Shown here: one piece after another, positions 1-64,000 of the stretch
Layout of the letters: each line of letters opens with the position of its first letter
Numbering within the stretch: the stretch's first letter is position 1
Virus record (IMG/VR): IMGVR_UViG_3300012983_000045
Coordinates: 7,875-71,874 of that record
Length of the DNA: 64,000 nucleotides
Reading direction: 5' to 3' (one strand)
Origin: a virus
Taxonomy: Duplodnaviria > Caudoviricetes
The notes under the pieces: model-generated
The model's input: the letters and a program-made list of their open reading frames with translations, nothing else
The model's database searches: none
Told to the model about the DNA's origin: nothing
Program-made: the position numbers and the translations under genes

Positions 1-205
1 CTTTAACCATGGACACAGTAAAGACAAGAACATCTTGATAAGATGTCCCCATATGGTTTGGAATTATGCGGTATCTATTCATAGAACCTTTGAGTATATC
101 ACGAGACATTGCTAGCGGAACTTCTGGGTCTGTCCGAAATCCGCCAATAACTAAGCCATAATCTTGTGATGATGCGCCATTGTAAGTAAAATAATTACCG
201 TACAT
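1..205 (-). CDS. Distal tail protein (Dit)-like, 5' part only (runs off the window)
   Basis: ATG at 205 after GGAGG; open frame MYGNYFTYNGASSQDYGLVIGGF... to the window edge; lies directly downstream of the tape measure gene. Confidence 0.55.
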   Translation of the reverse strand, partial: MYGNYFTYNGASSQDYGLVIGGFRTDPEVPLAMSRDILKGSMNRYRIIPNHMGTSYQDVLVFTVSMVK

Positions 206-229
206 TAGACATCCCTCCTTTCCAATTAG

Positions 230-264
230 AAAATAGGAGACGAGCTGTGACACTCGCCCCCTAT
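230..264 (-). terminator. Probable intrinsic terminator after the tape measure gene
   Basis: Minus strand ATAGGGGGCGAG-TGTCACAG-CTCGTCTCCTAT followed by TTT, just past the TAA at 277. Confidence 0.45.
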
Positions 265-276
265 GTGAATTAATTA

Positions 277-3200
277 TTATTTTCTGCCAAGCTTACGTGC
301 TTCTCGTGCATTGTATTTGTTTGTGTAATCGCAAGCCTTCTTGAGTATCTCTTGAAGTTCTGGCAGAGCTTCTTTATCAACATCCCCATATACAGTAAGA
401 AGAGAATCATAAGAGTTATTATATGTAGTATTTGATGTATTGTTTGCTGTCGGAACTTTGCCCATTTTCATTAAGAATGCACTTGGGTCAATTGCGCCCC
501 ACTTCATAAGATTCTCTGTTAGATTCGCCGGGATTACGCCGTCGCCCTTAGATAATGGAGTAAGATATGCTCCATCTTTGCGAACGAGTAATTCTCCAGA
601 ATGAGTCCAATGAGAACCAGTGTATGGAATACTTGTTGTTCCTTTGGCGTATCCTTTCTTTGCAGAATTCCAACCAGTGTCTTTAAGCTTCTTGAGAAGA
701 GCAGCAGCTTGCGTTTCGTTCAAAGATTTCTGATTAGCATTTACTCCAGAAATACCTTGCTCTCTTGCAAGTTTAACAAGTTCTGCATCGGTTGGTGTTT
801 TGCCGGTTATTCCTGTAATGTACTGTTTGAGATCCTGTTCTTTGGCTTTGTTTATATTACCAGTAATATCACTTGTGGCTTTAGATTCGGTCAGTGTAGT
901 TCCTTTTGTAACTTTTATCGTATTACCAGCGTCAGTTGCTCCTAACACATAATCTTTAAGATCGAATCCATTATATTGTAAAGCAAGTACAACAGCCTTC
1001 TTCTATGCATCAGTTAATTTCTAACCACTTGCCTCTGTCGGTAATCCAGAAACATTTGTATATGCTTTGCCAATATGTAACATATCTGCCTCAGATAAAT
1101 CTCTTCCAAGAACATTATAAAGATATGTCCATAATACATCATTTTTCTTTTGATTTACTGTTCCGGCTTCTGCAAGTTGTCTCGAAGAAATAAACGCCGC
1201 AGCCCCTTGGTTTGTTCCAAATCCATACTATTTCATTGCTTTTAAAATCTTATTGCGAGCGTCTTTAGAAAGGTCGCTTTCTTTAGTAACTTTACTCTTA
1301 TACGGAACACCATCAAGATCTGCGCCTAATTCTCTTAGGTATTGTGCTAAATGAGCCATTTCTGTAGCCGAAGTGTCTTTGCCAGTAAGCTTATAAAGAT
1401 AATTCCACAAATCATCTTTTTCGTGGTCTTTAATAGCTTTTGCATCCGCCACTTTACGAGAAGCAGCATAGTTATACATCTTTGTAAGAGTATCTCTACG
1501 TGCTTTTGCCTATGTAGCGGTTTCTCCACCAGCAGCTTGTTCTGCTTGTTTCTTATCAGTATTCGAATTAAAACTTGTTGTTTGCTGACCATTAGGCTCA
1601 AGTCCGCCCATAATATCTTCGTATGTTGATTTAAATTTTAACAATCCGCTTTCCCACAAACCAAAGGCTCCAAGAACTGCATTAGATGCATCTGTTGTAA
1701 ACCGGATTGTTGCTGTGCTAAGATGTTCAACCACCTAATCATATGTGGTGCTAAATTCACTAAGCACTCCTTCGTTTGTCTAAACCTAAGTAGCCCATGC
1801 TTGAAGTGGTGCGAGAGTTCCGTCCATGTCTGCAATTTGTTTTTCTGCGGTTTTGCCTACTACAGTTCCAGTTTGTTTAATTCTTGCATCGATTACGCTA
1901 TATGCTTTATCATAGTTGTTCTCAAGTCGTTGAAGCATATATGATACAACTTGTTCTTGTGCAGCGGCATTACCCTCAACATATTTGAGTGTATCATCAA
2001 GACTCTTTTGAGCGTCTTTACTCAGACGGTCATAGCCTTCTTGTTGCATATCAATACTATGCTGATAACGTGTATCATCAAGATCCTCACGCTTTTCAGC
2101 TAAGTCGGCTTTAATCCTTGCAAGTCGTGCTTTTGAAGCAGCATCGCCTACGCCTTCCAATGCTGCAGCTTCTGCTTCAAGCTGTTGTATATCTTTTTGT
2201 TTACTTTTAAGTGTTTTATTATAATCATAATCGTAAAATCTTTACATGGTTCGCTACGCCATGCCGTGGATAAACCACGCTCATGTTTTCACATGAGACT
2301 AGACTATATCTTCTAAACATATGATATATTTATATTATATTTTTTCTAAGTTTAATTCATATACAATAATATCTTCCAGATTCTTTTCTTCCCAATATGG
2401 AATACGAATCATTCTTATATTATTTTCCTTGCAGTAATTATTTTTTATCTCATCCCTCTTTTTGCTATTTTGAAAATCTTCTTCTCCGTGAACGGGGTAA
2501 AAATGATATATGCCATCAAATTCAATAACACAATTATAATCTTCTAAGAAGAAGTCGAAACGCAAAACTTTTATATTTTTACAATCTGGAAATACGTGTT
2601 GAGGATCAAATTTAATATTATATTTATGTAGAATATCATGTATTTTTAATTCTCCAACACTTTTATCGTGACAATGACTACATTTCCCGTCGTAATTTTT
2701 TGTATAATTATTTAAACTACACGTAAAAATTTCTCCACAAGACCCACATTTGATTTGTAGATTATTTGTAATTGCGGTCTTATAGTCATGTGGGTTCAAT
2801 AACTTGTTATTGTTTTTGCTCTCAATGGTCTAAATAACCTCTTCTTCCGACAATCTTAATAAATTCGACATATACCCATGTTTACACTAAATACAACCAT
2901 GTCCAAGTTTCATATCTTTTAAGTGGATTTTTTGTTCACCATGTTTCGGACATATATATCTGAACCACGAACCTTCGTTTTGGATTTCGTCCACGGTTGA
3001 TAATGGCGTATATCCGCGTTCTTCACAAAGTTTTCTGAATAATAAAATGGCATTTTCCGCCACAAGACGTTTTCTCTCATCTTTTTTACATTCCTAGCAT
3101 CCATTCTCCCTTAAATATTCTATATTATGTTCTTGAATACCATGAATTGGGCATTTATATTTTAATTTAGCCTTAGTTGTAACACAGTCTTCCTTTTCTG

Positions 3201-6200
3201 AAATCGCTTCAAATCCATATTCGTTGCACAATTGTATAAATTCATTATATATTCGTTCGCAACTATCGTTATGTAATCGCTCCGCTAATTTTTTACCTTT
3301 ACATTTCTCGCAACAGCATTTATCTATCGGTTCTGACATGGCCAAATTATATCGTCCATACCATATGGGGAATATTTCACCACAATAATCACAAATTGCC
3401 TATACTGTTATTTTAGCAGTAGATGGTAAATCTTCTGCGTTTACATAAAATGATTCATCCCAATCGGTGAAAACATAACCTTTACTAACATAATGTTTTC
3501 GCGTATTTGGTCTCCATTTAACCTATATTTTTTGATTCGGAACTAACATTAATCCCTTTCCTCCTTATATAATATCATATATTTAGTCTACCATTTCGAA
3601 CCGCCAATCGCTTGCGGCTCTACTTCCCCACAACAGGGAATAGTCGTTGAACGTAATCCTGTTCGGATTTTCGCTGCTGATTGCCCATATATCCATACAC
3701 TTTTCAAGCGTTCACACTTACGTATATTTCATCGTTATGTTGTAGCAGTATAGCTTTAGGGTGTTCCAGCAATTAGATAGATAAGCGCAATATGATTCAC
3801 GCTTTCTTTTTGCTCAAGGCATCTTTGCGTAAGGAAATTAAATCCTAGAGCGCTTTGTTTTCATTTGTAATCTGTGTCTTGTATACATCAATAATAGATT
3901 TTTTCAGTTGCTCATTTGCAGACACACTCTGCTGAATTGTCTCTATATGTTGCCGAGTTTCTTCTTCGTACTGCTCCATAGATATGACGCCATTCTCATA
4001 TTCTTCATGAAGCTTCTCAAGAGCACCACGTTCATTTGCAATAAGCTGATTGTAATTCTAAATCTCCGCTCCATAGAGCGCAAGTTTTGCATACCCTTCT
4101 TCAGTGATTTCTATTTGATCGCCAGTATCAAAGATTTCTGCATCACTAATAAGACTATTGAGATGCTCAAAGTCAGATACAGTTTCTTTAATAATTCTCT
4201 GAATTCTTTCGAACGGCTCCCATCTGGTCTTACGGATTGCTTCCGCAAGTTCAATGTTAGCAGAAGCGAGAGAGATAGCAGTTTCACGAAGTTGCTGAAG
4301 TTTTGCATAAGCTTCGTTCCACTTTTCTGAACCAGGCTCCCATCCTTCGGCTTGTGCCTATGCCAAGATAGCATCTGCTTGTTTACCAATCTGCTGAATT
4401 TCAAGGTTGTTTGTGTCAATCTGGCCTTGATATGCCTGTCTACGTTGAGCAATAGAAGCATGCATTGTACTAACATCATATGGCATGCCTTTTCTTGTAC
4501 CGAGCTTAGTATAGTAGTCACCAATTGTTTTTAATGTACTAGATGCTTTAGATAGTCTTTCAATAACTTGACCAATTGCATCAATGTCAAGCTGTCGGAT
4601 TTTCTAGCCCATCTCTACAATAGCAGTATTAGTATCCCAAATGCTTGCCTCGAGATCAAATAATTTAGCTTTAGCTTCATGATATTCATCAGTATTTTTC
4701 TTACCAGCTGCCTCTAAATCACTAAGGATCTTGGTGTATTCGGTATATTGACTCGACAAATATTTCTGCTGTTCTTCAAGACGAACACGTTCTTGATTGT
4801 ACAATTGTTTGAATGTTCCGCTATTAGCTCTTGTTCCGGTAGCGGTATAATATGCTTCTTTAGACTGAGTGACTTTCTGAGAGGACTGAACCATATGAAG
4901 AAGTCCACCCCATTTTTTATCAGCTTTATCAAACTATGCTTGTGCAAGTTCAGTCGCCGCATTCTTCGCAGCCTTCTGAAGTTCAACCAGACTTGTCTTA
5001 CTTTGCCAATATTCTTCCGTCAATTTAGCAAGCTGAGTCTGTGCTTCTTGATATTCTTTGCTGTTTACACCATATATCTTAGCAGCATTAGCAAGTTCTT
5101 TTTCATAGTCCTTCATTGCCTGTTCGTTGTATTTGACAATTTCTTTCTGACGTACAATCTGAGACCCCATATTCTTACGGATAACTTCACGGTCTTCACC
5201 ACCACTTGCCTGATAATATTCAAGCATAGCTTTTGTTGATGCTTGGATAGCAGAAGAGCGTTCTGCAAGAGTACCATATTTACTGACTATGTTGTCGAGC
5301 TTCATACCTTGGAGTTCTTTGAGTTGCTTCAGTAAATCATTGTTGGCATCCTTCACATCTTCGGCTTTGTTATACCACTCCATGTAGCTTTGAATGAACG
5401 TCTGCACACCTTCATCATATGACTTGATATCAATGTCGTCACCGTTCTGAATCTTACCAATAATTTCTTTAGCTTGATCGGCACTCACAAGTCCAGATGT
5501 AACAGCCTAAGAGGTAACTTTATCAGCCTATGCCATATATGCATCATACGCACGTTTGTTACGACCCATCAGAGATTTGGTATCTTTTTCATTACCAATC
5601 AGTTTTATGGCTTGGTCTATATATTTATTCTTTGTCCTTGTATCTGTGGCAAGTTCAGATTGAGTAAGGAATCTGTCGAGTTCACGCTGTGTTCTTTCGA
5701 GCGTAATCTCAGCCATATCAAACCAATCTTTTATTGCATCCTGGAAATTCTTGATTGCTTCTTGGATGGCATCTGCTGATTTCTTGGCTGCATCGCTAAC
5801 AGTAGTCGCAGCTTTATTTACATTATTTTCTGTCTTTGATGAGACGCCAGAAGATGGGGTAGTTGCGCCTGGAGTGTTTGGTTTTGGATTCCATCCTCCG
5901 GCAGTCCCCGAATGAGCTGGCATACCATTATATGCCAACGTTCCACTAGCTAATGCACGAGCACCGCCAACAAGATGACCTTTGCCCGAAGCACGACCAG
6001 TAGACATGAGTGCTTTGACTTGGCTATGAGAGAGTATTACATCGCCCTTCTTTAAGTTTTCAACGTGCATACCTCCGGGAAGAATTGAGAACACACCGTT
6101 CCTAATTAATCCTTCTGCCCCGACCTCATTTACAAGAGCCGTTTCGTCTTCTTGTAGAGAAACATTTGTACCCCTAGCATGAGCCGGAAGAGTATTGATA

Positions 6201-9200
6201 ACATTATATGCAGTACCAGATGCATGAGCGTGAAATGTCCCGGCAGCATTACTTGTTGGAAGCCCACTCACATGCGCAGCTACACTAATACTAAATTGTC
6301 TGTTAAGAGCGTTATGTATTGCCAATAGCATATTACCAGTATTCGCCGTAATACTAATTGCCGGATTCAATCCCTGAATATGGCTAACAGCAATATCGGC
6401 TGCTTTAACGGCATTATTCGCGTCGCCATTAATCTTCATCACCGGATGCTTCTTTTCAACAGATGCGGATGCAACATCAGCCGCTTTAACAACATTCTTG
6501 GCATCACCATTTATTTTCATTGTTGGCGGATTTTCTTCAACAGACTGCTTGGTTTGTTCAATGACCTTTGTCGCCTCTTCGTTATCTGCCACAATATCCA
6601 TTTTTGCTTCCGTTATTGCCTACGTGAGGTCATCTATTTGTTCAGCAGCAATTTCAACTTTAATTGGGGCTTCTAATCCTTCAATCTAACTCTTAAGTTC
6701 TGCTAATTCTTGTTTGCCCTATTCGGTATTAAGATCAATATTAAACTCTTTTGCAAGATCTTCGTCTGCTAACGATTTCAGTTCTTCGAGTCCAGATATT
6801 GCTTCGTCTTTTCCTTCGAGGATTGTATTAATGTGTATCTAACGATCATATGTTTTAATTTCGTTATCTGTAGCGAGTGCCTCGTTGGATCCATCCTCCA
6901 TACCTCGTCTTGCTTTTATTAATTGAACTTTCCTTTGTTGCAGTGTTTCATTGTCTAATTGAGAAATGTCGCCACCCAAATTAAACGAAATATCAACATC
7001 CCCGCTTTGTTGTAGTTCTTTTATTTTTTGCCTACCCTGTTCAAGCTATTCATTAAATTCTTCTGCGCCTTGAATAGATGGACCAAATTCTGCATCGGGC
7101 GTCCAATCAATAAGTCCCATCTAAGACAAAACAGTCATTAATGCTTTGCCATATTCCTGACCAAGGCCGAGTTCTTTTAGAATTCCATCGAGTGCCTATT
7201 CAGCACCTTCCAATTGTGTTTTCCCGTCGCCAAATTCAATTGTTCCAAGTTCTTCGTCTGAGAATTGTTTAAGTGTATTAAGATACTTGCTGATGGCCTC
7301 GTTGTAACCATTTATCTTATCACCATCAAATAACTCATGATTGTGCGCAACTTCGGCATATCGGTCTGCCATTTCTTTTGCGTCTTCGCCCTTAAATGTT
7401 GCCATAAGAACAGGCAATTCAACCTATTCACCATTTAATGCTTTTCCGGCATATTCTTGTAATGCTTCTGGTTCTAGTACATCGCCATTCGGAAGGATGG
7501 GTGTCATAACAACGGCTGTCTGATTATCGTCGCTGGTATACGTCTAACTATATAATGTCGCATAATCTCCATCGAAATCAGGATAAAATTCTTGCATCAT
7601 GCGAGGAGTAACTCTGGCTCTGTGATTTAAGTCAACATCTCCAAATTGAGTCCCAGACACGAAATCCGTCATTGCGGCCTCATAACTAGCGCGATCAATT
7701 GTAAAATCTTTCAAATTAATCGTAACACCATATTCATCTGCCATTCTCTGAACTTCGTCCATGATACGTTTCATACCAACTTGATCGCCCATGCTTTCCG
7801 CAGTTGCATATGCCTAACGAAGAGCATCAACTGTATCCGGTAAATTCTTGAATCCTTCAATAAAAGATTGCTGAGAACCAGCAACATAATTATTTGTGGC
7901 GGTATCCAAATTAGTAAGGTCATCTTTTAATCCTTGAATCTAATTACGTTTTTCCGCCAACACATCTTCACTTGCCCCGACAGCTACAAGTTGCGCGTAC
8001 TCAAGCTGTGCGTCTGTCAGCTGTGTTTTGAGATCACTTGCTTTTGCAGATGCTTCTTCAAGAGAGGACACATATGCAATATTTCCGCCGTAGTCATTGA
8101 TGCGTCCCATCATGTCCATAAAGAACTCATCAGACATACCCATTTCAAGAGCGGCCTTTGCAGAATCCGCAAAATCAAGAGAATATCCTGTCAATGCATC
8201 ATATGTTGCCAGTCCTTTAGACACGAGGTCGTTAAGGAAGTTGCTGACTCCAGATGCGTCATCCGTAAAGTATCTCTCAGCTTTCTTATAATTCTGCTCA
8301 AATGTCTTCCAATCAGTTCTGCCAAACGGATCCAGATACGCAGCACGAGTCTTAAAATCATCAGTTCCAATCAGACCCTTATCAAACAGATCTTTTGCTG
8401 TCTTCATGTATCCCTGAGCGGTCTCATAATCAGCGCCTTCATTCTTCGTCTGGTCGGCACGAGCAATAGCAGCAAGACGAGAGAAGTTCTACATCTATTC
8501 AGCATACGTAGCATAGTACTGTGCCTGTTGACGCATATATTCAGCCATTTGTTCATTAAGTTCACGAACCTTGGATGTATCTCCAGCTTTTGATGCGCGG
8601 TCAATTGCTTCTTGAATATCATTCATCTTAGATTCAAAATCTTGATTAATGATTTCATTCTGCTGTTCAGCGAGGCGTTGAAGTTCCATCATATCTACTT
8701 TTACGCCGTCAGCAGTAGAGTAGAAGATAGAAGAGATATCAGCAGCAGAACCAAGCTCACTGAATCCAGTTGTGATTTGCCTCATTGTTTCAGCGGTCAA
8801 TCCGGTTTCAGATGTCATTTCAGACATTGCTGTAGAAATTGTAGAAGCAAGTTGCATTGCGTCAGATACCGCAAGATTCTTGGCTGTATCTTGATAATCC
8901 AGAAGAGAAGAGTAGAGGTCGTTTATTGTTGATTCGTTAGAACGCAACGTCTTTTGTTGATCTTCCGTGAGATTTCCAGATTTACGAAGTTCTGCATTCT
9001 AATCTTGTAAGTTTTTAATTTGCTTCTTTGTAAGGGCTGCAAGCTCTTTGTAATCTTTTACATTTGCTTTGAGACCTTGGGCCTGTTTTAAACTTATTTC
9101 TTCATTCTTTCTAGAAATGGCATCTGCGGTATCTTCGTATGCAAGTGCGAGATTGTCTAATGCGTACTATTGTGGAGTATACGAGTCAGCAGCATCTCTA

Positions 9201-12200
9201 GAAGCCTATGCAGACGCTCTATATTCATTTGCTTTTACTGTATATGTATCACGAACTCCTTGACTAAGACTTGTGTTTTTCGCTTGATTATCCCAATATT
9301 CAGCCATTTCCATGTTTTGTTCGTAATCAGATTCATACAAATCGTGAAGAGACTGATATGATGCTTCTCTGCTTTCTCTACCATATTTCTTATCAAGTTC
9401 TATTTCTTTTTCGTATTTTTCTTCTTGTGCTTTATTCGATTCAATCAGTGCTTTCTATTCATTTGTCCCAACTTCAAGCTATTCTGTTTGAGCATTATAT
9501 GTTTCAATAACAGACTGCCCCCAATTATTTGCAGCCTTATTTAATCTGTCCTCTGCAACTTTATATATTTTTGAGTCAGGTTTATTTTTCGAAGAAACAT
9601 CCTAAAAATTCTTTAGTGCTTTTTCGTATTCTCCATAATATATATCTTGAATCGCTTTCGTATTATTAACAATACCAGTATAATCATCACTTGTAACGGT
9701 AATGCCTTTTGCTTCTTTAATACCAATAGCGGTTCTGTATGCATCAGTAGAATTATTTAGCATTCCTATTTCTTCTTCTACAAGTTTAGCATGAATTGTA
9801 ATTTCTTTATTGTCATATTCATTAATCCACTGTTCTATTGTCCAGGTTGCAGCTTCTGGGTCAGCGGCTAACTGAACCAGTACAGCGGTATCGAGATCTC
9901 CATATTCAGCCTGAAGGGCTGATAAAACCTCTTGTGTTTTTGCCTAGACATTTCTTTCATAATTCTATTCATATCTTTGTTGATCTTGTTCATTTGCAAA
10001 CTAAGGTTGTTCATCTGTCTAAAATGCAGACTTCAGAACTTCCTCTGCACTTTTTGCGCTTGTTTCTAATAAATCCAAAGAGTCAATTATAGTTCTTATA
10101 TAGTTATTCCAATCGTCTTTTTCTGAATCAGTTAAATCTGCCTTTTCTCCGGCTGTCTTCATTAACTCAACAAATGATTTGACTTGCTCATCGCGTTTTT
10201 TAATTAATTGATCAAATAATTCGTTGTCATCTTGTAAATATTCACCTAGACCTTCAAACTGTGATGCTAAATCTGCTTTTGTACTAGAATCAAAAGTCCC
10301 AGATTCTTTATATTGTTGAATAGCAGTAGTGATTGATTCTATTTTGGATTTGTAATTATCTGCATCTTCTGTGAAAACTTCATCGGCAAAAATGTCTGAC
10401 ATTTTTCCTTCTGATGGGATATCTCGCAACGAATCTTTATACCTCTCAATGGCGTTAATCAATGCTTCAAATGTTGGTGGTAAATGATTCTCATTTAAAA
10501 CTTCGTCCTTAAACATACCTTTTATTAAATCTTGTTGTTCTTGATTTAATGTTTTTATATCTTCCCAATCATATTTAGCACCATTTCTATTGTATTTTTG
10601 TGTTTTGGAATCATACTCAACTGTTCCGCCAAGTAATTTATAAATATCATTTCTATTTTTAGTTGCTGTCCAATGTAATCCATCACTGTCTTCATACATA
10701 ATATCAAGACCAACAGCTATCTGTTGACGAATCTATTCATCTGGGAATAAAGTTTCTAGTAAGTTTCCAACATAGTCTTTATATTCTTCATTTGTTAAAT
10801 CATCAAAATTTAATGTAAATAAATCAGATACCTAAACTTTTGTGACTTTACCAGATTCAATAGCACCCTAAATAGGAGCAATAATTTTATTTGTTACATT
10901 ATCATATATTTCTTCCGCATCCCAATCGATATCATCCCAATTAAAGTTGTATAATGAACCACCTATAGCATCTCTAACCTATTCATCTAATTGGCGATAA
11001 GAATGATCTCCATATAAAGATTCTACTAAATGCGGAACAAAATTCTATGTCCAATTTAATCTGAGTTTTTCTTGATTTGATGACAACTTTTCTTGTTCTG
11101 TCTATAGTATATTCATAATTCCATCACTACGAACAGATAAATATTCTTTAAATTCTTTAAGTTCTTCGTCCGTTTGTGCTTGGAATGTATATGATAATCT
11201 ATCTTTACTACCGGCAGATCTAATTCTTAAATTATCAAACTAACCAGATTTCCTTGCCTATTCAAAAATTGATTCTATCTATTCGGCATAGATACTATCA
11301 CGGCTAATACTAAATCTTCTAACAGAACCTTCGTTTAAAAACCCGCCTTCTAAATCGTTAACATTAAATAATGAATATAATTTGTCATTGTACAAATTCT
11401 GAATATCTTTTGACTTTTGTATTTCTTTGGAAGTTTCCTCGTTTTCTTGTCTGATTTGTTTTGCAATTGCAGGAAGCTTTGTTTGTATATCATAAGCATC
11501 TATTTTTCTTATGGTATTAAGGTATTCATCTAATGTCTATTTTGCTTTTGATGAATCTTCCGATAAATCTACTAATTTTGATCCGTAATTTGTCGTACCA
11601 GTAATTAGTGATGGATACAAAGATGCAATATCTTGATTTATCTATAAGAATTCTTCAAATTCTTCGTTAGACAAAGAAACATTCGTTATGTTATTACCAT
11701 CCATAGATACGCCACTTCTTAATTCGGAATATCTATCTCCAAGAGTTTTTGTCTATGTCTTTTTGTCGTTAAAAGATGATTCTATTTCCTGAACGGATGT
11801 CTTAGCGGCTTCGCCAGCCTCTATAATTTCTTGTTTAGTCTCTATAAGTCTATCAACAACTGTTGCAATTCCTTCAACAATCTTTTGAGCAACAAACATT
11901 ACCACCATACCAGCAATAGCATCCATTACTGCACCGGCAAAATTCTCTATCCCACCAACTACACTCTAAATAGTGCCTTTAAATCCATACGCTTTGTTTG
12001 ATAAATCATCCCAAGCTTTCCCTACAGAATATAATTGTTTTTCTTGGTCACTCAATCCTTTTGTTGCATTTAAAATCTCAGCCGGAACAGCTTTCCCGCT
12101 AGCAGTATATTGAGCAATTGCATCACTTAATTTCATTCCCTTTTTAAAATCAGACTAGAAAAATTCATTAATTTCTTTTGGCATCTAAGAAGAAAAATAT

Positions 12201-15200
12201 TGTTTAATATTTCCTATAATTTCTTTAAAACTAGATTTAATACCCTCTTTGCTAAAACCAGATTTTATAATATCTCCGAAATTAAACAAACCCTTTCCCT
12301 AGATTCTCATAATAGCACTTATTGCTCCGGCTATTATCATTCTAAGGCCGCCAAAGCGGTCTGAGAGAGTAGTAATAACATTTATAGCATTTGTACCAAA
12401 ATCAATTATACCCTTTATCCAATCCGAATCTATTGTTGTAGAAAGCAATTCTTGCAACCTGTTCTTAAACTAAGCAACTTTACCCTCTATTGAATCAAGA
12501 TATTTATCTAACTCTTGTTGTGCACTTCCGTCAGAATTCAAAGACTATTCATATACTTCTTTTAAAACATCAAAATTATCAAGAATACTAGCAGCAGCAG
12601 CAGCTCTTGTTTTACCAGCTATTGTTTCAAGTAAGAAGCTTTGTCTGTTGGTGCCCATTTTCTTGTCTTCTTCGCCAATTTCTCTCCAAACTTCAGCAAT
12701 ACCTTTGAGCATTTCATATGTTGATTTATAATTACCACTTTCATTAAGAATATCAAAACCTTTAAATCCATTTGATTGAACTTTTGTTGCATCCATAATG
12801 GTCTTACGAAGTTTCGATTGAGTTGTAATAAGTCCATCAACTTCTTCTCCAGCTTCTTGCATATCCTATACAGAAGTACCCGTGAGTCGAAGAGAAATAG
12901 TACGTAATGATTGGCCAACCATCTGTGGATTTTGAAGAACCTGATTACCGGCTACAGTTAAAGCAACAGCTTCATCCAATGAATTTCCAGCAATTTTCAA
13001 TGTTCCCGCTGATCTTTGAAGGGACTCCGCTAATTCTGAAGTACTAATACTGAAATTATTACCAATGTTATTTAATTTATCTATTATTGTTCCTTTATCT
13101 AATTCCTAGTATGCCTAACTCATCGCAGTCAATGCTTCTGTTGCAGCTCCAACATCCTAAAATTCAGATACATTTAATAATATAGTTGTTTGTTCTGCAC
13201 TTTTCTTTGCTTCCTATAAATTTTCACCCAATCGCAACCAATCGGCAGTAGAACTTTGAATCTAAGAAGCAGTAGTACCAACGCGATCTGCAATATCAAA
13301 AGTTTCAAGTTGATAATCCTATAATGTAGACAGCGATTCATTGCTAACTTTACGCATCTCGGTAAGTTGAGTATCCAAATCTGTTATAACGCTTATTGCC
13401 TCACGACCATAACGAATAAAATCCTGAAAGCTCAAATAATATGTAGCAAGGCTTGTCATCGTGTTTTTAAACTAATCTTTAAACCTATCACCGAGAGATT
13501 TTCCCAGTAATCCTTTTTCTGCGGCATCTCCTGTAATCTTCTAAAACCTAGCATTCCATTCTTCTGCAGCGCCTTTACTTCCAATCTAAGATACATCAGA
13601 CATCAAAAGTTTTAATTCTTCCCTATATTCTTTTGCAGCAATCTTATTCTAATCCATCCACTTCTAAACTTTTGCAAGAGAAGAAGCTTGCCAGTCTTTG
13701 GCAATCGGTTGCCAATCAGAACTTTTTGCTAATTTTTGTTGCTCTTTTGCTATTTCTTCTAAATCATCCTTAACTTTATCCAACTCATCTATGTCTTTAA
13801 CATTAATATCAATATTACCAACTTTTGATTCTAATTCTCCAACTTTTTCTAGCCACCCATCTGGATCAGATCTCCATTCTGCCTGGTTTTTCATTTTAGA
13901 TATTTTTGTAGCTAATTTGTCGCGAAGTTTTATAGCCTCCTATTGAAGGGCGTTTTGCTCCAACATTTCTTGCGTGTATTTTGACGGATCTGCACTAGCT
14001 TGACTTTCGTATACTGCATCAGACAATTCTTTTGCAGAGGCAATCTATTTATCTGTTAATCTCAAACCTTCTACTTTTGCATCATCCCACTGTTGCTCAA
14101 TTGTAATAATAGACTATAATGCATTGGCTATCTAATCATATTCATTCTATGTTAATGTAGCACCACTGATACCTTTTTGATATAATCTTTGATATGTTTT
14201 TTTTGCATTGTCATATTCACTTAATTCAGATACTAAACTTCGTCTTCTTTCTTTATTTAATTCTCTAGTTTGATCTTCTTGCGCTTTTTCTTGCGATTTT
14301 ACAAATCTCCTATAAGCCGTTGAAACTGTGTCCTAATTTCCAGGCAATAATTTTAAAGCATTATCATACTAATCCTATGTTATAGATTTATTATTAAGCA
14401 ATTTATCAAGTTCTTCTCTTGCAGCTTTTGTGGCAGATCGCAATTCTTCCATTTTTAAAATAATAGGAGATATGTCGTCTTCTTCAATATTCTTACCATA
14501 ATTTGCATCAGCAACAAAATTGAAAAATTCGTCCTATACAGATGCGTAATCCTTAAAGGTTTTTGTAATACTATCAAACTATTTCTATATATCAGCTTGC
14601 TATTTCGTATACGAAGCCTAATCTTGTTGATTCTTCCACTCGGCTTCACTACGTTGAAGCTATTCTTGTAGTTCTATTCTTTTCTTTGTAGCAGCTTCAT
14701 CTGCTTTAGCAACTCTTTCCAATACAGCCTATTTTGTCTAAGATAATTCTAATCCGGATTTCTTTATATCATTTAGAACGTTATATTTTTCAATTAATTT
14801 ATCCAATTCAGCCTGTTCTTCTGGAGCTAGATTTGTTTCTACTGCTTTTTTCATTGTTAAATCGGCGTATCTGTCAGCATCTCTCATTTGTTCTTTATAT
14901 TCATTTTGAATAGCGCGGTTCTATTGGTCTATCTTTTTATAATCCTAACTACGCTATTTAACCCAACTCGCCTTGTTAATATCAGGATTTGTCTCATCAT
15001 CAAGCTATCTCAATATGTCATTTAATTCATCCTATAGTTCTTTTGTGTCTGCGGCGGAATCTTTCATTTTCCCCAATAGTACCTAAATATCTGATTTAAG
15101 TCTTTCGCGCCCGACATCTGGTCTATCCGCATCTAATTTGGTAGAGGATTTCTAGTCTTTTATAGCCTATTGAGCCAATCGTTGATATTCTTTAAGTCCA

Positions 15201-18200
15201 GCATTAATCTCTGCCCATTGGGATTCTGTAGCCTTATTCCCAGCATTTTGAATATTCTCAAAAATGTCACGAATTTTTTTCTCTTGTGCCTCAAGAGCTT
15301 TAATATCTGATTCAGGAAGTTTTACTCCAGCATTTTCAACATATTTCTTTTTTAAATTATCTAAATTCCCCCTCTACGTAATTAATTTAGCATTTGTTCT
15401 TTCTGCCTATTTTTGAGCATCCCTATCTCTTTTTTCATTTTCTTTAATTGCCTATACCCATGCATTATCATACTGCATTTCTCGTTTTTTTTGCAATTCT
15501 GCCTCAGTTAAACGGCCTGCTTCAATTCTTCTTTTTTTAAAATCCTGTACTTGTGGGCTATCTGGCAAATAGCCATTTTCTTTATAATATGTATCTAATT
15601 CTGTTTGTGCTTCGTGTAATTGGGTTCCCAATATCTACAATTTTTTCTACAAACCTTCTATTGGTTTCCCAAGGGATTCTGCGTTATATATATCCTCATA
15701 TGTTTTTATAATTTGTTGATCGAGAGATATAATTTCTTTTTCAAGTGCCTCAAATGAAGTGGTTATTGACTCGACTTCATATGATTGTCCTTCTTCGTCT
15801 TCTTTCATTCGTACTGTTCTAATTTGCTGCCTGCCTGTTCTTTCCTTATATTGACTAAGCTCGCCATCAACATCTGTTTGACTTATATAAACACCATTAC
15901 GCGGAGATTTATTTTTAGGCTCTTCTACCTTTTCTTGTTCTTTCTAAAGCGCCTACAATTCTTTGCGTAATTCTTCAAGCGCCTATTCCGCATTTATACC
16001 ATCATCCGAAATCTTATTCATGCAAGATTGCCAAATAATAGGAATTTGTTCAACCGTCACACCAAATTCTTCAAGAATTTCTTTTGAGCCTTTAACGAAT
16101 TTTGTAGTATTTTCCTATAATGGAGTAGTAAACTCGGTTCCAGATTGAATACCGTCAAAAGCTTCTCTTATTTTTTTGCCAATATTCCCAACATCAAGAT
16201 CATTTGCTTTTAATATTTCCGCTATAATCTCTTCAATGGTTGATTCGCCTTTGTGCATTACTTCCATTAATTGTTTCCAATTCTAAACTTCATTGTCGTC
16301 AACCACATTGAAAACTGTATAGAGTCCTGCTTTTTCGTTCATTTCACTTAGAATTTCTGGTAATTTTATTCCTCCATTATTTACCATTACATTAAACCCT
16401 AAGCTTTGCCTATCATTATTCCAATCGTCTCCAGATTCTTCTCTATATTCTGGTAATATTTGTATGTGTCTTCCTTTTAAATACTTCCTTATTCTTTGAG
16501 CATCTGTTTGATATTGATCATCCTTTGTTTCTTTTATTAAATTTTTATCATCTTCTAAAATGTTTTTTATAGAACTTAAATCTAAATCTTCTCCATTTTC
16601 TAATGTTTTAAACATCTCTTTAAACGAACCGGTTAATTTTTCTACAGTTTTTTGTGTAAGCCCTAATTTTTCTCCAATATCCTAAGCAAGCCGAGTAGCA
16701 GCATCGGAATATTTTTCAAGATTATCTTCCTCTTGTGAAACTGGAGTTTCATTAGATTTATATCTTTCTTCGACATTACGTCTTGCCTATTCCCACGCTT
16801 CTCGTTGCAGATTTTGTTCTGTTTCGTATCTTTCTTCTAATACAGGAATTGTTGCTTCAATTTCTGCGCGTTCTTCTTTTAGTTCTTCTATTCTTTCTCT
16901 ATATCCTCGCCTTTTTTCTTCAACCTATTTATCGAATTCTTCCCCTTTTGGTGTCATATCTTCGCCAAACAATCTAGAATAATCCTTATAAAACAATTTT
17001 AATTCTTGTTCGGCATTTTCTATACTGGTTGTACATCTTGTAATTATTTCATCTATTTCATTTATTCTATTTTCTGCCGCATCAAGGTTGTCTTCAACTA
17101 TCTATCCTTTATTAACATCATAAATTTTTTCAAATTCTTTTTGTATTTCAGCGCGTTTATTTTGCTCATCAATTATACCTTGAATTCGATCATCTTCCGA
17201 CTTGTCCCATACTTCTCCGGCAGCATAATTACGTTTTTCCAGCATGTCACTTTGCTTTTCAAGTTCGTCAGTAATATTAGCCTATAAAATGGACTCCTCT
17301 TTTAAATCATATATAACAGTTCCATACGTTGTATCAGCGTAACGTGTTCCCCTAGTATCTACGCCGCCATATCCAAGAGACTTCATGAATTGAGTTGAAA
17401 CACTATCTTTTCTATCTTCAAAGCTAGAATTTTCCATATAATTTTCTAGCTCGGACAATTTTGCCGCAAATTCATTTATATTCAATACAGATTTTCCAAA
17501 AACATCTTCAAATTGATTAAATAATTCAATAATAGAATACCTTCGCTCGCCTTGAGTATATCTGGTTAAATGCTATAAAAAATCATGTAATTTACCAGCC
17601 AAATCATCATTGTTTCGTGCATCAAAAAGATTGTCGTATTTTGATATATCAACACTTGTAAATGGAAGTTTTGAGTAATTATTACTATCCATTAATTTAT
17701 GTTTTGTTGCTGCATCTACAAAATAATGTCCAGTGCCAAAATATCCAGTTCCACGATTAGATCCATAAAATCTGCCATTTGTTTCCGCTTTATTCAATCT
17801 AGACACAATACCTGCATGATAAATAACATCATCAATCGCAGCTGCCGTTTTTTTTGTTTCTTCTCTTGCTTTTTTCATACTATCAGTTATTCTTGATCCA
17901 TCCATGGAACTTCCCATAGAATTTGTTAATGTAGGTAGAACAGTAGGAGTAGGATTACTCATAGTCGTTTTTGTATCAGTAACAATCCTTCCATCCGGTC
18001 GTTCTCTACTAACTGAATGATGTTGTTCTGTTTGCGTACCAACAGGCTTTTTAATTTCTGTTTCATCAGCCAATTCGCCTTTTACTTTAATTCGATAATC
18101 TCCAGAGTCTAAAGCTTCTTGAATTTGATTTGGTAATGATATTTCAGAATCTAAACCTATTTTTATTGGATATACATTTCCCTCGTCGATGGCTTCCTAT

Positions 18201-21130
18201 ACTTTCTCTTTTATTCCTCCATCTACGACTTCTTTACCAGATTTATTCATTGCACCAGATAGAGCCTCTGATAAATCTTGTGCAGCCTTTGCAACCTATT
18301 CCATCTTATCAAGCAATTCGCTTAAAAATGATGTTATTCCACCGTCCTCGGCTTCTTTAATTCCAAAACCATCTTTAAAAATCTTTTGTAGATTTTCAAA
18401 AGCATCAGTAAGGCTTTTTATATCCTATTCATAATCTTTTATATTACCAAGTTTGGCAATATAATCCATAAACCCAAGATCTTCTTCTGACTATTCGCTC
18501 TTTTTACCTATGCCATATAAATTTCTAATGTTCTTACGTAAAGTTGACATATCTCCTTTTGGAGAACCCGACCCTTTAAGATACTTATATACAGAATAAT
18601 AAGGACTTGTTTTCTATGCTTCTTTAACTAAACCTTTATTCTGTTCTTTCCATTCATCAAACGTTCCTTTAAATTTCTTAGCTTCTATGTCGCCTCGAAA
18701 ATTGTCCTATAACTATTTCCATACCTAATCATTTACTAACTCTTCTGTTGCAGTGGTAACATCCTTTAAAAACGACATAATAGAACGAATACGTTCCTCA
18801 ACATTGGTATATTGATTAACAACGCTAGATTTTGATAATGCCGCAACAACATCTTTTCCTGCATATTGTTCTCTAAGAGTCGAAGAATTTAACAGACCAA
18901 CCATAAATTGCTATGCGTCATTTATTAATGGATCTTGTTCTTTAAATATTGAAAGTACTTTATCATATGCCCTTTCATATCTCTCTGCTTGCTCTCTCCA
19001 ATAGTTTTCCTCTTCCTTTTTTTGTTTATTAGCACCGTTGGCGTCAACATAATAATTTGTTGGACTATTTGTAGCACGAGGCTTAGAAACCATTTCTCTA
19101 AGAGACTTCTGATTTTCACGCATTCTTTTTGTGGTGCCTTCACCAATAACACCAATTGATTTAGAGATATTTGTCAACGTAGAATTCAAATCTTCTAAAC
19201 TTTTTCTAAACCCCTAAACACTATCTACATTAAAAGCATTATCAATAATATTTCCCAAATCTCTAAACTGAGAGAGAAGAGAAGTAATGCCAGATTCATC
19301 ATCTATTTTCCCAAATGCATCAGAGATGTTATTAATCTGTGCAACAAGATCCTAGAGTAATTGAATTAAAACTGCGATTTCGTCAGTACCCCAAGATTCT
19401 CCTGGTTTAAAATTTAACGTCGCTTCACTTAATTGTTTATTAACATACTCTATAAGTTCGCCATATGTTTGGAGTTTATCATAATCATCAATTAAATAAT
19501 CAGTATAAGACTTTACACCATTGTCATCTTGATTATCAACATAGCTCGTGTATCGTTCAATATCATCTTCGATTTCTCTTTCTACATCTTGTTTTCTTCG
19601 AATTAATTGAGAGAGTACATCCTGTAAATGACTTATCCTATTTTCGGCATCACTATCAATGTTTTCAATATATGAATAATTCGCTTGATTATAGTCCCAA
19701 TCATCTTCTATATTCTTTTTTTTATATTTCTAATAAGCCCGACTTCTTATTTCTTCCACAGATTCATATGCTTTTCTCTGTCTCTCTACTGCTCTTTCTA
19801 TTCTTTCGGTTTCTTCTTCAAAGTCATCCGACAGATCATCATATATGTCATCACCAGAATTCCCACGCATCTCATTATTTATATCTTCTTGTTGTTTAAT
19901 TATAAATTCTTTCTGTTTTTGAAGTTTTTCGGCGAACTCTTTATATAGAGCATCAACATCTGCCGTATCCTCCTCGGCTCGTTTTTTATAATCAGATAAC
20001 CATGATTGAGTACCATATTCTTTAAAATCTTCATTCCCAAGAATTAAATCTTCCATTTGTTTTGATCTTTTTTCACGATGTTCTTTTGCAGTTCTTTCAT
20101 ATTCTTTTCTCTAATCCTCAATTTGTTTTCTAAAATTCTATATATAGTTATCTCTTTCAAACGAAGAGTCATAGACATTATTTAATATATCTCTAGATTC
20201 AGAAACCTAAGCTTTCGCAAGACCATTTTCTTTTGGTATCTCATCGGATAATATACGCAATTCATCCCTTAACTGGTTGGCTTCATTTCGTAATTGCTAC
20301 ATTCTTTCTATTTGACTATCAAAATAAGCATCGTTACCGCTACTGTCGAGTTCTTGTCCCATTACTTCAGTCATGGCTTCTTTTAATTCTTCTGCTCTTT
20401 TTTGTATTTCATTTAACCGCTTTTCTGTATTCTACCATGCCTATTCCGCTTCTCTTGCTTGTTGCTCTAGTTCTGCAGCTTCAATTATGCTCTTTTCCGC
20501 AGGATTCCAATGTTCATTAAAATATCTGCTTGCAGTGCCTCTGAGTTTATCATTTGCATCTATGGCCATCTATTTCTGTTTTGCTGATGTTAATTGGTTG
20601 TTTTTATCTGGAGCAAGATATCCGCTACTAATCGCCATCCCGGTTCTTAGAGACTCCTATAATCTACTAAACATATCAGAAATACGACCATCAATTTCTT
20701 TGCCAACTTTTTCATAATATTGACCAAGCTCATGGTAGTTTCTGAAAAAATTTTGAACTTCTCTGCTTGTTAGTTTTAAACCTTCGTTATTTAATTTTGA
20801 ATATGTAGATTGTAAAGAAGATTCAAGTTCTTTTACTCTGCTCTATATATCGGAACTATTAAATATGTCCTAATCAGAAATTCCAAATTCTATCTTTTTT
20901 CTTGATTTTTTATCTAATTTATTCTATGTTTTAATTATTTGTGCTGCAGCTTTTTCCATATCATCTGATACTTCTGTATAATTTTGATTTATTTCGTAAG
21001 TAGTGCTCTAATTTTGTAATTTCCCCTATGCTTCTGCAAGTTTATCTATTGCTCCAGTCAATTTCTCTATGCTAGAAACCGCATCTTCGATTCTTTTATT
21101 TCCGCTTCCATTGCTTATTATTTTCGACAT
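277..21130 (-). CDS. Giant tape measure protein, ~6,428 aa, join(21130..3799, 2231..277), read with TAG=Gln
   Basis: All 15 listed minus-strand fragments in this frame from 20056 to 4604 end in TAG. The four fragments below the intron share a second frame, reached by removing 3798..2232. The TP901-type tape-measure core (LDTQLTEMRKVS...AGNQVLQNPQMVGQSLRTISLRL) is at ~13400-12850. Real stop TAA at 279-277. Absence of TAA/TGA was spot-checked, not exhaustively verified. Confidence 0.85.
2232..3798 (-). mobile_element. Group I intron (1,567 nt) in the tape measure gene
   Basis: P1: exon AAGCGU pairs with GCGCUU with a U.G at the splice site. R element GTTCAACGACTA and S element GAAGATATAGTCT are present. 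Terminal G at 2232. Splicing gives in-frame KKA-Y-YDYNKTLK. Confidence 0.85.
2335..3549 (-). CDS. Intron-encoded homing endonuclease (Cys/Zn repeats plus Vsr/DUF559-like PD-(D/E)xK C-terminus), TAG-recoded, 404 aa
   Basis: ATG at 3549 after GGAGG. One frame through several TAGs joins track ORFs 3094..3345 and 2335..2799. C-terminal RFDFFL...IEFDGIYH motif. Sits between the R and S elements. Confidence 0.75.
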
Positions 21131-21147
21131 TTAATCACCACCTTACA

Positions 21148-21732
21148 TTATATACTATATAAAATATTCTAAATTTTAGTCAAATACGGTTCCAAAATAT
21201 CCATAGCAGTGTCACCATACTCTTGTTCTACCTTATCCAAATAATCCCCAGATTCTTCAATGATAGTTTCTTCTGCCGATGGACCACTTGTGGCGGGTTT
21301 ATACCATTTACCGTGAAGCTTCCACCATGGTTGACCTGGGTCTGGATGTCCTGGGCCATCATCTGCCCCCCCATGAAATCCTCTCACAAATGAATTTTCA
21401 AAAATATAATCTGTAGCAACTCTATAACTAGTTTCCATAAATTGTTCACCAGTTTCAATACTCCATTCTTCATTTGTGGCCGTTACTCGATATGCAGACA
21501 AAAGACCTTCTTGTCTTTTATAAATATGAGGAGGATATGAATCATAAAAAGCAACAACAGCATTTTCCGCAATTAAATCCAAATTAAATCTCACTCGTTT
21601 ATTAAATGCCGGTCTTATTGTTTCGTATATTACATCAACGGCTGTTTTAATATCATTCCCGGCTTTTACAAGGGCTGATACTTTAGAATAATAATCTATT
21701 CCAAAATCAATTGTTACGCTGGTTTTTTCCAA
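21148..21732 (-). CDS. Conserved phage tail-region protein (possibly HK97 gp10-like)
   Basis: Track ORF 21169..21732 extends through a TAG to TAA at 21150-21148; TTG start after GGAGG; immediately upstream of the tape measure gene. Confidence 0.6.
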
Positions 21733-21945
21733 AATAACACACCTCCAATATCTAATCTAAAAATAAAACTCTAATCCTTTTCAACATCTTCTATAAACCA
21801 CGGAATAATCCTTTCAAATATAAAAAACATTGAAAAGAATTCGAAATATAAAAAGCGGGAGAGTGCGCAAATTAATACGCACCCTCCAATATATAAAAAC
21901 GTCAGGAATACCATATTATTAATTAGTAACTACGTATTTTATAAA

Positions 21946-22368
21946 TCACATTTCGTGGTTCATCTGGTCAATAAGTCTTTGAATAGACTCTTTATCCTTT
22001 TGATCACTTGCCTCATTCATAATACCGTGAAGCTTCTCAATCATGTGTTTCTTTCCATCGTCTCTGCTATATCCACCACGACGTCCACCACGGCGAGAAT
22101 ATCCACCATATTCATAACTAGAACCGTCATTATAATAACCACGACGATTTGAATATCCGCCATTATTAGGCATATTCCAGTTATCAAACGAATACCCATC
22201 CTCGGTTACGCTAACTCCTTCTTCAAACATTTCAACGGAGCCAATATCTTTAAGGATGTCTACTAATTCACCAATGATACATACAGTTTCTTTGGAAAGT
22301 TTATCTCTATGAGAGACTTCATCTAACTCATCATAAATCATATCTTTAATCCGATCAAATTCTTTCAT
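21946..22368 (-). CDS. Hypothetical protein with Gly/Tyr/Arg-rich (RGG-like) low-complexity segment
   Basis: Intact 140-aa ORF with GGYSRRGGRRGGYSRDD; GGAGG RBS. Confidence 0.8.
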   Translation of the reverse strand: MKEFDRIKDMIYDELDEVSHRDKLSKETVCIIGELVDILKDIGSVEMFEEGVSVTEDGYSFDNWNMPNNGGYSNRRGYYNDGSSYEYGGYSRRGGRRGGYSRDDGKKHMIEKLHGIMNEASDQKDKESIQRLIDQMNHEM

Positions 22369-22382
22369 GTTATCCTCCTCCC

Positions 22383-22853
22383 TTATCTAGTAACCGCCAA
22401 ATCAGGCCGAGAGAAGATTACATTTGCGTTCTGAACAAGAATCGGCTGATCACTCGTATTTCTAATAGTTACTGTTTCACAACATCCATTCCAGATTTCG
22501 GCATTAATCGCTCTCGATACATTAAAGAACTATTCAACAGCAGCCGGAGTTACAATCATTGTGGAAGATGGAATAGTACTTCCGTCAATAGTGATTGATA
22601 GCTGAATAGATCCAACAGTTCCGCCGGTAGGGATTGCAATATTAGCACCAAAATCAACAAGGTACTGTGCAGACCTTGCTCTTCTACATGGACACAAACG
22701 TCCCTAATTTGGAACGAATCCGCTTAAAAGAAAGTTTCCAGTATCATCGCGATGTCTGATAAAACCGCGAGGACAAGGAACCGGGGTTTCTGTAAAAATA
22801 ACAGATTCTCCCGGATTAACCGTTTGAAGGCTGTTATTACTATACTCGGCCAT
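22383..22853 (-). CDS. Beta-rich hypothetical protein, possibly BclA-C/C1q-like fold, TAG-recoded, 156 aa
   Basis: MAEYSNNSLQTVNPGESVIFTETPVPCPRGFIRHRDDTGNFLL...YLVDFGANIAIP...; open only with TAG read-through; ends TAA. Confidence 0.7.
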
Positions 22854-22867
22854 TACATTACCCCCTC

Positions 22868-23572
22868 TCAAGCATTACATCCACACATGTTCGTATAATA
22901 ATTTCCACAACAATTAGGATTTTGTACCATATATGCAGGACGTGGAACAGGAGCGAGATACTGTTCAAGAGCAGTTGTCTGGGCTTCATTATTGGCAATT
23001 ATTGCAGCAGTTTGTGCATTCTGAGAAGCTGCGAGATTAGCCATTGTGAGTTGATTCCGAAGAGCCTAAATTTGTTCGTTCTTCTGATCTATCTTATCCT
23101 AACACATCTGGTCGAGGATTCTCTAAGTAGAGGCATTATTTGCGGAAATTACATCCTGTAATGCCTGTGCAACAGCAGCCCTATCTGCACATGCTTCTGT
23201 AGCTACGGTGTATTTAAGGTCGGCAGTAGCAGCACGATTCTCACAACAGCAGTTCTACTGAGCCATAGCAATGGTATTCATCTGATTGGTTAAGTTCGCA
23301 AGAGTATTGGCGCGAGAAATCTCTGCACCGGCAAGGCTATTATTAATACCATTAATACCAGCCATAATTGCAGCTTGGTCAAAACCATTCTGAATATCAC
23401 ATTGTGTAGCAAATGCAGCAGCATTACCATTTCCACCAAAATTATTTCCCCATCCATTATTTGCAAAGATGAGAAGAATCAAAAGCCACCATGCGCCATT
23501 ATTACCAAAATTATCATTATTACCCATAACAGCTGCCAAATCAGCAGCACTCATATTATCAGTCAGACCCAT
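22868..23572 (-). CDS. Asn/Gln/Ala/Cys-rich protein with a short hydrophobic segment (spore-coat-like), TAG-recoded, 234 aa
   Basis: Track ORF 23255..23572 continues through 4 TAGs (AQ*NCCCENR...) to TGA at 22870-22868; C-terminus NCCGNYYTNMCGCNA. Confidence 0.8.
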
Positions 23573-23632
23573 AATTTTCCTCCCTATAAAATAGAAGATA
23601 TTCCTGACATTCTTACCAATAAGACAGTTATT

Positions 23633-24193
23633 TTAACCTTGAGTTTTATTTATCTGAGATAATAAATCTTTAACGGTATCTTCATTAAATTGATCAATCA
23701 ATGGTTTAATAGTAGTACCAATTAATGAACCAAATCTTTCTACTTGATTTCTTATAAATGAATGTATTTCATATTCATTTGTCAATAAGTCGTCAACTGT
23801 CATCTATATAATCATATTAAATTCTTTTAATTCTCTTTGTTGAATATTTTGTATGAGTGCATCAAAAATTCCATATCCATTTAAAATATTAAAATCTTCG
23901 AGCATCTTCCCTTCATTTTTGTTTCTTTCAATATCAGTATACAAATCAAGTAATGACATACATGTCAACATATATTTAGCAATAGAATCTGCTCGGAACT
24001 TTTGCACCTCATTGCCATTTATGTCTTTTTCTTTTACATAATAAGACGCTTGAACAATAGCCTTTGCAATATCAGCCTTTTTCTCAAACGGAACATAATC
24101 CGATTTAATATGTTCTTTTAAAAAATCTGTCTTTTCTTCATCTGTTTTTCTAAATTTATACGCTGTAATAAAAGCAGTTAATTTTGTACTCAT
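23633..24193 (-). CDS. Putative tail assembly chaperone-like protein, 186 aa
   Basis: Track ORF 23804..24193 extends through one TAG to TAA at 23635-23633. Function inferred only from its position ahead of the tape measure gene. Confidence 0.55.
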
Positions 24194-24211
24194 AGTATTT
24201 CTCCTTTTAAA

Positions 24212-24475
24212 TCACATATTATTAATTAAATTTTCCGCGTTACGCAAACCTTGTGCGTTACCATTATTAATCAAATACTGTGCAATTTGCACTGGATTAT
24301 TTTTGTACTTCTATAGTTCGTTATATTGCATTTGATTGATTTTACCATTATTTAATAAAATATCTAATATATACCCTGGGTTATTTTGTAACTACCTATA
24401 TTGTGTTAACAATCCCACCAATCCATTATTTCGCGGCTATGGTGCTCCAAAACGATTAAACAGATGATTTGCCAT
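24212..24475 (-). CDS. Small Asn/Gln-rich hypothetical protein, TAG-recoded, 87 aa
   Basis: MANHLFNRFGAP*PRNNG...LLNNGKINQMQYNEL*KY...; three TAGs; ends TGA; absent from the track. Confidence 0.7.
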
Positions 24476-24926
24476 TATGATTCACATCCCTTCTGTTATT
24501 TTGTTTTGATTTCATAGTATCCAATCTTTTAGTAATATCATTTATTTGATTCTGCAAAGCATCAACCTATTCAATTGTTGCATAATTGCATACCTAAACA
24601 TTATCCTAATTCGCATTACGATCAGTATAATCTAAAATAGTTACACTTGGTCGTCCTGTTTGATCCGCAGATTTAATATATACTACTTGTTCATCTCTAT
24701 CCCATAATGCAACCGTAGCCCCTGGTTGAATTTGATAAGATTCAACTTCAGACATACCCTTTACCCATATAAGACTATTCTGTTGATATATGGATTGAGG
24801 TTGAGACACCATCTACGGATTCTATGGTGCAAAATTAATTCCACCTACTTGTGGCTGATAATATCCATTATTTGTAGGATAATTGACAGCTTGATACGTT
24901 GCAGGAAAATTATTAAAATTAGCCAT
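24456..24926 (-). CDS. Gln/Pro/Asn-rich hypothetical protein, TAG-recoded, 156 aa
   Basis: ATG at 24926 after GAGGAG; includes track ORF 24606..24812 (LIWVKG...VALWD...YIKSAD..GRPS); ends TAA at 24458-24456. Confidence 0.75.
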
Positions 24927-25308
24927 TTTCACTCCTCTTTTCCCAGTAATAAATTACTACTTCATTTGAGCTATCCCATGAATCATATATATGTTTATCC
25001 ACGGCTATAACATGTGTTCCAGTGGCAACTATATATTTCCCATTAGGATGATCTTTTACAAAATCTTTTAACGTATAACAATCTGGACAAGTGTCTGGAA
25101 GATTTCTTCTAACAAATCCTTTAGATTTTAAATATGACCCTATAACATAATTAGAGGATGGCATATCACATAACAAAAATCCTTCAGACACCAAATCGGT
25201 ATAAGACTTTTCCCAATCATCATTATTAATAATTTTAGAGATAGCTCGTATTGCACAATCTCCCACAAGTTTTCCCTGTGGATTTGGATTATAAAAAATA
25301 TAAGACAT
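24919..25308 (-). CDS. Conserved hypothetical protein (YNPNP..K.VGDC.IRA type)
   Basis: Intact 129-aa ORF with a Cys (GDC) and a His (GTHV) that could form a peptidase-like dyad. Confidence 0.75.
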   Translation of the reverse strand: MSYIFYNPNPQGKLVGDCAIRAISKIINNDDWEKSYTDLVSEGFLLCDMPSSNYVIGSYLKSKGFVRRNLPDTCPDCYTLKDFVKDHPNGKYIVATGTHVIAVDKHIYDSWDSSNEVVIYYWEKRSENG

Positions 25309-25317
25309 GTAAATTCC

Positions 25318-26415
25318 TCATTCTATTGTTTTAATTATTATTTCTTGCCTTGGGTTATCCTTATCGTATCCCATAATTTGAAATAGATAATTTGAATTCA
25401 TACAAAAATCTTTATTAAATGTATAATTATCTATACTATGTTTTTTATTAGATTCCCAGTTATCTATCCAACCATATGTTCGCTAGATACGTAAATAAAG
25501 CTCATCTTTTATTATAATTAATCTAGAAAATTCTAAAGGATATTGTTCGGCAAACAACTATAATCTTAATTTCGATTTTTGATCCATCCATCCTTTGATT
25601 TCTATCCATAAATCATAATCTGGTAAATAAAAATCTGGTTGATAACTCATGACGCCATTAATATTTTCAGAAAAGAAAAATCTTTTATATTCATATTTCC
25701 AACTAATGTTTAAAAAGTTAAAAACCCTAGCTATATTGGCTTCCCACGAACTTCTAAAATACTGATTTAAATCTTCTCGTTTTCCTCCTTTACATCTAGA
25801 ATATGAGTTTTCAGTCGTTGTATATCCGCCGTTCTTTATTCTTGTTTCTACGGCTTTCATTGCAATGGCGTGTTTTTCGTCGTAGGACATTTCTGAAGCT
25901 AATTTATAGTGAGATTCAGACATTCTTTTTCTCGCATCATCGCTATGATGTTTACCGGGCATGCCTTTAGGATGCCCATTTTCTTTCCAATATTCTGATG
26001 TTGTCTATGATAGTTTTAAGCGTACTTCATTCTAAAACTTATCAGACTCGTGGTATAATTTTATACTATTTCTAACCTTTTCAATAAATACCTCATTTGG
26101 CTTTCTTTTACCATTAGTTAGACCAGCATCTTTTGCAACCCGAGAAATAGTTATAAGCGATCTTTCAAGTTTTTTAGCCAGATAATTTAAATCTAAATAT
26201 TCTCCAACATGTGCGTTATAATAATCAATTATGACCTGTTTTTCTTCTTCCGTTACTGGTTTAGCCCCTAAATAATTTAAACCAAGCTTGCTCTTCATCG
26301 CTCTAATACTGTTAGAAGATCTATTTAAATAATCTCCAATTGTATCTACGGTTTCTCCTTGATCATATAGTTGTATTAATATATTTTTCTCATCTTCCGT
26401 CCATTCTTTTGCCAT
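25318..26415 (-). CDS. Free-standing endonuclease (HTH/Myb-like repeats, NUMOD3, PD-(D/E)xK), TAG-recoded, 365 aa
   Basis: Track ORFs 26032..26415 and 25558..25962 are in one frame separated by TAGs. Motifs GKHHSDDARKRMSESH and YQPDFYL...IEIKGW. Stop TGA at 25320-25318. Confidence 0.7.
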
Positions 26416-26432
26416 AAAACACCTCTAACTAA

Positions 26433-26870
26433 TCAAATTTCCATAATCAAAAATTCAGTCCTCGGATTCTCTTTATCATAACCACCACTTATCACAAGCT
26501 TAACAAGATTGTTACAATTATCATCAATAATCATCTATGTTTCTGTAAATGCATCTGCAAGTAATTTTACTCCACCGACACAATTGTCTAAATCAAATCG
26601 ACGTTTTGTTGGCATATACACATTTACCTACATTATAAATTTGTCCAATTTTAAATTTTCAAAACCATAGTGCTTAACCACCCATATTCCAAACTCTTTA
26701 TATTTTGCCTTTAAAGCAGCCATCTAAATTCTCTGTAATATTAATATCTAATTCAATGTCGGCATTATTGGTTTCTCTATTGGTTTCTTTTTAGCTCTTG
26801 GGTGTTGTTTGAAATAATATTTATTATATTCATCAACTAGTTTTTGGTCTATAATTAACTTATACTCCAT
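26433..26870 (-). CDS. RusA-like Holliday junction resolvase, TAG-recoded, 145 aa
   Basis: MEYKLIIDQK...TKRRFDLDNCVGGVKLLADAF...IIDDN; D-x-D-N, D and DD acidic pattern of RusA; four TAGs; ends TGA. Confidence 0.65.
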
Positions 26871-26871
26871 A

Positions 26872-27912
26872 TCATTTTTCTCCTAATGATGAGAGAGAAG
26901 ATTGTTCTACATTCTTAATACCATTCTCATCGAAATACTAAGACAATGTTTCCTCCGTGGAGGTATCATTATATAAATTACACATATCTGCACTAGACCA
27001 TCCGACAATTTCCTATATAACGGAAGATGGAAGATTAGCCTTAAAACACTGTGTAGTAAAATAGTGACGAAGTGAATGCCAATAAAAATCTTTGCCAAGG
27101 AATTTTGTATATGTACCAACCCAATTGTCCAACAACTCAGCCTTAATAGGTTCGTCTGGATTAGTAGAAGATGGGAACAGCCATTCGCTTTCAATTCCAC
27201 TTTCTTTTCTATAATCTAGCCATAGTTTTAAATATGGATCGAAGTCTTTCTTTAGCACGTACAAGTCAAGCATCTTCCCACGAGAACCACGACCTTTTGT
27301 TTTAACCTTCTCTGGGGTTTTATATAATGACCCAAATATTACATTCTCTTCGTTAAAATACGAAACCTTAAACCTTGGCAATTCAGACTTCCTTCTACCA
27401 GAATACATAGCCAATGCCAGAATACACGCTTGCATATATTTCTCTTGTTCAACAAGATGAGAGAGTAGCTTTTGCAATTCTTCTGGTTCAAATACCGTTT
27501 TCTCTCTAACTTCTTCTTTAACAGGAGATTCTATTTTCCGAATAACCGCACGGTATCCAACAAATTCTTCTTCCTCGTCGAGTATGTTTTCAATAAAGTT
27601 ACTCATTGAAGAAATAACAGCTTTGACTCTCCGAATTCGATTTGAACTCCAACCCCATTCATTAAGACAATGATTCTGGAAACGAGCAAATTCTCTCTTT
27701 GTTATTTTTATAAACGGTTTATTACTATTGTATTGCAAATTCCAAACCCAGAAAATTGATAAGTCACTTTTATACTAAGATATTGTAGTAGGTGCTCTAT
27801 CTATGGACTGCAAATACTCAACAAAATCTTCTCCCAGTTCTTGGTTCTCAGGTGCGACCTAACTTAACAATTCTGGAGTTGTAATATTATTATATACTGT
27901 TTTTCGTCCTAT
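26872..27912 (-). CDS. Tyrosine recombinase (SPbeta YomM-like position), TAG-recoded, ~346 aa
   Basis: YSGRRKSE (Arg), KTKG, HSLRHY (H-x-x-R), VI*EIVGWSS and a downstream Tyr. The frame extends through TAGs both sides of track ORF 27013..27738. Best RBS-spaced start is ATA at 27912. Confidence 0.8.
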
Positions 27913-27913
27913 C

Positions 27914-28171
27914 TTAATCACCCTCTCTCTGTTCTTGACCTCTCTTTACCCATGCGTCATACGCCTCATATGTCTCGTCTTTCTTAAAAACAAATAAAAC
28001 AACTTTTTTATCTGGGTTCTTTCTGTCGTCTGAAATAATAACATCTATTGGTGTAATCCCAAATTCGTTTATATAAAAATCAATTTGTTGCAAATTTAGT
28101 ATTCTCACATAGTCTTTACTAAAATAATCATATTTCTTGCCTGATATGCCTCTTTTAATATATTCATCCAT
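27914..28171 (-). CDS. Hypothetical protein
   Basis: Intact ORF MDEYIKRGISGKKY...; GAGG RBS; ends TAA. Confidence 0.65.
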   Translation of the reverse strand: MDEYIKRGISGKKYDYFSKDYVRILNLQQIDFYINEFGITPIDVIISDDRKNPDKKVVLFVFKKDETYEAYDAWVKRGQEQREGD

Positions 28172-28179
28172 AATCCACC

Positions 28180-28572
28180 TCAATTAAACCAACAATACAT
28201 GGTTTCATACGAAAAACAATCACTATATCTAAACACCGCCATATAATCAGTAAACTCTTTAACAGATTCTGACGGCTCACCTTTTTCGACACCTTCAATT
28301 GAAACTCTGTAATCATCACGTTGATCAGATACCGCATATCCATGAGCAGTATATTTTGGATACATCTCCATAAAATCATAAATCTCCTAAATTGACGGTG
28401 CGAGATTCTGGCGATCTTCTGGATCTGCGAAATTGTTATCAATTAGAGTTTTAAGAGTTTTCACATCCATACCTTCAAATTTTTGAATTCCGCCAAATTT
28501 ATACTTATTTGGTCTATATTTGCCAAAAATAATTTTGTCACGAGATACAATATCTTTATTCAATTCTTTCAT
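28180..28572 (-). CDS. Hypothetical protein, 130 aa (one TAG)
   Basis: Track ORFs 28387..28572 and 28180..28371 are in frame and joined by TAG at 28389-28387. Confidence 0.7.
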
Positions 28573-28769
28573 AACGCTTTCTCCTTTTAATCACAAAATC
28601 GTAAAAAATGGGGAAACACAACCTGCTACGAATGCAAATCATGCTTCCCCATATACGTGAACCGGTATAACCGAGTCACTGCTTTTTATTAATCACATTC
28701 ACAATTTTTTGGTGCCATATGTTTTGGCGTTAATCAACCCGACAATTTTGACATCGCCGAGTCGCACAA

Positions 28770-29159
28770 TCATTTCTTATGATTCTGAAATTTCTGATTG
28801 TTAAAAGGACGTTTTTCCTCAACTGGTTTCTCTTCAACCGGTTTTGTCTCAACTGTTTCATCCTCTTTTTTCTCCTCAACTTTCGGCTCATCCTTAATGT
28901 CAAGAATTTCTTTAAGAACCGGAACGACGGGAGATTTGCTTTTAAGAATATCAGTAATATTAAGAGCCTTCAGAACTTTAGCGGCATCTTCTTTACTAAT
29001 TTCTTTTCCTCTATATTGCTGCCATACATTGTATACATCTAAGCAATTCTCGTCATGTACAAGGAACATCCATGTTTTATTCGGATCATATCCTTGGCAT
29101 GATGGGCAATACTGATATACTTTGCCACAGCACAAACAAATTCTTTCTTTTGCTGCCAT
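28770..29159 (-). CDS. Zn-finger hypothetical protein (CxCC...CPxC) with Glu/Lys/Pro-rich tail
   Basis: Intact ORF ICLCCGKVYQYCPSC; follows the major tail gene. Confidence 0.7.
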   Translation of the reverse strand: MAAKERICLCCGKVYQYCPSCQGYDPNKTWMFLVHDENCLDVYNVWQQYRGKEISKEDAAKVLKALNITDILKSKSPVVPVLKEILDIKDEPKVEEKKEDETVETKPVEEKPVEEKRPFNNQKFQNHKK

Positions 29160-29233
29160 AACTTTTCTCCTTTCAATCAAATATGGCCGCCCTATATTTC
29201 AAGGGCGACCGACAGACGTTTAATTTACTCAGA

Positions 29234-30037
29234 TCAAGCTGCAGCGGTGCCAGAAACAACAAGGTCTTCTTCTGGGTAGTAGATGTAGTAAAGAGCCTGG
29301 GTACCTGCGCAATAATCAACGTTAAGATTTCCGCTGAAGTCAACTTCCTGAGTCTCAGCATCAAGAGAGATGGTCATGGAAGGATCTGCAGCAAATCTCG
29401 GAATTACCACATAGCAAGGTTTAAGGTCATTGTTACAAGGATCGCCATAAGAGCAGAACAGAGTCAGCTTAACAAGAGCAGGAAGATCCTTGGTAGTATT
29501 GGTAAGCATAGCTCCAGATACTACATCACGATCATATTTTACAAGATACTGAATCGGAAGATCAGCACCGGCTTCTGGAGCGGTAAGAACAGCATTAGAA
29601 CCAGTACCAGTTACAAGAGCTGCGGACTCAGCAGCGGTCATAGGTGTAGCGTTTGCACCATTACCATACAGACCAATTACATGAAGAGTACCAGTTTTAA
29701 GATCTGGAACCTGAATTGCTCTTCCAGCATCAATTACATAAATCTTCGGCATAGTAATAACAGCAGAAGAAGAAGCATAGGTGATTTCCTTACCAGACTG
29801 TGCGTTAAGAGCAGCTGGATGCAATAAAGCGTTAGTAGCAGTAAATGTACCTGTCTTTGTACGATAAGTAGTTCTAATGATATTGCCCTTCTTATCAGTT
29901 ACATCCTGAGAGTCCGCACTGATTTCAATAGAAGCAGAACTCAGCTGGTCGAGAGCATATTTGATATTGTCATTGTCATCCTATGCAACACCATAAAGAA
30001 TTTCATCAATATAATGATTTCCAAGTTTGAATGCCAT
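29234..30037 (-). CDS. Major tail (tube) protein, 267 aa, single TAG at codon 19
   Basis: MAFKLGNHIIDEILYGVA*DD... joins track ORF 29234..29824 in frame. Highly biased codon usage. Position in the tail operon. Confidence 0.7.
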
Positions 30038-30133
30038 GATATTTTCCTCCTTATAAACATTTTGGTGGAGCATTATTACTCCTTGATTAATTTAAAAATA
30101 TATTATCAACGATCAATATGATCAATTAATACA

Positions 30134-30973
30134 TCACCCTTGTTCTTTAAGGGTCTTAGCTTTACTTATACTATTGTTTGTATCTCTAGGTATATCCTTC
30201 ATCCAATTATAATCTTCAGGTTTTATTTTAGTTCCATCAACAAAACCAGAATACATCCCTTTCATAACAGCAGTAGAATGTTCATATATTTGTAAACGAT
30301 TTACTGAATCAAAAAACTCAAAAATACTAACATCCTTTAATTCTTTAAGTTTATACTTAAATCCAGGATGATTTACACATGCAGAAATAATAGGCTACAT
30401 GCCGGATGATTGTTTTTTATTTTCTTGTTCTTTCATATGTTCAATATTTCGTTTATCTCTCTATATGTACCATTCTTTTAAATACGAACTGTTAGTTATT
30501 TTTTCTTCCGGGAATGTATTTGTAACAGCTCTCAAATACTGCGAAAAGTGATTCCAAACATCATAATTTATTTCAATCTAATCCTCTTCATCCCATAATA
30601 TTAACTCACCATCATCTTCGGAATCTGGGTCAGTCTTTTTCATTAGAGGTTCAAATTTACTAAAATCTAAATCTCCAAACATCAACTTCGACACTTCTGG
30701 GTCGATGTTTTTATATAACATCACAAAGAGCATAAAATCAGACCATATATTCCAGTCTATTCCCATATCCCACAATGGTACTCTATACTATGTTGTATTT
30801 CCAACAAAAATACTAAGCGTTGCAAAAAAACGCTTTTCTCCAACACGAATAATATCTCCTATAGTAGGAGAGTAGACAACAATCTCACCGGGAATTCCTT
30901 CCAAATTTATATGGTACGGTTCACCAAAATACATTTGGAGAAGATCAAACTCAACCTTCGGATTCCTTGCCAT
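30134..30973 (-). CDS. Tail-region protein, TAG-recoded, 279 aa
   Basis: Joins track fragments 30788..31009 and 30578..30775 through TAGs; ends TGA at 30136-30134. Confidence 0.7.
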
Positions 30974-31535
30974 AAAATTCTCGATTCGCCATTCTCGTAG
31001 TTCCACCACGAGTTTTTCCTAGATTGTTATCTATAGTTTGCTCAAATATTAGAGTTCGACATGCATAATCGTTATCAACAACACTTGGTTGATTAGAAAC
31101 ACAATGGATTTTACACCCAAATAAATTGGTCCAGTTGAAAATATCCAGAAGAATTGCAGCAATCAAATCATGACGAGCAATTCCGGTTAATTTTTCGATG
31201 TTCGTTTTCTCTTCACATAAAACATAAAATATTACCTATTGAATTTTCATATTTGAATTATAACGTTCAAGTTCTCGAACACTTGTCTCGTAACATATAT
31301 AATTCTGTATATTATGTTGTGTTGGATGAATCATAAAATATGGAAGAATGTTGATGCCAAGATAATCACTTGGATCGGCTTCTTCTTCCTCTAATTCTTT
31401 ATTATTTAACAAATATAGTATAAGTTCATTTTCAATAAGAGATTTCTTAATAATCTCTTTATACCTAATATCATCAGAATCAGGTAGCTATTTTAAATCG
31501 CGTAGGGATTTAAGTTGTTCTGGTGTTAATTCCAT
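30951..31535 (-). CDS. Neck/tail-completion-like protein, TAG-recoded, 194 aa
   Basis: ATG at 31535 after GGAGG; open through 2 TAGs into track ORF 30951..31166. Confidence 0.65.
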
Positions 31536-31551
31536 AGTTCAATCCCTCCTC

Positions 31552-34006
31552 TTATAGTGCGATTATCTCTACATCTAGCTACACAGTGACTTCACCAGAC
31601 GTATTTTTTATTTTTAATATTTTACCTATATATGAATCATCCCCCAAGAATTTAAACTTGAGTTTATGAGGATCATCCATTTCTATATATTCCACAATTG
31701 CATTAGGTACTCGGACATTATCAATCCAAAGCGCCCAATATCCAGGCGCATAATCAGAAATATTGCCTTCTTCATCATAATAGGTAAGTGTAAATGTTTT
31801 TGCAGACCCGCCAATTTTAATCTATTGCTTACCAGAACAAGTAATTTTACCGGTAACCGTTGGTAATTCATCACTTATTGGGACGGCAGGGACAGGTGCA
31901 ACTTGTCCTTCCTTCCAATCTGCCCACCATGCAACAACATTCCCATTATTATCATAATCTGCTTTCAGAGTATGCTAATTAGCTAATTCTTGTGTACATG
32001 TATAAACAGCAATTCCTTTAGAATTGGAACGATTAATCTTGCTTATCTACCATACTCTTGGTTCGGTAAGAACATTTGCATCAATAACAAGATATGTATT
32101 ATAATAAAGATGTTCGGTGTCTCTGTTTAACGGAAGAGCAAATTTTGTTTGGTCTTCAGGCTATTGGAATTTATAATCAATCCAAAGTCCAGAATTGTTC
32201 TAAATGTTACTTTATCAGTTCGTTACTCTGACAAAGGAATAACTACGTTATCAAAATTATTCTTGTATTTTTCATATTTTCTTTTTAAATACATGTCAGC
32301 ATCCATATAAAGCCAATCAAGGAATTTTTTAACTTGTTGTGTACCACTAAAAGATAATACTTTAGTTACACCATTATGACACGATGCATCATAAATATTC
32401 CCACATGGAATACCCAATTCATTCCTTAAATATTCTTGCAAATCTTTACAAAAGGATTCCGTTGATGTAAATGTTACGAGTGGTTGAAATTTTCCATTCT
32501 TTGTATAATTAGGACATAGAGATCCATCTCCATCAAAGTATCCAAGTACAAAAAATTTCAAAAGACTTGCATCAATAAATTTCGGAAATTCCAAGATTAA
32601 ACTTTTATTTTTCTTAACTCCTTTTTTCTCAAGTTCTTCACTTATATGTTTGCTAAATATGCTTAATCTGTATTGATTTTGGTAATTATATCCAAAATCA
32701 TGTTTCTAACTATAGTCTAAATATTCTAATGGTCTTTCATACTGTAATTCATTTCTTATCCTGTCTAATATATATCCATCATTCTCTTCGAGCGATATTG
32801 AAACCGTCTGTTTGGGAGTGAAATTAGAGCCATCCGCATATAATAATCCTAAAATATATGCTTTGTTTTGAGTGTCAATTTCATCAAAATAATATTCATT
32901 TAATTTAAATTTACGTTTACCATTTCCAACTCTTTTTACTCCAAACTAATCCAATACCTTCGCTATTACTTTGTGTCCAACTTTAAATTCTTCTCCGATT
33001 TTTACAGTTGACATTCCACCATTATACATTTCAACTATTTTTTGTTTTTCATCATATGAAAAGTCTTTATATGTAAATAATTTTCCCATTGCTATTCCTC
33101 CTAAAAATAAACAATATATAATAAAGACAGTAATTTTCGTATTAGGAGTACGAAAAAAGGAGGCCAATCCCTGTCCTGTCTTAATTATCAGTAGTTATTC
33201 TTTCTTGCACTTTCGTACAAGAGCAGATCATATCAACACCATATCTTTCGACTTAGGTGGCTCCCTTTACCTCACTTGAGGACATGATCGTTGAACTTTA
33301 CCCTATTCGGGTCTTAGCTGCGGATTATCCAATGTAATAACTTTTTATAGCGTTTCACACTTAGGTATATTTCATCCTTTTGCTGTAGCATATTACCTCT
33401 AAGGAGTTCCCCGCAATTAAGGAACTTTCGACATAAGCTTTCACCTATGAAGCGCACAATCTACGAATTCTGACTTCTACTCACTCCAGGGAATTCATAA
33501 TACTTCCCATCTTTAATCCATCGGAACACATCATCACAACGAAGTACTTCCCAAGTAGGGAACTAATTTTCATCCCTGTCAGCAGTAGCAACAACCAACC
33601 ATCTACGATAAATGCCATCTTCTCCCTATAGCCATACATAAAGACCAACAGGATATCTGGCATTATATCTTTTACCAAACACTTCATCATAATAATCAAC
33701 TGCACATTCATGTCCAGGTCTGAACTAAATATGCATTGTTACTTCGTCCTTCTCATAAGTTTTTTTAGTATGAGCAATAAATTTTACATCTATTGGAGTT
33801 GGATTTGGATCTAACTCTGGATCAAATCCTTCCAATCTTAAACGATTTTCTGGCGTTGTATGATAATAATCAAAGAAGTATGCAACCTAATACTAAATGT
33901 CCTACGTAAATGTAGCATCCATAATTCTATCAGACTACATTTTTCTTGCTCGTCCGGGAACGCTTGTTCCATGCATGGTTTGAAAGTCTTTAAATGTGAT
34001 TGCCAT
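31552..34006 (-). CDS. Head-tail joining region protein, ~396 aa, join(34006..33463, 32198..31552), TAG-recoded
   Basis: Exon 1 ends ...GVSRSQNS-T and exon 2 starts AC-AAT-TCT-GGA, giving RSQNSYNSGLWIDYK, a motif I recall from homologs. The joined length 1,191 nt is divisible by 3. Confidence 0.65.
32199..33462 (-). mobile_element. Group I intron (~1,264 nt) carrying a LAGLIDADG gene in its 3' (P9) region
   Basis: P2 GAAA hairpin, TAATTGCGGGGAAC (P3/P4), AATCCGCAGC, R element GTTCAACGATCA, S element GATATGATCT, P9 GAAA hairpin. 3' boundary is ambiguous by 1 nt. Confidence 0.8.
32223..33089 (-). CDS. Intron-encoded double-motif LAGLIDADG homing endonuclease, TAG-recoded, 288 aa
   Basis: AYILGLLYADGS and FVLGYFDGDGS motifs; joins track ORFs 32946..33167 and 32223..32594 through TAGs; GGAGG RBS. 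Confidence 0.8.
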
Positions 34007-34334
34007 GAGAATCACCTACTTTCATTATTTCTGAACCAGCATCCAGTATCAGTTTTCTATATTTCTGAAAATTAAAATTATCATTGTGATATTCCTATAA
34101 CGCCGATTCCAATAAACTCATAGTAATAACAAGTTCTGGCGGTTCTAACAAAATACTATTTAACCCATTCAGTCTATATTGAAGATTACTAAAAGCATTA
34201 TCAACATTTATGTCTGGGTATTCATTTTTAGTCGCTGGGTCTACATAAAGAAGCAGAAAGAAAATAGATTTTCGAATATTAGATTTGGTGTCAGAAATTT
34301 GATTTGATGAATATGAACCGTACTTTGTGTTCAT
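33990..34334 (-). CDS. Virion head-tail region hypothetical protein (one TAG)
   Basis: Track ORF 34095..34334 reads through TAG to TAA at 33992-33990. Confidence 0.65.
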
Positions 34335-34789
34335 GATTCTACAATATACCCATTATAAATATATCCACGGTCTCGAATAAATTTTCGGAGATTGTTCTAT
34401 GCACGATGATACATATCTTTTAACTCGGTCATGTGATTGGCCTACGAATAGTATTTCTAATCACTATTTGAGAACATCTGTGATGTTAATAATGTAGAAT
34501 GATATTTTGGAGACAACCATTCAACCACCATTCCAAGTGCAATAACCTCCTCAACAAAATCTTTGTCCTCTTCCTCCGAAACCGGGAGTTTCATCTCATA
34601 CTCTAATTCACCAATATCTTCATCAAAATCCAACTCGTCAAAAAGCCGCCTAACATACGGCTTTGACAGAGTTGATTTAATCCATCCATTCATCATATTC
34701 GTAACTACTTTTTCTTCTAACCCAACAATGTTATAGTCTTCAACACGCAAATAAAAGCGTGAATAAAGCTCATCAAACTCAGAGGTCAT
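34331..34789 (-). CDS. Head-tail connector/adaptor-like protein, TAG-recoded, 152 aa
   Basis: Track ORF 34457..34789 continues ...SD*KYYS*ANHM... to TGA at 34333-34331. Confidence 0.65.
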
Positions 34790-34809
34790 TGGGTATCACC
34801 TCCGTTTAT

Positions 34810-35373
34810 TTAATCTTTGAATTCGGCAATTAAATTCAAATTTGTACCAAACAGTTCATCCAAAGCTTTAATCTTTCTAACACTATCAAGTGTTCCATCT
34901 GTAATTGCAGAAGCAGCAATAACTTTAAGAGACTCAATAGCCGTTTTTGGAAGAGCAGAAATCTCTTCAATCATCTTCTTCTCTGGAAGTCGGAGTATTG
35001 CCTCTAAATCCTGAATGGTATAATTCTCGGTATAAAACTTTTTTAACTGTGGAAATGCTTCAATAAAATCTTCGTCCTCAACAATAAACAAAGGACTAAA
35101 CACAAAAGATGATTTTACACGAACTGCGGAAGCAAGATCTGCATATTCTACCTGAGTCTTGTCTCCGTAATCCATCCACTCATACAGCATGTGCGTTTTC
35201 GCACCTTCCATAAACAAACCACCTTGTGCAACAGATCTACAAACAATTCCATCAGAATCGTTAAATACTTTCTTTTCTACTTTTACCGTCTCTTTTTCAA
35301 CAGGGGATACCTTTTTCGGTGTCTCTGTTTTAGGAGTTGTGGTTCTTTTCCTTGTAGTAGTTGTAGTTGCCAT
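34810..35373 (-). CDS. Post-capsid structural protein (SPbeta YonA-like position)
   Basis: Intact 187-aa ORF directly after the major capsid gene. Confidence 0.65.
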   Translation of the reverse strand: MATTTTTRKRTTTPKTETPKKVSPVEKETVKVEKKVFNDSDGIVCRSVAQGGLFMEGAKTHMLYEWMDYGDKTQVEYADLASAVRVKSSFVFSPLFIVEDEDFIEAFPQLKKFYTENYTIQDLEAILRLPEKKMIEEISALPKTAIESLKVIAASAITDGTLDSVRKIKALDELFGTNLNLIAEFKD

Positions 35374-35404
35374 AATTTATCTCCTCTTAATCCTTAATAA
35401 TCAA

Positions 35405-36541
35405 TTAGCCATTGGAAAGGGTCCACTGCCCAAAATATCTACCCAAAATTGTAGAAATACCATAGGAACGCTGTACCTCGTATTTCATGATATCATCCCA
35501 GCGCCCGTGTTCTTCTCCCTTTTCTGTAATTTCATCAATCTCGGTTTCTCCTACGTCAACGACTTTAATAAACTTGTCGGTCTGACTAGCCGGAAGAATC
35601 CAAAGCTTGGTGTTATCAATAAGCGGAGTAAGATCTGTCTTGCTAGTAAATCTCTGCGGGATTTCCATAAGAGTAGTACCTTCGTAGTCACCCATACGTC
35701 CACTGTGAGAAACATCTTCCTTCAAAGAAGCAGCTCTCCAGTTAATATCAGAAAGTGCGTTAAGTTTCTTTAAAGCGGTTTTGGTACCAAGGATTACAAC
35801 GGTAGACTCATTTGCAGTCTCAACATTAGAAATAATGGCATCAAAAGCATCCTTTGTTGCAGAACCAAGAACACCGGTACCAACAAATCCAGAACGAATA
35901 GAGGCCGGAATAGAATTAGCTGCAGAGAGAAGCTGTGCATAAACTTCCTGCTGAATCTTCACAGAGAATGCTCTTGCAATTGCGTTAGTAAGAGCAGACC
36001 AATCTTCACGACCAATCATGTACATATTAATATCAGCGCCTACGGCTGCACCATAGCGAGCATACGGAATCGTAAAGGTCTCGCCCTTGCCGAGTCTCTG
36101 AAGGATATAGTCATGATGGCTTACGCCAACTTTAGCAATAGAAAGGATAACTTCCTCTTCACTATAGAACTCATATCCATCACCAAGAGCAAGATTTCTA
36201 TAGTCCACAAAGTTCTCAAAGAACTCATTTTCCTTAAATCCATTGCTAATTACTACGTCAATTACCTCTTCAATAATATCAAAGAATTCGCGACCATGAT
36301 CCCTATAAGCTCTTTTAAGCTCTCTCTTAGAGGAGTCAGCGGTAACGCCAAATACTTTCTAACATACAGTACGAAGTTTTTCTTCTGCTTCATTCTTCGG
36401 AATTACTCTTTCAGATTCAGCATCATAAATTTCGTTTCCCATTGCCAGATCATACATAAGATTCTTAATCTCTTCGTAATTTGTTTCCATCTCATTAAAC
36501 ACATTCATTACATGTGCGGAAAAATTAATTTTCTTACTCAT
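35405..36541 (-). CDS. Major capsid protein, 378 aa, single TAG at codon 61
   Basis: Track ORFs 36359..36541 and 35405..36208 are in one frame joined through TAG at 36361-36359. Strong RBS, biased codon usage, position after scaffold and decoration genes. Confidence 0.8.
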
Positions 36542-36567
36542 TTCGTTTTACCTCCTTTCCTCTAAAA

Positions 36568-37056
36568 TTAAGCCCCAACTGTCCACTTCTTGCTAGAAAC
36601 AGTAAGGGTTGCGTTCTTTGCGGGTGTGCCAGAGAATCCTTCTGCGGATACTTCCCAGATATCTCCAACCGTGCAAACATATGCTTTAACAACTTCGCCG
36701 GCAGCGTTGTAGAAATTGGAAAGGTCTGCAAGTTCTCTCGGAGACTCATAAGGGATAATAGGAGAGTTATAAACAACAAGTGCCTCCCCAGAAGTAGGAA
36801 CTGCTGTAATTTCTACATACCAGTTGCCATTTGCCGCCTGATCAACAATTTTCCCTGTGATTCCATTCGGAGCAGCTGCTTCGGCATAATTGTCAAAAGA
36901 ATTCCATGCGCCCCTACCAATTACATTACCATTGTCGGCAGCGGTAGTAAGCGTAATGTTATAAATATGTGCGCCCATGCTTCCAGCCAAAACTTTGGAC
37001 GGAAAAGCTACAGCGTGTTTTGTCATGTTAATCGTACCATAAGCCATAACTAACAT
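36568..37056 (-). CDS. Capsid decoration/auxiliary protein (YonC-like position)
   Basis: Intact 162-aa Ala/Gly/Thr-rich ORF between scaffold and capsid genes; no TAG. Confidence 0.65.
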   Translation of the reverse strand: MLVMAYGTINMTKHAVAFPSKVLAGSMGAHIYNITLTTAADNGNVIGRGAWNSFDNYAEAAAPNGITGKIVDQAANGNWYVEITAVPTSGEALVVYNSPIIPYESPRELADLSNFYNAAGEVVKAYVCTVGDIWEVSAEGFSGTPAKNATLTVSSKKWTVGA

Positions 37057-37139
37057 TTCTCCTTTCTAAAAAAATAAAAGCCGCCTAAGCGACTAATCAT
37101 TGGATATTAACGTGGAGATTTCCAACGCTATATTTTTAA

Positions 37140-39152
37140 TTATTTATTAAACAAACTTCCATATCTTCCAGTTTTCCCAGACTTTTTCTGACCAAACTGT
37201 TTCATTCCAACAGACTTCTTTTTGTCCTCGGAAAATTCAATCTTATTCCCTTTTGCATACTCTAAAAGCTGACGATCACATTCAGCCTTTACTTCTTCAA
37301 CAGACATGTCAAAATGATTTTCTTCCTTCTTAAGTTTTACAAACCCTACCGTTTCCGCAATATTTGTATAATCTTCAGAATTCAGAATCTCCATCTTGGC
37401 AGGCTCTGCTTCATATTTAGTAAGTTTCTCTGTAATAGAAGCATAATCAGCTTTCATGCTATCAAGCTTTGCAATCTGATCGGCAGTAAGATACTGAGCG
37501 AATACCTCAACACGATCACCCTTAAGAGAGTACACATCTTTCTTTACAGAATAACTCTGACGGAAATGCTTATTATTCCAGTAGTCATGCATAATTACAT
37601 ACTTTTCATCATCATATGCATCAACATCATAATAAGTATTATCAGACTCACTATATGTATTATTGACAAGTTGACTAAGAGCATTAAGCTTATCAACAAG
37701 AGATACGGCAAATGTCTTCTCGACATCATCAATAACAACAGTATAAGTCAATTCGTTATTCTGTTTCTTTTTCTTGTTCTTAACACCTTCATCTGCTGAC
37801 AGCCCATTCGCGATTGCATTCCTTGCTTCTTCAAGCGCGGTAACATCATCAGAACTAATCAGTGCTTTCTGTGCAGGAGTAAGAGAGTCATACGCCTGTC
37901 CAGCTGCGGTCACAGCATCTACATCGTCCATAGTAATATCATTAGACAATGCCTCAATTAACGCCGTAACAGCATCCGCAGCAGTCTGATTAGCCGCAGC
38001 AGCCTTCGCATCACCAAGACTTGATTCCGCTCCAGTAAGAACAGCCAGAGTCTCTGCTGTAACAAGTGCTTTCGCTTCAGCAGAAAGTGCATCATAAGCT
38101 TCCCGTGCAGCAGTAATATCAGATTCACTGTCCGTGGTAATAGTTGAAGGCAACGCCTCAATCAGTGCCGTAACAGCGGCAGCGGCTTCCGCATCGGTAG
38201 GTTCGGAGGCGGGTTCCGGGTCATCAAAAGCCGTTTTGAAAGCTGTCTCAAGTTCCTCGTTAGACATATTTGTATAATCAAATTCAATGTCTTCTTCGGT
38301 CTTATTGTATTGTTTTAACAGTTCTTCGAATTTCAATGGTGTTTTTCCTCCTTCCTTTAAGTATAGTGCGGAATCATCCGCTTTATTACTCAGCCGTTTT
38401 ACAACAGCGTCAGCAATCGAATCAATAATTTGAGCGTTGAATGTGAGAGAGTTGTTGGCAATGCTAAAATCTTCAATTGTAATATTAGCACCTTCCATAC
38501 CAGGTTGAATCTCTCTGTGCTCATCATCTGTTGTTACGCCAAGAATCGTAACTCCTAAAAAACAAAACTAATCAATATTCATTATTTTTGTTTTTGCATC
38601 AAAAGATAAGCTTTCTACCGCAATTTCAATAGATACGTCGCATTTCCCTTTTCGTCTTAGTATTTCGGCAGCATGCGTATAATCTTCATATATATATCCA
38701 TCAACCTCTAAGTAATCTTTGTCGTGTTCATCATTGTGAACAATTTTAGGATTACAAGACTCAGGAATAACACCAACAACAGTTTCTTTATATTCTATAT
38801 TTCCATCTTCATCAAATTCCATTTCATGACCAGCAAAATCATAATGGAAATTTCCGTCTTCATCATCAATCTTCTGAATATACCCAAGAATCGGTCTATT
38901 AACAAAACTTGGTATTGCCTCATTCATTGCTTTGCGAGGAATTGAAGACTTGTTATTATTTTCTAAAAGATGGCAACTCATAAGATGTACAGGAAGCAAA
39001 TTATATTTAGGATCATAATCATCTGTAAAACTCATAACTTCAGGAATCTGCACAACTATGGTTGAATTAGATTCTTTTGAGTTAAATACACATGATTTGT
39101 TTTGATTATTATAAAAATTATATAAATCATCTAAAGTAAACATCTTATGCAA
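37140..39152 (-). CDS. Prohead protease/scaffold fusion (YonD-like), 670 aa, single TAG at codon 195
   Basis: TTG start after AAGGAGGTG. Track ORFs 38568..39161 and 37140..38498 are joined in frame via ID*FCFLGVTILG. N-terminal protease-like domain and acidic coiled-coil C-terminus. Confidence 0.75.
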
Positions 39153-40329
39153 CGTTATCACCTCCTTTTATAAAATCAAATTTATAAGTTTCAATGGGAT
39201 CATTATGAAATCTCCAAATATATCCACCGGCTGTTTTGTATTTATTTGTACATACACAGCCTATACTAGTATTATTGATACCCAATATTTCAGAGGCTTC
39301 TTTTATACTATTATATGAATCAATATAAGACCCACATAACGTATATCTATCGACAGGTTTTTCTTTAAACATAATATTAAAATCCGGTGTATCTCCTTCG
39401 TAACACCATATAAAATCGCCAGAATATTGCAGCTTTTTTAAACAACATAGATTTATACATGAATCATTAATCCCAGTTTTTTTCGAAGCATCATGACAAT
39501 CGTTATATATACCTATTAAAACTCCATTAAAAGAATATTGTTCCACTCTTCGTTTTTGTTTTGGTAACGGATATTTATCAAATAGGTCTGAATAGTATCT
39601 CCAGATATATCCTTCGGCACTCTTGACCTTACCTTTCATACATGAGACGATATTTGATGTTATATTTTTACTTCTTTTACTATCAATACTCATAGCAGCA
39701 TCAACTGGTCGGAAATATACATCTAACAAATTCCCTTCAAAGTCGTATTTACAAACTCCCTTATACCTATTTTTTAAATCATTTATTTCATCATTAGTGA
39801 GTGGTTCATCAAGATATCTCCATATATAATTGCCAGTGCGAAAAATTTTTCCGTTTTTAGAACAACAAGTTGAAATATCAGAATGACTAATGCCTGTATG
39901 CTCAGATGCATCTATAATAGATTCAAATCTATTAATTTCCCTACAAAACAAATCATATTGAATTACTTGTTTTTCTGGATATTTAAGACTGTTATAATCA
40001 AAACCGCCATCTGTCATATTATATAAACTACAACCATTGTTTTTAAAATAACTAATCCAATATCTCTCTCTATTTACACATAATACTTCTATCTTATCTC
40101 TCGTATTAGATGTTAGTGATTCAATTATATTTATCTTAAAATGATCAATACCATATTGTCGCATAGCTTTATATATATCTGTATTATGTGTGTTTGAAGA
40201 ATTGCAATGTTCTTTCCACCTTTGTTCAACAGTTCTTAACGTTCTACCAATATAAAAAATATTATCAATATCATTGCTTATTTTATAAATAAAACCTTCA
40301 TACATCCCAGTTTCTTTGTTATAAGCCAT
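39145..40329 (-). CDS. GIY-YIG homing endonuclease with tandem NUMOD1-like repeats
   Basis: GFIYKI...FYIGRT N-terminus; repeated V.QY.....F.S..DAS..TGI..S.I..CC......AG.YIWRY units; no TAG. Confidence 0.8.
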   Translation of the reverse strand: MAYNKETGMYEGFIYKISNDIDNIFYIGRTLRTVEQRWKEHCNSSNTHNTDIYKAMRQYGIDHFKINIIESLTSNTRDKIEVLCVNRERYWISYFKNNGCSLYNMTDGGFDYNSLKYPEKQVIQYDLFCREINRFESIIDASEHTGISHSDISTCCSKNGKIFRTGNYIWRYLDEPLTNDEINDLKNRYKGVCKYDFEGNLLDVYFRPVDAAMSIDSKRSKNITSNIVSCMKGKVKSAEGYIWRYYSDLFDKYPLPKQKRRVEQYSFNGVLIGIYNDCHDASKKTGINDSCINLCCLKKLQYSGDFIWCYEGDTPDFNIMFKEKPVDRYTLCGSYIDSYNSIKEASEILGINNTSIGCVCTNKYKTAGGYIWRFHNDPIETYKFDFIKGGDNVA

Positions 40330-40351
40330 AACATTATTCCTCCTTTAAATT

Positions 40352-40380
40352 AAAAAGAGACCGCATTTCGCAGTCTCTTA
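40352..40380 (-). terminator. Probable intrinsic terminator
   Basis: Minus strand AAGAGACTGCG-AAA-TGCGGTCTCTT followed by TTT. Confidence 0.45.
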
Positions 40381-40467
40381 ATTAAAATAGAAGAGGGGCG
40401 GTAATTATCCGCCAAATCTTCCTTTGCTGGTTGGGAGCATATGCCCAACATGCATTCAGCAAAATAT

Positions 40468-40641
40468 TTAAAAATGAAGAATGCTCGTAGTTTGAACATC
40501 CTTCATTCCATCCATTGAAAATGTAGTTTTATTGTTTAAAAACATCCAACGATTACCTTCCTTCGGAAGCTCTTGAAATCCAAGCTCACGAAGCTTCTCC
40601 GCGGTTTCCTCATCAGATGTGTAAATAAATTTTTTATCCAT
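40468..40641 (-). CDS. Small hypothetical protein, 57 aa
   Basis: MDKKFIYTSDEETAEKLRELGFQEL...; AAGGTG RBS; below the track length cutoff. Confidence 0.6.
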   Translation of the reverse strand: MDKKFIYTSDEETAEKLRELGFQELPKEGNRWMFLNNKTTFSMDGMKDVQTTSILHF

Positions 40642-40651
40642 TTATATCACC

Positions 40652-42163
40652 TTATTTATCTGCCGTATCTCTAGTCCTATCTCCAGAGTCTGTTAATTCA
40701 TCATCTGGAGTTTGTGGTCTTCCCGCTTTATCAGATTGAGTATACGAAGTAGACCACGGAATAAACACATCACTAAGATGCAAAACAGATTCTTCTAAAT
40801 AGTTTAATGCTATTGTATCTTTTTCAGAAAAACCATTTAAAGTGTTATATGCCAGTTTTACTGGCAGACCTTTATCTCCAGCAGACATTAATTCTTCTTT
40901 ATACTGTTCCTTAGTATATACTGTTACCGGAAAGAATTTAACCTTACATGGATCACTAATAGTTAATTGTAATCTATGATTAACCCAACTTTGAATTTGG
41001 GGTAACAAAGAAGATATAGCGTACTCACTATTAGCAATACTTGCCATACGAAATGCAAATGTATTATTAATGGTTGCTCCGTTAAGCAGCTCGGCACCAC
41101 CAGCAGTATTTAAGACAGTTTCAGTAGCCTTCGCAACTTTCGTAGTATCAGAAGCTGCATTATCCGGAAATGATATTTCGTTCAATTTTCCTGGAACAAT
41201 CGCCGCCGACATATTCGGGGGGATAGCTTCATCCACCATTTTATTAAAATACTAAACCGCTAAATCAACATCCACTCGCCAGTCATCTGGGACATCTGTT
41301 CCGTCCAACGTTTCAAGCTCATACCAAATAAGCTTATATATTTCTTGCTCCGCTGCAACAGCTTGAATATCCTCTAGATCCAAAAGATTAATGATAGAAT
41401 TAGACATTGGCATCAGAGGACCAATAACCGTTTCAATATCTTCACTACGATATTTACAACATAAACTAAACTCTTCCGGCATTGGTTGCCATTTTTCTCT
41501 GGTAGATTCATAATCTCTGTATAATTGTTCAAATACTTCTGGGAAATACTCTATCAACTCTTGATGTCCACGCAAGTATGAACAATCAATGGCATAAGCA
41601 AACTCACCGGTCATATATTTACCTGTTATTCTTGCCGAATCAGCTGGCCATGGGAGAACAAAAACTCCATCGTCATCCTCAATCCAAACATTATAACTAA
41701 CATCCTAAACAAAACATGTGAGTATAATTGGATAGAATTCCTATTGAAGTCTCATTTTATCTAACTCATCAACAGTCTCCTAAAATGATTTCAATATTTT
41801 TTGTGGGTTATTTTCTTTTGTTAAATCATGATTCGGAATAACCGATCTACAATACAAAACAAACATATTCGAGAAAAAAATACAAAGTCTAGCATATATC
41901 TGCGATCTATAAAACAAATACCACGAGAGATTTCTTAATCTAGCCTCATTACCCACAATGTTTTGAAAATAACTACGCAATGTTTCTTTGTCAAAAACTC
42001 CAACATTACGAGTTGAATTTTTCGTAAAATCACGAAGCCTCTTAAAAGCTTCCTGCGATTCGGCAAATCTTTGTTTTAGAAAATCTTCATTGTATTTCTG
42101 AGCAAATTCCCTTCGCTCACTATTAGTTGGCGTCGCCTTAGACACCGTACTTTTAGTCGCCAA
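40652..42163 (-). CDS. Portal protein (YonE-like), TAG-recoded, 503 aa
   Basis: Track ORFs 41780..42163, 41252..41614 and 40652..41239 are in one frame separated by TAGs; follows the terminase; C-terminal KAGRPQ..DDELTDSG..TRD. Confidence 0.8.
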
Positions 42164-42178
42164 TTGGCAACACCTCCT

Positions 42179-43948
42179 TTAAAACGAAGAAAATCGTCTA
42201 CCGGGTCTGATGGTTAAACGATTAACTAAATTATTATTATTTTGTTTTGGTTTTAATTTTAGCTCAAGCTAACATGCACACCAGTAATTATAAGCAATAG
42301 AAGAATAGCGGTCTTTTCTCATGCCAGCAATTTCTTTAACCTTTACATTCCCATTTTTTATTTCATGATCCAGTTTTATTAGTTCATATTCAGCCATTGT
42401 TGTCTAAACATATGGCATTTTTATATATGCCTGATCAGTAGAGGATAATTTAGAATAAGACCTTGATGGGTAATTCTTTTTTATCTCTTCTTCGCATTCA
42501 TTTTCTGAAATTAAAAAACTAATTTTCCCATTCTAGATGCCATTTCTTAATAGAATACATATCTCATTGTTAAAATTTGCTGTGGCTTTAACAGACCATA
42601 CAACTTTGTTAGCATCTCTAACTTTACAACGTAATGCCATGTCGTCATCATTGCAACAATATAACGCTTTATAGGTATCACCAGTCTCTGCATCGTACTA
42701 GTCTTTACATATATAATCGTATACGCCTAGTCCTATCCCATTACAGTCGAGAACCAAATCAGTACACTTATATTTATAGAAATACCTCATTACAATAATG
42801 CCTAATTCATCGGTTGTTAATCCTTCAAATGTTTCGCCGTAGACTATATTTGACTAATAAGTTATATCATCCATTTGAATGGCACTGTTGATGTACAAAG
42901 CAGATGCGTCATTCTTTTTCTTTTTTGTAGTCCCCATAAGGGCTACGTCTACGGACAATATTCGCTTTTCAGCGGGAGCTAAATCAGGGATCTTTATTTT
43001 GTCATTATAGAATTTTAATGGATAAAAAGCATTCTTTATTTTTCTTCTTTTATTTATGTCATCAAACTTAAATAAAGAATTTTCGTTTTCTCCATACCAA
43101 AGACATTCCATTTCTGTCTAAAATGTTAAGAAATTAAAATCTTGTTCGCTAAACTCATCTTCAATCTATGAACGCATTAATAATCCTTCTCGAATTGAAA
43201 CCTAATAACTTAATCCAGCTATAAAATATTTCTTTGTATCATCAAGAAAGTTTGCAGTATATGATCTCGCCTTTTCCCATGACCAGTGAGATTTTAACCA
43301 ACAAGATGACATATATATTTCTTTATTTCGTTCTTGTAAATGAGCATATTCTGGTCTGTTTAAATATCCAGGATGCCTCGGATCACTCAAGAATTTCTTT
43401 AAAACGGTATCTACAATTTCCTTTTCAACCATCCTAAACTCATCCACGATTATAATCGTTGCACGAGCAGATCTCGCATTCTATGAACTTGTACGCGTCT
43501 TAATATATGAGCCATTCCAAAAATAAATACTTGCATCATTCTAACCAATATTACAAGATTTTATTTCAGAGCGAAGCATCGCAGATTGAGGCATTAATAT
43601 GTCCTATACTTTTAGTAACACTTCATTCGCCTATTTCAATGTTCCGGCGGTTACTACAATCCATGTCTTAGGCCAAAGGATACATCTTACGCAACAAAAA
43701 ATCGCTGTCAAAAATGTCTTACCTTGCCCACGGGCAGCAAGATACATTACAAAATTATAATGTACCATAGCCCAAAGCAAAATTTTCTAAAACCATTTTA
43801 ATTTAAAATTATTTTCAGTAAGAAGTACTTCGCTGACATATCTATGTGGATTCTGTCTATAATAACCAGCTTTCCACGCAACCACTTCCATGGTCTTTCT
43901 AGCCTTTTCAGCAGATAATTCCTAAATTGATTTTCTCTTCTCAGCCAT
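42179..43948 (-). CDS. Terminase large subunit (YonF-like), TAG-recoded, 589 aa
   Basis: AARGQGKT Walker A, IIVDEFR Walker B, LSVDVALMG nuclease Asp, KDRYSSIAY C-terminal motif; only TAG interruptions seen; ends TAA at 42181-42179. Confidence 0.9.
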
Positions 43949-45012
43949 TATATCTCCTCATTCTTGCCAAAGATTTGTTCAAAAATAGCTTCAGAATCCG
44001 TGTCTTCGTCATATTGTGGCTGAGTCACTGTATATTTCTTCATATATTTTTCATATAATCTTGAAAATCCATTTTTCAATCCCATCATCTTTGCAAGATG
44101 TCCTTTGAAAAATGTATCTACAAGAGTAATCATATGATCAGGATCTCGGAATTCTTCGTCGGGTTCTGGAATTGGCTTTCCACCATCCCACTCATCTTCC
44201 CATTTTTCTATTAATTGACCAAATGTTTTTGCTTCGGTCAGAGCATTGGAATTTGTTTGAGAGGGTTTAATCTGCAAAGATGTCATTAAATCCTGTAAAG
44301 TCTTTAAATCATCCTTGGTATCTTTACCGGATTTTTGTTTTTTGTCTATATTTAACTCTGTGTGACAAATGTTTTTATACAACACCTCTTGCGCTTTATT
44401 CTCACAAGGATACCTTTTAATCCAATCTTGATATTCATTCTCCAACCAAATCAAATCAGTAGGAGAGTAGTCTTTACCAAATCTCCTTTTTGCTTGTTTT
44501 AACATGCGGGAATTTTCGTTGATTTGTTCATCATCTTCCTCAAGCGATTCGTCAAAAATCGAATCTGCCCAAGTTAATCCTCGATATTGAGGTAGAGACT
44601 TGACACACGTAATGAGATAAGCATATGCAGTCTGACGATTTTTCTCACCGACTTGTTCAATTGCACTATTCATAACAGATTTATATAAATCGTCTATAAA
44701 TGGTAAATCCATCATTTGAAATACTTTTTTTGTTTTCTCTCTATTGTCGATATAACTGTTTGTAGCTTTATCATAATCACAAGCATCATTAATTAAACAT
44801 TTTTTACAGATTGGAAACAATCCACTTGCGTACCTTTTATCAGAATAAAATGAATCGGCACTTAAAAACTCGTTGCACTTATGGCAATAGCAAAGTTTCC
44901 CATCTAATATCCGATTGTAATCTTTAGCAAGTGAATTATATGCTTGTCTAACATTTGCTACACCAGCTTTCTTGACTTCATCTTCGGTCAATGCAGCTTT
45001 AAGCCGAGCCAT
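43948..45012 (-). CDS. Zn-finger protein upstream of terminase (possible small terminase, YonG-like position)
   Basis: Intact 354-aa ORF with CxxC...CKKC; its stop overlaps the terminase start. Confidence 0.6.
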   Translation of the reverse strand: MARLKAALTEDEVKKAGVANVRQAYNSLAKDYNRILDGKLCYCHKCNEFLSADSFYSDKRYASGLFPICKKCLINDACDYDKATNSYIDNREKTKKVFQMMDLPFIDDLYKSVMNSAIEQVGEKNRQTAYAYLITCVKSLPQYRGLTWADSIFDESLEEDDEQINENSRMLKQAKRRFGKDYSPTDLIWLENEYQDWIKRYPCENKAQEVLYKNICHTELNIDKKQKSGKDTKDDLKTLQDLMTSLQIKPSQTNSNALTEAKTFGQLIEKWEDEWDGGKPIPEPDEEFRDPDHMITLVDTFFKGHLAKMMGLKNGFSRLYEKYMKKYTVTQPQYDEDTDSEAIFEQIFGKNEEI

Positions 45013-45040
45013 ATAGTCACCATCCTTTTACTCATACAAA

Positions 45041-46291
45041 TTAGGCACTCTTCATTTCCTGAAGAATGCCCTCTAAATATTCCACATATTCATAATTTAT
45101 ATTAATTGACAACTGATTTTCTTCAAACCATTTATCAAATTCTCCACAATCGATTCTATATATAAAATCTAAAAAATCATACGGTGTAAATTTAGTGTAT
45201 CCGTATTCATCATGAAATAACTTATGGATATCCTTCTGAACACAAGCACCCAAGCCATAAATATTATGTAATAAATGAGTCTCCATTCTTAAAGTAGAAA
45301 ACTCATCGGTACTATAATTCATAACTTTATCTTTAACGGCGATCCCTGTATTATCAAAAACCTCATCTACAATATCTCTAAAAGGCACAGTATGATGTAT
45401 ATTATCAAAATCACCACCAGATATTACACAATGATATCCACAAAACTCCATAGATTCTTTCTGCCAATCTTTAGTCTCGGAACGAAGTTCGGTATAGGTT
45501 TGATTTATACCACCTTTCCATCTACCGTTTTCTTCTCCATTTAATGGATAAATATGACGCGGATTCTTGTCTCCGGCCCATTTTCCCCTCATTCTTTCAC
45601 TCATTTGCATACATTGCTCTTTTGAACGTTTCTTTCCCAGCCACCAAGACGTATGAGTTTTATAATACTCTTTTCGAACCTCTGATAAATGTTGTTTTTG
45701 TTTATCTGACATATGTCTTCCACGATTACCGTCTCCAATTCTTTTATTTCTAATATCCAACATACGACGCACTTCGTCATAAGTTTTATTTCCTTGTATT
45801 CCAAGATAACTAGCTCTACATTCGATGGCTCGAATTGTTCTGCCTTGAAGAAAATTATCTCTCAATTCTTCTCCTGTATAGTCGTTATAATACCGACGCA
45901 TTATTTCATCCTCTTCTTTTGTCCATGGAATATTCGGTTCGTAATCCTCTGGTAAAAAATTCTTAAATTTGGGATTACATTCTCTACAAATATGTCTCAG
46001 TCCATCTTTACAAGTTTTATCTACTGGGAAAAACCTATAAGAATTAGGTAATGATCTACCACATTGTCTGCAAACTCTTTCGCCGTCATATTCTATTTTG
46101 CCAGTACTAAACCTTGCTTTTAATTGATTATTCTTTTCTTTATTTTTCTGCGATTCACATTTTTTACATAAACTACTATGACCGTCTCGATTATTTTTAC
46201 TAAAATATTTATCAGTATTTGGAAAAGTTTCTCCGCAGCATGTACATGTTCTAAATTCAGCATCTTTTGGAGTTCCATGTGTATAACCCAT
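45041..46291 (-). CDS. HNH-type homing endonuclease with Zn fingers and NUMOD3-like repeats
   Basis: CxxC repeats, GRHMSDKQKQHLSE, C-terminal HCVISG...IHHTVPF...HKLFH; likely start at the ATG at 46291. Confidence 0.7.
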   Translation of the reverse strand: MGYTHGTPKDAEFRTCTCCGETFPNTDKYFSKNNRDGHSSLCKKCESQKNKEKNNQLKARFSTGKIEYDGERVCRQCGRSLPNSYRFFPVDKTCKDGLRHICRECNPKFKNFLPEDYEPNIPWTKEEDEIMRRYYNDYTGEELRDNFLQGRTIRAIECRASYLGIQGNKTYDEVRRMLDIRNKRIGDGNRGRHMSDKQKQHLSEVRKEYYKTHTSWWLGKKRSKEQCMQMSERMRGKWAGDKNPRHIYPLNGEENGRWKGGINQTYTELRSETKDWQKESMEFCGYHCVISGGDFDNIHHTVPFRDIVDEVFDNTGIAVKDKVMNYSTDEFSTLRMETHLLHNIYGLGACVQKDIHKLFHDEYGYTKFTPYDFLDFIYRIDCGEFDKWFEENQLSININYEYVEYLEGILQEMKSA

Positions 46292-46499
46292 GATTTCACC
46301 TGTCTTTCTCACCCGCAAACAACAAAAAAAGAACGGGAGAGTGCCGCAGGTGTAAAGCACTCACACCAAGGTAGCTACTCCTCGATGTTCCCGTTCAAAG
46401 CAAAAAAAATAAGCACTCCGAAGAGTGTCATAAATCATATTTCAGGAATCGAACCAGAAGCAGAAGAGCAGAAGTTCCTCCGCGCACCAACATAGATAA

Positions 46500-46610
46500 T
46501 TATTTAACAGCAATTACAACCCAGAGCATTAACGACATAAGAGCCGTACTGCCAAGAATGGCAATAACCTCTTGGGCTACATCTTTGGTGGTTTCCTTGA
46601 GAAAATCCAT
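46500..46610 (-). CDS. Small membrane peptide, 36 aa
   Basis: MDFLKETTKDVAQEVIAILGSTALMSLMLWVVIAVK; GGAGGTG RBS. Confidence 0.45.
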   Translation of the reverse strand: MDFLKETTKDVAQEVIAILGSTALMSLMLWVVIAVK

Positions 46611-46693
46611 GTCAATCACCTCCTATATAATAAACAGCGTATAACCATTAACTTAGCTGTGTCATGCTTTTGCACAAGTTTTATGGGCATCGA

Positions 46694-46918
46694 TTATCTT
46701 AAAACATCATTTATGATGTCTGCCGTTTTGCATAATTCCTCTCTGGAAGTTATATCAAATCCAACATCTTTTATAAGCGCATGAGCAAGATACATACAGA
46801 AATGCTGAAGAAATTCATCTTGCTCATCTGTTGTTTCTTCAGCAGAAGTATTAATTACATTCATTACTTCATTATATTTATCTACACATTCTCTTGTGTT
46901 TTTATAAAAATCTTTCAT
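46694..46918 (-). CDS. Hypothetical protein
   Basis: Intact 74-aa ORF with AAAGGA RBS. Confidence 0.55.
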   Translation of the reverse strand: MKDFYKNTRECVDKYNEVMNVINTSAEETTDEQDEFLQHFCMYLAHALIKDVGFDITSREELCKTADIINDVLR

Positions 46919-46932
46919 AAATATTTTCCTTT

Positions 46933-47802
46933 TTAATACAAATAATCTAAATCGTCTATTTCTAGATTATCAGCGTCTATTTGATTCATATAGTCATATA
47001 CATCAAAAAAGTCAGTGATTCCTAATTCTTTGCGCTTTCTATTCACATATTCCTCCAACTGTTCCGGTGTATTATTCAATTTTCCATATTCATAATGAAA
47101 CGATCCAGAGATACAAGGATTATGATGATTTCTACATAAACATGCACCATTTGTAACATCAAATCTAGTTTCGGGTCTGGAAGCGAATGGATAAATGTGA
47201 TGAAATTCAATATCCTATGTAGAACCACACACTATACATGTGAAGTTATCCTTTTCGGCTACACCTTTTTTCCAATTTTGATATAACCCACTGCTCCGTA
47301 ATCTTTTAATTATTGATGTTTTGCTTTCCTCTTCTCCAAATTCATTTATTTCTTTAATATGCCTATCTTTTCCTAGGCAAGACGTTCTTAACCCAGATTT
47401 AAGTTTTCCCGCAAGAACAGAAACTTTTTGTCCACAATTGTATTCACATACCCAATACGTATTTTTCTTTTCTTTTGATTTCGCTTCATCAAAATATAAA
47501 GCCGTTAAATTACCAAATTCTCTTCCGGTTAAATCTTCTCTTGTTTGCCCACCATGCCCACCAGTGCATTTAAGACATTGTATAATATGATTTGGGTTTT
47601 GAGTTATCTAATCTATTCTTCTATTTTCACTTTCATGAATGCCATTCGGACATTTAAAATAAAATTTTGTTTTTGTTCCAGATGCAACTTCTGATGGTAA
47701 CAAATCATTCTTTTCATAATCCCAAAGTTCAAGAATATCATGACGGTTATTTGTAACACACCATTCTTCAAATGTCTATTTACAAGTATATCTATTTCCC
47801 AT
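46933..47802 (-). CDS. HNH endonuclease with Zn-ribbon domain, TAG-recoded, 289 aa
   Basis: ATG at 47802 after GGAGG; three TAGs; CIVCG...EFHHIYPF...NGACLC..HH; absent from the track. Confidence 0.7.
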
Positions 47803-47910
47803 ATTGTTTACCTCCTACAGTAAATTCTCCCACTATATATAAACGCAACTGGGGAGGTAGGAGACTCCCCAATATAATGGTGGCCAAACCATTATACTTT
47901 TGCGTTATAG

Positions 47911-48001
47911 CAAGCCCGGTGCGATTCGAACGCACATCAGCGGCTTCAACGCGCTTACAGATTTAGAGTCTGCTGTTTTCAATCCATTAAACTACGGGCC
48001 T
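47911..48001 (-). tRNA. Amber-suppressor tRNA (anticodon CUA), class II with long variable arm
   Basis: Cloverleaf: acceptor AGGCCCG/CGGGCTT, G73, D stem GTTT/AAAC, anticodon arm GCAGA-CT-CTA-AA-TCTGT, 21-nt variable region, T arm GTGCG-TTCGAAT-CGCAC; CCA not encoded. Confidence 0.9.
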
Positions 48002-48035
48002 ATAATAAAGGCGCAACCGAAGCCACGCCAATAAA

Positions 48036-48514
48036 TCAATCTTTCTTATCCGTTGTAAACATCACACCGTCTTCTTCGCCGATTACAGCACGGGCAACGT
48101 CTTCCATCAATGTGGAAACAAGACCATGCGGATCATGCAGATTGTCGTTCCAGAACTGGACGACTTCTGGTTTGAACACAACATAATTAATCGGATTCAC
48201 CATAATTCCCTCAATGGTAGTTGCATAAGAAAATGCCGGATTGCCTTCGAATGCCGACGAATTATATCAACTTTCTTAGGCTCAGTATTTGCCGGGATTA
48301 CTTCAATAAACACAGAAACATTTCCAAAATCTTTTTGTACCGGAAGAATCTCATCAAGAGCAGCAGCTTTAATTTCATTTTCTACATACAGCTTAATGTG
48401 AAGTTCGTCCTCGTCAAATGCTACCTTAATATCAGGGTCCGCACCAAACAGTGCCTCGACCTGTCTATAGTACGTAATCCATGGTGGAGCTAATTTTACT
48501 TCTTTGTTTTCCAT
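48036..48514 (-). pseudogene. Conserved phage hypothetical gene with an apparent 1-nt frameshift near 48254
   Basis: After KVDIIR the protein-like text continues in another frame (AFEGNPAFSYATTIEG...FTTDKKD*) to TGA at 48038-48036. Could be an assembly error. Confidence 0.5.
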
Positions 48515-48553
48515 AACCTTTTACCTCATTTTTAAAAATAGGAGGGGAGCCAA

Positions 48554-49171
48554 TTACTCCTCTACATAAACAAAGTGTGTACCGATGTTTGGTACTACGT
48601 TAGAGATCTTTCTATATTTGGTGATTGCTTTTGCGACTTCATCAGTTAAAGGAATAGTTCCTCTATATGAGAACTGACGAATCCCATTCTCATCACATTC
48701 ACAATAACAAAATCCTTTACGGTCATCATCCCACTCAATAAAAGATTTTAATTTAAGTTCAGTGTCTTCCTCTGGTTCTTCTTCATAATCAGGATCAAAA
48801 GTAAACAATACTGCTTTAAAATTCTGCACAAAATCATTTCTTTTTGCATCAATAACAAATTTAGAATTCACAGTATCCTCAACATAACACTTACAATCAA
48901 CCGCAATATAGAGACCTGTATTAGTATTAAACGCCTGTTCAAGATACAATTTTTCTTCTTTTCCATCAATGGTTAAGATATATTCCTTATTATATGCGAA
49001 TTTGTCAACCTCCAAGAGGAACGGTTCATAATCACCATTTAGAATAAAATCCAAAATAACCTCTTGAAGCGTTTCATTATCTGCAATCAGAGCAACTTCA
49101 CCATCTTCGGCGATAACATCCATCAACTCTGATTCTAATTCATACACTTCATTATAATAAATCATATGCAT
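48554..49171 (-). CDS. Acidic hypothetical protein
   Basis: Intact 205-aa ORF with RBS. Confidence 0.7.
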   Translation of the reverse strand: MHMIYYNEVYELESELMDVIAEDGEVALIADNETLQEVILDFILNGDYEPFLLEVDKFAYNKEYILTIDGKEEKLYLEQAFNTNTGLYIAVDCKCYVEDTVNSKFVIDAKRNDFVQNFKAVLFTFDPDYEEEPEEDTELKLKSFIEWDDDRKGFCYCECDENGIRQFSYRGTIPLTDEVAKAITKYRKISNVVPNIGTHFVYVEE

Positions 49172-49183
49172 TCCTTTTCTTCC

Positions 49184-50383
49184 TTAAAACTTTATATCAT
49201 ATATACAATCAAGACCATCCTTATTAGTTACGACACAAACGGTTTGCTCCGCACCCCCAAGCAATCTATTATCAGCAGCATACGTATCCATACCGGATAA
49301 ACATCCGGTCTGCACAACTTTAATCCCAGATTGTGTATCATACTTATTTGTGTGTTTATGTCCAGTCAAAACAATTGATGGTTTATCTCCAAACATACGC
49401 TGCATAGTTTCTCCGAGTGTGGCAAATGGATCTTTGTCGCCATGGACGGCCATTATTAATCTTGCTCCAATTCTGAAAATTACGGTACCATGATGGTATC
49501 TGTTTTCTTCAAGATGAACACAATCATCATTCTGAAATTTCCCCTTCAAGAAAGGAATAATAAGATTATCCAAATTTTCATGAGAAATTTCCTCATTTTT
49601 ATTTGGGTTAATTCTACTATGATTTCCGGGAGCAACGAATACACTCACATGATTAAATTTGGTACGTAATTGCTCAATAAAATAACAAATGTGTTCCATT
49701 ACCATAAGAAATTGATCAATAACATCCTGATTTGCCTCTAGCCTAAGAGCATTATGAATTAAGCCAGAAATTGCCTCACTGATAACAACATATGCACCAT
49801 TTGCTACATGGCGTTCTTTAATCTCAAAGATCTTATCCAAATACTTATCCAGCCTCTCCTTGAGAACATCTTCGTTATACTCATTCCACCAATTCTTTGT
49901 AACAATACCTCCATGAATATCATAAAGTGGGATAAGAAGAGCAGACTCACTTTTAGGATTATCATGTTGTTTCGGGGTATATGTTAAAGGAATTTTGCTT
50001 GTACTTTCAGAAATAGTTCGTTGAATTTGTTCAAGAAAAGACTCTTTACGAGCCTCCTCTCTAAGAAGTCTACGGTACTCATTCCGTTCATCGCGTACTT
50101 TCACCTTTTCTTTTTCTAGTTCACGACGAATCTCAATTAACTCTTCCGCTGTACCGTTATCAGCATTGCAATTAAACTCATTCCTAAACTGCTTTAATAA
50201 ACTATATTTTTTTCTATATGCAGATTCTGTCCAATACTCAGATGGATCACGTAACTCCTTATTTAATATATCTGCAAGTTCTGGCCATGTCATGTCTAAC
50301 AAACCAGATTCTTTTGCATCGCCAAGACGGATTATATATTTCAATTCAGATTCACCCGGAAGTCGGGCGGCAGAGAAGGACAT
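49184..50383 (-). CDS. Calcineurin-like metallophosphoesterase with N-terminal coiled coil (YonJ-like)
   Basis: LYDIHGG (DxH), APGNHSR (GNH), AVHGD, TGHKH motifs. Confidence 0.8.
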   Translation of the reverse strand: MSFSAARLPGESELKYIIRLGDAKESGLLDMTWPELADILNKELRDPSEYWTESAYRKKYSLLKQFRNEFNCNADNGTAEELIEIRRELEKEKVKVRDERNEYRRLLREEARKESFLEQIQRTISESTSKIPLTYTPKQHDNPKSESALLIPLYDIHGGIVTKNWWNEYNEDVLKERLDKYLDKIFEIKERHVANGAYVVISEAISGLIHNALRLEANQDVIDQFLMVMEHICYFIEQLRTKFNHVSVFVAPGNHSRINPNKNEEISHENLDNLIIPFLKGKFQNDDCVHLEENRYHHGTVIFRIGARLIMAVHGDKDPFATLGETMQRMFGDKPSIVLTGHKHTNKYDTQSGIKVVQTGCLSGMDTYAADNRLLGGAEQTVCVVTNKDGLDCIYDIKF

Positions 50384-50384
50384 A

Positions 50385-50630
50385 TTATTCCTCCTCCAAC
50401 TCTTTTGTTAAATCCTCTTCTGTCTTCATCGCAATAGATAACTCAATCGTCATACCCTTGAACGGAGAAAGGCATTTATCTACGGAAATTGTTGTCTCCT
50501 CTTTATTGGAGTTTGTATAATAAATTTCCTTACCATCCGTGGAGAGATCTCCCTTAATTGCAAATCTTTTATTAATCTTCTCATTATAAGTATAATTCTT
50601 TGCCATAATCCTTTTCCCCCTATTAATCAT
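50385..50630 (-). CDS. YonK-like small protein
   Basis: Intact ORF; size, composition and position before the YonJ-like gene match SPbeta gene order. Confidence 0.5.
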   Translation of the reverse strand: MINRGKRIMAKNYTYNEKINKRFAIKGDLSTDGKEIYYTNSNKEETTISVDKCLSPFKGMTIELSIAMKTEEDLTKELEEE

Positions 50631-51241
50631 AAAACACTATCTAAATCTATATCTACACCAATAATCTTATCAACAACACCAAGTTCCTTTGCCCGATCAG
50701 CATACATATATAACTCAGTATCATAGTATTGGTCGTAAAATTCTTCCGTCATCTTAGTGCGAGAGAGTACAAATTCCTTTGTTCTCTGGTCTCCACTTTC
50801 AAAGAATGCAACAGTATCTTTTACTTTTTTTGCACTATTGGAAATGCTAACACTCCCGTCATGCTGTAAAAATACAGAGTTCTTGAAAGCAATCCTGTCA
50901 TGACAAGCAAGAAATACATGATAACAAGCACTTGCCACCAATGATAATCCAATACCAATAACTGGTGTTTTACTTGCAACAATAACATCAACAACATTCT
51001 GAGAAACAAATGTATCTCCACCAACACTGCTCATATAAATCTTAATTGGTTTCCTAGCTTCTACCGGAAGATTGATATCTTCCTTATTCCATTTAAGAAT
51101 GTAAAGAACAATGTCTTCCACCATATTGTCACTAACTTCATCATTAAAAACAAGAATTCTATCTTCAAGATATTCTCTATACAATTCCTCATATGCGTTC
51201 GCTTGGTTATTTAATCCTGTAGGTATAATAAATCCATCCAT
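50627..51241 (-). CDS. clpP: ClpP-family serine protease
   Basis: DRILVF, IKIYMSSVGG, VASA (Ser), LQHDG (His), MYADRAKELGVVDKI. Confidence 0.85.
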   Translation of the reverse strand: MDGFIIPTGLNNQANAYEELYREYLEDRILVFNDEVSDNMVEDIVLYILKWNKEDINLPVEARKPIKIYMSSVGGDTFVSQNVVDVIVASKTPVIGIGLSLVASACYHVFLACHDRIAFKNSVFLQHDGSVSISNSAKKVKDTVAFFESGDQRTKEFVLSRTKMTEEFYDQYYDTELYMYADRAKELGVVDKIIGVDIDLDSVL

Positions 51242-51243
51242 GA

Positions 51244-51558
51244 TTACACCTCCGCAAACTTCTCGATTTTTTTAAACCGCTCCTCGATTGCAGCATCAAC
51301 TCTGCGTTGAACCTCTCGCTCAATCATTTCATCCATATCAGGCTTAGAAACCGATTTATTCTTTTCGTTTTCCTCCATAATCCGGTTGAAATCATTTTCG
51401 AATTTTTCATCACTCAGAAAAACAAAAACGCTACGCTTCCCGTCTGGGTCGGCGTGGTCTTGTTTAATATCAATAATTCTGTTTCCTTCCGCAAGCAACT
51501 GGCGAGCAATTCTTGCCTTTCTAACAATTTTAGCTTTTACGTCTTGTGTATTCTGCAT
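51244..51558 (-). CDS. Hypothetical protein (DUF5659-like N-terminus)
   Basis: IARQLLAEGNRIIDIK.......SVFVF; likely start ATG at 51558. Confidence 0.6.
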   Translation of the reverse strand: MQNTQDVKAKIVRKARIARQLLAEGNRIIDIKQDHADPDGKRSVFVFLSDEKFENDFNRIMEENEKNKSVSKPDMDEMIEREVQRRVDAAIEERFKKIEKFAEV

Positions 51559-51600
51559 TCCCTTTTTCTCCTTATTTTTCATAAAATAAAAAGAAGCCAT

Positions 51601-52428
51601 TTAGGCTTCTTGAAATAAATTCGCAAACAATCTGCTTGTTGCACTTCTTACGTCCTCTTCCAACGTAATTGTCGCGAACAACGGATTCCCCTTAAATGTG
51701 TCGCACATGCGAAGTAATGGTGAATTAACACTTCCGTTTGCGGCTTGACGGTAATCTCCATCAAAAACAATCTTACTTCCTTCGCCAACACGGGTCCCTA
51801 TCATTCGTATCTATTTTTCGGACAAATCCTCGGACTCATCAATAACCATCCAAGTATCTTGATAAGAAGTACCTTTCATATATGTAGGAATATTGAAATC
51901 CAAAATCCCCTGTTGCTTTAACTGCTCAACTTCCCAGTCTTTTCCGTCAAGCTGTTGGACAAGTGGCAATGTCCACACTTGATTTTTCTGGGTAAAATCT
52001 CCGGGCAAAAAACCAAGTTCTCGACCTTCGCCCATTGGTTCTCTCACTCCAAGAATGTGAGACTGCCAGCCCTTTTCTTTGACGGCAAATAGTCCCATCT
52101 GCATACACAGATAACTCTTGCCACTGCCAAATTCTCCAAGTATTGCACATACAGTAATATTCGGATTATTCAACATATCAAGAGCACATCTCTGTAAAGA
52201 GTTCTTTCCTTTAATAAATTTAGACGGCGGAAGTTTCAAAGCAACAAACTTTTCACCATCCCAACGCATTTCACGTTCGGTTCCATCATCTGTATTTCGA
52301 ATAATTAGATATTCGTTACAGTTCCAAATAGCAGTATTAATGTACGACATATACTCATTTATCTGAGATGTCGTACCTTCCACCATTTTATAGCCCTTGT
52401 AGTTATTTGTATCAATCAAGCATTTCAC
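51601..52428 (-). CDS. phoH: PhoH-family ATPase, 275 aa, single TAG
   Basis: GEFGSGKS, MKGTS, IDESEDLSEK*IRMIGTRVGEGSKIVFDGD; joins track ORFs 51811..52428 and 51601..51804. Confidence 0.85.
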
Positions 52429-52613
52429 CGCCCATCATGTACTTCCAAAACTTCTTGTTTTCTAAATTGTTCAAGTAACTTCATAGATTTCGGCGCAGTC
52501 GTTAACCAATAACGTTTACCCCGTTTTTTATGAGTTTGACTACTCATGTGAACATCATTCCATCGCCCATGATCGCGCAGATAAAATGCTTCGGCTTTGC
52601 TGATTTTTAACAA
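52425..52613 (-). CDS. Small basic hypothetical protein
   Basis: Intact 62-aa ORF; its stop overlaps the phoH start. Confidence 0.6.
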   Translation of the reverse strand: MLKISKAEAFYLRDHGRWNDVHMSSQTHKKRGKRYWLTTAPKSMKLLEQFRKQEVLEVHDGR

Positions 52614-52752
52614 ATTATTTCACTCCTAAATGATATATTTACGCACAAAAATAAGACGGCATTAAGCCGCCTTAAAAACAATGCGTATTATGTTTTATAG
52701 TCATTAGCGTTATCCAAGACGCACCACGAGGAGGTTGACTATCTTGCGTCTT

Positions 52753-52826
52753 TTGCAGGAACCAGATTTGAACTGGTGACCTCTGGCCCATGAAGCCAGC
52801 GAGCTTCCGAACTGCTCCATCCTGCG
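52753..52826 (-). tRNA. tRNA-Met(CAU), initiator-type body with altered anticodon arm
   Basis: CGCAGGA/TCCTGCA acceptor with C1:A72 mismatch, A11:U24, anticodon arm CTGGC-TT-CAT-GG-GCCAG, T arm ACCAG-TTCAAAT-CTGGT. Confidence 0.85.
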
Positions 52827-52833
52827 TCAATAA

Positions 52834-53031
52834 TTACGGATTATCATGAGGGTTGTGACCCTTGCCATGACCATTGTGATGACCATTGTCATTGTCATAG
52901 CCCCATGCGTGACCGTGACCATGTCCGTGACCTGGCTCTTCTGGAATACAAGAACCACCGGAACAAGTAATAATATCTTCAAAGTCAAGTCTGATGAACT
53001 CAACCGAAGGTGCCGTATATTTCTGTTTCAT
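52834..53031 (-). CDS. His/Gly-rich peptide with YxxP leader (RiPP-precursor-like), 65 aa
   Basis: MKQKYTAPSVEFIRLDFEDIITCSGGSCIPEEPGHGHGHGH...; GAGGTG RBS. Confidence 0.7.
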   Translation of the reverse strand: MKQKYTAPSVEFIRLDFEDIITCSGGSCIPEEPGHGHGHGHAWGYDNDNGHHNGHGKGHNPHDNP

Positions 53032-53129
53032 ACTTTCTCACCTCTAAAAAAGTGGCAACCATTGCAGCCGCATACAAACCATTGAGTCTATTATGCAACA
53101 CTACAAAAAACTTTACTGCGGATTTTATC

Positions 53130-53216
53130 GAATATTAGACTTTACGAATTAATCTTTATTACATAAAGATCTTTGATATATAATCGTTAACCGCTAAATA
53201 TTGAGCATTGAGCTTT
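53130..53216 (-). repeat. Degenerate 7-nt-period array in a ~330-nt noncoding region
   Basis: AAAGCTC AATGCTC AATATTT AGCGGTT AACGATT ATATATC AAAGATC, a 10-nt linker, then AAAGATT AATTCGT AAAGTCT AATATTC. Confidence 0.55.
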
Positions 53217-53374
53217 TACACAATGTGTCATAGAATTATACAAATATACACTCATCTGTATAAATACTATCTGCATACCCAATAACGCAGATTATATATT
53301 TTCCTGAAGCGGAGATAAGGCTCTCCGCAAGCCACATAAGTCTATGGTTTTCGCAATAGCTGCCAAAATTAATA

Positions 53375-54010
53375 TTATACTTCTATATAAGTAACTGAAT
53401 TACTGATACTCAGCCGGACATCAACATCCGCTTCGAATGCATCGATTGCCGATTCAAGCGTCTGAATTTTCTCATATAAACCCAACGGATCTATAAGTTC
53501 CCATTCATTTTTGGCTCTGTACGGGTCAGATATAGTGGATAAATCCGTTTCAGATACTTTCTTCTCGGAATCCTTCCCAAGAAATGTTTCAAGCATTTTA
53601 TCCACTTGAGCATCAACACGATTATTTTCTTTGGTAACCATATCTGTTATCTTCGCATATTGGCTTTTCATTTCACCTAATAATGCTTTATCATAACAAA
53701 TTGAATTCTTGCGCTCAATTGCCTCTGCAACAGTATATGTTTCTCCGGCAATTTCAACAGTAGTAACAGCGTTGCTTTGCACTACCGCTGATTTAATTTT
53801 TGCTCGATTGGCAATAAGGTCTTTAACCGACTGATACGAAGACTTTGCAAGTTCTACAAAATTATCAGTCTTGAAGTTCCCCACTTTGTCCGAGGACTTC
53901 TTCTTACCGCCAATAAAGACAGAAGAGCAGAGTGCTTTTGTTATTTTCGAGTCATACAGTTTCAATTCCGTAAGTGCTTCAGTAATACTAATTCTTCTTG
54001 TATCAGCCAT
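53375..54010 (-). CDS. Conserved helical protein, possibly DIP1984 (septicolysin)-like
   Basis: Intact 211-aa ORF; pattern EAL.EL...I / LI..R...SNA.T.V...G..TVAEAI / D..LS.SN..T.IE. Confidence 0.7.
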   Translation of the reverse strand: MADTRRISITEALTELKLYDSKITKALCSSVFIGGKKKSSDKVGNFKTDNFVELAKSSYQSVKDLIANRAKIKSAVVQSNAVTTVEIAGETYTVAEAIERKNSICYDKALLGEMKSQYAKITDMVTKENNRVDAQVDKMLETFLGKDSEKKVSETDLSTISDPYRAKNEWELIDPLGLYEKIQTLESAIDAFEADVDVRLSISNSVTYIEV

Positions 54011-54077
54011 GATAATTCTCCTTTTAATCCTTATATATTTTGGCGGAATTAGGTCTCCGCCAAGACCATATCTATTA

Positions 54078-54356
54078 TTAGTTCAGAGCGTCTTTAACAG
54101 CTTTACCGAACTTAGCCTTCGGCGAAAATTTTGCCGGGATCTTAATTGATTCACCAGTCCGGGGATTGCGACCAGTTCTTGCTTCCTTATAATCTGCAAC
54201 AAACTTGATTGCGTTGAACGGAGTAACTCCATCATCATCCTTCATGTGATCGAGAACAATCTCCCTCATTACGCCGAGAGTTTCGCGAATAGCCTTCTGT
54301 GTCATACCAGTCTGAACTGCTGCTTCCTTAATAAAATCTGAATGGTTCATAATCAT
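54078..54356 (-). CDS. hup: HU-family DNA-binding protein (YonN-like)
   Basis: ARTGRNPRTGESIKIPAK..PKAKFGKAVKDALN arm motif. Confidence 0.9.
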   Translation of the reverse strand: MIMNHSDFIKEAAVQTGMTQKAIRETLGVMREIVLDHMKDDDGVTPFNAIKFVADYKEARTGRNPRTGESIKIPAKFSPKAKFGKAVKDALN

Positions 54357-54588
54357 TTCTCCTTTTAATCATTAATTAATTTGTTTGTTTGAAAAATTGC
54401 GCAAGGATGTTTTACCGTCCCACATCCAAAGGTCTGTCCTTTTCTTCATGAAGTCCTTATTTTTTAACACCGCACTCGGCAATAGCGGTGTAGAGATATA
54501 TGTGAAAAATCCCCTTCATATAAGGAATTTTAGCGATTTAAAAAATACGTTGATTTTATTGGGGATTTTTAATATTTAAAAATCGGAC

Positions 54589-57336
54589 TTAAGTAAACTT
54601 TATAAAGCAATTCAAGAATTTTTCAGTATTTGACCGATATAACATATTCAACATCTTGCGAGTATATTTCGATGAATCCCTATACACACGATCAGACGGA
54701 GTATTTCTTTCAAGGCCAAGACTTGTTTCAATAAGTCTATATACTGTTAATTGACTCATTTTAATTCCACGGAGTACTTGCAATACATATTCTGTTTTTT
54801 CAATATATGGAAGAATGCCGTCTTCATCTTCTTCATCGTATGTGGACATAAATTTTTTTACAAAAAGATCATAATTCTCTATAATACTACGAATTTTACC
54901 CATCTGCCGATTGTTCGCTGTTTTATCATCTAATCTAGGAATTAAATATTCATACGTCTCACGAAAATTTCTTCTATTTGCCCCCTGAATTTTATCTAGA
55001 CATTCCTGAAGCCAATTCATGGGACAAATTAACGATTCATCGATTCTGCACTTAACCTTTGTTTTTTCCTTTTTAATTTCCGAATAAGGACGTTCTTTGC
55101 CATTTTTAGTAACGGCAATCTTATAGGTATACTTCATGAACTTAGGATAATCCTTCTCACGAGTCATGCACTGCTGAGAACGAATTCTTTGGATTTCCTC
55201 CGAGGCATCTACGGAAAACACTTTCTTACACCCATCGATAGCCACCTGGGCAAGTACAGCCAGTATAACAGTATTATGATATAATTGCCAATATTCCGCA
55301 TCATACTCACGCTTCGCAACTTTTGTCCACATATAACTCTGAGCTAACTGTGCAGAGTCACTGCTTCCACCTATAGCCTTCTGAGCACCTTGCATAGCCG
55401 AATCCATTCGTGCATACTCTGACATTGTGTTATCATAAGTCATACCGCTTTCTGGAATTTCGTTAACAACGGTGGGATATTCTTTATATGCAATCTTCGC
55501 ACACTTAACCATCTCGGGCTGATTGGTAACGAAATTAAAGTCCGAGTCAAAATCTTCGCCATTCATTCTCGCCTGGATATCTGTATGTATACAGTTAACC
55601 GCCATGATGTTGCCACTAAACTCAAAGTATTTTTCCATCAATGGATGACATACGTTTTTGAAGTAACCAAGATTATTTGCAGAATTATGTGGATTTCTTA
55701 TTCCACACAAATATTCCCCGTCAGAAAATCTTGTAGTATATACCTGTATAACTCCATCTTCTGGTCGCAGCGTCGGATCATTATTCCAGTCCTTGCCTAC
55801 AGTATGGAGCAGAAGAGCATATGGATTTCCACATACCGTTAAATTATCCCCCGGCACTGTAATCTTGCCTTTGCGAAGTCGTGACACATATGAATTAATG
55901 ATTCGCGATTTATCAACCTTCCACATCCGACTATTTTCAAAATCATGATTCCACGCATACAGGTCAGCAAGCATTTCGTAATGATTAACCAGAGTTGCAT
56001 TCTTGCGCAGAAATTTCTCAAACTCATCATTATCACGCTTGAGCAGCTCTACATAATCAACACTGGTTTTTGCAATACAGTAAATATCATCCTCAGTACA
56101 AGGAAGAGTGTTTATCATTTGATAACTCATCTGTTGGACTTCACCAAGCTTTGACACATGGTCGGTTTTGACAATTCCCCATAAACAATTATTCTCCCGG
56201 ACTCGTTCACGCCAATAGGAATAAGCTGCCGGAAGAGTACCACCCATAAGATCAGCGAACTTTTTCCACTTAATAGCATTGTCGGTAGTTATCATCTTGA
56301 TATTTTTTGCCAAATGACGCACACCAAAAATATCTTCTATATAATATGTGGAATAATCAATCCCGTTCTCATTACAGTAATCTTGAATGAATTTCTGTAT
56401 ACGAGTACGAAACGCACAGGCTTTGAAAAAATGATTGCGGAGTAATGCCATCCCGTTGCACCAGTCCGGTAGAGAAGATGATTCAATCAGAGCCATACCA
56501 TCCCAGATGGTATTCTTAACATCAACTTCTTTACGCTCAACAACACATTTTTTCTTTTTACAAGGAACAATATCATACTGTTTGGTATCTGGATTTAATA
56601 CTCGCTCAAAAGTATCATAGTCTTCCGCTTTGACAACATCTGCAATTGTGCGGAAAAAACTGTCCTGGTCTTTTAGTATTAATACATCATCTATGTCGAT
56701 GTGGATGGTTCCTTCAATAGCAGAAGTAGTAAGTGGGGCATAAGCAGACAATTCTACAATCTTGGCTCCATGTAGCGGTAATCGTTTATCCAACCCCATA
56801 GTAAGCCAATCACGGGCGATATCATACAGTTCCTCCCTAATAAACATACATTGACCCACTTTGGCCTTTGAAGGATTCCGGTATAACATTTTATAATTAA
56901 TTGTTTCCTCGATGATTTCGCCTGTCTTCTTATCTGTATACCCATAGGTAATTGGAACACCTTCTTCATAAAATACCCGGCGGATCTCATCCTTTGGCAT
57001 TTCTTTGAACAAATGTCTACGGCTGCGGATTTTCTCCTCCAAGGCGTCATAGTATTTTCGGCGTTCTTCATCATCTCCGGCTTTTTTGCGCTCTTCCTTT
57101 AGATGTTTGAGTTCCTCCTCATAGCTACGAACTTTAAAACCAAAATCCATGCAGATAACATCCTTGGTAGATTCATCTTTTTTATCTGTCTTCATTCCGT
57201 GGGATTTGAGAAATTGAGTAAATAATGAATGGTGGAGCATTGCATCTGTATAATCGTATCTGTCGCGAACACCCATGTTCTTTCCGGCAACAGATCCAGC
57301 TTTGAAATTTTTTATCTTCCATCCGTACTCACCTAT
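54589..57336 (-). CDS. yonO: YonO-like single-subunit DNA-dependent RNA polymerase (RdRP-like double-psi barrel)
   Basis: 895-aa track ORF with DGMALI, GNPYALL, RNPHN and GEDFDSD metal-binding motif; SPbeta-like gene order. Frame extends 20 codons upstream to an RBS-preceded ATA at 57336. Confidence 0.85.
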   Translation of the reverse strand: MGEYGWKIKNFKAGSVAGKNMGVRDRYDYTDAMLHHSLFTQFLKSHGMKTDKKDESTKDVICMDFGFKVRSYEEELKHLKEERKKAGDDEERRKYYDALEEKIRSRRHLFKEMPKDEIRRVFYEEGVPITYGYTDKKTGEIIEETINYKMLYRNPSKAKVGQCMFIREELYDIARDWLTMGLDKRLPLHGAKIVELSAYAPLTTSAIEGTIHIDIDDVLILKDQDSFFRTIADVVKAEDYDTFERVLNPDTKQYDIVPCKKKKCVVERKEVDVKNTIWDGMALIESSSLPDWCNGMALLRNHFFKACAFRTRIQKFIQDYCNENGIDYSTYYIEDIFGVRHLAKNIKMITTDNAIKWKKFADLMGGTLPAAYSYWRERVRENNCLWGIVKTDHVSKLGEVQQMSYQMINTLPCTEDDIYCIAKTSVDYVELLKRDNDEFEKFLRKNATLVNHYEMLADLYAWNHDFENSRMWKVDKSRIINSYVSRLRKGKITVPGDNLTVCGNPYALLLHTVGKDWNNDPTLRPEDGVIQVYTTRFSDGEYLCGIRNPHNSANNLGYFKNVCHPLMEKYFEFSGNIMAVNCIHTDIQARMNGEDFDSDFNFVTNQPEMVKCAKIAYKEYPTVVNEIPESGMTYDNTMSEYARMDSAMQGAQKAIGGSSDSAQLAQSYMWTKVAKREYDAEYWQLYHNTVILAVLAQVAIDGCKKVFSVDASEEIQRIRSQQCMTREKDYPKFMKYTYKIAVTKNGKERPYSEIKKEKTKVKCRIDESLICPMNWLQECLDKIQGANRRNFRETYEYLIPRLDDKTANNRQMGKIRSIIENYDLFVKKFMSTYDEEDEDGILPYIEKTEYVLQVLRGIKMSQLTVYRLIETSLGLERNTPSDRVYRDSSKYTRKMLNMLYRSNTEKFLNCFIKFT

Positions 57337-57358
57337 ATGTCATCACCTTCTTGCTATT

Positions 57359-58135
57359 TTAATTTATTTCATTATTTATTCCTCTAACCATTGCACGTAT
57401 CATCTGTGTCATATATGTACCAATAGGATTCTGATATATTGCACCGGCACTTACATTGCGCACAACATTAACAAATTCCTTATCCAAGAAATTACCCTTT
57501 AGGCGGTTACATTCTGGATGAACAGCCCTCAGATTCATTGGATCATTTGTGCCGCCACGGCTTAATGGTATAATATGGTCAATAGTACTGTTTTGTTTAT
57601 ACAATGGCATACGGCATATTGCACACTTACCATTAGATTGCATAAATACAATATCTTTAACTTTCTGAGGGATGTATACCCGCTCCGACGATTCTTGTCC
57701 ATCAAAAGATACCAATTCTAACGGATTAATATCTTTTGCTTGAGCATTCTTTGTTCTTTTCTGGCGAACAAATTTTTCGTTGATTACATACTGGATTTCC
57801 AAATCAATATCATTACGGCAGTTCTCAAGATACTCATACGCAGATTCTGCCGAGTTAAAAGCTCGTGCTTTCTTAATGTCGGAAACAATATTTGAATCAT
57901 TGCCAACAAATTTCATAGCAGTAGCAATAACATAGTCATTACCCTTTTTGGATGAACGTGCTTTATAACATACATACGTCGGATGTTTAATAATGATAGT
58001 ATTTGCCATAGAATGTTTCATGTGAGATCCAGAATCCGGGGAAACTGTCCACTCGGCGTTCCCCGATAAGAATCTAATATCATTGCAAATATAATATTTA
58101 CTATTCATTGGAGAGGCTTCCTTTCTTTCTTGCAT
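57359..58135 (-). CDS. HNH endonuclease-domain protein
   Basis: C-terminal CAICR...TIDHIIPLSRGGTND..NL..VHPECNRLK. Confidence 0.8.
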   Translation of the reverse strand: MQERKEASPMNSKYYICNDIRFLSGNAEWTVSPDSGSHMKHSMANTIIIKHPTYVCYKARSSKKGNDYVIATAMKFVGNDSNIVSDIKKARAFNSAESAYEYLENCRNDIDLEIQYVINEKFVRQKRTKNAQAKDINPLELVSFDGQESSERVYIPQKVKDIVFMQSNGKCAICRMPLYKQNSTIDHIIPLSRGGTNDPMNLRAVHPECNRLKGNFLDKEFVNVVRNVSAGAIYQNPIGTYMTQMIRAMVRGINNEIN

Positions 58136-58424
58136 TTTTTAACCGTTCACCAATTGTCCGTTTTTCTTCTTCTGTATATTCGCGGGATCTACCGGAAGAA
58201 GTTTTTCCACGGAATGAAATAAGCTTCTTCGGACACTTATATGTCTTTGAGACAACATCTCCGTCATGATATGCAACGTCGGTAATAGACCATTCGCCCG
58301 GATTATTCTTAACAAGTTTATCCAACCTTGTTATATATGAGTAATCACTCGTGTATACAGAAGCAACGTCCGTATCCGTATTGAACTGTATTACGACTTC
58401 ACGTTCGTTAATCAGCGTCCTCAT
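58098..58424 (-). CDS. Hypothetical protein ending TAG-TAA
   Basis: Track ORF 58101..58445; the TAG is followed immediately by TAA at 58100-58098. Confidence 0.65.
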
Positions 58425-58599
58425 TATTAACCTCCTCGGAATCAACTGAATTGTTATCTAATATCTTTTTGAGCGCAGCCAACATCGCCTCCTGGCGTTT
58501 AATTTTGAATGGCTTACATGGAGTAGAACAGTACCGGTATCTCCGGCACTGATTACAATCCCCATCAGTTTTCCACTGTTCGTTCCACTGGGTATCCAT
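58408..58599 (-). CDS. Small Cys-containing hypothetical protein
   Basis: Intact 63-aa ORF, CNQCRR..YCS.PC. Confidence 0.6.
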   Translation of the reverse strand: MDTQWNEQWKTDGDCNQCRRYRYCSTPCKPFKIKRQEAMLAALKKILDNNSVDSEEVNNEDAD

Positions 58600-59546
58600 T
58601 ATTTGCTCTCCTTATTTAAGTATTCAGTAACTGCCCGATCAAGACGAGAAAGAGTAATCGGGTTCGTACCAATTGCATAACCAAGGGCCATATTCTGATA
58701 ACCGATACGTTTTCTTGCTTCGGCAAGGAATTCCACGTTATCAATGCCGAGGAGTTTATACGCCCGCGAATAATCTACGCCAGAAGGATTGTCTGTTCCG
58801 GCAAATCTGCATACGATTTGTTTAACGTTTTCTGGGCAATGCATAGCTTCTGATGCCACGGTCTTTTTAACAGGAATCTGCATCTTTAATTTATTAACAA
58901 TGTGTTTATGCACATAATTGTTAACATGTTTGGAGAAACATTCGCGCAAAGCGTCCGAGTAAGCAATCATTGCAATCCTATTACTTTTTGGGTTTACTTT
59001 TTTGTACTCCGTAAGTAAGTTGTCAATATCATAACCGGAAGTCTTCATGGATGCATAAATCTGTTTGTAAATTGAATTCCTCTCGGAATTTTCATCCTTA
59101 CAGATTTTATCAATTTCATCCCTAACTCTCTCAGTCCAGGCACGACAATCTTTCTCTGGGATAGAAGAGTAGAACAAAGGATTGGCCGCGGACTTCACTT
59201 CCGTTGTATTTATCGGGGGATTGACAACAATTGTCGGCTGACGATTTGCGGCCTCCCTAGCGATGGATGTACTATTATCGATTGACGTGCACAGCAAGCC
59301 CAGCAGGTTCTTTAATGTATCATTTAACGAATTGATGGCGTCTGTCTGTGTATTGATATTTTTCCCGATAGAGTCAATTTTCTTTCCGAGAGTTTCAATT
59401 TTTTTGTTTTCGAGAGCTGCATTCCTTTCTACAGCATCAATAAGATCGTTTGTCCTATCTTCGCCCCGGATTGCTTTTACAAAAGAAACAATTTCGTTAT
59501 TACCCAAAGGCGTGGTTACATCAATAGGTGCAAGTGAATTTCCCAT
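58599..59546 (-). CDS. Hypothetical protein with coiled coil
   Basis: Intact 315-aa ORF with GGAGG RBS. Confidence 0.7.
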   Translation of the reverse strand: MGNSLAPIDVTTPLGNNEIVSFVKAIRGEDRTNDLIDAVERNAALENKKIETLGKKIDSIGKNINTQTDAINSLNDTLKNLLGLLCTSIDNSTSIAREAANRQPTIVVNPPINTTEVKSAANPLFYSSIPEKDCRAWTERVRDEIDKICKDENSERNSIYKQIYASMKTSGYDIDNLLTEYKKVNPKSNRIAMIAYSDALRECFSKHVNNYVHKHIVNKLKMQIPVKKTVASEAMHCPENVKQIVCRFAGTDNPSGVDYSRAYKLLGIDNVEFLAEARKRIGYQNMALGYAIGTNPITLSRLDRAVTEYLNKESK

Positions 59547-59609
59547 AAGAATCCTCCTATATAGTATTTTTTGTGTTCTTATTCTAATTATTCTTACTCC
59601 ATGTTATTC

Positions 59610-60593
59610 TTATTCCATATCAATAATGTTTGTATTACCATTCAGTAACATCTCCATTTCGGAAGTCCATCCTTGGACTGCGTCGATCAAGTCCCGGAGA
59701 TTTTCCCGGGCAGTCTCGCTGACTTGCGTCCTTTGGAAGCACCGCCGGAACTTTAGTGGGGCAAGATCCTCCTCCAACAAATTCCTAACCTTGAACCCGA
59801 GATCATAGATCTGGTCAGTATCTCCGGTAGCAGCATATACGCTTTTTTTGTTCCGCTCCATATAAGCAGCATTGTTAAACGTCAATATATCTGTTTTGAG
59901 TTGGTCGTTTTCATCTTGAAGGTCGGCAATCTTCAGCATAGCGTCGGCGAGTTGCTTCTGGACCACCTCGAGTGACTCATCCTTCGGAGCTTTAGGGACG
60001 GGTAATTTCGGCTCCAGTTCCTTCTTGATAAGGCCATACGCCTTATTTGTTGAAATAACCCCCGTGTTCCAGTTGATATAATCGCCCTCGGGAAGAACAT
60101 CCTTGTTGTCAACAATATATTTCATGCGCTCGTATTGAACACCGGACATACCTAAGCGTTTGGCAACAATGTCGCGAGTTTTTCCAGTTCCTTTCCGAGG
60201 TGTAAAAATTTTCACCTCGGTAGAATTCTGCTTCAAATTCGCCAGACTAGTCTCTTCCGCCTCTACAGACAAGATGCGCTCCATGCGAATCCCGGCGTCC
60301 ACGACCTCCTCACGGGAAAAATCCTTCCTATAGGTATTTTCGGCGAATTCCACACATAGTTCCTGCTCGGCATCCACCGTTGACTTTATTATTGCTGGTA
60401 TTTCTTCCCAGCCGAGAGATTTGCAAGCGGCGAGTCTGCGCTCCCCGGCTAGAAGTTGATAATGCTCGTTGACAAGGATAGGGGATAATAACCCCAATTC
60501 GCGGATATTCTCAGCAAGTGATGGGATATTGCCGAGGTCTTTGCGGATGCGATCCTTAACATTAATAGAATCAATGGGAATTGATTGGAGCAT
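59610..60593 (-). CDS. ParB/Srx N-terminal domain protein
   Basis: RIRKDLG.I..LA..I...GLLSPILV....LLAGERRLAA; ENTYRKDF; HTH-like segment follows. Confidence 0.85.
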   Translation of the reverse strand: MLQSIPIDSINVKDRIRKDLGNIPSLAENIRELGLLSPILVNEHYQLLAGERRLAACKSLGWEEIPAIIKSTVDAEQELCVEFAENTYRKDFSREEVVDAGIRMERILSVEAEETSLANLKQNSTEVKIFTPRKGTGKTRDIVAKRLGMSGVQYERMKYIVDNKDVLPEGDYINWNTGVISTNKAYGLIKKELEPKLPVPKAPKDESLEVVQKQLADAMLKIADLQDENDQLKTDILTFNNAAYMERNKKSVYAATGDTDQIYDLGFKVRNLLEEDLAPLKFRRCFQRTQVSETARENLRDLIDAVQGWTSEMEMLLNGNTNIIDME

Positions 60594-60647
60594 GGCTAAC
60601 CTCCTTGTTTAATATATTGCATATTATAGCATGCCGTTTTTTATTTG

Positions 60648-61901
60648 TCAAGCGTTTAATTTATTATTTACAGAAATATTTTCAATCCAAGTTTGAAGTA
60701 ATTCCCTCATACGAGAACTGGGGATATAAATCCATATTGGATTGCCCTCGCGGATTGCCGAACGCCAAATCCATTGTAACATTTCGGAGAGTGCATATCC
60801 ATCCTCATCAGTAATAATATCCCGGTCTTTAAAGAAGCCCTGGACCATAGGATTAAAGTATACATTAACAAGATATGCGAGATGATCCCGTTCCTTGTAT
60901 AAATTGGTAGCTCGTGCATTAATTGCCAGAAATCCTTTTGTATAACCTTTGCCAGATAATTGAGATTTGTAATCAATGAATGATGCCCACAATGCTTTGT
61001 CTGAAGAACATGATTCAATGTTGCGGAAGAAATTGCTTGTATTGTTTTTAAGCTGCTTCATCATAGCTGTTTTGGAATTATTAACATACCAGGATTTTGA
61101 TAATGCAAACTTATCCTTTCCTATAATATTAAGCTTTGGATGTTGAGTAACATGAATAAGTTTAGAGTAGTCATACTCAGGGTTGTTATTCCTGCCCTCG
61201 GCAAAGGAATAATTTTCCGGGGAATTTCCGGTTACATGGAGATATTTATAATTGATGCCGCAATAATCATAATAATATCTCTGGATTTGTGCATCAAACA
61301 TATAGGTAAGAACATATATTTCTTCAAAAGCATTAAATACTTCTGCCGGGAATAACCATAATAACATATGCTTACGAGCCAAGACAACGCCGCCGGAATT
61401 ACACATTGCCTTAATTTCGGAAAATTTGCCCTCGTAATTCATTTGTTCTTCTTTCCAGATCATCTTCCCGGTTGCTTCATCATAGTCACAATAGGTGTTT
61501 AATAAATTATTTATATCATCATTAGTAATAGGATATTCTTCCACAACATCTGTGACTTCATCCATGATGAGAGTATAGCCCAGGGTTTCACATACATTGA
61601 TAAGCTCTTTATCAAATTTGTGAAACAGTGCGTGTGTACTTACAACATTGTCACCGTTGCGGAGTAATTCTCGGATATTATCTAATTTACTTCCTTTGTT
61701 ATATATGGGTTCTTTAAAGTGGCGAGATATACACATTTGTTTATAACGTTTGATCTCTTCTAAATATGGTGTGATTACCAAAAATCTTTTGTCTGGGCTA
61801 CTGTTGTTAATATAATTGATTGCTGCGGATGATTTGCCAGATCCCATAATGTCATCAACAATAAATGTTTTGACGGGGACATTTGTTGTTAATTCTTCCA
61901 T
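60648..61901 (-). CDS. SF2 helicase-like protein
   Basis: MGSGKS Walker A, LIMDEV Walker B, QWIWRSAIR C-terminal motif. Confidence 0.75.
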   Translation of the reverse strand: MEELTTNVPVKTFIVDDIMGSGKSSAAINYINNSSPDKRFLVITPYLEEIKRYKQMCISRHFKEPIYNKGSKLDNIRELLRNGDNVVSTHALFHKFDKELINVCETLGYTLIMDEVTDVVEEYPITNDDINNLLNTYCDYDEATGKMIWKEEQMNYEGKFSEIKAMCNSGGVVLARKHMLLWLFPAEVFNAFEEIYVLTYMFDAQIQRYYYDYCGINYKYLHVTGNSPENYSFAEGRNNNPEYDYSKLIHVTQHPKLNIIGKDKFALSKSWYVNNSKTAMMKQLKNNTSNFFRNIESCSSDKALWASFIDYKSQLSGKGYTKGFLAINARATNLYKERDHLAYLVNVYFNPMVQGFFKDRDIITDEDGYALSEMLQWIWRSAIREGNPIWIYIPSSRMRELLQTWIENISVNNKLNA

Positions 61902-63018
61902 GATAATACCTCCTGGGAATTTTTTGAGTTCAGAGTCGCAATTTATGGCTACAACTGACGTTCGTCTTTGCTTCGCAAAATATCACCTCCGAAGTGATAG
62001 ATTATATGTACTAGATTATTGAGCTTTTATGTGTTGGTGGTTGTATGGCCAAAAACATAAAAGTGCTAAAATTTTTTAAAAACGCCCATTTTACTGGGTT
62101 TTTTCGCCTATAGCTTAAAGAAAGAGTATATAAAAGTGATAAAAAATGTGGAAGGGGATAATTGGTTAAATCAAGGTTAGATACTGCGTTTAATATATGA
62201 CATATATGATAATATATTATTCCAATAATGTCAAGAAGAAATTTTGGATTACTATTCTTTTATAGATTACTATTCCGCTCCACGATTTAAATAACACTTC
62301 ATTCTTTACTGGGGAGCGGTATATTAATGCTCGTTGCCACTCGCATTAAATAGAATATATATTAATTCAGAATTATACTTGTAAATGATTATATTTCTAC
62401 TTACACATGTTGAGTAACTATGAAAACATACTGGAAGAATATATTAGAAAAACATATTCTTTAATAGACTTTGAATATATGTTACCCGCAAATAGTGTGC
62501 GGTGCGGCGTCAGTAATCTGGTCTTACGCCCCTGGACATCAAAGACGCCTATTTGAGGTCACCTATATATGTTGAATAAATATGAATAAACATGATTGTA
62601 TTATTGTTGTATATCATAGCTTAAATATACCCCCCGTCTATAGCATATGATCAACATGGTTTTTATTATTTATTATTAATAGCATAATTATCATTTATTT
62701 ATATTTTTGGATACGGCGATTGATTATAGCGTATATATATTGACTATATGCGTGTTATGTTTTAACGATAGTGAGGTCGATATTTTTTCGTGGTGTGTTG
62801 ATGAAGCGGCTAGGGCTGCCGGAGCGGATCCGGTGGGCCGATTCGCTATAAATACCCCAGGCTTTCCAAATTTATGACTATAAATTAAAAAAATCAGCTG
62901 ATTTTGTCCTTTTTTGATATAATGGAAGTGGGAAAAGACACTTTTCCCAAATTGTTCATATTTTATACACAATTCAATTATTTCATGGGTGGCAAGGCTA
63001 CCAGAAAGGAAGGTTTCT

Positions 63019-64000
63019 ATGTTTACAAAGTCTATCAATCTTGACAATCTTGATTCTGAATATCGTGACAACCTTGTTATCATTTCTAAGCCGGAAGCCG
63101 TTCTTCTCAAATTGAAGAAAGAAGACCTTGTATCTCTGTGCGTCTTTTTCGGCACAAAGAAAACCGGCAATAAATCCGACCTTGTCCGTGTCCTAAAAGA
63201 CTACCTTTCAACCGTGATTCAGAAACACGGTGATTGTGTCGTAGCCGAACCACACACAGCCACGAACGGCAGGGCAACGCTTACAGATAATAGAAGCGCA
63301 TTTTCTGAATACGTAGCTATGAAAGAGTTACATATAACCATGGCAAAATCCATAGTTCGCAAAATGGCGAACGAGTTTAGCTACTCTATTGATGAGAACG
63401 GACTTCCGGTTGATGGTTTGACCATGTGCCAACGGGAGAAGTTCCTAGACGGTGCACCGGCTTGTAGTGAGATTGTAAAATCCAATTTCACAGAACCTAT
63501 TTTTGAAGACATCTATCAAGAAGTATTTCTTGAATTGCTTGTTATGTATGACGAGGGGCTTGTTACCGTTGACAGTCTGGGAAAACTTGCTTTTCAAAAG
63601 ACTATCCTTGAGAACGGCAACACAGATAATAGCTATTTCAGATTATACAAGGCTGTTCGCCGTGTTCTTTCAGCTTACAAGACCACAAACAGTCAGAGGT
63701 CCAAACAGGGCAATTACGCTATTACTTACGACAAGGACGGGAACGAAATCATTAAATCAACAGACGGGCAAAACGGTCGATTCATTCTTTCGGGCTGTGT
63801 AGCCTCGATTGAATCCACTTTGGAAACAACGAACATTAAGGGCTTTTTTGTCTGGGTGAATAACCATTATCCGAAAAAGGCGGAAGCTCTTCTTGACTTG
63901 TTTTCCGTCCTGACCAAAGACGTTAATGAGCGGGACGGCGCTCGTCTTCTGGGATGGAATGAGAGAACATACCGTAGATATAAAGTGCTGTTGAAGGTTA
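63019..64000 (+). CDS. Divergent gene with SAP-like motif and C-terminal HTH (sigma-region-4-like); 3' end outside the window
   Basis: ATG at 63019 after AAGGAAGG; open to the window edge, so missing from the track. LKKEDLVSLCVFFGTKKTGNKSDLVRVL and DGARLLGWNERTYRRY. Confidence 0.65.
   Translation, partial: MFTKSINLDNLDSEYRDNLVIISKPEAVLLKLKKEDLVSLCVFFGTKKTGNKSDLVRVLKDYLSTVIQKHGDCVVAEPHTATNGRATLTDNRSAFSEYVAMKELHITMAKSIVRKMANEFSYSIDENGLPVDGLTMCQREKFLDGAPACSEIVKSNFTEPIFEDIYQEVFLELLVMYDEGLVTVDSLGKLAFQKTILENGNTDNSYFRLYKAVRRVLSAYKTTNSQRSKQGNYAITYDKDGNEIIKSTDGQNGRFILSGCVASIESTLETTNIKGFFVWVNNHYPKKAEALLDLFSVLTKDVNERDGARLLGWNERTYRRYKVLLKV

What the first reader, a model, noticed from the sequence alone, without database searches (positions are those of the whole stretch)
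277..52428. TAG reassigned to Gln, confined mostly to late genes
Seen: TAG is the only interrupting stop in about 25 genes and falls on conserved Gln positions: terminase WF*K (43787) and LK*ANE (43631), PhoH SEK*IR (51811), recombinase VI*EIVG (27013). True ends are TAA/TGA. Helicase, ParB, RNA polymerase, HU, ClpP and phosphoesterase genes are TAG-free. Known: code 15 is described in gut phages and proposed as a late-gene switch, so the phenomenon itself is not new. Here it co-occurs with a phage RNA polymerase, introns and an atypical suppressor. No release factor or synthetase gene is in this window.
Basis: partly seen in the sequence, partly recalled or inferred. Interest (0 to 1): 0.8.

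Follow-up and report, generated by a model that had tools for sequence, protein, structure and literature searches.

The report
Gut phage reads TAG as glutamine
This is part of an SPbeta-like phage from ruminant gut that reads the stop codon TAG as glutamine, almost only in its virion genes; this kind of recoding is already published for other gut phages, so this is a well-supported new example, not a new principle.

Summary
Reading TAG as sense raises cover by ORFs of at least 100 aa from 54% to 89%. It opens a 5,777-aa tail gene with 125 TAGs and a 589-aa terminase with 14.

TAG means Gln:
- At the 14 terminase sites, 35 standard-code relatives give Q a log-odds of +35 nats; the next residue, E, scores -16.
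- Two close standard-code relatives carry CAA/CAG at 12 and 13 of the 14 sites.
- The PhoH and recombinase TAGs fall on Q motifs of solved structures.
- No gene ends in TAG, against 16% of genes in standard-code relatives.

The bias is real. Genes below the suppressor tRNA hold 233 TAGs in 16,618 codons; genes above it hold 4 in 4,302, and only the PhoH one is solid. Eight recoded relatives show the same split.

The 92-nt tRNA(CUA) sits exactly on this boundary. It belongs to a family of suppressors with a long variable arm that phAss-1 also carries. Three complete recoded relatives encode no release factor and no GlnRS.

Code 15 with late-gene bias is published (Borges, Peters, Mgcod, phAss-1), so this is a new member of a known kind. 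Less usual here: the SPbeta-like lineage, code status scattered among close relatives, and the suppressor's shape.

The parts
277..47892 (-). TAG-containing block of virion, packaging and tail genes plus several homing-endonuclease genes. With the 7.9 kb of contig to its left it holds 233 in-frame TAGs in 16,618 codons.
3797..21130 (-). 5,777-aa tape-measure or tail ORF with 125 in-frame TAGs. It has a PhageMin_Tail domain and is similar to SPbeta YomI.
42179..43948 (-). Large terminase, 589 aa, with 14 TAGs, which is 64% of its Gln-type codons. It is 42-44% identical to SPbeta YonF by tblastn.
26872..27921 (-). YomM-like tyrosine recombinase with 4 TAGs. The TAG at 27013-27015 lies on the Q of the box II motif.
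47911..48001 (-). Suppressor tRNA with anticodon CUA and a 21-nt variable arm. Acceptor features are A1:U72, G2.U71, G3:C70 and G73. It lies exactly between the TAG-poor and TAG-rich blocks, and the next ORF starts 18 nt after it.
48010..48029 (-). Terminator-like GC hairpin followed by a T run, directly upstream of the suppressor tRNA.
48197..63170 (-). TAG-poor block holding YonJ-type phosphoesterase, ClpP, PhoH, tRNA-Met, HU, the RNAP-like gene, HNH, ParB and helicase. It has 4 TAGs in 4,302 codons, and only the PhoH one is solid.
51601..52428 (-). PhoH-like ATPase with a single TAG at 51811-51813. The Pfam PhoH match runs through it.
54589..57276 (-). 895-aa TAG-free protein, a candidate YonO-like RNA polymerase. 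The evidence is weak: an EDFDSD motif, E = 4e-4 to YonO, and synteny with the HU gene.
58098..58103 (-). TAG followed directly by TAA at the end of a small ORF in the early block. This is probably a real TAG stop with a back-up stop.
43948..45012 (-). YonG-like gene inside the late block without any TAG (0 of 17 Gln-type codons, P = 0.004). Homologues in other recoded relatives do carry TAG.

Best explanation
The contig is roughly 40% of the genome of an SPbeta-like siphovirus from ruminant gut that uses genetic code 15.

Shown:
- TAG is a Gln codon in about 29 genes and ends no gene.
- The phage encodes a tRNA with anticodon CUA.
- TAG codons are nearly confined to genes downstream of that tRNA.
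- Relatives with 65-88% identical terminases use either code, swapping TAG with CAA/CAG at the same sites.

Inferred:
- A host GlnRS charges the tRNA. Its weak A1:U72 pair, G3:C70, G10 and G73 fit what is known of GlnRS identity in E. coli. No synthetase or release factor is encoded in this contig or in three complete recoded relatives. A Lachnospiraceae MAG whose bin holds a related phage contig has GlnRS and no detected GatB.
- Genes that must be translated in the unmodified cell (RNAP-like, HU, ClpP, YonJ, ParB, helicase) cannot tolerate TAG.
- Genes translated once the suppressor is abundant accumulate TAG through C-to-T changes at CAG/CAA-type codons.
- This ties virion production to expression of the tRNA.
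- The 125 TAGs in one ORF imply per-codon read-through in the high nineties of percent. RF1 must therefore be strongly outcompeted or disabled late in infection.
For: Coding structure:
- Cover by ORFs of at least 100 aa is 54% under table 11 and 89% with TAG as sense; TGA as sense gives only 64%.

Identity of the residue:
- In 120 homologues, 13 of the 14 terminase TAG columns are Q-dominant or Q-rich, and 6 are invariant Q.
- Against 35 distinct terminases that have no in-frame stop, Q scores +35.1 nats and the next residue, E, -15.6.
- L007, a prophage in a 1.3-Mb contig that translates by table 11, has CAA/CAG at 12 of the 14 sites. L009 has them at 13 of 14.
- The PhoH TAG aligns to a Q in PDB 3b85.
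- The recombinase TAG aligns to the Q of the IQELLGH motif in 4a8e, 5jjv and 5hxy.

Stop usage:
- 0 of 67 ORFs end in TAG, against 33 of 212 in standard-code gut relatives.

Partition:
- 233 TAGs in 16,618 codons against 4 in 4,302, p = 1e-11.
- In eight recoded relatives the RNAP-like gene has 0 TAG of 48 Gln-type codons, ClpP 0 of 43 and YonJ 1 of 52, while TerL has 78 of 206.

Suppressor tRNA:
- It scores 55.8 bits against Rfam tRNA.
- An identical copy sits in recoded relative L011. Related long-arm suppressors occur in L015, L022, the complete relative G003 and phAss-1.
- The variable-arm helix is kept through compensatory changes.

No phage-encoded helpers, and a GlnRS-bearing candidate host:
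- Three complete recoded relatives of 161-202 kb have no RF or GlnRS/GluRS domain.
- MAG G001 has GlnRS at 719 bits and no GatB match.

Lineage:
- Terminase, YonG, YonJ, YonN, YomM and YomI homologues lie in SPbeta order.
Against: - No peptide or aminoacylation data exist, so Gln rests on comparative inference.
- The suppressor has a long variable arm like tRNA-Ser, Leu or Tyr. SerRS reads such an arm together with G73, so some Ser charging cannot be excluded.
- Similarity searches do not place the window's tRNA with tRNA-Gln; the best match is a phage tRNA-Trp at 0.72 identity.
- The host is unknown. The GlnRS argument uses a MAG that holds a standard-code relative on a contig that may have been binned in by mistake.
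- The split does not follow SPbeta's known transcription units. YonJ, which in SPbeta belongs to the YonO-transcribed late operon (PMC5467207), is TAG-free here, and PhoH in the TAG-poor block has one TAG.
- Two recoded complete relatives, G002 and G004, show no detectable tRNA(CUA).
Confidence: 0.88

Rival explanations
1. TAG is decoded as Ser, Leu or Tyr, because the suppressor has the long variable arm of class II tRNAs and a host class II-tRNA synthetase charges it.
For: The tRNA has a 21-nt variable arm with a 4-5 bp stem and G73, as bacterial tRNA-Ser does. A related C. difficile phage has a 91-nt tRNA-Ser at a similar place.
Against: - S, L and Y all score below E, that is below -15.6 nats, while Q scores +35.
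- Terminase TAG sites are invariant Q columns. None is Ser-, Tyr- or Leu-dominant among close relatives.
- Close relatives swap TAG only with CAA/CAG.
- The D arm and anticodon arm of L015, L022 and phAss-1 resemble host tRNA-Gln.
- One relative, L048, uses a 73-nt suppressor that starts UGGGGC and has G73.
Confidence: 0.03
2. The late-gene bias is an evolved gate. TAG codons are kept in virion and packaging genes to block their translation in lysogens or early in infection, and expression of the tRNA is the switch.
For: - The tRNA lies exactly at the boundary, behind a terminator-like hairpin.
- The split is conserved in eight relatives.
- The most abundant virion proteins keep exactly one TAG: MCP 1 of 9 Gln-type codons, YonD-like 1 of 18, and the 29234..30073 protein (possibly the tail tube) 1 of 9.
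- The model is published for other clades (10.1101/2021.08.26.457843).
Against: - Constraint plus drift predicts the same pattern.
- TAG status of single genes flips between close relatives: YonG has 0 TAG here and 4-5 in L011 and L015; the portal has 4 here and 0 in L014 and L043.
- Some late genes have none.
- No expression data exist.
Confidence: 0.4
3. TAG acts as a graded attenuator. Incomplete read-through sets protein stoichiometry, with many TAGs in low-copy proteins and few in high-copy ones.
For: TAG density is 2.2-2.4% of codons in the tape measure and terminase. It is 0.15-0.36% in MCP, the YonD-like protein and the 29234..30073 protein. Terminase is the most TAG-rich gene in all relatives.
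Against: - The tape measure's share of TAG among Gln-type codons (31%) equals the block average (28%), so its count simply follows its length.
- Depletion in highly expressed genes is also expected from plain selection against costly suppression.
Confidence: 0.15
4. The TAGs are damage: a decaying prophage, or sequencing or assembly error.
For: None, beyond the fragmented look under table 11.
Against: - Only TAG interrupts genes; TAA and TGA never do.
- Sites are shared with independent contigs from other samples.
- A matching suppressor tRNA is present.
- Recoded relatives with direct terminal repeats are rated complete.
Confidence: 0.01

Closest known systems
Code-15 (TAG to Gln) gut phages: crAss-like, Lak, Garnet, Topaz and other clades (Borges et al., 10.1101/2021.08.26.457843; proteomic proof in Peters et al., PMC9523058; block-wise codes in Mgcod, 10.1101/2022.06.29.495998)
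   Same: - TAG reads as Gln.
- The phage encodes a tRNA(CUA).
- Early genes are compatible with the standard code while structural genes are recoded.
- Standard-code close relatives exist.
- Usually no phage synthetase is present.
   Different: - The lineage differs: SPbeta-like, with a candidate YonO-type RNA polymerase.
- Here a tyrosine recombinase carries 4 TAGs, whereas Garnet and Topaz integrases avoid them. It is the YomM-type gene of the tail region, not a known prophage integrase.
- No RF2 was found, in contrast to some Lak and Agate phages.
phAss-1 / proposed Phassvirus, 'Caudoviricetes code 15 clade' (PMC10607447; OQ749652)
   Same: - Large siphoviruses of gut Clostridia with TAG = Gln in terminase, tape measure and portal.
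- No synthetase.
- An 88-nt long-arm tRNA(CUA) whose D arm, anticodon arm and variable arm match those of relatives L015 and L022.
   Different: - It is only distantly related: terminase 23% identical.
- phAss-1 comes from human gut, this phage from ruminant gut.
- phAss-1 also has a 72-nt suppressor and 36 tRNAs.
- The paper does not mention the long arm.
Bacillus phage SPbeta and Spbetavirus relatives (NC_001884; YonO in PMC5467207)
   Same: Gene order runs YonN(HU), YonJ, YonG, YonF(terminase), portal, YonD, YonB ... YomM, YomI. The terminase is 42-44% identical.
   Different: - SPbeta and its Bacillus, Staphylococcus and Clostridioides relatives use the standard code.
- In SPbeta, YonO transcribes the late operon from upstream of yonK. 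Here the code boundary lies further downstream, at the tRNA.
   Same: A CUA anticodon together with a weak 1:72 pair, G2, G3:C70 and G73 favours GlnRS. A class II body can be turned towards Gln identity.
   Different: Those are laboratory mutants. Here the long-arm form is a natural, conserved family. Its charging has not been tested.

Membership tests
Genetic code 15 (TAG = Gln) phage | In-frame TAG, and only TAG, interrupts conserved genes; reading it as sense restores full-length homologues | tested here: met
   The terminase is restored to 589 aa, matching full-length homologues. The Pfam PhoH match spans the TAG.
Genetic code 15 (TAG = Gln) phage | TAG positions align with Gln in homologues from standard-code genomes | tested here: met
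   Q scores +35.1 nats against -15.6 for the next residue. L007 and L009 have CAA/CAG at 12 and 13 of 14 sites. Q motifs of PDB entries match.
Genetic code 15 (TAG = Gln) phage | TAG is not used as a terminator | tested here: met
   0 of 67 ORFs end in TAG, against 16% in standard-code relatives. One small early ORF has a TAG-TAA tandem.
Genetic code 15 (TAG = Gln) phage | The phage encodes a suppressor tRNA with anticodon CUA | tested here: met
   ARAGORN and Rfam (55.8 bits) find it at 47911-48001.
Genetic code 15 (TAG = Gln) phage | Peptides with Gln at TAG, or Gln charging of the suppressor | not testable with these tools
   No proteomic or biochemical data. An RNA-library contig covers part of the terminase, but that does not prove transcription.
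Block-wise dual coding (early genes standard-compatible, late genes recoded) | TAG sense codons are significantly depleted in the early or replication block relative to the structural block | tested here: met
   Fisher p = 1e-11. The split recurs in eight relatives. Whether the blocks are truly early and late was not tested.
SPbeta-like phages | YonF-type terminase and a conserved yon/yom gene order | tested here: met
   The terminase is 42-44% identical over more than 90% of its length. YonN, J, G, F, M, I and V homologues are present. Relatives carry the Pfam families YonG_N, YonJ_N, YonD_N and YonB.
SPbeta-like phages | YonO-type single-chain RNA polymerase | tested here: inconclusive
   BLASTP gives E = 4e-4 over 397 aa at 19% identity. 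An EDFDSD motif is present. The protein falls in phrog_8308 of unknown function and has no PDB match.
tRNA-Gln (identity of the suppressor) | Class I body with a short variable loop; weak 1:72 pair, G2:C71, G3:C70, G10 and G73 (E. coli rules, from my own knowledge) | tested here: inconclusive
   Acceptor features are mostly present: A1:U72, G2.U71, G3:C70 and G73. The variable arm is 21 nt, and the nearest tRNAs by identity are not Gln for the window's copy.

The most novel reading that the evidence does not exclude
A family of natural amber suppressors with a class II-like long variable arm is nevertheless charged with Gln by host GlnRS. The family includes the window's tRNA and those of L011, G003, L015, L022, L014 and phAss-1. 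It moves between phages of GlnRS-bearing Clostridia, sometimes next to an HNH endonuclease gene. That lets close relatives flip between code 11 and code 15 repeatedly: at least 3-5 label changes on the terminase tree, with one standard-looking relative, L046, already carrying a suppressor. The extra arm would then be a new identity or protection element for a Gln-accepting tRNA.
Probability: 0.3. Interest if true: 0.7.

Novelty: new member of a known kind. Interest (0 to 1): 0.45.

Why it matters
- **Extends code 15 to a new lineage.** The recoding now reaches an SPbeta-like lineage with a well-studied laboratory model. Relatives at 65-88% terminase identity use either code, which makes a good natural series for asking how a code change starts and spreads.
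- **Sharpens open questions.** One ORF holds 125 TAGs, and neither this contig nor three complete recoded relatives encode a release factor or synthetase. How is RF1 beaten, and which enzyme charges a long-arm tRNA(CUA)?
- **Practical consequence.** These contigs are badly mis-annotated under table 11. PHROGs files pieces of this terminase under three families of unknown function.

Tried and rejected
- **Megablast against phage records.** 20 kb of the window gave no match, so no near-identical deposited genome was seen.
- **Rfam.** Scans at gathering and permissive thresholds found only the two tRNAs. No theta or HDV-like ribozyme follows the suppressor, and the next ORF starts 18 nt after it, which leaves no room.
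- **Ancestry of the window's suppressor.** Identity to 45 host and about 50 phage tRNAs, with the variable arm removed, was inconclusive: top hits lie at 0.69-0.72 across Trp, Gly, Ser and Tyr.
- **RNAP-like protein.** No PDB match.
- **GTDB genome contigs.** The scan gave only two relatives. One sits in a MAG labelled Absconditabacterales and is probably a mis-binned phage contig. Host assignment stays open.
- **Suppressors in G002 and G004.** No tRNA(CUA) was recognised in these complete recoded relatives. Several odd tRNA-like hits there were not resolved.
- **Laying public runs.** Only contigs were available, so nothing can be said on transcription, RNA ends or editing. The RNA-library contig over 43433-43630 had 4 differences, and none of the three that are listed lies in a TAG codon.
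- **Sigma-70 promoter scan around the tRNA.** It found fewer sites than shuffled sequence gives.
- **Careful terminase tree.** It did not finish. Only the quick tree is reported.
- **TGA or TAA reassignment.** TGA as sense gives far less cover than TAG as sense. TAA as sense raises cover only by fusing frames, with a longest ORF of 1,014 aa.
Full report
**What is there**

The window is bases 7875-71874 of a single 71,874-bp virus contig. Nearly all genes lie on the minus strand. Under table 11 the left three quarters break into short ORFs. With TAG read as sense they merge:
- a 5,777-aa ORF at 3797..21130 with 125 TAGs
- a 589-aa terminase at 42179..43948 with 14 TAGs
- a 503-aa portal with 4 TAGs
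- about 26 further ORFs

Cover by ORFs of at least 100 aa rises from 54% to 89%. Reading TGA as sense gives 64%. Reading TAA as sense only fuses frames. All 67 ORFs picked under TAG = sense end in TAA (46) or TGA (21).

**What phage it is**

The terminase is 42-44% identical by tblastn, over more than 90% of its length, to YonF of Bacillus phage SPbeta. It also matches SPbeta-like phages of Staphylococcus, Mammaliicoccus, Lysinibacillus and Clostridioides. Gene order follows SPbeta, with homologues of YonV, YonN (HU), YonJ, YonG, YonF, YomM and YomI. Closer metagenomic relatives carry the Pfam families YonG_N, YonJ_N, YonD_N and YonB.

The 895-aa TAG-free protein upstream of the HU gene is only weakly like YonO: E = 4e-4, an EDFDSD motif, and no PDB or named PHROG match. 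I call it a candidate RNA polymerase.

Complete relatives are 161-202 kb, and an ORF runs off the right end of the window. The contig is therefore roughly 40% of a genome. Public runs that hold 26-41% of its sampled words are bovine, goat and other animal gut metagenomes from 12 studies.

**Which residue TAG encodes**

I read every TAG as X and compared with relatives whose genes have no in-frame stop.
- Among 120 database homologues, 13 of the 14 terminase TAG columns are Q-dominant or Q-rich, and 6 are invariant Q.
- Some database proteins come from recoded contigs already translated with Q: P0017 translates only 'with_TAG=Q'. So I repeated the test at the DNA level. L007 is a prophage in a 1.3-Mb contig that translates by table 11; it has CAA/CAG at 12 of the 14 sites. 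L009 has them at 13.
- Over 35 distinct stop-free terminases, Q scores +35.1 nats and the next residue, E, -15.6. As a control, the window's own Ser, Leu, Tyr, Glu and Lys codons align mainly with their own residues.
- The PhoH TAG aligns to the Q of 'TPAQMKM' in PDB 3b85.
- The recombinase TAG at 27013 aligns to the Q of the I/V-Q-E-x-L-G-H motif of three Xer structures.

**The split between blocks**
- Minus-strand genes of at least 80 aa at or below 47892 hold 233 TAGs in 16,618 codons, which is 28% of Gln-type codons.
- Those at or above 48197 hold 4 TAGs in 4,302 codons, or 3%. Fisher p = 1e-11, and p = 2e-9 without the giant ORF.
- Out-of-frame TAG density differs little (16.3 against 11.5 per 1,000), so base composition does not explain the split.

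Of the four early TAGs, only the PhoH one is solid. Two belong to ORF 58098..58565: one lies upstream of a likelier ATG start, and the other is a terminal TAG followed by TAA. The fourth is in a spurious antisense ORF.

The split recurs in eight recoded relatives. Counts are TAG out of all Gln-type codons (TAG + CAA + CAG):

| Gene | TAG / Gln-type codons |
|---|---|
| RNAP-like | 0 / 48 |
| ClpP | 0 / 43 |
| YonJ | 1 / 52 |
| Terminase | 78 / 206 |
| Portal | 21 / 181 |
| YonD | 14 / 95 |

The split is not absolute. The YonG-like gene (0 of 17, P = 0.004), ORF 45041..46360 and a GIY-YIG endonuclease gene inside the late block have no TAG, while YonG homologues in L011 and L015 have 4-5. The most abundant virion proteins have one TAG each. 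Terminase and ORF 33314..34015 are enriched.

**The machinery**

A 92-nt tRNA with anticodon CUA lies at 47911-48001 and scores 55.8 bits against Rfam tRNA. It sits exactly at the boundary. A terminator-like hairpin at 48029-48010 precedes it, and the first TAG-bearing ORF starts 18 nt after it.

It has a 21-nt variable arm with a stem, plus A1:U72, G2.U71, G3:C70 and G73. The same tRNA, 100% identical, is in recoded relative L011. Other long-arm CUA tRNAs are in L014, L015, L022 and the complete 185-kb relative G003. The published phAss-1 genome has one as well, annotated there simply as tRNA-Sup-CTA of 88 nt. An alignment of seven members keeps the variable-arm helix through compensatory changes. 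The D arm and anticodon arm of L015, L022 and phAss-1 resemble host tRNA-Gln, but the window's copy cannot be placed. One relative, L048, has an ordinary 73-nt suppressor.

No release factor or synthetase domain was found in this contig or in three complete recoded relatives. A Lachnospiraceae MAG that holds a standard-code relative encodes GlnRS and no detectable GatB. This fits charging by host GlnRS, but the host link is weak.

**Evolution**

Of 40 distinct terminases, 10 are recoded. On a quick maximum-likelihood tree the label needs at least 5 changes, 3 of them forced by well-supported branches. The genomes are mosaic. L011 shares ClpP, portal, MCP and tRNA with the window at 97-100% identity, yet its terminase is 74% identical. 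Gene exchange between recoded and standard phages is therefore as likely as repeated gain.

L046 carries a CUA tRNA while 11 of its 12 ORFs have no TAG and none ends in TAG. This looks like an early stage of the route that Borges et al. proposed.

**How it most likely works**

Shown: TAG = Gln, no TAG stops, a phage tRNA(CUA), and a conserved split.

Inferred:
- Host GlnRS charges the tRNA.
- Genes needed before the tRNA accumulates are kept TAG-free by selection.
- Genes read later drift from CAG/CAA-type codons to TAG.
- Virion production therefore depends on the tRNA.

With 125 TAGs in one ORF, a per-codon read-through of 0.95 would give a yield of about 0.2%, and 0.99 about 28% (my arithmetic). 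RF1 must be largely out of play. How that happens is unknown.

Whether the pattern is an evolved gate or a by-product cannot be settled here. The boundary does not coincide with SPbeta's YonO operon start upstream of yonK (PMC5467207), because the YonJ homologue lies on the TAG-free side.

**Comparison with what is known**

TAG-to-Gln recoding of late genes in gut phages, the suppressor tRNAs, the standard-code relatives and the usual lack of a synthetase are all published (10.1101/2021.08.26.457843; PMC9523058; 10.1101/2022.06.29.495998; PMC10607447; PMC10879173). NCBI taxonomy even has a 'Caudoviricetes code 15 clade'. phAss-1 is only distantly related, with a terminase 23% identical.

This is therefore a new member of a known kind. 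Full-text searches found no paper linking code-15 phages with long-variable-arm suppressors. That side feature was already noted by this scan on the same window and remains the most novel element.

Noticed in passing
whole window; relatives L011, L014, L015, L022, L028, L031, L039, L040, L043, L048: TGA makes up 31% of stop codons in the window (21 of 67) and 27% in ten recoded relatives. In 14 standard-code gut relatives it is 9% of all stops, or 11% of TAA + TGA. Unexplained; shared ancestry may inflate the difference.
   Followed up: partly
L046:4061-4147 and the whole locus: A relative with a TAG-free terminase carries an 87-nt tRNA(CUA). 11 of its 12 ORFs have no TAG and none ends in TAG. 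Only the small ORF just after the tRNA has 2 TAGs. This may be an incipient stage of recoding.
   Followed up: partly
window 46660-48163: The suppressor tRNA is followed by an HNH endonuclease gene with 5 TAGs here, and by HNH homologues in L011 and L015. One bovine-gut contig joins 46660 to 48163, skipping the tRNA and the HNH gene; the evidence is weak, with only 30 letters on the shorter side. This could be a mobile tRNA-endonuclease cassette.
   Followed up: no
window 35405-43948 against L011: Strong mosaicism. L011 shares ClpP, portal, MCP, several tail genes and the tRNA with the window at 97-100% identity, but its terminase is 74% identical, its YonG 66% and its YonD 74%.
   Followed up: partly
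window 39145-40329, 2335-3549, 32223-33167, 46933-47892, 57359-58135: There are many homing-endonuclease genes (GIY-YIG, HNH, LAGLIDADG). Some carry TAG codons (2335..3549 has 5, 46933..47892 has 5, 32223..33167 has 2). Others have none (39145..40329, 57359..58135). The group I introns proposed by earlier notes were not tested; Rfam reported none at gathering score.
   Followed up: no
window 26433-27200 and 26872-27921: Two long TAG-sense ORFs in different frames overlap by about 330 bases next to the recombinase gene. The cause, whether a frameshift, an intron or a chance ORF, was not resolved.
   Followed up: no
L095 (G002:C1:12000-16000): The complete recoded relative G002 has three 82-92-nt Rfam tRNA hits of 31-36 bits that ARAGORN does not call and that have no obvious CUA anticodon. 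They may be aberrant or intron-bearing tRNAs.
   Followed up: partly
L012 (JAZQNA010000029.1): A 125-kb contig with a standard-code relative of this terminase is binned in a MAG labelled Candidatus Absconditabacterales. It is probably a phage contig binned by mistake.
   Followed up: no

Follow-up and report, generated by a model that had tools for sequence, protein, structure and literature searches.

A long-arm amber suppressor tRNA in a TAG-recoded SPbeta-like phage carries a glutamine-anticodon-like loop in its variable arm

Phages in which TAG is read as glutamine ('code 15') include crAss-like, Lak, Agate and other phages as well as phAss-1, and the glutamine assignment, made by homology, has been confirmed by mass spectrometry in crAss-like phages (10.1101/2021.08.26.457843; PMC9523058; PMC10607447). 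How recoded phages get their suppressor tRNAs charged is an open question according to the Borges et al. preprint, in which suppressor tRNAs also went undetected in most recoded phages (10.1101/2021.08.26.457843). The locus described here raises this question in a specific form. It encodes an amber suppressor tRNA with a long variable region in a phage whose TAG codons appeared to encode glutamine, and a preliminary description had proposed that the tRNA is either a class II molecule derived from tRNA-Tyr or tRNA-Ser and re-tuned for glutamine charging or an ambiguous decoder of UAG. We therefore asked what TAG encodes in this phage, what kind of tRNA reads it and what the long arm might contribute.

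The suppressor tRNA gene and its surroundings

The analysed stretch of DNA, referred to as the window, covers 64 kb of a viral contig that is 71,874 bp long and has a CheckV completeness of 39%. The contig genes lie on the minus strand throughout and are SPbeta-like, among them a yonF-type terminase, YonG, YonJ, YonD, YonB, YomW, ClpP and PhoH. The terminase is 44% identical to yonF and less than 60% identical to any GenBank record, and its nearest named relatives are SPbeta-like. At 48001..47911 on the minus strand lies an amber suppressor tRNA gene of 91 nt with anticodon CUA and no encoded CCA. It was called by both ARAGORN and the Rfam model RF00005, the latter with 55.8 bits against a gathering score of 29 bits (E 2.6e-9), and with a covariance model (R1) of the tRNA family described below it scores 79.4 bits and is the sole member within the contig.

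The acceptor stem consists of A1:U72, G2.U71, G3:C70, C4:G69, C5:G68, C6:G67 and G7:C66, with the 3' strand (47912..47918) pairing with 48001..47995, and is followed by the discriminator G73 at 47911. The D stem contains four Watson-Crick pairs (GUUU/AAAC) and closes a 10-nt loop, while the T arm is standard (GUGCG-UUCGAAU-CGCAC). The anticodon (47964..47966; TAG on the plus strand) sits in the loop CUCUAAA of an arm with a 5-bp stem (GCAGA-CUCUAAA-UCUGU). The variable region spans 21 nt (47956..47936), of which 47939..47955 form a hairpin according to both folds and alignment, with the stem AGCGC/GC(C)GCU, in which one C is bulged, and the 6-nt loop GUUGAA. This loop includes UUG followed by A, which corresponds to the anticodon of tRNA-Gln(UUG) and the A after it. 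ARAGORN and the Rfam cloverleaf thus agree with every base-level statement of the preliminary description, namely the CUA anticodon, the 21-nt stem-forming variable region, A1:U72, G2.U71, G3:C70 and G73. The minimum free energy z-score of -0.89 is uninformative taken alone, as is usual for tRNAs; the fold is supported by the covariance models and by covariation among 22 relatives.

The ARAGORN label 'Pyl' reflects the anticodon CUA and nothing else. Hallmarks of tRNA-Pyl are a 3-nt variable loop, a 6-bp anticodon stem, a small D loop and pylS/pylBCD, and this reading is excluded by geometry, since the tRNA has a 21-nt variable region, a 5-bp anticodon stem and a 10-nt D loop. The canonical 7/5 acceptor/T geometry likewise rules out tRNA-Sec and allo-tRNA, for which this geometry is 8/5, 9/4, 8/4 or 9/3 (PMC5389517).

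The tRNA gene is located at a boundary, with TAG-free early genes on one side and TAG-bearing genes on the other. Upstream of it (48.2-64 kb) the frames are nearly devoid of TAG, and in the late genes downstream TAG is the sole interrupting stop, the genuine ends being TAA or TGA. In-frame TAG codons number 125 in one frame of 5777 codons, 14 in the yonF-like large terminase (42179..43948, minus strand) and four in the portal gene. The first TAG-bearing gene, which is HNH endonuclease-like (46933..47892, minus strand) and has five in-frame TAG codons, starts 18 nt past the tRNA. On the early side, ClpP, a YonJ-like gene and two small ORFs (48197..51241, minus strand) contain no TAG and mark a conserved tRNA slot. 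Directly upstream of the tRNA, a terminator-like hairpin with a U-run, identified as a consensus match only (48010..48029, minus strand; eight pairs, five of them G-C, tail TTTATTAT), closes the standard-code early block.

TAG codons and the long-arm CUA tRNA family

The meaning of TAG was read from the terminase, which was translated with X at TAG and then compared with its relatives. Because some database homologues had been pre-translated with TAG as Q, only the 31 loci without in-frame TAG in the terminase were used and their codons were read directly. At the 14 TAG sites these standard-code relatives have CAA or CAG in 321 of 402 cells (80%), against a glutamine background of 2.9% at all other aligned terminase sites, while Ser occupies two of the 402 cells and Trp and Tyr none. 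Among the best 120 database homologues, Q is invariant in six of the 14 TAG columns and occupies a further two in 119 of 120 sequences. The premise that TAG encodes glutamine is therefore borne out, and by this conservation TAG is a glutamine codon in the late genes of this phage. The terminase uses 14 TAG and eight CAA/CAG codons for glutamine, so that more than half of its glutamine positions are TAG.

Relatives of the tRNA were collected from terminase-linked loci and by two pattern scans of IMG/VR, giving 22 distinct long-arm CUA tRNAs, mostly on phage contigs of 100-200 kb. Across these 22 sequences 94.8% of the cloverleaf cells are paired, compared with 36-50% when the partners are slid, and all three inner pairs of the variable arm show compensatory changes (U:A/G:C and C:G/G:C). 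The family has a weak or mismatched end to its acceptor stem: pair 1:72 is A:U in seven members, U:A in five, G.U in one and a mismatch in nine, with G:C in none of the 22, pair 2:71 is G:C or G.U, and the discriminator is G73 in 19 of 22. The variable arm has 3-5 bp and a 7-nt loop and, like the D arm, is unlike its counterpart in phage tRNA-Ser. In all 22 members CUG or UUG, with A as the next base, lies in its hairpin loop, and UGA is invariant across the alignment; the loops include CUCUGAA, UUCUGAG, UGCUGAG, CUUUGAA, UUUUGAG, GUUUGAU and GUCUGAU. These glutamine-anticodon loops sit on four different stems (UCC/GGA, GCC/GGC, GGG/CCC and GC/GC). As a control, YUGA was sought in 36 long-arm tRNAs of ordinary class II type from these loci; three have it anywhere in the arm and none in the predicted hairpin loop. 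Judged from these alignments, the extra arm is a covarying, selected hairpin with a glutamine-anticodon loop.

The correspondence to a tRNA-Gln anticodon loop has limits. Position 38 of the mimic loops is A, G or U, as against C or U in phage tRNA-Gln loops. Moreover, the mimic is imperfect in the window tRNA, as its loop has 6 nt and is one nucleotide shorter than in the three nearest relatives, which have the 7-nt loops GUUUGAU or GUCUGAU. The 6-nt loop GUUGAA, present in the window and in the related locus L004, has lost one nucleotide and changed the last one and retains U-U-G-A. The altered loop is either tolerated by whatever reads it or a sign that the mimic is in decay in this lineage.

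A wider scan defined CUA tRNAs by anticodon arm and T loop alone and left the variable arm unconstrained. It returned at least 94 distinct CUA tRNAs, of which at least 63 are class I and at least 31 have a variable region of 13 nt or more. Among the matches listed, the long-arm CUA tRNAs whose 1:72 pair is weak or mismatched (at least 24) carry YUGA in at least 21 cases and YUG in at least three, and those with G1:C72 and Ser- or Tyr-like bodies (at least seven) have no such hairpin. Class I CUA suppressors also occur within the same phage group (L040) and next to a long-arm one (L072), so the long arm is not obligatory. A scan of JGI metagenomes for the subfamily of the window tRNA returned just two sequences, both already in IMG/VR.

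The opal counterpart follows the same pattern with a different triplet. An analogous scan with a free variable arm gave 72 distinct tRNA(UCA), 19 of them class I. All 38 long-arm tRNA(UCA) with G73 carry CCA, the anticodon of tRNA-Trp, in the arm loop, compared with none of 15 Sec-like tRNA(UCA), and their hairpin loops are mostly of 7 nt (GUCCAAA, CUCCAAA). The bodies of these long-arm UCA suppressors are Trp-like. Since the loops contain CUG or UUG in CUA tRNAs and CCA in UCA tRNAs, the arm triplet tracks the amino acid expected for the stop codon. Reassignment of TGA to tryptophan has been reported for phages with a code unlike that of their host (Borges et al. preprint 10.1101/2021.08.26.457843). 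ORFs lengthen when TGA is read as sense in four loci with such tRNAs (L135, L155, L159 and L160); at the six TGA sites of a 392-aa ORF in L135 the homologues have mixed residues, and just one TGA coincides with the W of IPWNK, a motif that is repeated internally.

A second suppressor could have done the decoding instead. None was found: the 71.9-kb contig, which is a fragment (39% of a complete genome), yielded no other CUA tRNA with ARAGORN run on the whole contig or with the family model run with filters off, and Rfam gave no further one in the 64-kb window. Besides the CUA tRNA, the contig encodes a tRNA-Met. Three complete TAG-recoded relatives of 161-202 kb (G001, G002 and G003) yielded long-arm CUA tRNAs only, and no conventional Gln-type CUA tRNA was found in them. 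The single CUA tRNA of G002 is long-armed and shares its acceptor stem with the window tRNA; in G003 the long-arm CUA tRNA is interrupted inside the anticodon loop by a group I intron (RF00028), and G001 has the 3' exon of another one behind an intron-like end. Long arms and group I introns may be among the reasons why suppressors are missed by standard tRNA finders.

Origin of the tRNA body

The bodies of the family members, with variable region and anticodon loop removed, were compared with those of 200 ordinary tRNAs encoded in these phage loci. Their nearest isotype is tRNA-Trp(CCA), with a mean top-3 similarity of 0.655 versus 0.603 for the next isotype, which is Ser, and Trp ranks first for 14 of the 22 members. 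Tyr lies near the bottom (0.532), and Ser and Leu do no better than Met or Asn. The best match of the window tRNA itself is also Trp (0.714), while its similarity to Tyr (0.603), Ser (0.603) and Leu bodies, 0.603-0.625 in all, is mid-range. This likeness to tRNA-Trp is supporting evidence rather than proof, because the isotype was correctly returned for only 129 of 200 controls by the nearest-neighbour method. Some members resemble a phage tRNA-Trp so closely that they are near-copies of it in the acceptor and D arms, for instance the suppressor of L088 with respect to the Trp gene of L095.

Gene order points in the same direction. Relatives share the arrangement ClpP, YonJ, small ORFs, tRNA slot, YonG and terminase, and in all of them the slot lies 1.2-1.4 kb after the YonJ-like gene. 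It holds tRNA-Trp(CCA) in the standard-code relatives L001, L012, L017 and L018 and a long-arm CUA tRNA in the recoded members, that is, in the window, L004 and L011. The copy in L004 is identical to the window tRNA, which we attribute to mosaicism, as the early module of L004 has 94-100% and the late module only 66-72% protein identity to the window.

Class II tRNAs typically have a D stem of 3 bp and a non-Watson-Crick 13:22 pair, together with A73 (Tyr, Leu) or G1:C72 plus G73 (Ser). The window tRNA has the long stemmed arm of this class but lacks its hallmarks in the D stem, at 1:72 and at position 73. Taken together, the sequence comparisons give a moderate signal supporting a class I body of the phage tRNA-Trp type. 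The anticodon arm, described previously as Tyr-like, does match tRNA-Tyr apart from position 34. However, the identical 17-nt arm is present on the unrelated class I CUA tRNAs L083 and L087, and hence it is no evidence of descent; it may reflect convergence on a favourable context for anticodons with A36 at their end.

Glutamine identity and the role of the arm

Glutamine identity depends on 1:72, 3:70, G73, 10:25, U35 and G36, and U35 and G36 matter for GlnRS both in binding and in catalysis, where losses reach up to 10^5-fold (PMC9976931). The window tRNA has the weak A1:U72, G73, G3:C70, G10:C25 and U35, which confirms the GlnRS-type acceptor end noted in the preliminary description and adds G10 to it. 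The weak or mismatched 1:72 pair and the G73 that prevail in the family likewise conform to the acceptor signature for glutamine. It departs from the glutamine set in having G.U rather than G:C at 2:71 and a variable region of 21 nt rather than 4-5 nt. In the decoding anticodon U35 is followed by A at position 36, and U-G followed by A is found in the arm loop.

A glutamine-accepting amber suppressor with a tRNA-Trp body has precedent, as an amber suppressor form of tRNA-Trp is charged with glutamine (PMC9976931). This tRNA, su+7 (supU), combines a Trp-type class I body with A1:U72, G73 and a CCA-to-CUA change and inserts Gln at UAG (PMC9976931). As the window suppressor has a Trp-like body and even takes the slot of the phage's own tRNA-Trp, we regard it as a natural analogue of su+7. 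Unlike the window tRNA, su+7 arose as a point mutant in the laboratory, and its variable loop has the normal 5 nt; the phage family adds a hairpin (21 nt in the window), often a mismatched 1:72 pair, and a function as the dedicated decoder of a recoded genome.

On this basis we consider it reasonably probable that the window tRNA is a su+7-like, Trp-bodied amber suppressor that is charged by the host GlnRS and whose arm mimics the glutamine anticodon. The tRNA would be transcribed together with, or right after, the standard-code early genes and would then enable ribosomes to insert glutamine at the many in-frame UAG codons of the late (virion) genes. Charging with glutamine is probably performed by the host GlnRS. 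The 21-nt arm would be an inserted mini-hairpin imitating the anticodon loop of tRNA-Gln (UUG or CUG, then A), and its loop most likely supplies the G36-containing glutamine anticodon that CUA lacks. Such mimicry could make acceptance by the host glutamine-pathway enzyme efficient and specific.

The catalytic core of Glu/GlnRS is absent from G001-G003 and from the 71.9-kb contig. Of 81 Lachnospiraceae sampled, 75 have GlnRS, among them a metagenome-assembled genome (MAG) with a relative of the terminase. This tally is indicative only: a terminase relative occurs in only three of 301 Lachnospiraceae, and a scan of genome contigs found two phage-sized contigs binned in MAGs, one of Lachnospiraceae and one of Absconditabacterales. 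If the host had no GlnRS, charging would need GluRS and GatCAB.

More tentatively, and with somewhat less confidence than we place in the charging scheme as a whole, the data suggest that the tasks of the anticodon are split in these tRNAs, such that the CUA arm decodes and the arm in the variable position presents the cognate anticodon (UUG/CUG, or CCA in the opal tRNAs) to the synthetase. A canonical class II variable arm is out of reach of the anticodon-binding domain of a synthetase bound at the acceptor end. The mimic would therefore require that the tandem arms swap their stacking or that a second binding mode exists, and the split could perhaps involve a swap of which tandem arm stacks beneath the D stem. 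If this is correct, stop-codon reassignment in these phages rests on an 'identity decoy' arm, a route of tRNA-synthetase matching that would be undescribed for any natural tRNA. As the loop triplet tracks the assigned amino acid, the charging question becomes directly testable.

Three other explanations bear on these data. The one that fares best, although we think it unlikely, is that the arm serves only as an anti-determinant or structural add-on, with GlnRS using the acceptor end and U35 alone and the loop being inherited but not read. For instance, the arm could sterically block TrpRS, whose approach to the tRNA is on the side of the variable loop, or some other host factor, perhaps a nuclease. 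The Trp-like body speaks for this explanation, the shortened loop of the window tRNA suggests that exact loop geometry is dispensable, and class I suppressors such as L040 manage without an arm. GlnRS is also known to tolerate a long arm, since the long-armed amber tRNA-Ser becomes a glutamine acceptor after two base-pair changes in the acceptor stem, which make 1:72 and 3:70 Gln-like (PMC9976931). However, an unread arm leaves unexplained both the constant glutamine-anticodon triplet on different stems and the CCA arm on Trp-type UCA suppressors, which should have no need to exclude TrpRS.

A second explanation, which we judge improbable, is that decoding is ambiguous or not glutamine at all, with SerRS or another enzyme charging the tRNA and UAG meaning Ser or a Ser/Gln/Trp mixture. 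The body could keep some recognition by TrpRS, as su+7 does. The determinants of SerRS include G73 and a long arm (PMC9976931), both of which the window tRNA has. However, neither the dimensions of the arm nor the D arm resemble those of phage tRNA-Ser genes, and TAG falls on columns that are invariantly Q in homologues, so that the Ser and Tyr components of the ambiguous decoding proposed earlier find no support in the conservation data. Substantial misreading of UAG would be costly because more than half of the terminase glutamine positions are TAG; minor mischarging with Ser or Tyr may nevertheless occur beside Gln.

The third explanation, a class II scaffold derived from tRNA-Tyr or tRNA-Ser (supF- or supD-like) with an acceptor end re-tuned for GlnRS, is very improbable: the structured long arm, the Tyr-type anticodon arm, the laboratory conversion of an amber tRNA-Ser to Gln by acceptor-stem changes (PMC9976931) and the true class II-type CUA tRNAs with G1:C72 in other phages (L038, L378, L381 and L384) speak for it, but the body is closer to Trp and sits in a Trp slot, the D stem has four Watson-Crick pairs, G1:C72 and A73 are lacking, class I CUA tRNAs carry the same anticodon arm, the window tRNA has no acceptor or D-arm sequence in common with any Tyr, Ser or Leu tRNA of the relatives L017-L019, and the arm loops obey a glutamine-anticodon rule that Ser, Leu and Tyr arms do not. 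What stands of the proposed glutamine suppressor with a long arm is thus the meaning of TAG, the structured arm and the GlnRS-type acceptor end, and what finds no support is the Tyr/Ser origin of its scaffold.

The mimic-bearing suppressor that we favour can be set beside systems already described. Phage suppressor tRNAs and TAG-to-Gln recoding as such are known, and the arm design is apparently not described in the papers searched. Like the window phage, the code 15 phages have their own CUA tRNA, use TAG as sense mainly in late or structural genes, keep early genes in the standard code and encode no synthetase, so that charging by the host is assumed. They differ in that the window phage is SPbeta-like, and the papers on them mention neither a long variable arm nor a further loop resembling an anticodon. 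A blastn search of GenBank phages with the window tRNA gave no match, and a published description of a Gln-anticodon-like arm was not found in the literature searched, the coverage of which was incomplete. For annotation, a long arm on a CUA tRNA should not be taken as a sign of Ser, Tyr or Pyl identity, and the arm design can serve as a natural template when efficient suppressor tRNAs are to be engineered.

Two further groups of tRNAs have a long arm on an unexpected anticodon. Nematode V-arm tRNAs (nev-tRNA) are class II molecules with a non-cognate anticodon. Together with the allo-tRNAs (PMC5389517) they resemble the window tRNA in being natural tRNAs whose long arm and anticodon fall outside the standard class I/II assignment. 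They differ in that their arm or body sets charging with Leu or Ser whatever the anticodon, whereas for the window tRNA the conservation data give Gln and the acceptor/T geometry is 7/5 and not 8/4 or 9/3. The glutamine-accepting derivatives of supD (Rogers and Soll; PMC9976931), in contrast, are engineered and have a true class II body in which the arm is a serine determinant, whereas the window tRNA combines a class I body with a glutamine anticodon in its arm loop.

Suppressor genes split by group I introns

In two complete TAG-recoded relatives, G003 and G001, a group I intron splits the gene for the long-arm CUA suppressor within the anticodon loop (L104:468-760, L212 and L213). The split gene of G003 lies in 87200–87560 (locus L212) and its intron matches RF00028 with 50.5 bits; the exons join between U35 and A36. 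In G001 the 3′ exon was the sole part seen (164689–164757, locus L213) and is preceded by an intron end similar to that of G003. The intron-split suppressor genes of G003 and G001 were missed both by ARAGORN and by the Rfam tRNA model, and such genes may contribute to reports that recoded phages have no suppressor tRNA. Within the window, an Rfam search at the gathering threshold returned no group I intron over the whole length, including 2232–3798 and 32199–33462, where the preliminary description had proposed such introns.

Other CUA tRNAs and tRNA-like elements

Some phages of 100–165 kb carry two CUA tRNAs positioned 6 nt apart (L072:355-521, also L082 and L092). One member of the pair has a long variable arm with the loop UUCUGAG, while the other is a class I tRNA of 73 nt with U1:A72 and A73. 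The only CUA tRNA on the short contig of L040 is of class I; L040 is related to the window and likewise TAG-recoded. Phages also harbor long-arm CUA tRNAs with a G1:C72 pair, either Ser-like (G73) or Tyr-like (A73), which lack the Gln-type loop, that is, CUG or UUG followed by A in the variable-arm hairpin (L038:4061-4147; L378, L381, L384, L318 and L368). The terminase of L038 contains no in-frame TAG. These G1:C72 tRNAs may represent other reassignments or pre-adaptation.

In these phages, long variable arms are also present on other normally class I isotypes, with arms of 15 nt in tRNA-His(GUG), 15 nt in tRNA-Cys(GCA) and 25 nt in tRNA-Pro(CGG) (L113, L087, L088). At about 42.0 kb in the complete recoded relative G002, a tRNA-Gln(UUG)-like gene (L060:1468-1607) has an insert of ~67 nt in its anticodon loop, and this insert alone scores as a tRNA (Rfam, 36.8 bits). 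Odd tRNA-like elements of 91–123 nt are found at G003:29322-29444 (L214) and at G001:12891-12981 and 14050-14141 (L063/L064). They begin ..GUAGUUUAA, a D arm identical to that of the window's suppressor, and either have no recognisable anticodon arm or contain a nested tRNA-like piece.

Mosaicism and other features of the window

ClpP and YonJ, together with two small ORFs and the tRNA, form the early module of the relative locus L004, which is 94–100% identical to that of the window (48197–51241), whereas the HNH, YonG and terminase genes of L004 show just 66–72% identity to their window counterparts (42179–47892). This difference places a recombination junction at or immediately past the tRNA and, as judged from these identities, the relation between L004 and the window is one of mosaicism.

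A single frame of 5777 codons on the minus strand (3797–21130), with 125 in-frame TAG codons, is read through when TAG is translated as Gln and is probably the tape measure gene noted in the preliminary description. The standard-code early block contains a second tRNA gene (52753–52826, minus strand) with anticodon CAU, of the Met, fMet or Ile2 type; L004 and another relative locus, L012, have a CAU tRNA at the corresponding position. Finally, the Rfam RNAs 'cow-rumen-4' (L096:7110-7174) and 'skipping-rope' (L110:6612-6679) adjoin tRNA arrays of related large phages, consistent with an origin of this phage group in the rumen or gut.

Follow-up and report, generated by a model that had tools for sequence, protein, structure and literature searches.

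Introduction

TRAP and HutP of Bacillus subtilis form β-rich rings on the 5' leaders of other operons, where they control termination. The sites of HutP are UAG triplets separated by 4-nt spacers, which gives a period of 7, and TRAP binds 11 repeats. In these two systems, and also with Cas7, the period of the RNA repeat matches the protein subunits. A different arrangement is found in type III toxin-antitoxin systems (ToxIN, CptIN, TenpIN), where repeats of roughly 34-36 nt lie upstream of the toxin gene, with a terminator between the two parts. In VIPR, a ribonucleoprotein (RNP) has been demonstrated that contains a RAMP protein (RRM core, G-loop and thumb) and the vrRNA, which is about 100 nt long, often occurs in arrays and repeats every 5 nt (YNNGG; GGY/NN pentamers), the NN positions being hypervariable and the pentamers a precedent for an RNA repeat period that matches protein subunits (bioRxiv 10.64898/2026.04.26.720920).

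We analysed a 64,000-nt window, part of a 71.9-kb IMG/VR virus record (IMGVR_UViG_3300012983_000045) with an estimated completeness of 39%. The original prediction for this DNA was that a 211-aa helical protein might form an oligomer and bind, one unit per subunit, the repeated RNA or DNA encoded just behind its gene. Here, we describe the downstream region as a 313-nt RNA with phased heptads, follow the gene and the RNA through phage and bacterial genomes, and propose that the pair is probably an undescribed protein-RNA particle.

Results

Genomic context of the locus

The genes in the window run on the minus strand. In the late region (about 1-47 kb), open frames are found only if TAG is read as sense, as illustrated by one frame of 5777 codons that carries 125 TAGs, and a tRNA with anticodon CUA is located at 47910-48001. 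The locus encoding the protein and the RNA sits in the non-recoded part of the phage. The 211-aa gene (53375..54010, minus strand) has as its neighbours an HU-like gene (54078-54356, PF00216) and, on the other side, a 65-aa His/Gly-rich ORF (52834-53031) and a tRNA-Met (52753-52826). Two tRNAs are the only Rfam matches that pass in the whole window, and at E<=10 nothing beyond a 16.5-bit noise match to PinT was found within 53053-53365.

The gene, the GC hairpin behind it (GCGGAGAGCCTTATCTCCGC, 53328-53309) and the gap devoid of ORFs are as originally described. No ORF of at least 60 aa occurs within 53032-53374, either with table 11 or with TAG read as Gln, the second code being included because the late genes of this phage recode TAG. 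A hidden ORF in the gap is thus ruled out under both genetic codes.

The heptad arrays

Array 1 (53168..53216, minus strand) comprises seven units with the consensus A-A-A-G-N-U-Y, namely AAAGCTC, AATGCTC, AATATTT, AGCGGTT, AACGATT, ATATATC and AAAGATC (53216-53168), in which A1 and U6 hardly ever change, unlike the drifting positions 2-5. A 10-nt linker (TTTATGTAAT) leads to array 2 (53130..53157, minus strand), which has four A-initial units, AAAGATT, AATTCGT, AAAGTCT and AATATTC (53157-53130), the first of them lying partly in the stem of hairpin Ph. The predicted succession of seven A-initial heptamers, a 10-nt linker and four more heptamers at 53216-53130 is therefore exact.

Position 6 is T in 7/7 units of array 1, and neither strand of the window contains a longer run of A1/T6 heptads than these seven. 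The run statistic was picked post hoc and gives P = 0.0002 for the intergenic region (5000 dinucleotide shuffles) and 0/200 for the whole window, so the periodicity stands out from shuffled sequence, as had been predicted. With an unbiased statistic based on the two best columns, period 7 alone stands out (12/12; 0/200 shuffles).

The period was also expected to appear in homologues, and it does. Among 94 distinct homologous sequences, whose hosts belong to several phyla, the A1 of each heptad is kept in 97-100%, and U6 carries 1.5-2.0 bits of information in 6/7 units and 0.9 in the fourth, while the autocorrelation of the information content reaches 0.67 at lag 7 and 0.62 at lag 14. All seven A1/U6 units are intact in 59/94 sequences, the 49-nt array 1 is free of indels in 79/94, and the spacer to array 2 measures 8-10 nt in 77/94. 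The four units of array 2 start with A in 100, 100, 98 and 87% of the sequences. Alignment of the four closest relatives reveals a conserved hairpin, a variable stretch, a T-T/C-A triplet every 7 nt and invariant 3' blocks, and in most of 80 loci from bacterial genomes the anchor motif TCGATnAAATCC is found ~85 nt past the best heptad window.

Five groups of close relatives were used to compare the rates of change within the heptads. Differences affect 6-10% of sites at positions 1, 6 and 7 and 13-62% at positions 2-5, the latter being about equal to or below the third-codon positions of the gene, which indicates that positions 2-5 are near-neutral, AAG-biased spacers and not a hypervariable code. 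The deciding evidence is comparative: conservation among homologues shows that the 7-nt period is under selection.

Extent and fold of the RNA

Comparative analysis indicates that one structured, knotted non-coding RNA takes up the entire gap from the stop codon to the ribosome-binding site of the following gene. This RNA of 313 nt (53053..53365, minus strand) extends from the 5' strand to the 3' strand of the closing helix P1; it starts 10 nt past the stop codon (3-20 nt across loci), and 8 nt separate its end from the following ribosome-binding site. The predicted fold is a closed, knotted core composed of a 13-bp P1, two pseudoknots and the helices Pa and Pc, and the tract predicted to loop out of this core is mostly single-stranded and carries the seven heptads, a small hairpin and the four further heptads. 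We infer that the RNA is made from the strand of the gene; the simplest arrangement would be a shared transcript whose 3' part is the RNA.

In P1, the 5' strand UGGCAGCUAUUGC (53353..53365, minus strand) pairs with the 3' strand GCAAUGGUUGCCA (53053..53065, minus strand), i.e. 53365-53353 with 53065-53053. The median contiguous helix is 13 bp, versus 7 in shuffles, and the mean duplex energy is -20.4 kcal for cognate strands versus -14.0 for non-cognate ones. There are 78 distinct P1 helix sequences among the loci, and other lineages build the helix from very different letters, as in a T5-like phage (AAGCUAGUAAAUC/GGUUUACUAGUUU).

Pseudoknot 1 (53309..53333, minus strand) includes the GC hairpin, with a GCGGAGA/UCUCCGC stem and a GCCUUA loop (GCGGAGAGCCTTATCTCCGC in DNA), and is formed by GGCU (53333-53330) pairing with AGCC (53322-53319), i.e. 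the last stem base and the first three loop bases of this hairpin. Both stem and loop covary: the stem shows compensatory changes among relatives, and the knot pairs as GGCU/AGCC, CCUG/CAGG, CCCG/CGGG or CACCUU/AAGGUG, with cognate pairings differing from non-cognate ones (Mann-Whitney p 3e-4). In pseudoknot 2, the 5' strand CUUAUG (53335..53340, minus strand) finds its partner CAUAA in the Pc loop (53095-53091). Covariant pairs are UUACA/UGUAA, UUACGC/GCGUAA, UCUCGU/ACGAGA, AUCUUA/UAAGAU and UAAACA/UGUUUA, and the median energy is -5.7 kcal for cognate versus -3.8 kcal for non-cognate pairs (Mann-Whitney p 2e-12).

The region between pseudoknot 1 and array 1 (53217..53308, minus strand) is a variable, unconserved insert which is short or absent in bacterial versions; depending on the locus, the array begins 91 to 636 nt past the stop codon. 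The insert contains a local hairpin and a sigma-70-like TATAAT that is not common to relatives. Hairpin Ph (AUCUUUAU-GUA-AUAAAGAU, 53152..53170, minus strand), with CUU / AAG as its core, joins both arrays and is 89.7% paired in the alignment (helix 1). Downstream of it, the motif UUCGAUAAAAUCC (53120..53132, minus strand) is near-invariant, with up to 2.0 bits per position, and by eye bears some likeness to a T-loop.

The 3' domain (53068..53121, minus strand) consists of helix Pa, CCGCA (53121-53117) with UGCGG (53072-53068), enclosing hairpin Pc, AGU (53102-53100) with ACU (53087-53085) around a loop at 53099-53088. Pa is 99.6% paired, with 4/5 pairs changing on both sides and <=6 pair types, and Pc is 77% paired, with all 4 pairs covarying. 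The covariation score of Pa and Pc together is reached in 0/500 shuffles, the count of pairs changed on both sides is reached in 7/500, and controls in which the partner was slid give 0.03-0.11 versus the observed 0.497. RNAalifold on the MAFFT alignment recovered Pa only, the remaining helices coming from manual or duplex analysis. The covariation predicted for the region downstream of homologous genes is found in P1, Pa, Pc, Ph and both pseudoknots. Given the G-U pairs in the helices and the fixed orientation, the conserved feature acts at the RNA level and not at the DNA level.

Several candidate elements were rejected. The GC hairpin is not an intrinsic terminator, as it is not followed by a U-run, its AGCC pairs upstream and it lies inside the RNA closed by P1. 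The TATAAT at 53240-53235 was discarded as a promoter because it is unconserved and also lies inside the RNA. A first-guess 3' hairpin, Pd, which had been built into the covariance model R1, proved to be wrong, its bases forming the 3' strand of P1, and a pairing of the 3' GGCUG with the loop of pseudoknot 1, suggested by duplexfold, is not general across families.

Linkage of the gene and the RNA

The covariance model R1 covers 177 positions, was built from 39 sequences and matches the window at 53039-53216 with 140.7 bits. It matches 100/100 protein-encoding loci, once each, downstream of the gene and on its strand, and these loci include T5-like, rV5-like, Vibrio, Pseudomonas, Lactococcus and Lysinibacillus loci that are absent from the building set. 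Five whole genomes or records searched with R1 gave one match each, adjoining the protein gene. Among 91 Bacillaceae genomes, the RNA was found in 17 and the protein in 16, and all 16 are shared and adjacent; the remaining genome has a partial RNA match without a protein match. The suggestion that related genes have similar 3' regions is borne out in the form of a conserved non-coding element. The linkage holds even where the proteins are only about 30-35% identical, and in hosts of several phyla. The co-occurrence pattern indicates that the RNA is obligatorily linked to the protein gene.

The carriers of this gene-RNA pair include lytic phages, both T5-like, rV5-like and Bastille-like ones and those of Vibrio, Pseudomonas and Lactococcus, in which it usually lies among tRNA genes, and it is also found alone in Bacillota chromosomes. 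The chromosomal neighbours of the bacterial copies are unrelated (a TetR regulator, Rok, a permease, an MFS transporter, AhpC), which shows that the gene and the RNA form a self-contained cassette; from its distribution, the cassette is horizontally mobile. The protein is present in 745 phage records. Most IMG/VR relatives, whose proteins are 37-78% identical, likewise have 300-700 nt free of ORFs behind the gene, and tRNAs often come next. The gene is followed by 360-560 nt without any annotated feature in the annotated phages checked, i.e. Salmonella phage Shivani (T5-like), PVP-SE1, Bacillus phage Thurquoise, Vibrio phage Athena, Pseudomonas phage phiPsa374 and Lactococcus phage AM1.

Rfam searches of related loci returned only tRNA and skipping-rope matches, both elsewhere in those loci; in three of them, the protein gene is immediately preceded by a skipping-rope RNA (RF02924). 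Neither the heptad RNA nor an RNP containing it was found described in Rfam 15 or in the searched literature, and literature searches on bacteriophage T5 ncRNA and on heptanucleotide repeats gave nothing relevant.

The 211-aa protein

The 211-aa protein belongs to phrog_1491 (E 9e-66) and resembles T5.085, to which PVP-SE1 gp082 is also annotated as similar. We found no support for the 'tail fiber' label of phrog_1491 and consider the T5 gene T5.085, annotated as 'tail fiber protein', to be mislabelled. The protein has no Pfam match at E<=1 and no match among NCBIfam and PADLOC models, and PDB sequence searches, with the single sequence or with a profile, returned nothing significant. In the Protein Atlas, it falls into unnamed viral clusters only, with DUF6847 as a weak lead at 0.87.

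The AF2 model (mean pLDDT 89.5) is built of long hairpins of helices, one tip of which carries a small sheet; its few strands are 3-4 residues each and there is no RRM core. The ToxN/CptN/TenpN fold is absent among the PDB matches listed for this all-helical model. Invariant residues of the family concentrate around SNA...TVAEAIERK. The protein is acidic overall, with a pI of 5.1-6.1 in 20/22 relatives, but residues about 21-70, in the N-terminal half, are net positive. No recognised RNA-binding domain was found in it.

The DIP1984 family and a 176-aa subfamily

The protein was originally thought to resemble DIP1984/septicolysin. We confirmed that 3kdq, PF20935 (DUF6847) and NF038048 ('DIP1984 family') represent one family, but membership of the 211-aa protein in this family did not hold up by sequence: neither NF038048 nor PF20935 matched the protein of the window or six homologues at E<=1, whereas the same models gave 159-183 bits with the true members L111 and L112. 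In a PF20935 search of the whole genome G001, the homologue of the 211-aa protein was likewise unmatched. The 211-aa protein, about 60 residues longer than DIP1984 proteins, is possibly a distant structural relative with a DIP1984-like fold and not a sequence member of this family. Behind two true DIP1984 genes, neither an R1 match nor heptads were found, and these genes share conserved blocks over about 230 nt downstream. In the searched literature, we found nothing on T5.085 or DUF6847, and nothing on structure or function under DIP1984, septicolysin or 3KDQ.

A subfamily of 176-aa proteins, which show weak DUF6847 matches and the motif IVEAIE, is present in 27/151 Bacilli genomes. Its hhalign alignment with the 211-aa family is colinear, with an E value of 0.0016 but a probability of 16%, indicating weak homology. 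The 176-aa gene is followed by a conserved hairpin with the loop GGUGAGACUCC and then by seven UKACC units spaced by 7, 7, 7, 8, 7 and 7 nt, which form conserved columns in ten aligned relatives. This RNA has no Rfam match. We treat the UKACC array as a lead only, because the strict period-7 statistic is not significant with about 10 aligned loci. The comparison of the two families suggests that each has its own repeat motif, built around a U-N-A core common to both.

Discussion

We consider it somewhat more probable than improbable that the cassette encodes a dedicated RNP, in which copies of the protein dock along the heptads. Several copies of the helical protein would bind the array, one per heptad and thus about seven on array 1, reading the invariant U6-N7-A1 (a UNR-type turn) and leaving positions 2-5 as a spacer. 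The knotted core could serve as a handle or as a nucleation site, and the likely contact surface would be the conserved basic N-terminal half of the protein together with the TVAEAIERK / SNA tip. Since the distribution of the cassette is patchy and mobile, we favour a role in the conflict between mobile elements and their hosts over a housekeeping role.

A broader proposal, which we hold to be rather doubtful, is that helical proteins of the DIP1984 fold form a whole class of RNA-templated assemblies, each subfamily being encoded upstream of its own RNA with seven units spaced by 7 nt, AAAGNUY for the 211-aa family and UKACC for the 176-aa family, around the shared U-N-A core. About seven protomers would then build a particle used in conflicts between mobile elements and hosts in phages and Bacillota.

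The strongest rival to a dedicated RNP remains an RNA that does the work itself. Synteny alone is also compatible with the RNA acting alone or with a universal host factor. The knotted RNA might act on its own or with such a factor, for example RNA polymerase, the ribosome or an RNase, and the heptads would be tertiary, multimerisation or decoy elements, with the protein as a co-expressed helper or chaperone. Ornate complexes made of RNA only have reportedly been documented, and the elaborate covarying fold, the position of the phage copies in tRNA clusters, as for ROOL and GOLLD near phage tRNA genes, the acidic protein without an RNA-binding domain and the Bacillaceae genome with a partial RNA match but no protein match would all fit such a machine. 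Nevertheless, we find it unlikely, given the fixed order, strand and co-occurrence in 100/100 loci and 16/17 genomes, the start of the RNA only 3-20 nt past the stop codon and the different repeat motif of the paralogous protein family. The proximity to the stop codon could instead indicate a cis-acting 3' UTR, the protein binding the tail of its own mRNA to control stability or translation in a gp32- or TRAP-style feedback, without any particle acting in trans. A ribosome terminating at the stop codon would melt the 5' strand of P1, only 10 nt downstream, which is consistent with this view. It is nonetheless improbable, because known autoregulatory operators need far less than a fold of 313 nt that contains two pseudoknots and whose conservation reaches from E. 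coli phages to Clostridia, and because the element lies 3' of the coding region and not at the ribosome-binding site. We give only slightly more credence to a toxin-antitoxin-like pair, in which the free protein would be harmful and would be sequestered by the co-transcribed RNA, causing addiction or abortive infection. Such a pair would explain a stand-alone two-part cassette that couples a protein to a repeat RNA, is patchy (16/91 species in one family), has unrelated neighbour genes, once including a Rok repressor gene, and also occurs in phages. It is at odds with the reversed order, in which the protein gene comes first with no terminator between the parts, with units of 7 nt instead of processed pseudoknot repeats of roughly 34-36 nt, with a protein that has no PADLOC or Pfam match and shows no ToxN, CptN or TenpN-like RNase fold among the PDB matches listed for its model, and with the maintenance of the cassette by strictly lytic phages, e.g. 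T5 relatives.

Two further explanations concern the heptads themselves. A layout like that of vrRNA, with alternating conserved and variable positions and a pseudoknot-bearing structured region, encoded by a phage, raises the question of a non-contiguous guide RNA of the VIPR type, in which positions 2-5 would spell a gapped DNA or RNA target presented by the protein. These positions are not hypervariable, their divergence being similar to or below that of third-codon positions in all 5 groups, and they are AAG-biased; moreover, the protein is helical and not of the RAMP/RRM type, and each locus has one RNA and no arrays, all of which makes a guide function very unlikely. Least credible of all is a DNA-level element (iterons, an origin or a promoter array) or a chance periodicity of AT-rich sequence. 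The region is indeed AT-rich and locally contains 16 sigma-70-like matches where 7.6 are expected, but chance is rejected by the shuffles, the promoter-like site is unconserved, and the strand-specific G-U covariation and the orientation fixed in 100/100 loci speak against an element acting as DNA.

With its closing helix, two pseudoknots and phased heptads, the 313-nt RNA is among the more elaborate bacterial and phage ncRNAs. It is new to Rfam, as its partner protein is to Pfam and NCBIfam. The pair occurs in 745 phage genomes, including relatives of the model phage T5, and in about a sixth of the sampled Bacillaceae species, and owing to this wide occurrence both E. coli/T5 and Bacillus offer direct experimental systems for it. 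Reading of the heptads by the protein, if true, would be a new mode of protein-RNA recognition, by a helical protein with a period of 7, and would add a new mobile two-part module, whose function may lie in defence, counter-defence or RNA metabolism. Even a minimal reading allows hundreds of genome annotations to be corrected.

Compared with described systems, the RNA shares with ROOL, GOLLD and skipping-rope RNAs its nature as a complex, conserved phage ncRNA often located by tRNA genes, but ROOL, GOLLD and skipping-rope RNAs are not known to carry a heptad array or to be linked to any single protein gene. With type III toxin-antitoxin systems, the locus has in common a two-part cassette of a protein and a repeat RNA, found on phages, plasmids and chromosomes. 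The proposed assignment to this type fails on its defining features of order, repeat size and terminator, since here the RNA lies downstream, its 7-nt units belong to one closed fold and no terminator separates the parts; the processing logic also differs, as does, apparently, the protein fold. TRAP and HutP resemble our proposal in that an oligomer would read motifs at a fixed spacing, one per subunit, with 7 + 4 units here. The protein is helical, with no match to the TrpBP or HutP families (Pfam, E<=1), and the cassette is mobile and phage-borne. Contrary to the suggestion of TRAP-like regulation, which would act on another operon, the repeats belong to a closed 313-nt RNA 3' of the protein's own gene, its ends joined by P1, with no attenuator. 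VIPR also combines a phage-encoded protein with an adjacent ncRNA that has short tandem units and a structured region with a pseudoknot, its RNP being demonstrated where ours is putative. The locus described here differs from it by a period of 7 with the unit AAAGNUY, by near-neutral, AAG-biased positions between the conserved ones, by a single 313-nt RNA and by a helical protein.

Genomic neighbourhood of the heptad RNA

Immediately after the heptad RNA, the structured RNA directly downstream of the gene for the 211-aa helical protein, lies a 65-aa ORF (52834-53031, minus strand) with a good ribosome-binding site, which is absent from the closest relative (locus L008). Its product, whose sequence includes MKQKYTAPSVEFIRLDFEDIITCSGGSC and whose C-terminal tail is rich in His, Gly, Asn, and Asp, has no match in Pfam, PHROG, NCBIfam, or PADLOC, and this tail is encoded by 6- and 12-nt repeats.

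Beyond this ORF, directly 3' of a tRNA-Met (52753-52826), the stretch at 52655-52752 (minus strand) weakly matches the F. prausnitzii HDV-like ribozyme (RF02682), with a score of 25.3 bits (E 0.053) that falls below the gathering score of 44. This stretch may be a tRNA-linked HDV-like ribozyme. A similar match was sought after the tRNA with anticodon CUA (47910-48001, minus strand) and none was found. The latter tRNA lies near the late-gene region (positions 1-47000), where genes are open only with TAG as a sense codon, as in the frame at 3797-21130 (minus strand), with 125 TAGs inside its 5777 codons. In-frame TAG is almost absent from the early/middle region, including the 211-aa gene.

Structured and candidate RNAs beside homologous and related genes

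In RefSeq phage records (for example NC_028754.1, 39313-39951, and NC_016071.1, 67474-68121), the label "tail fiber protein" is in wide use for homologues of the 211-aa protein, a name that has no backing from fold or context and apparently spread by label propagation. Three related phage loci have the skipping-rope RNA (RF02924, 37-63 bits) a short distance upstream of the homologous gene, at 2648-2735 in L005 and L007 and at 2642-2716 and 2749-2826 in L022, so that two different structured RNAs flank one gene there. The Bacillaceae genome G021 contains a partial match to positions 25-177 of the heptad-RNA covariance model (C4:201089-201244, 88 bits), and the protein-profile search of this genome gave no match; the copy may belong to a cassette in decay or consist of the RNA alone.

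A paralogous family of 176-aa proteins is present in 27 of the 151 Bacilli genomes. Within the roughly 200 nt that follow its gene (L115-L125 from Bacilli genomes; e.g. L114, minus strand), we observe a conserved hairpin with loop GGUGAGACUCC, followed by seven UKACC units spaced by 7, 7, 7, 8, 7, and 7. This region, which has no Rfam match, appears to hold a second repeat RNA, distinct from the heptad RNA and linked to a related protein. Downstream of two true DIP1984-family (NF038048) genes, the regions L111 1927-2260 and L112 1930-2260 contain neither heptads nor an Rfam match, and share the conserved blocks ATTGTTACATG, GTGAGGGnGGGC, and AGGCGAG over about 230 nt; on this comparison of just two sequences, the stretch may be a third associated RNA.
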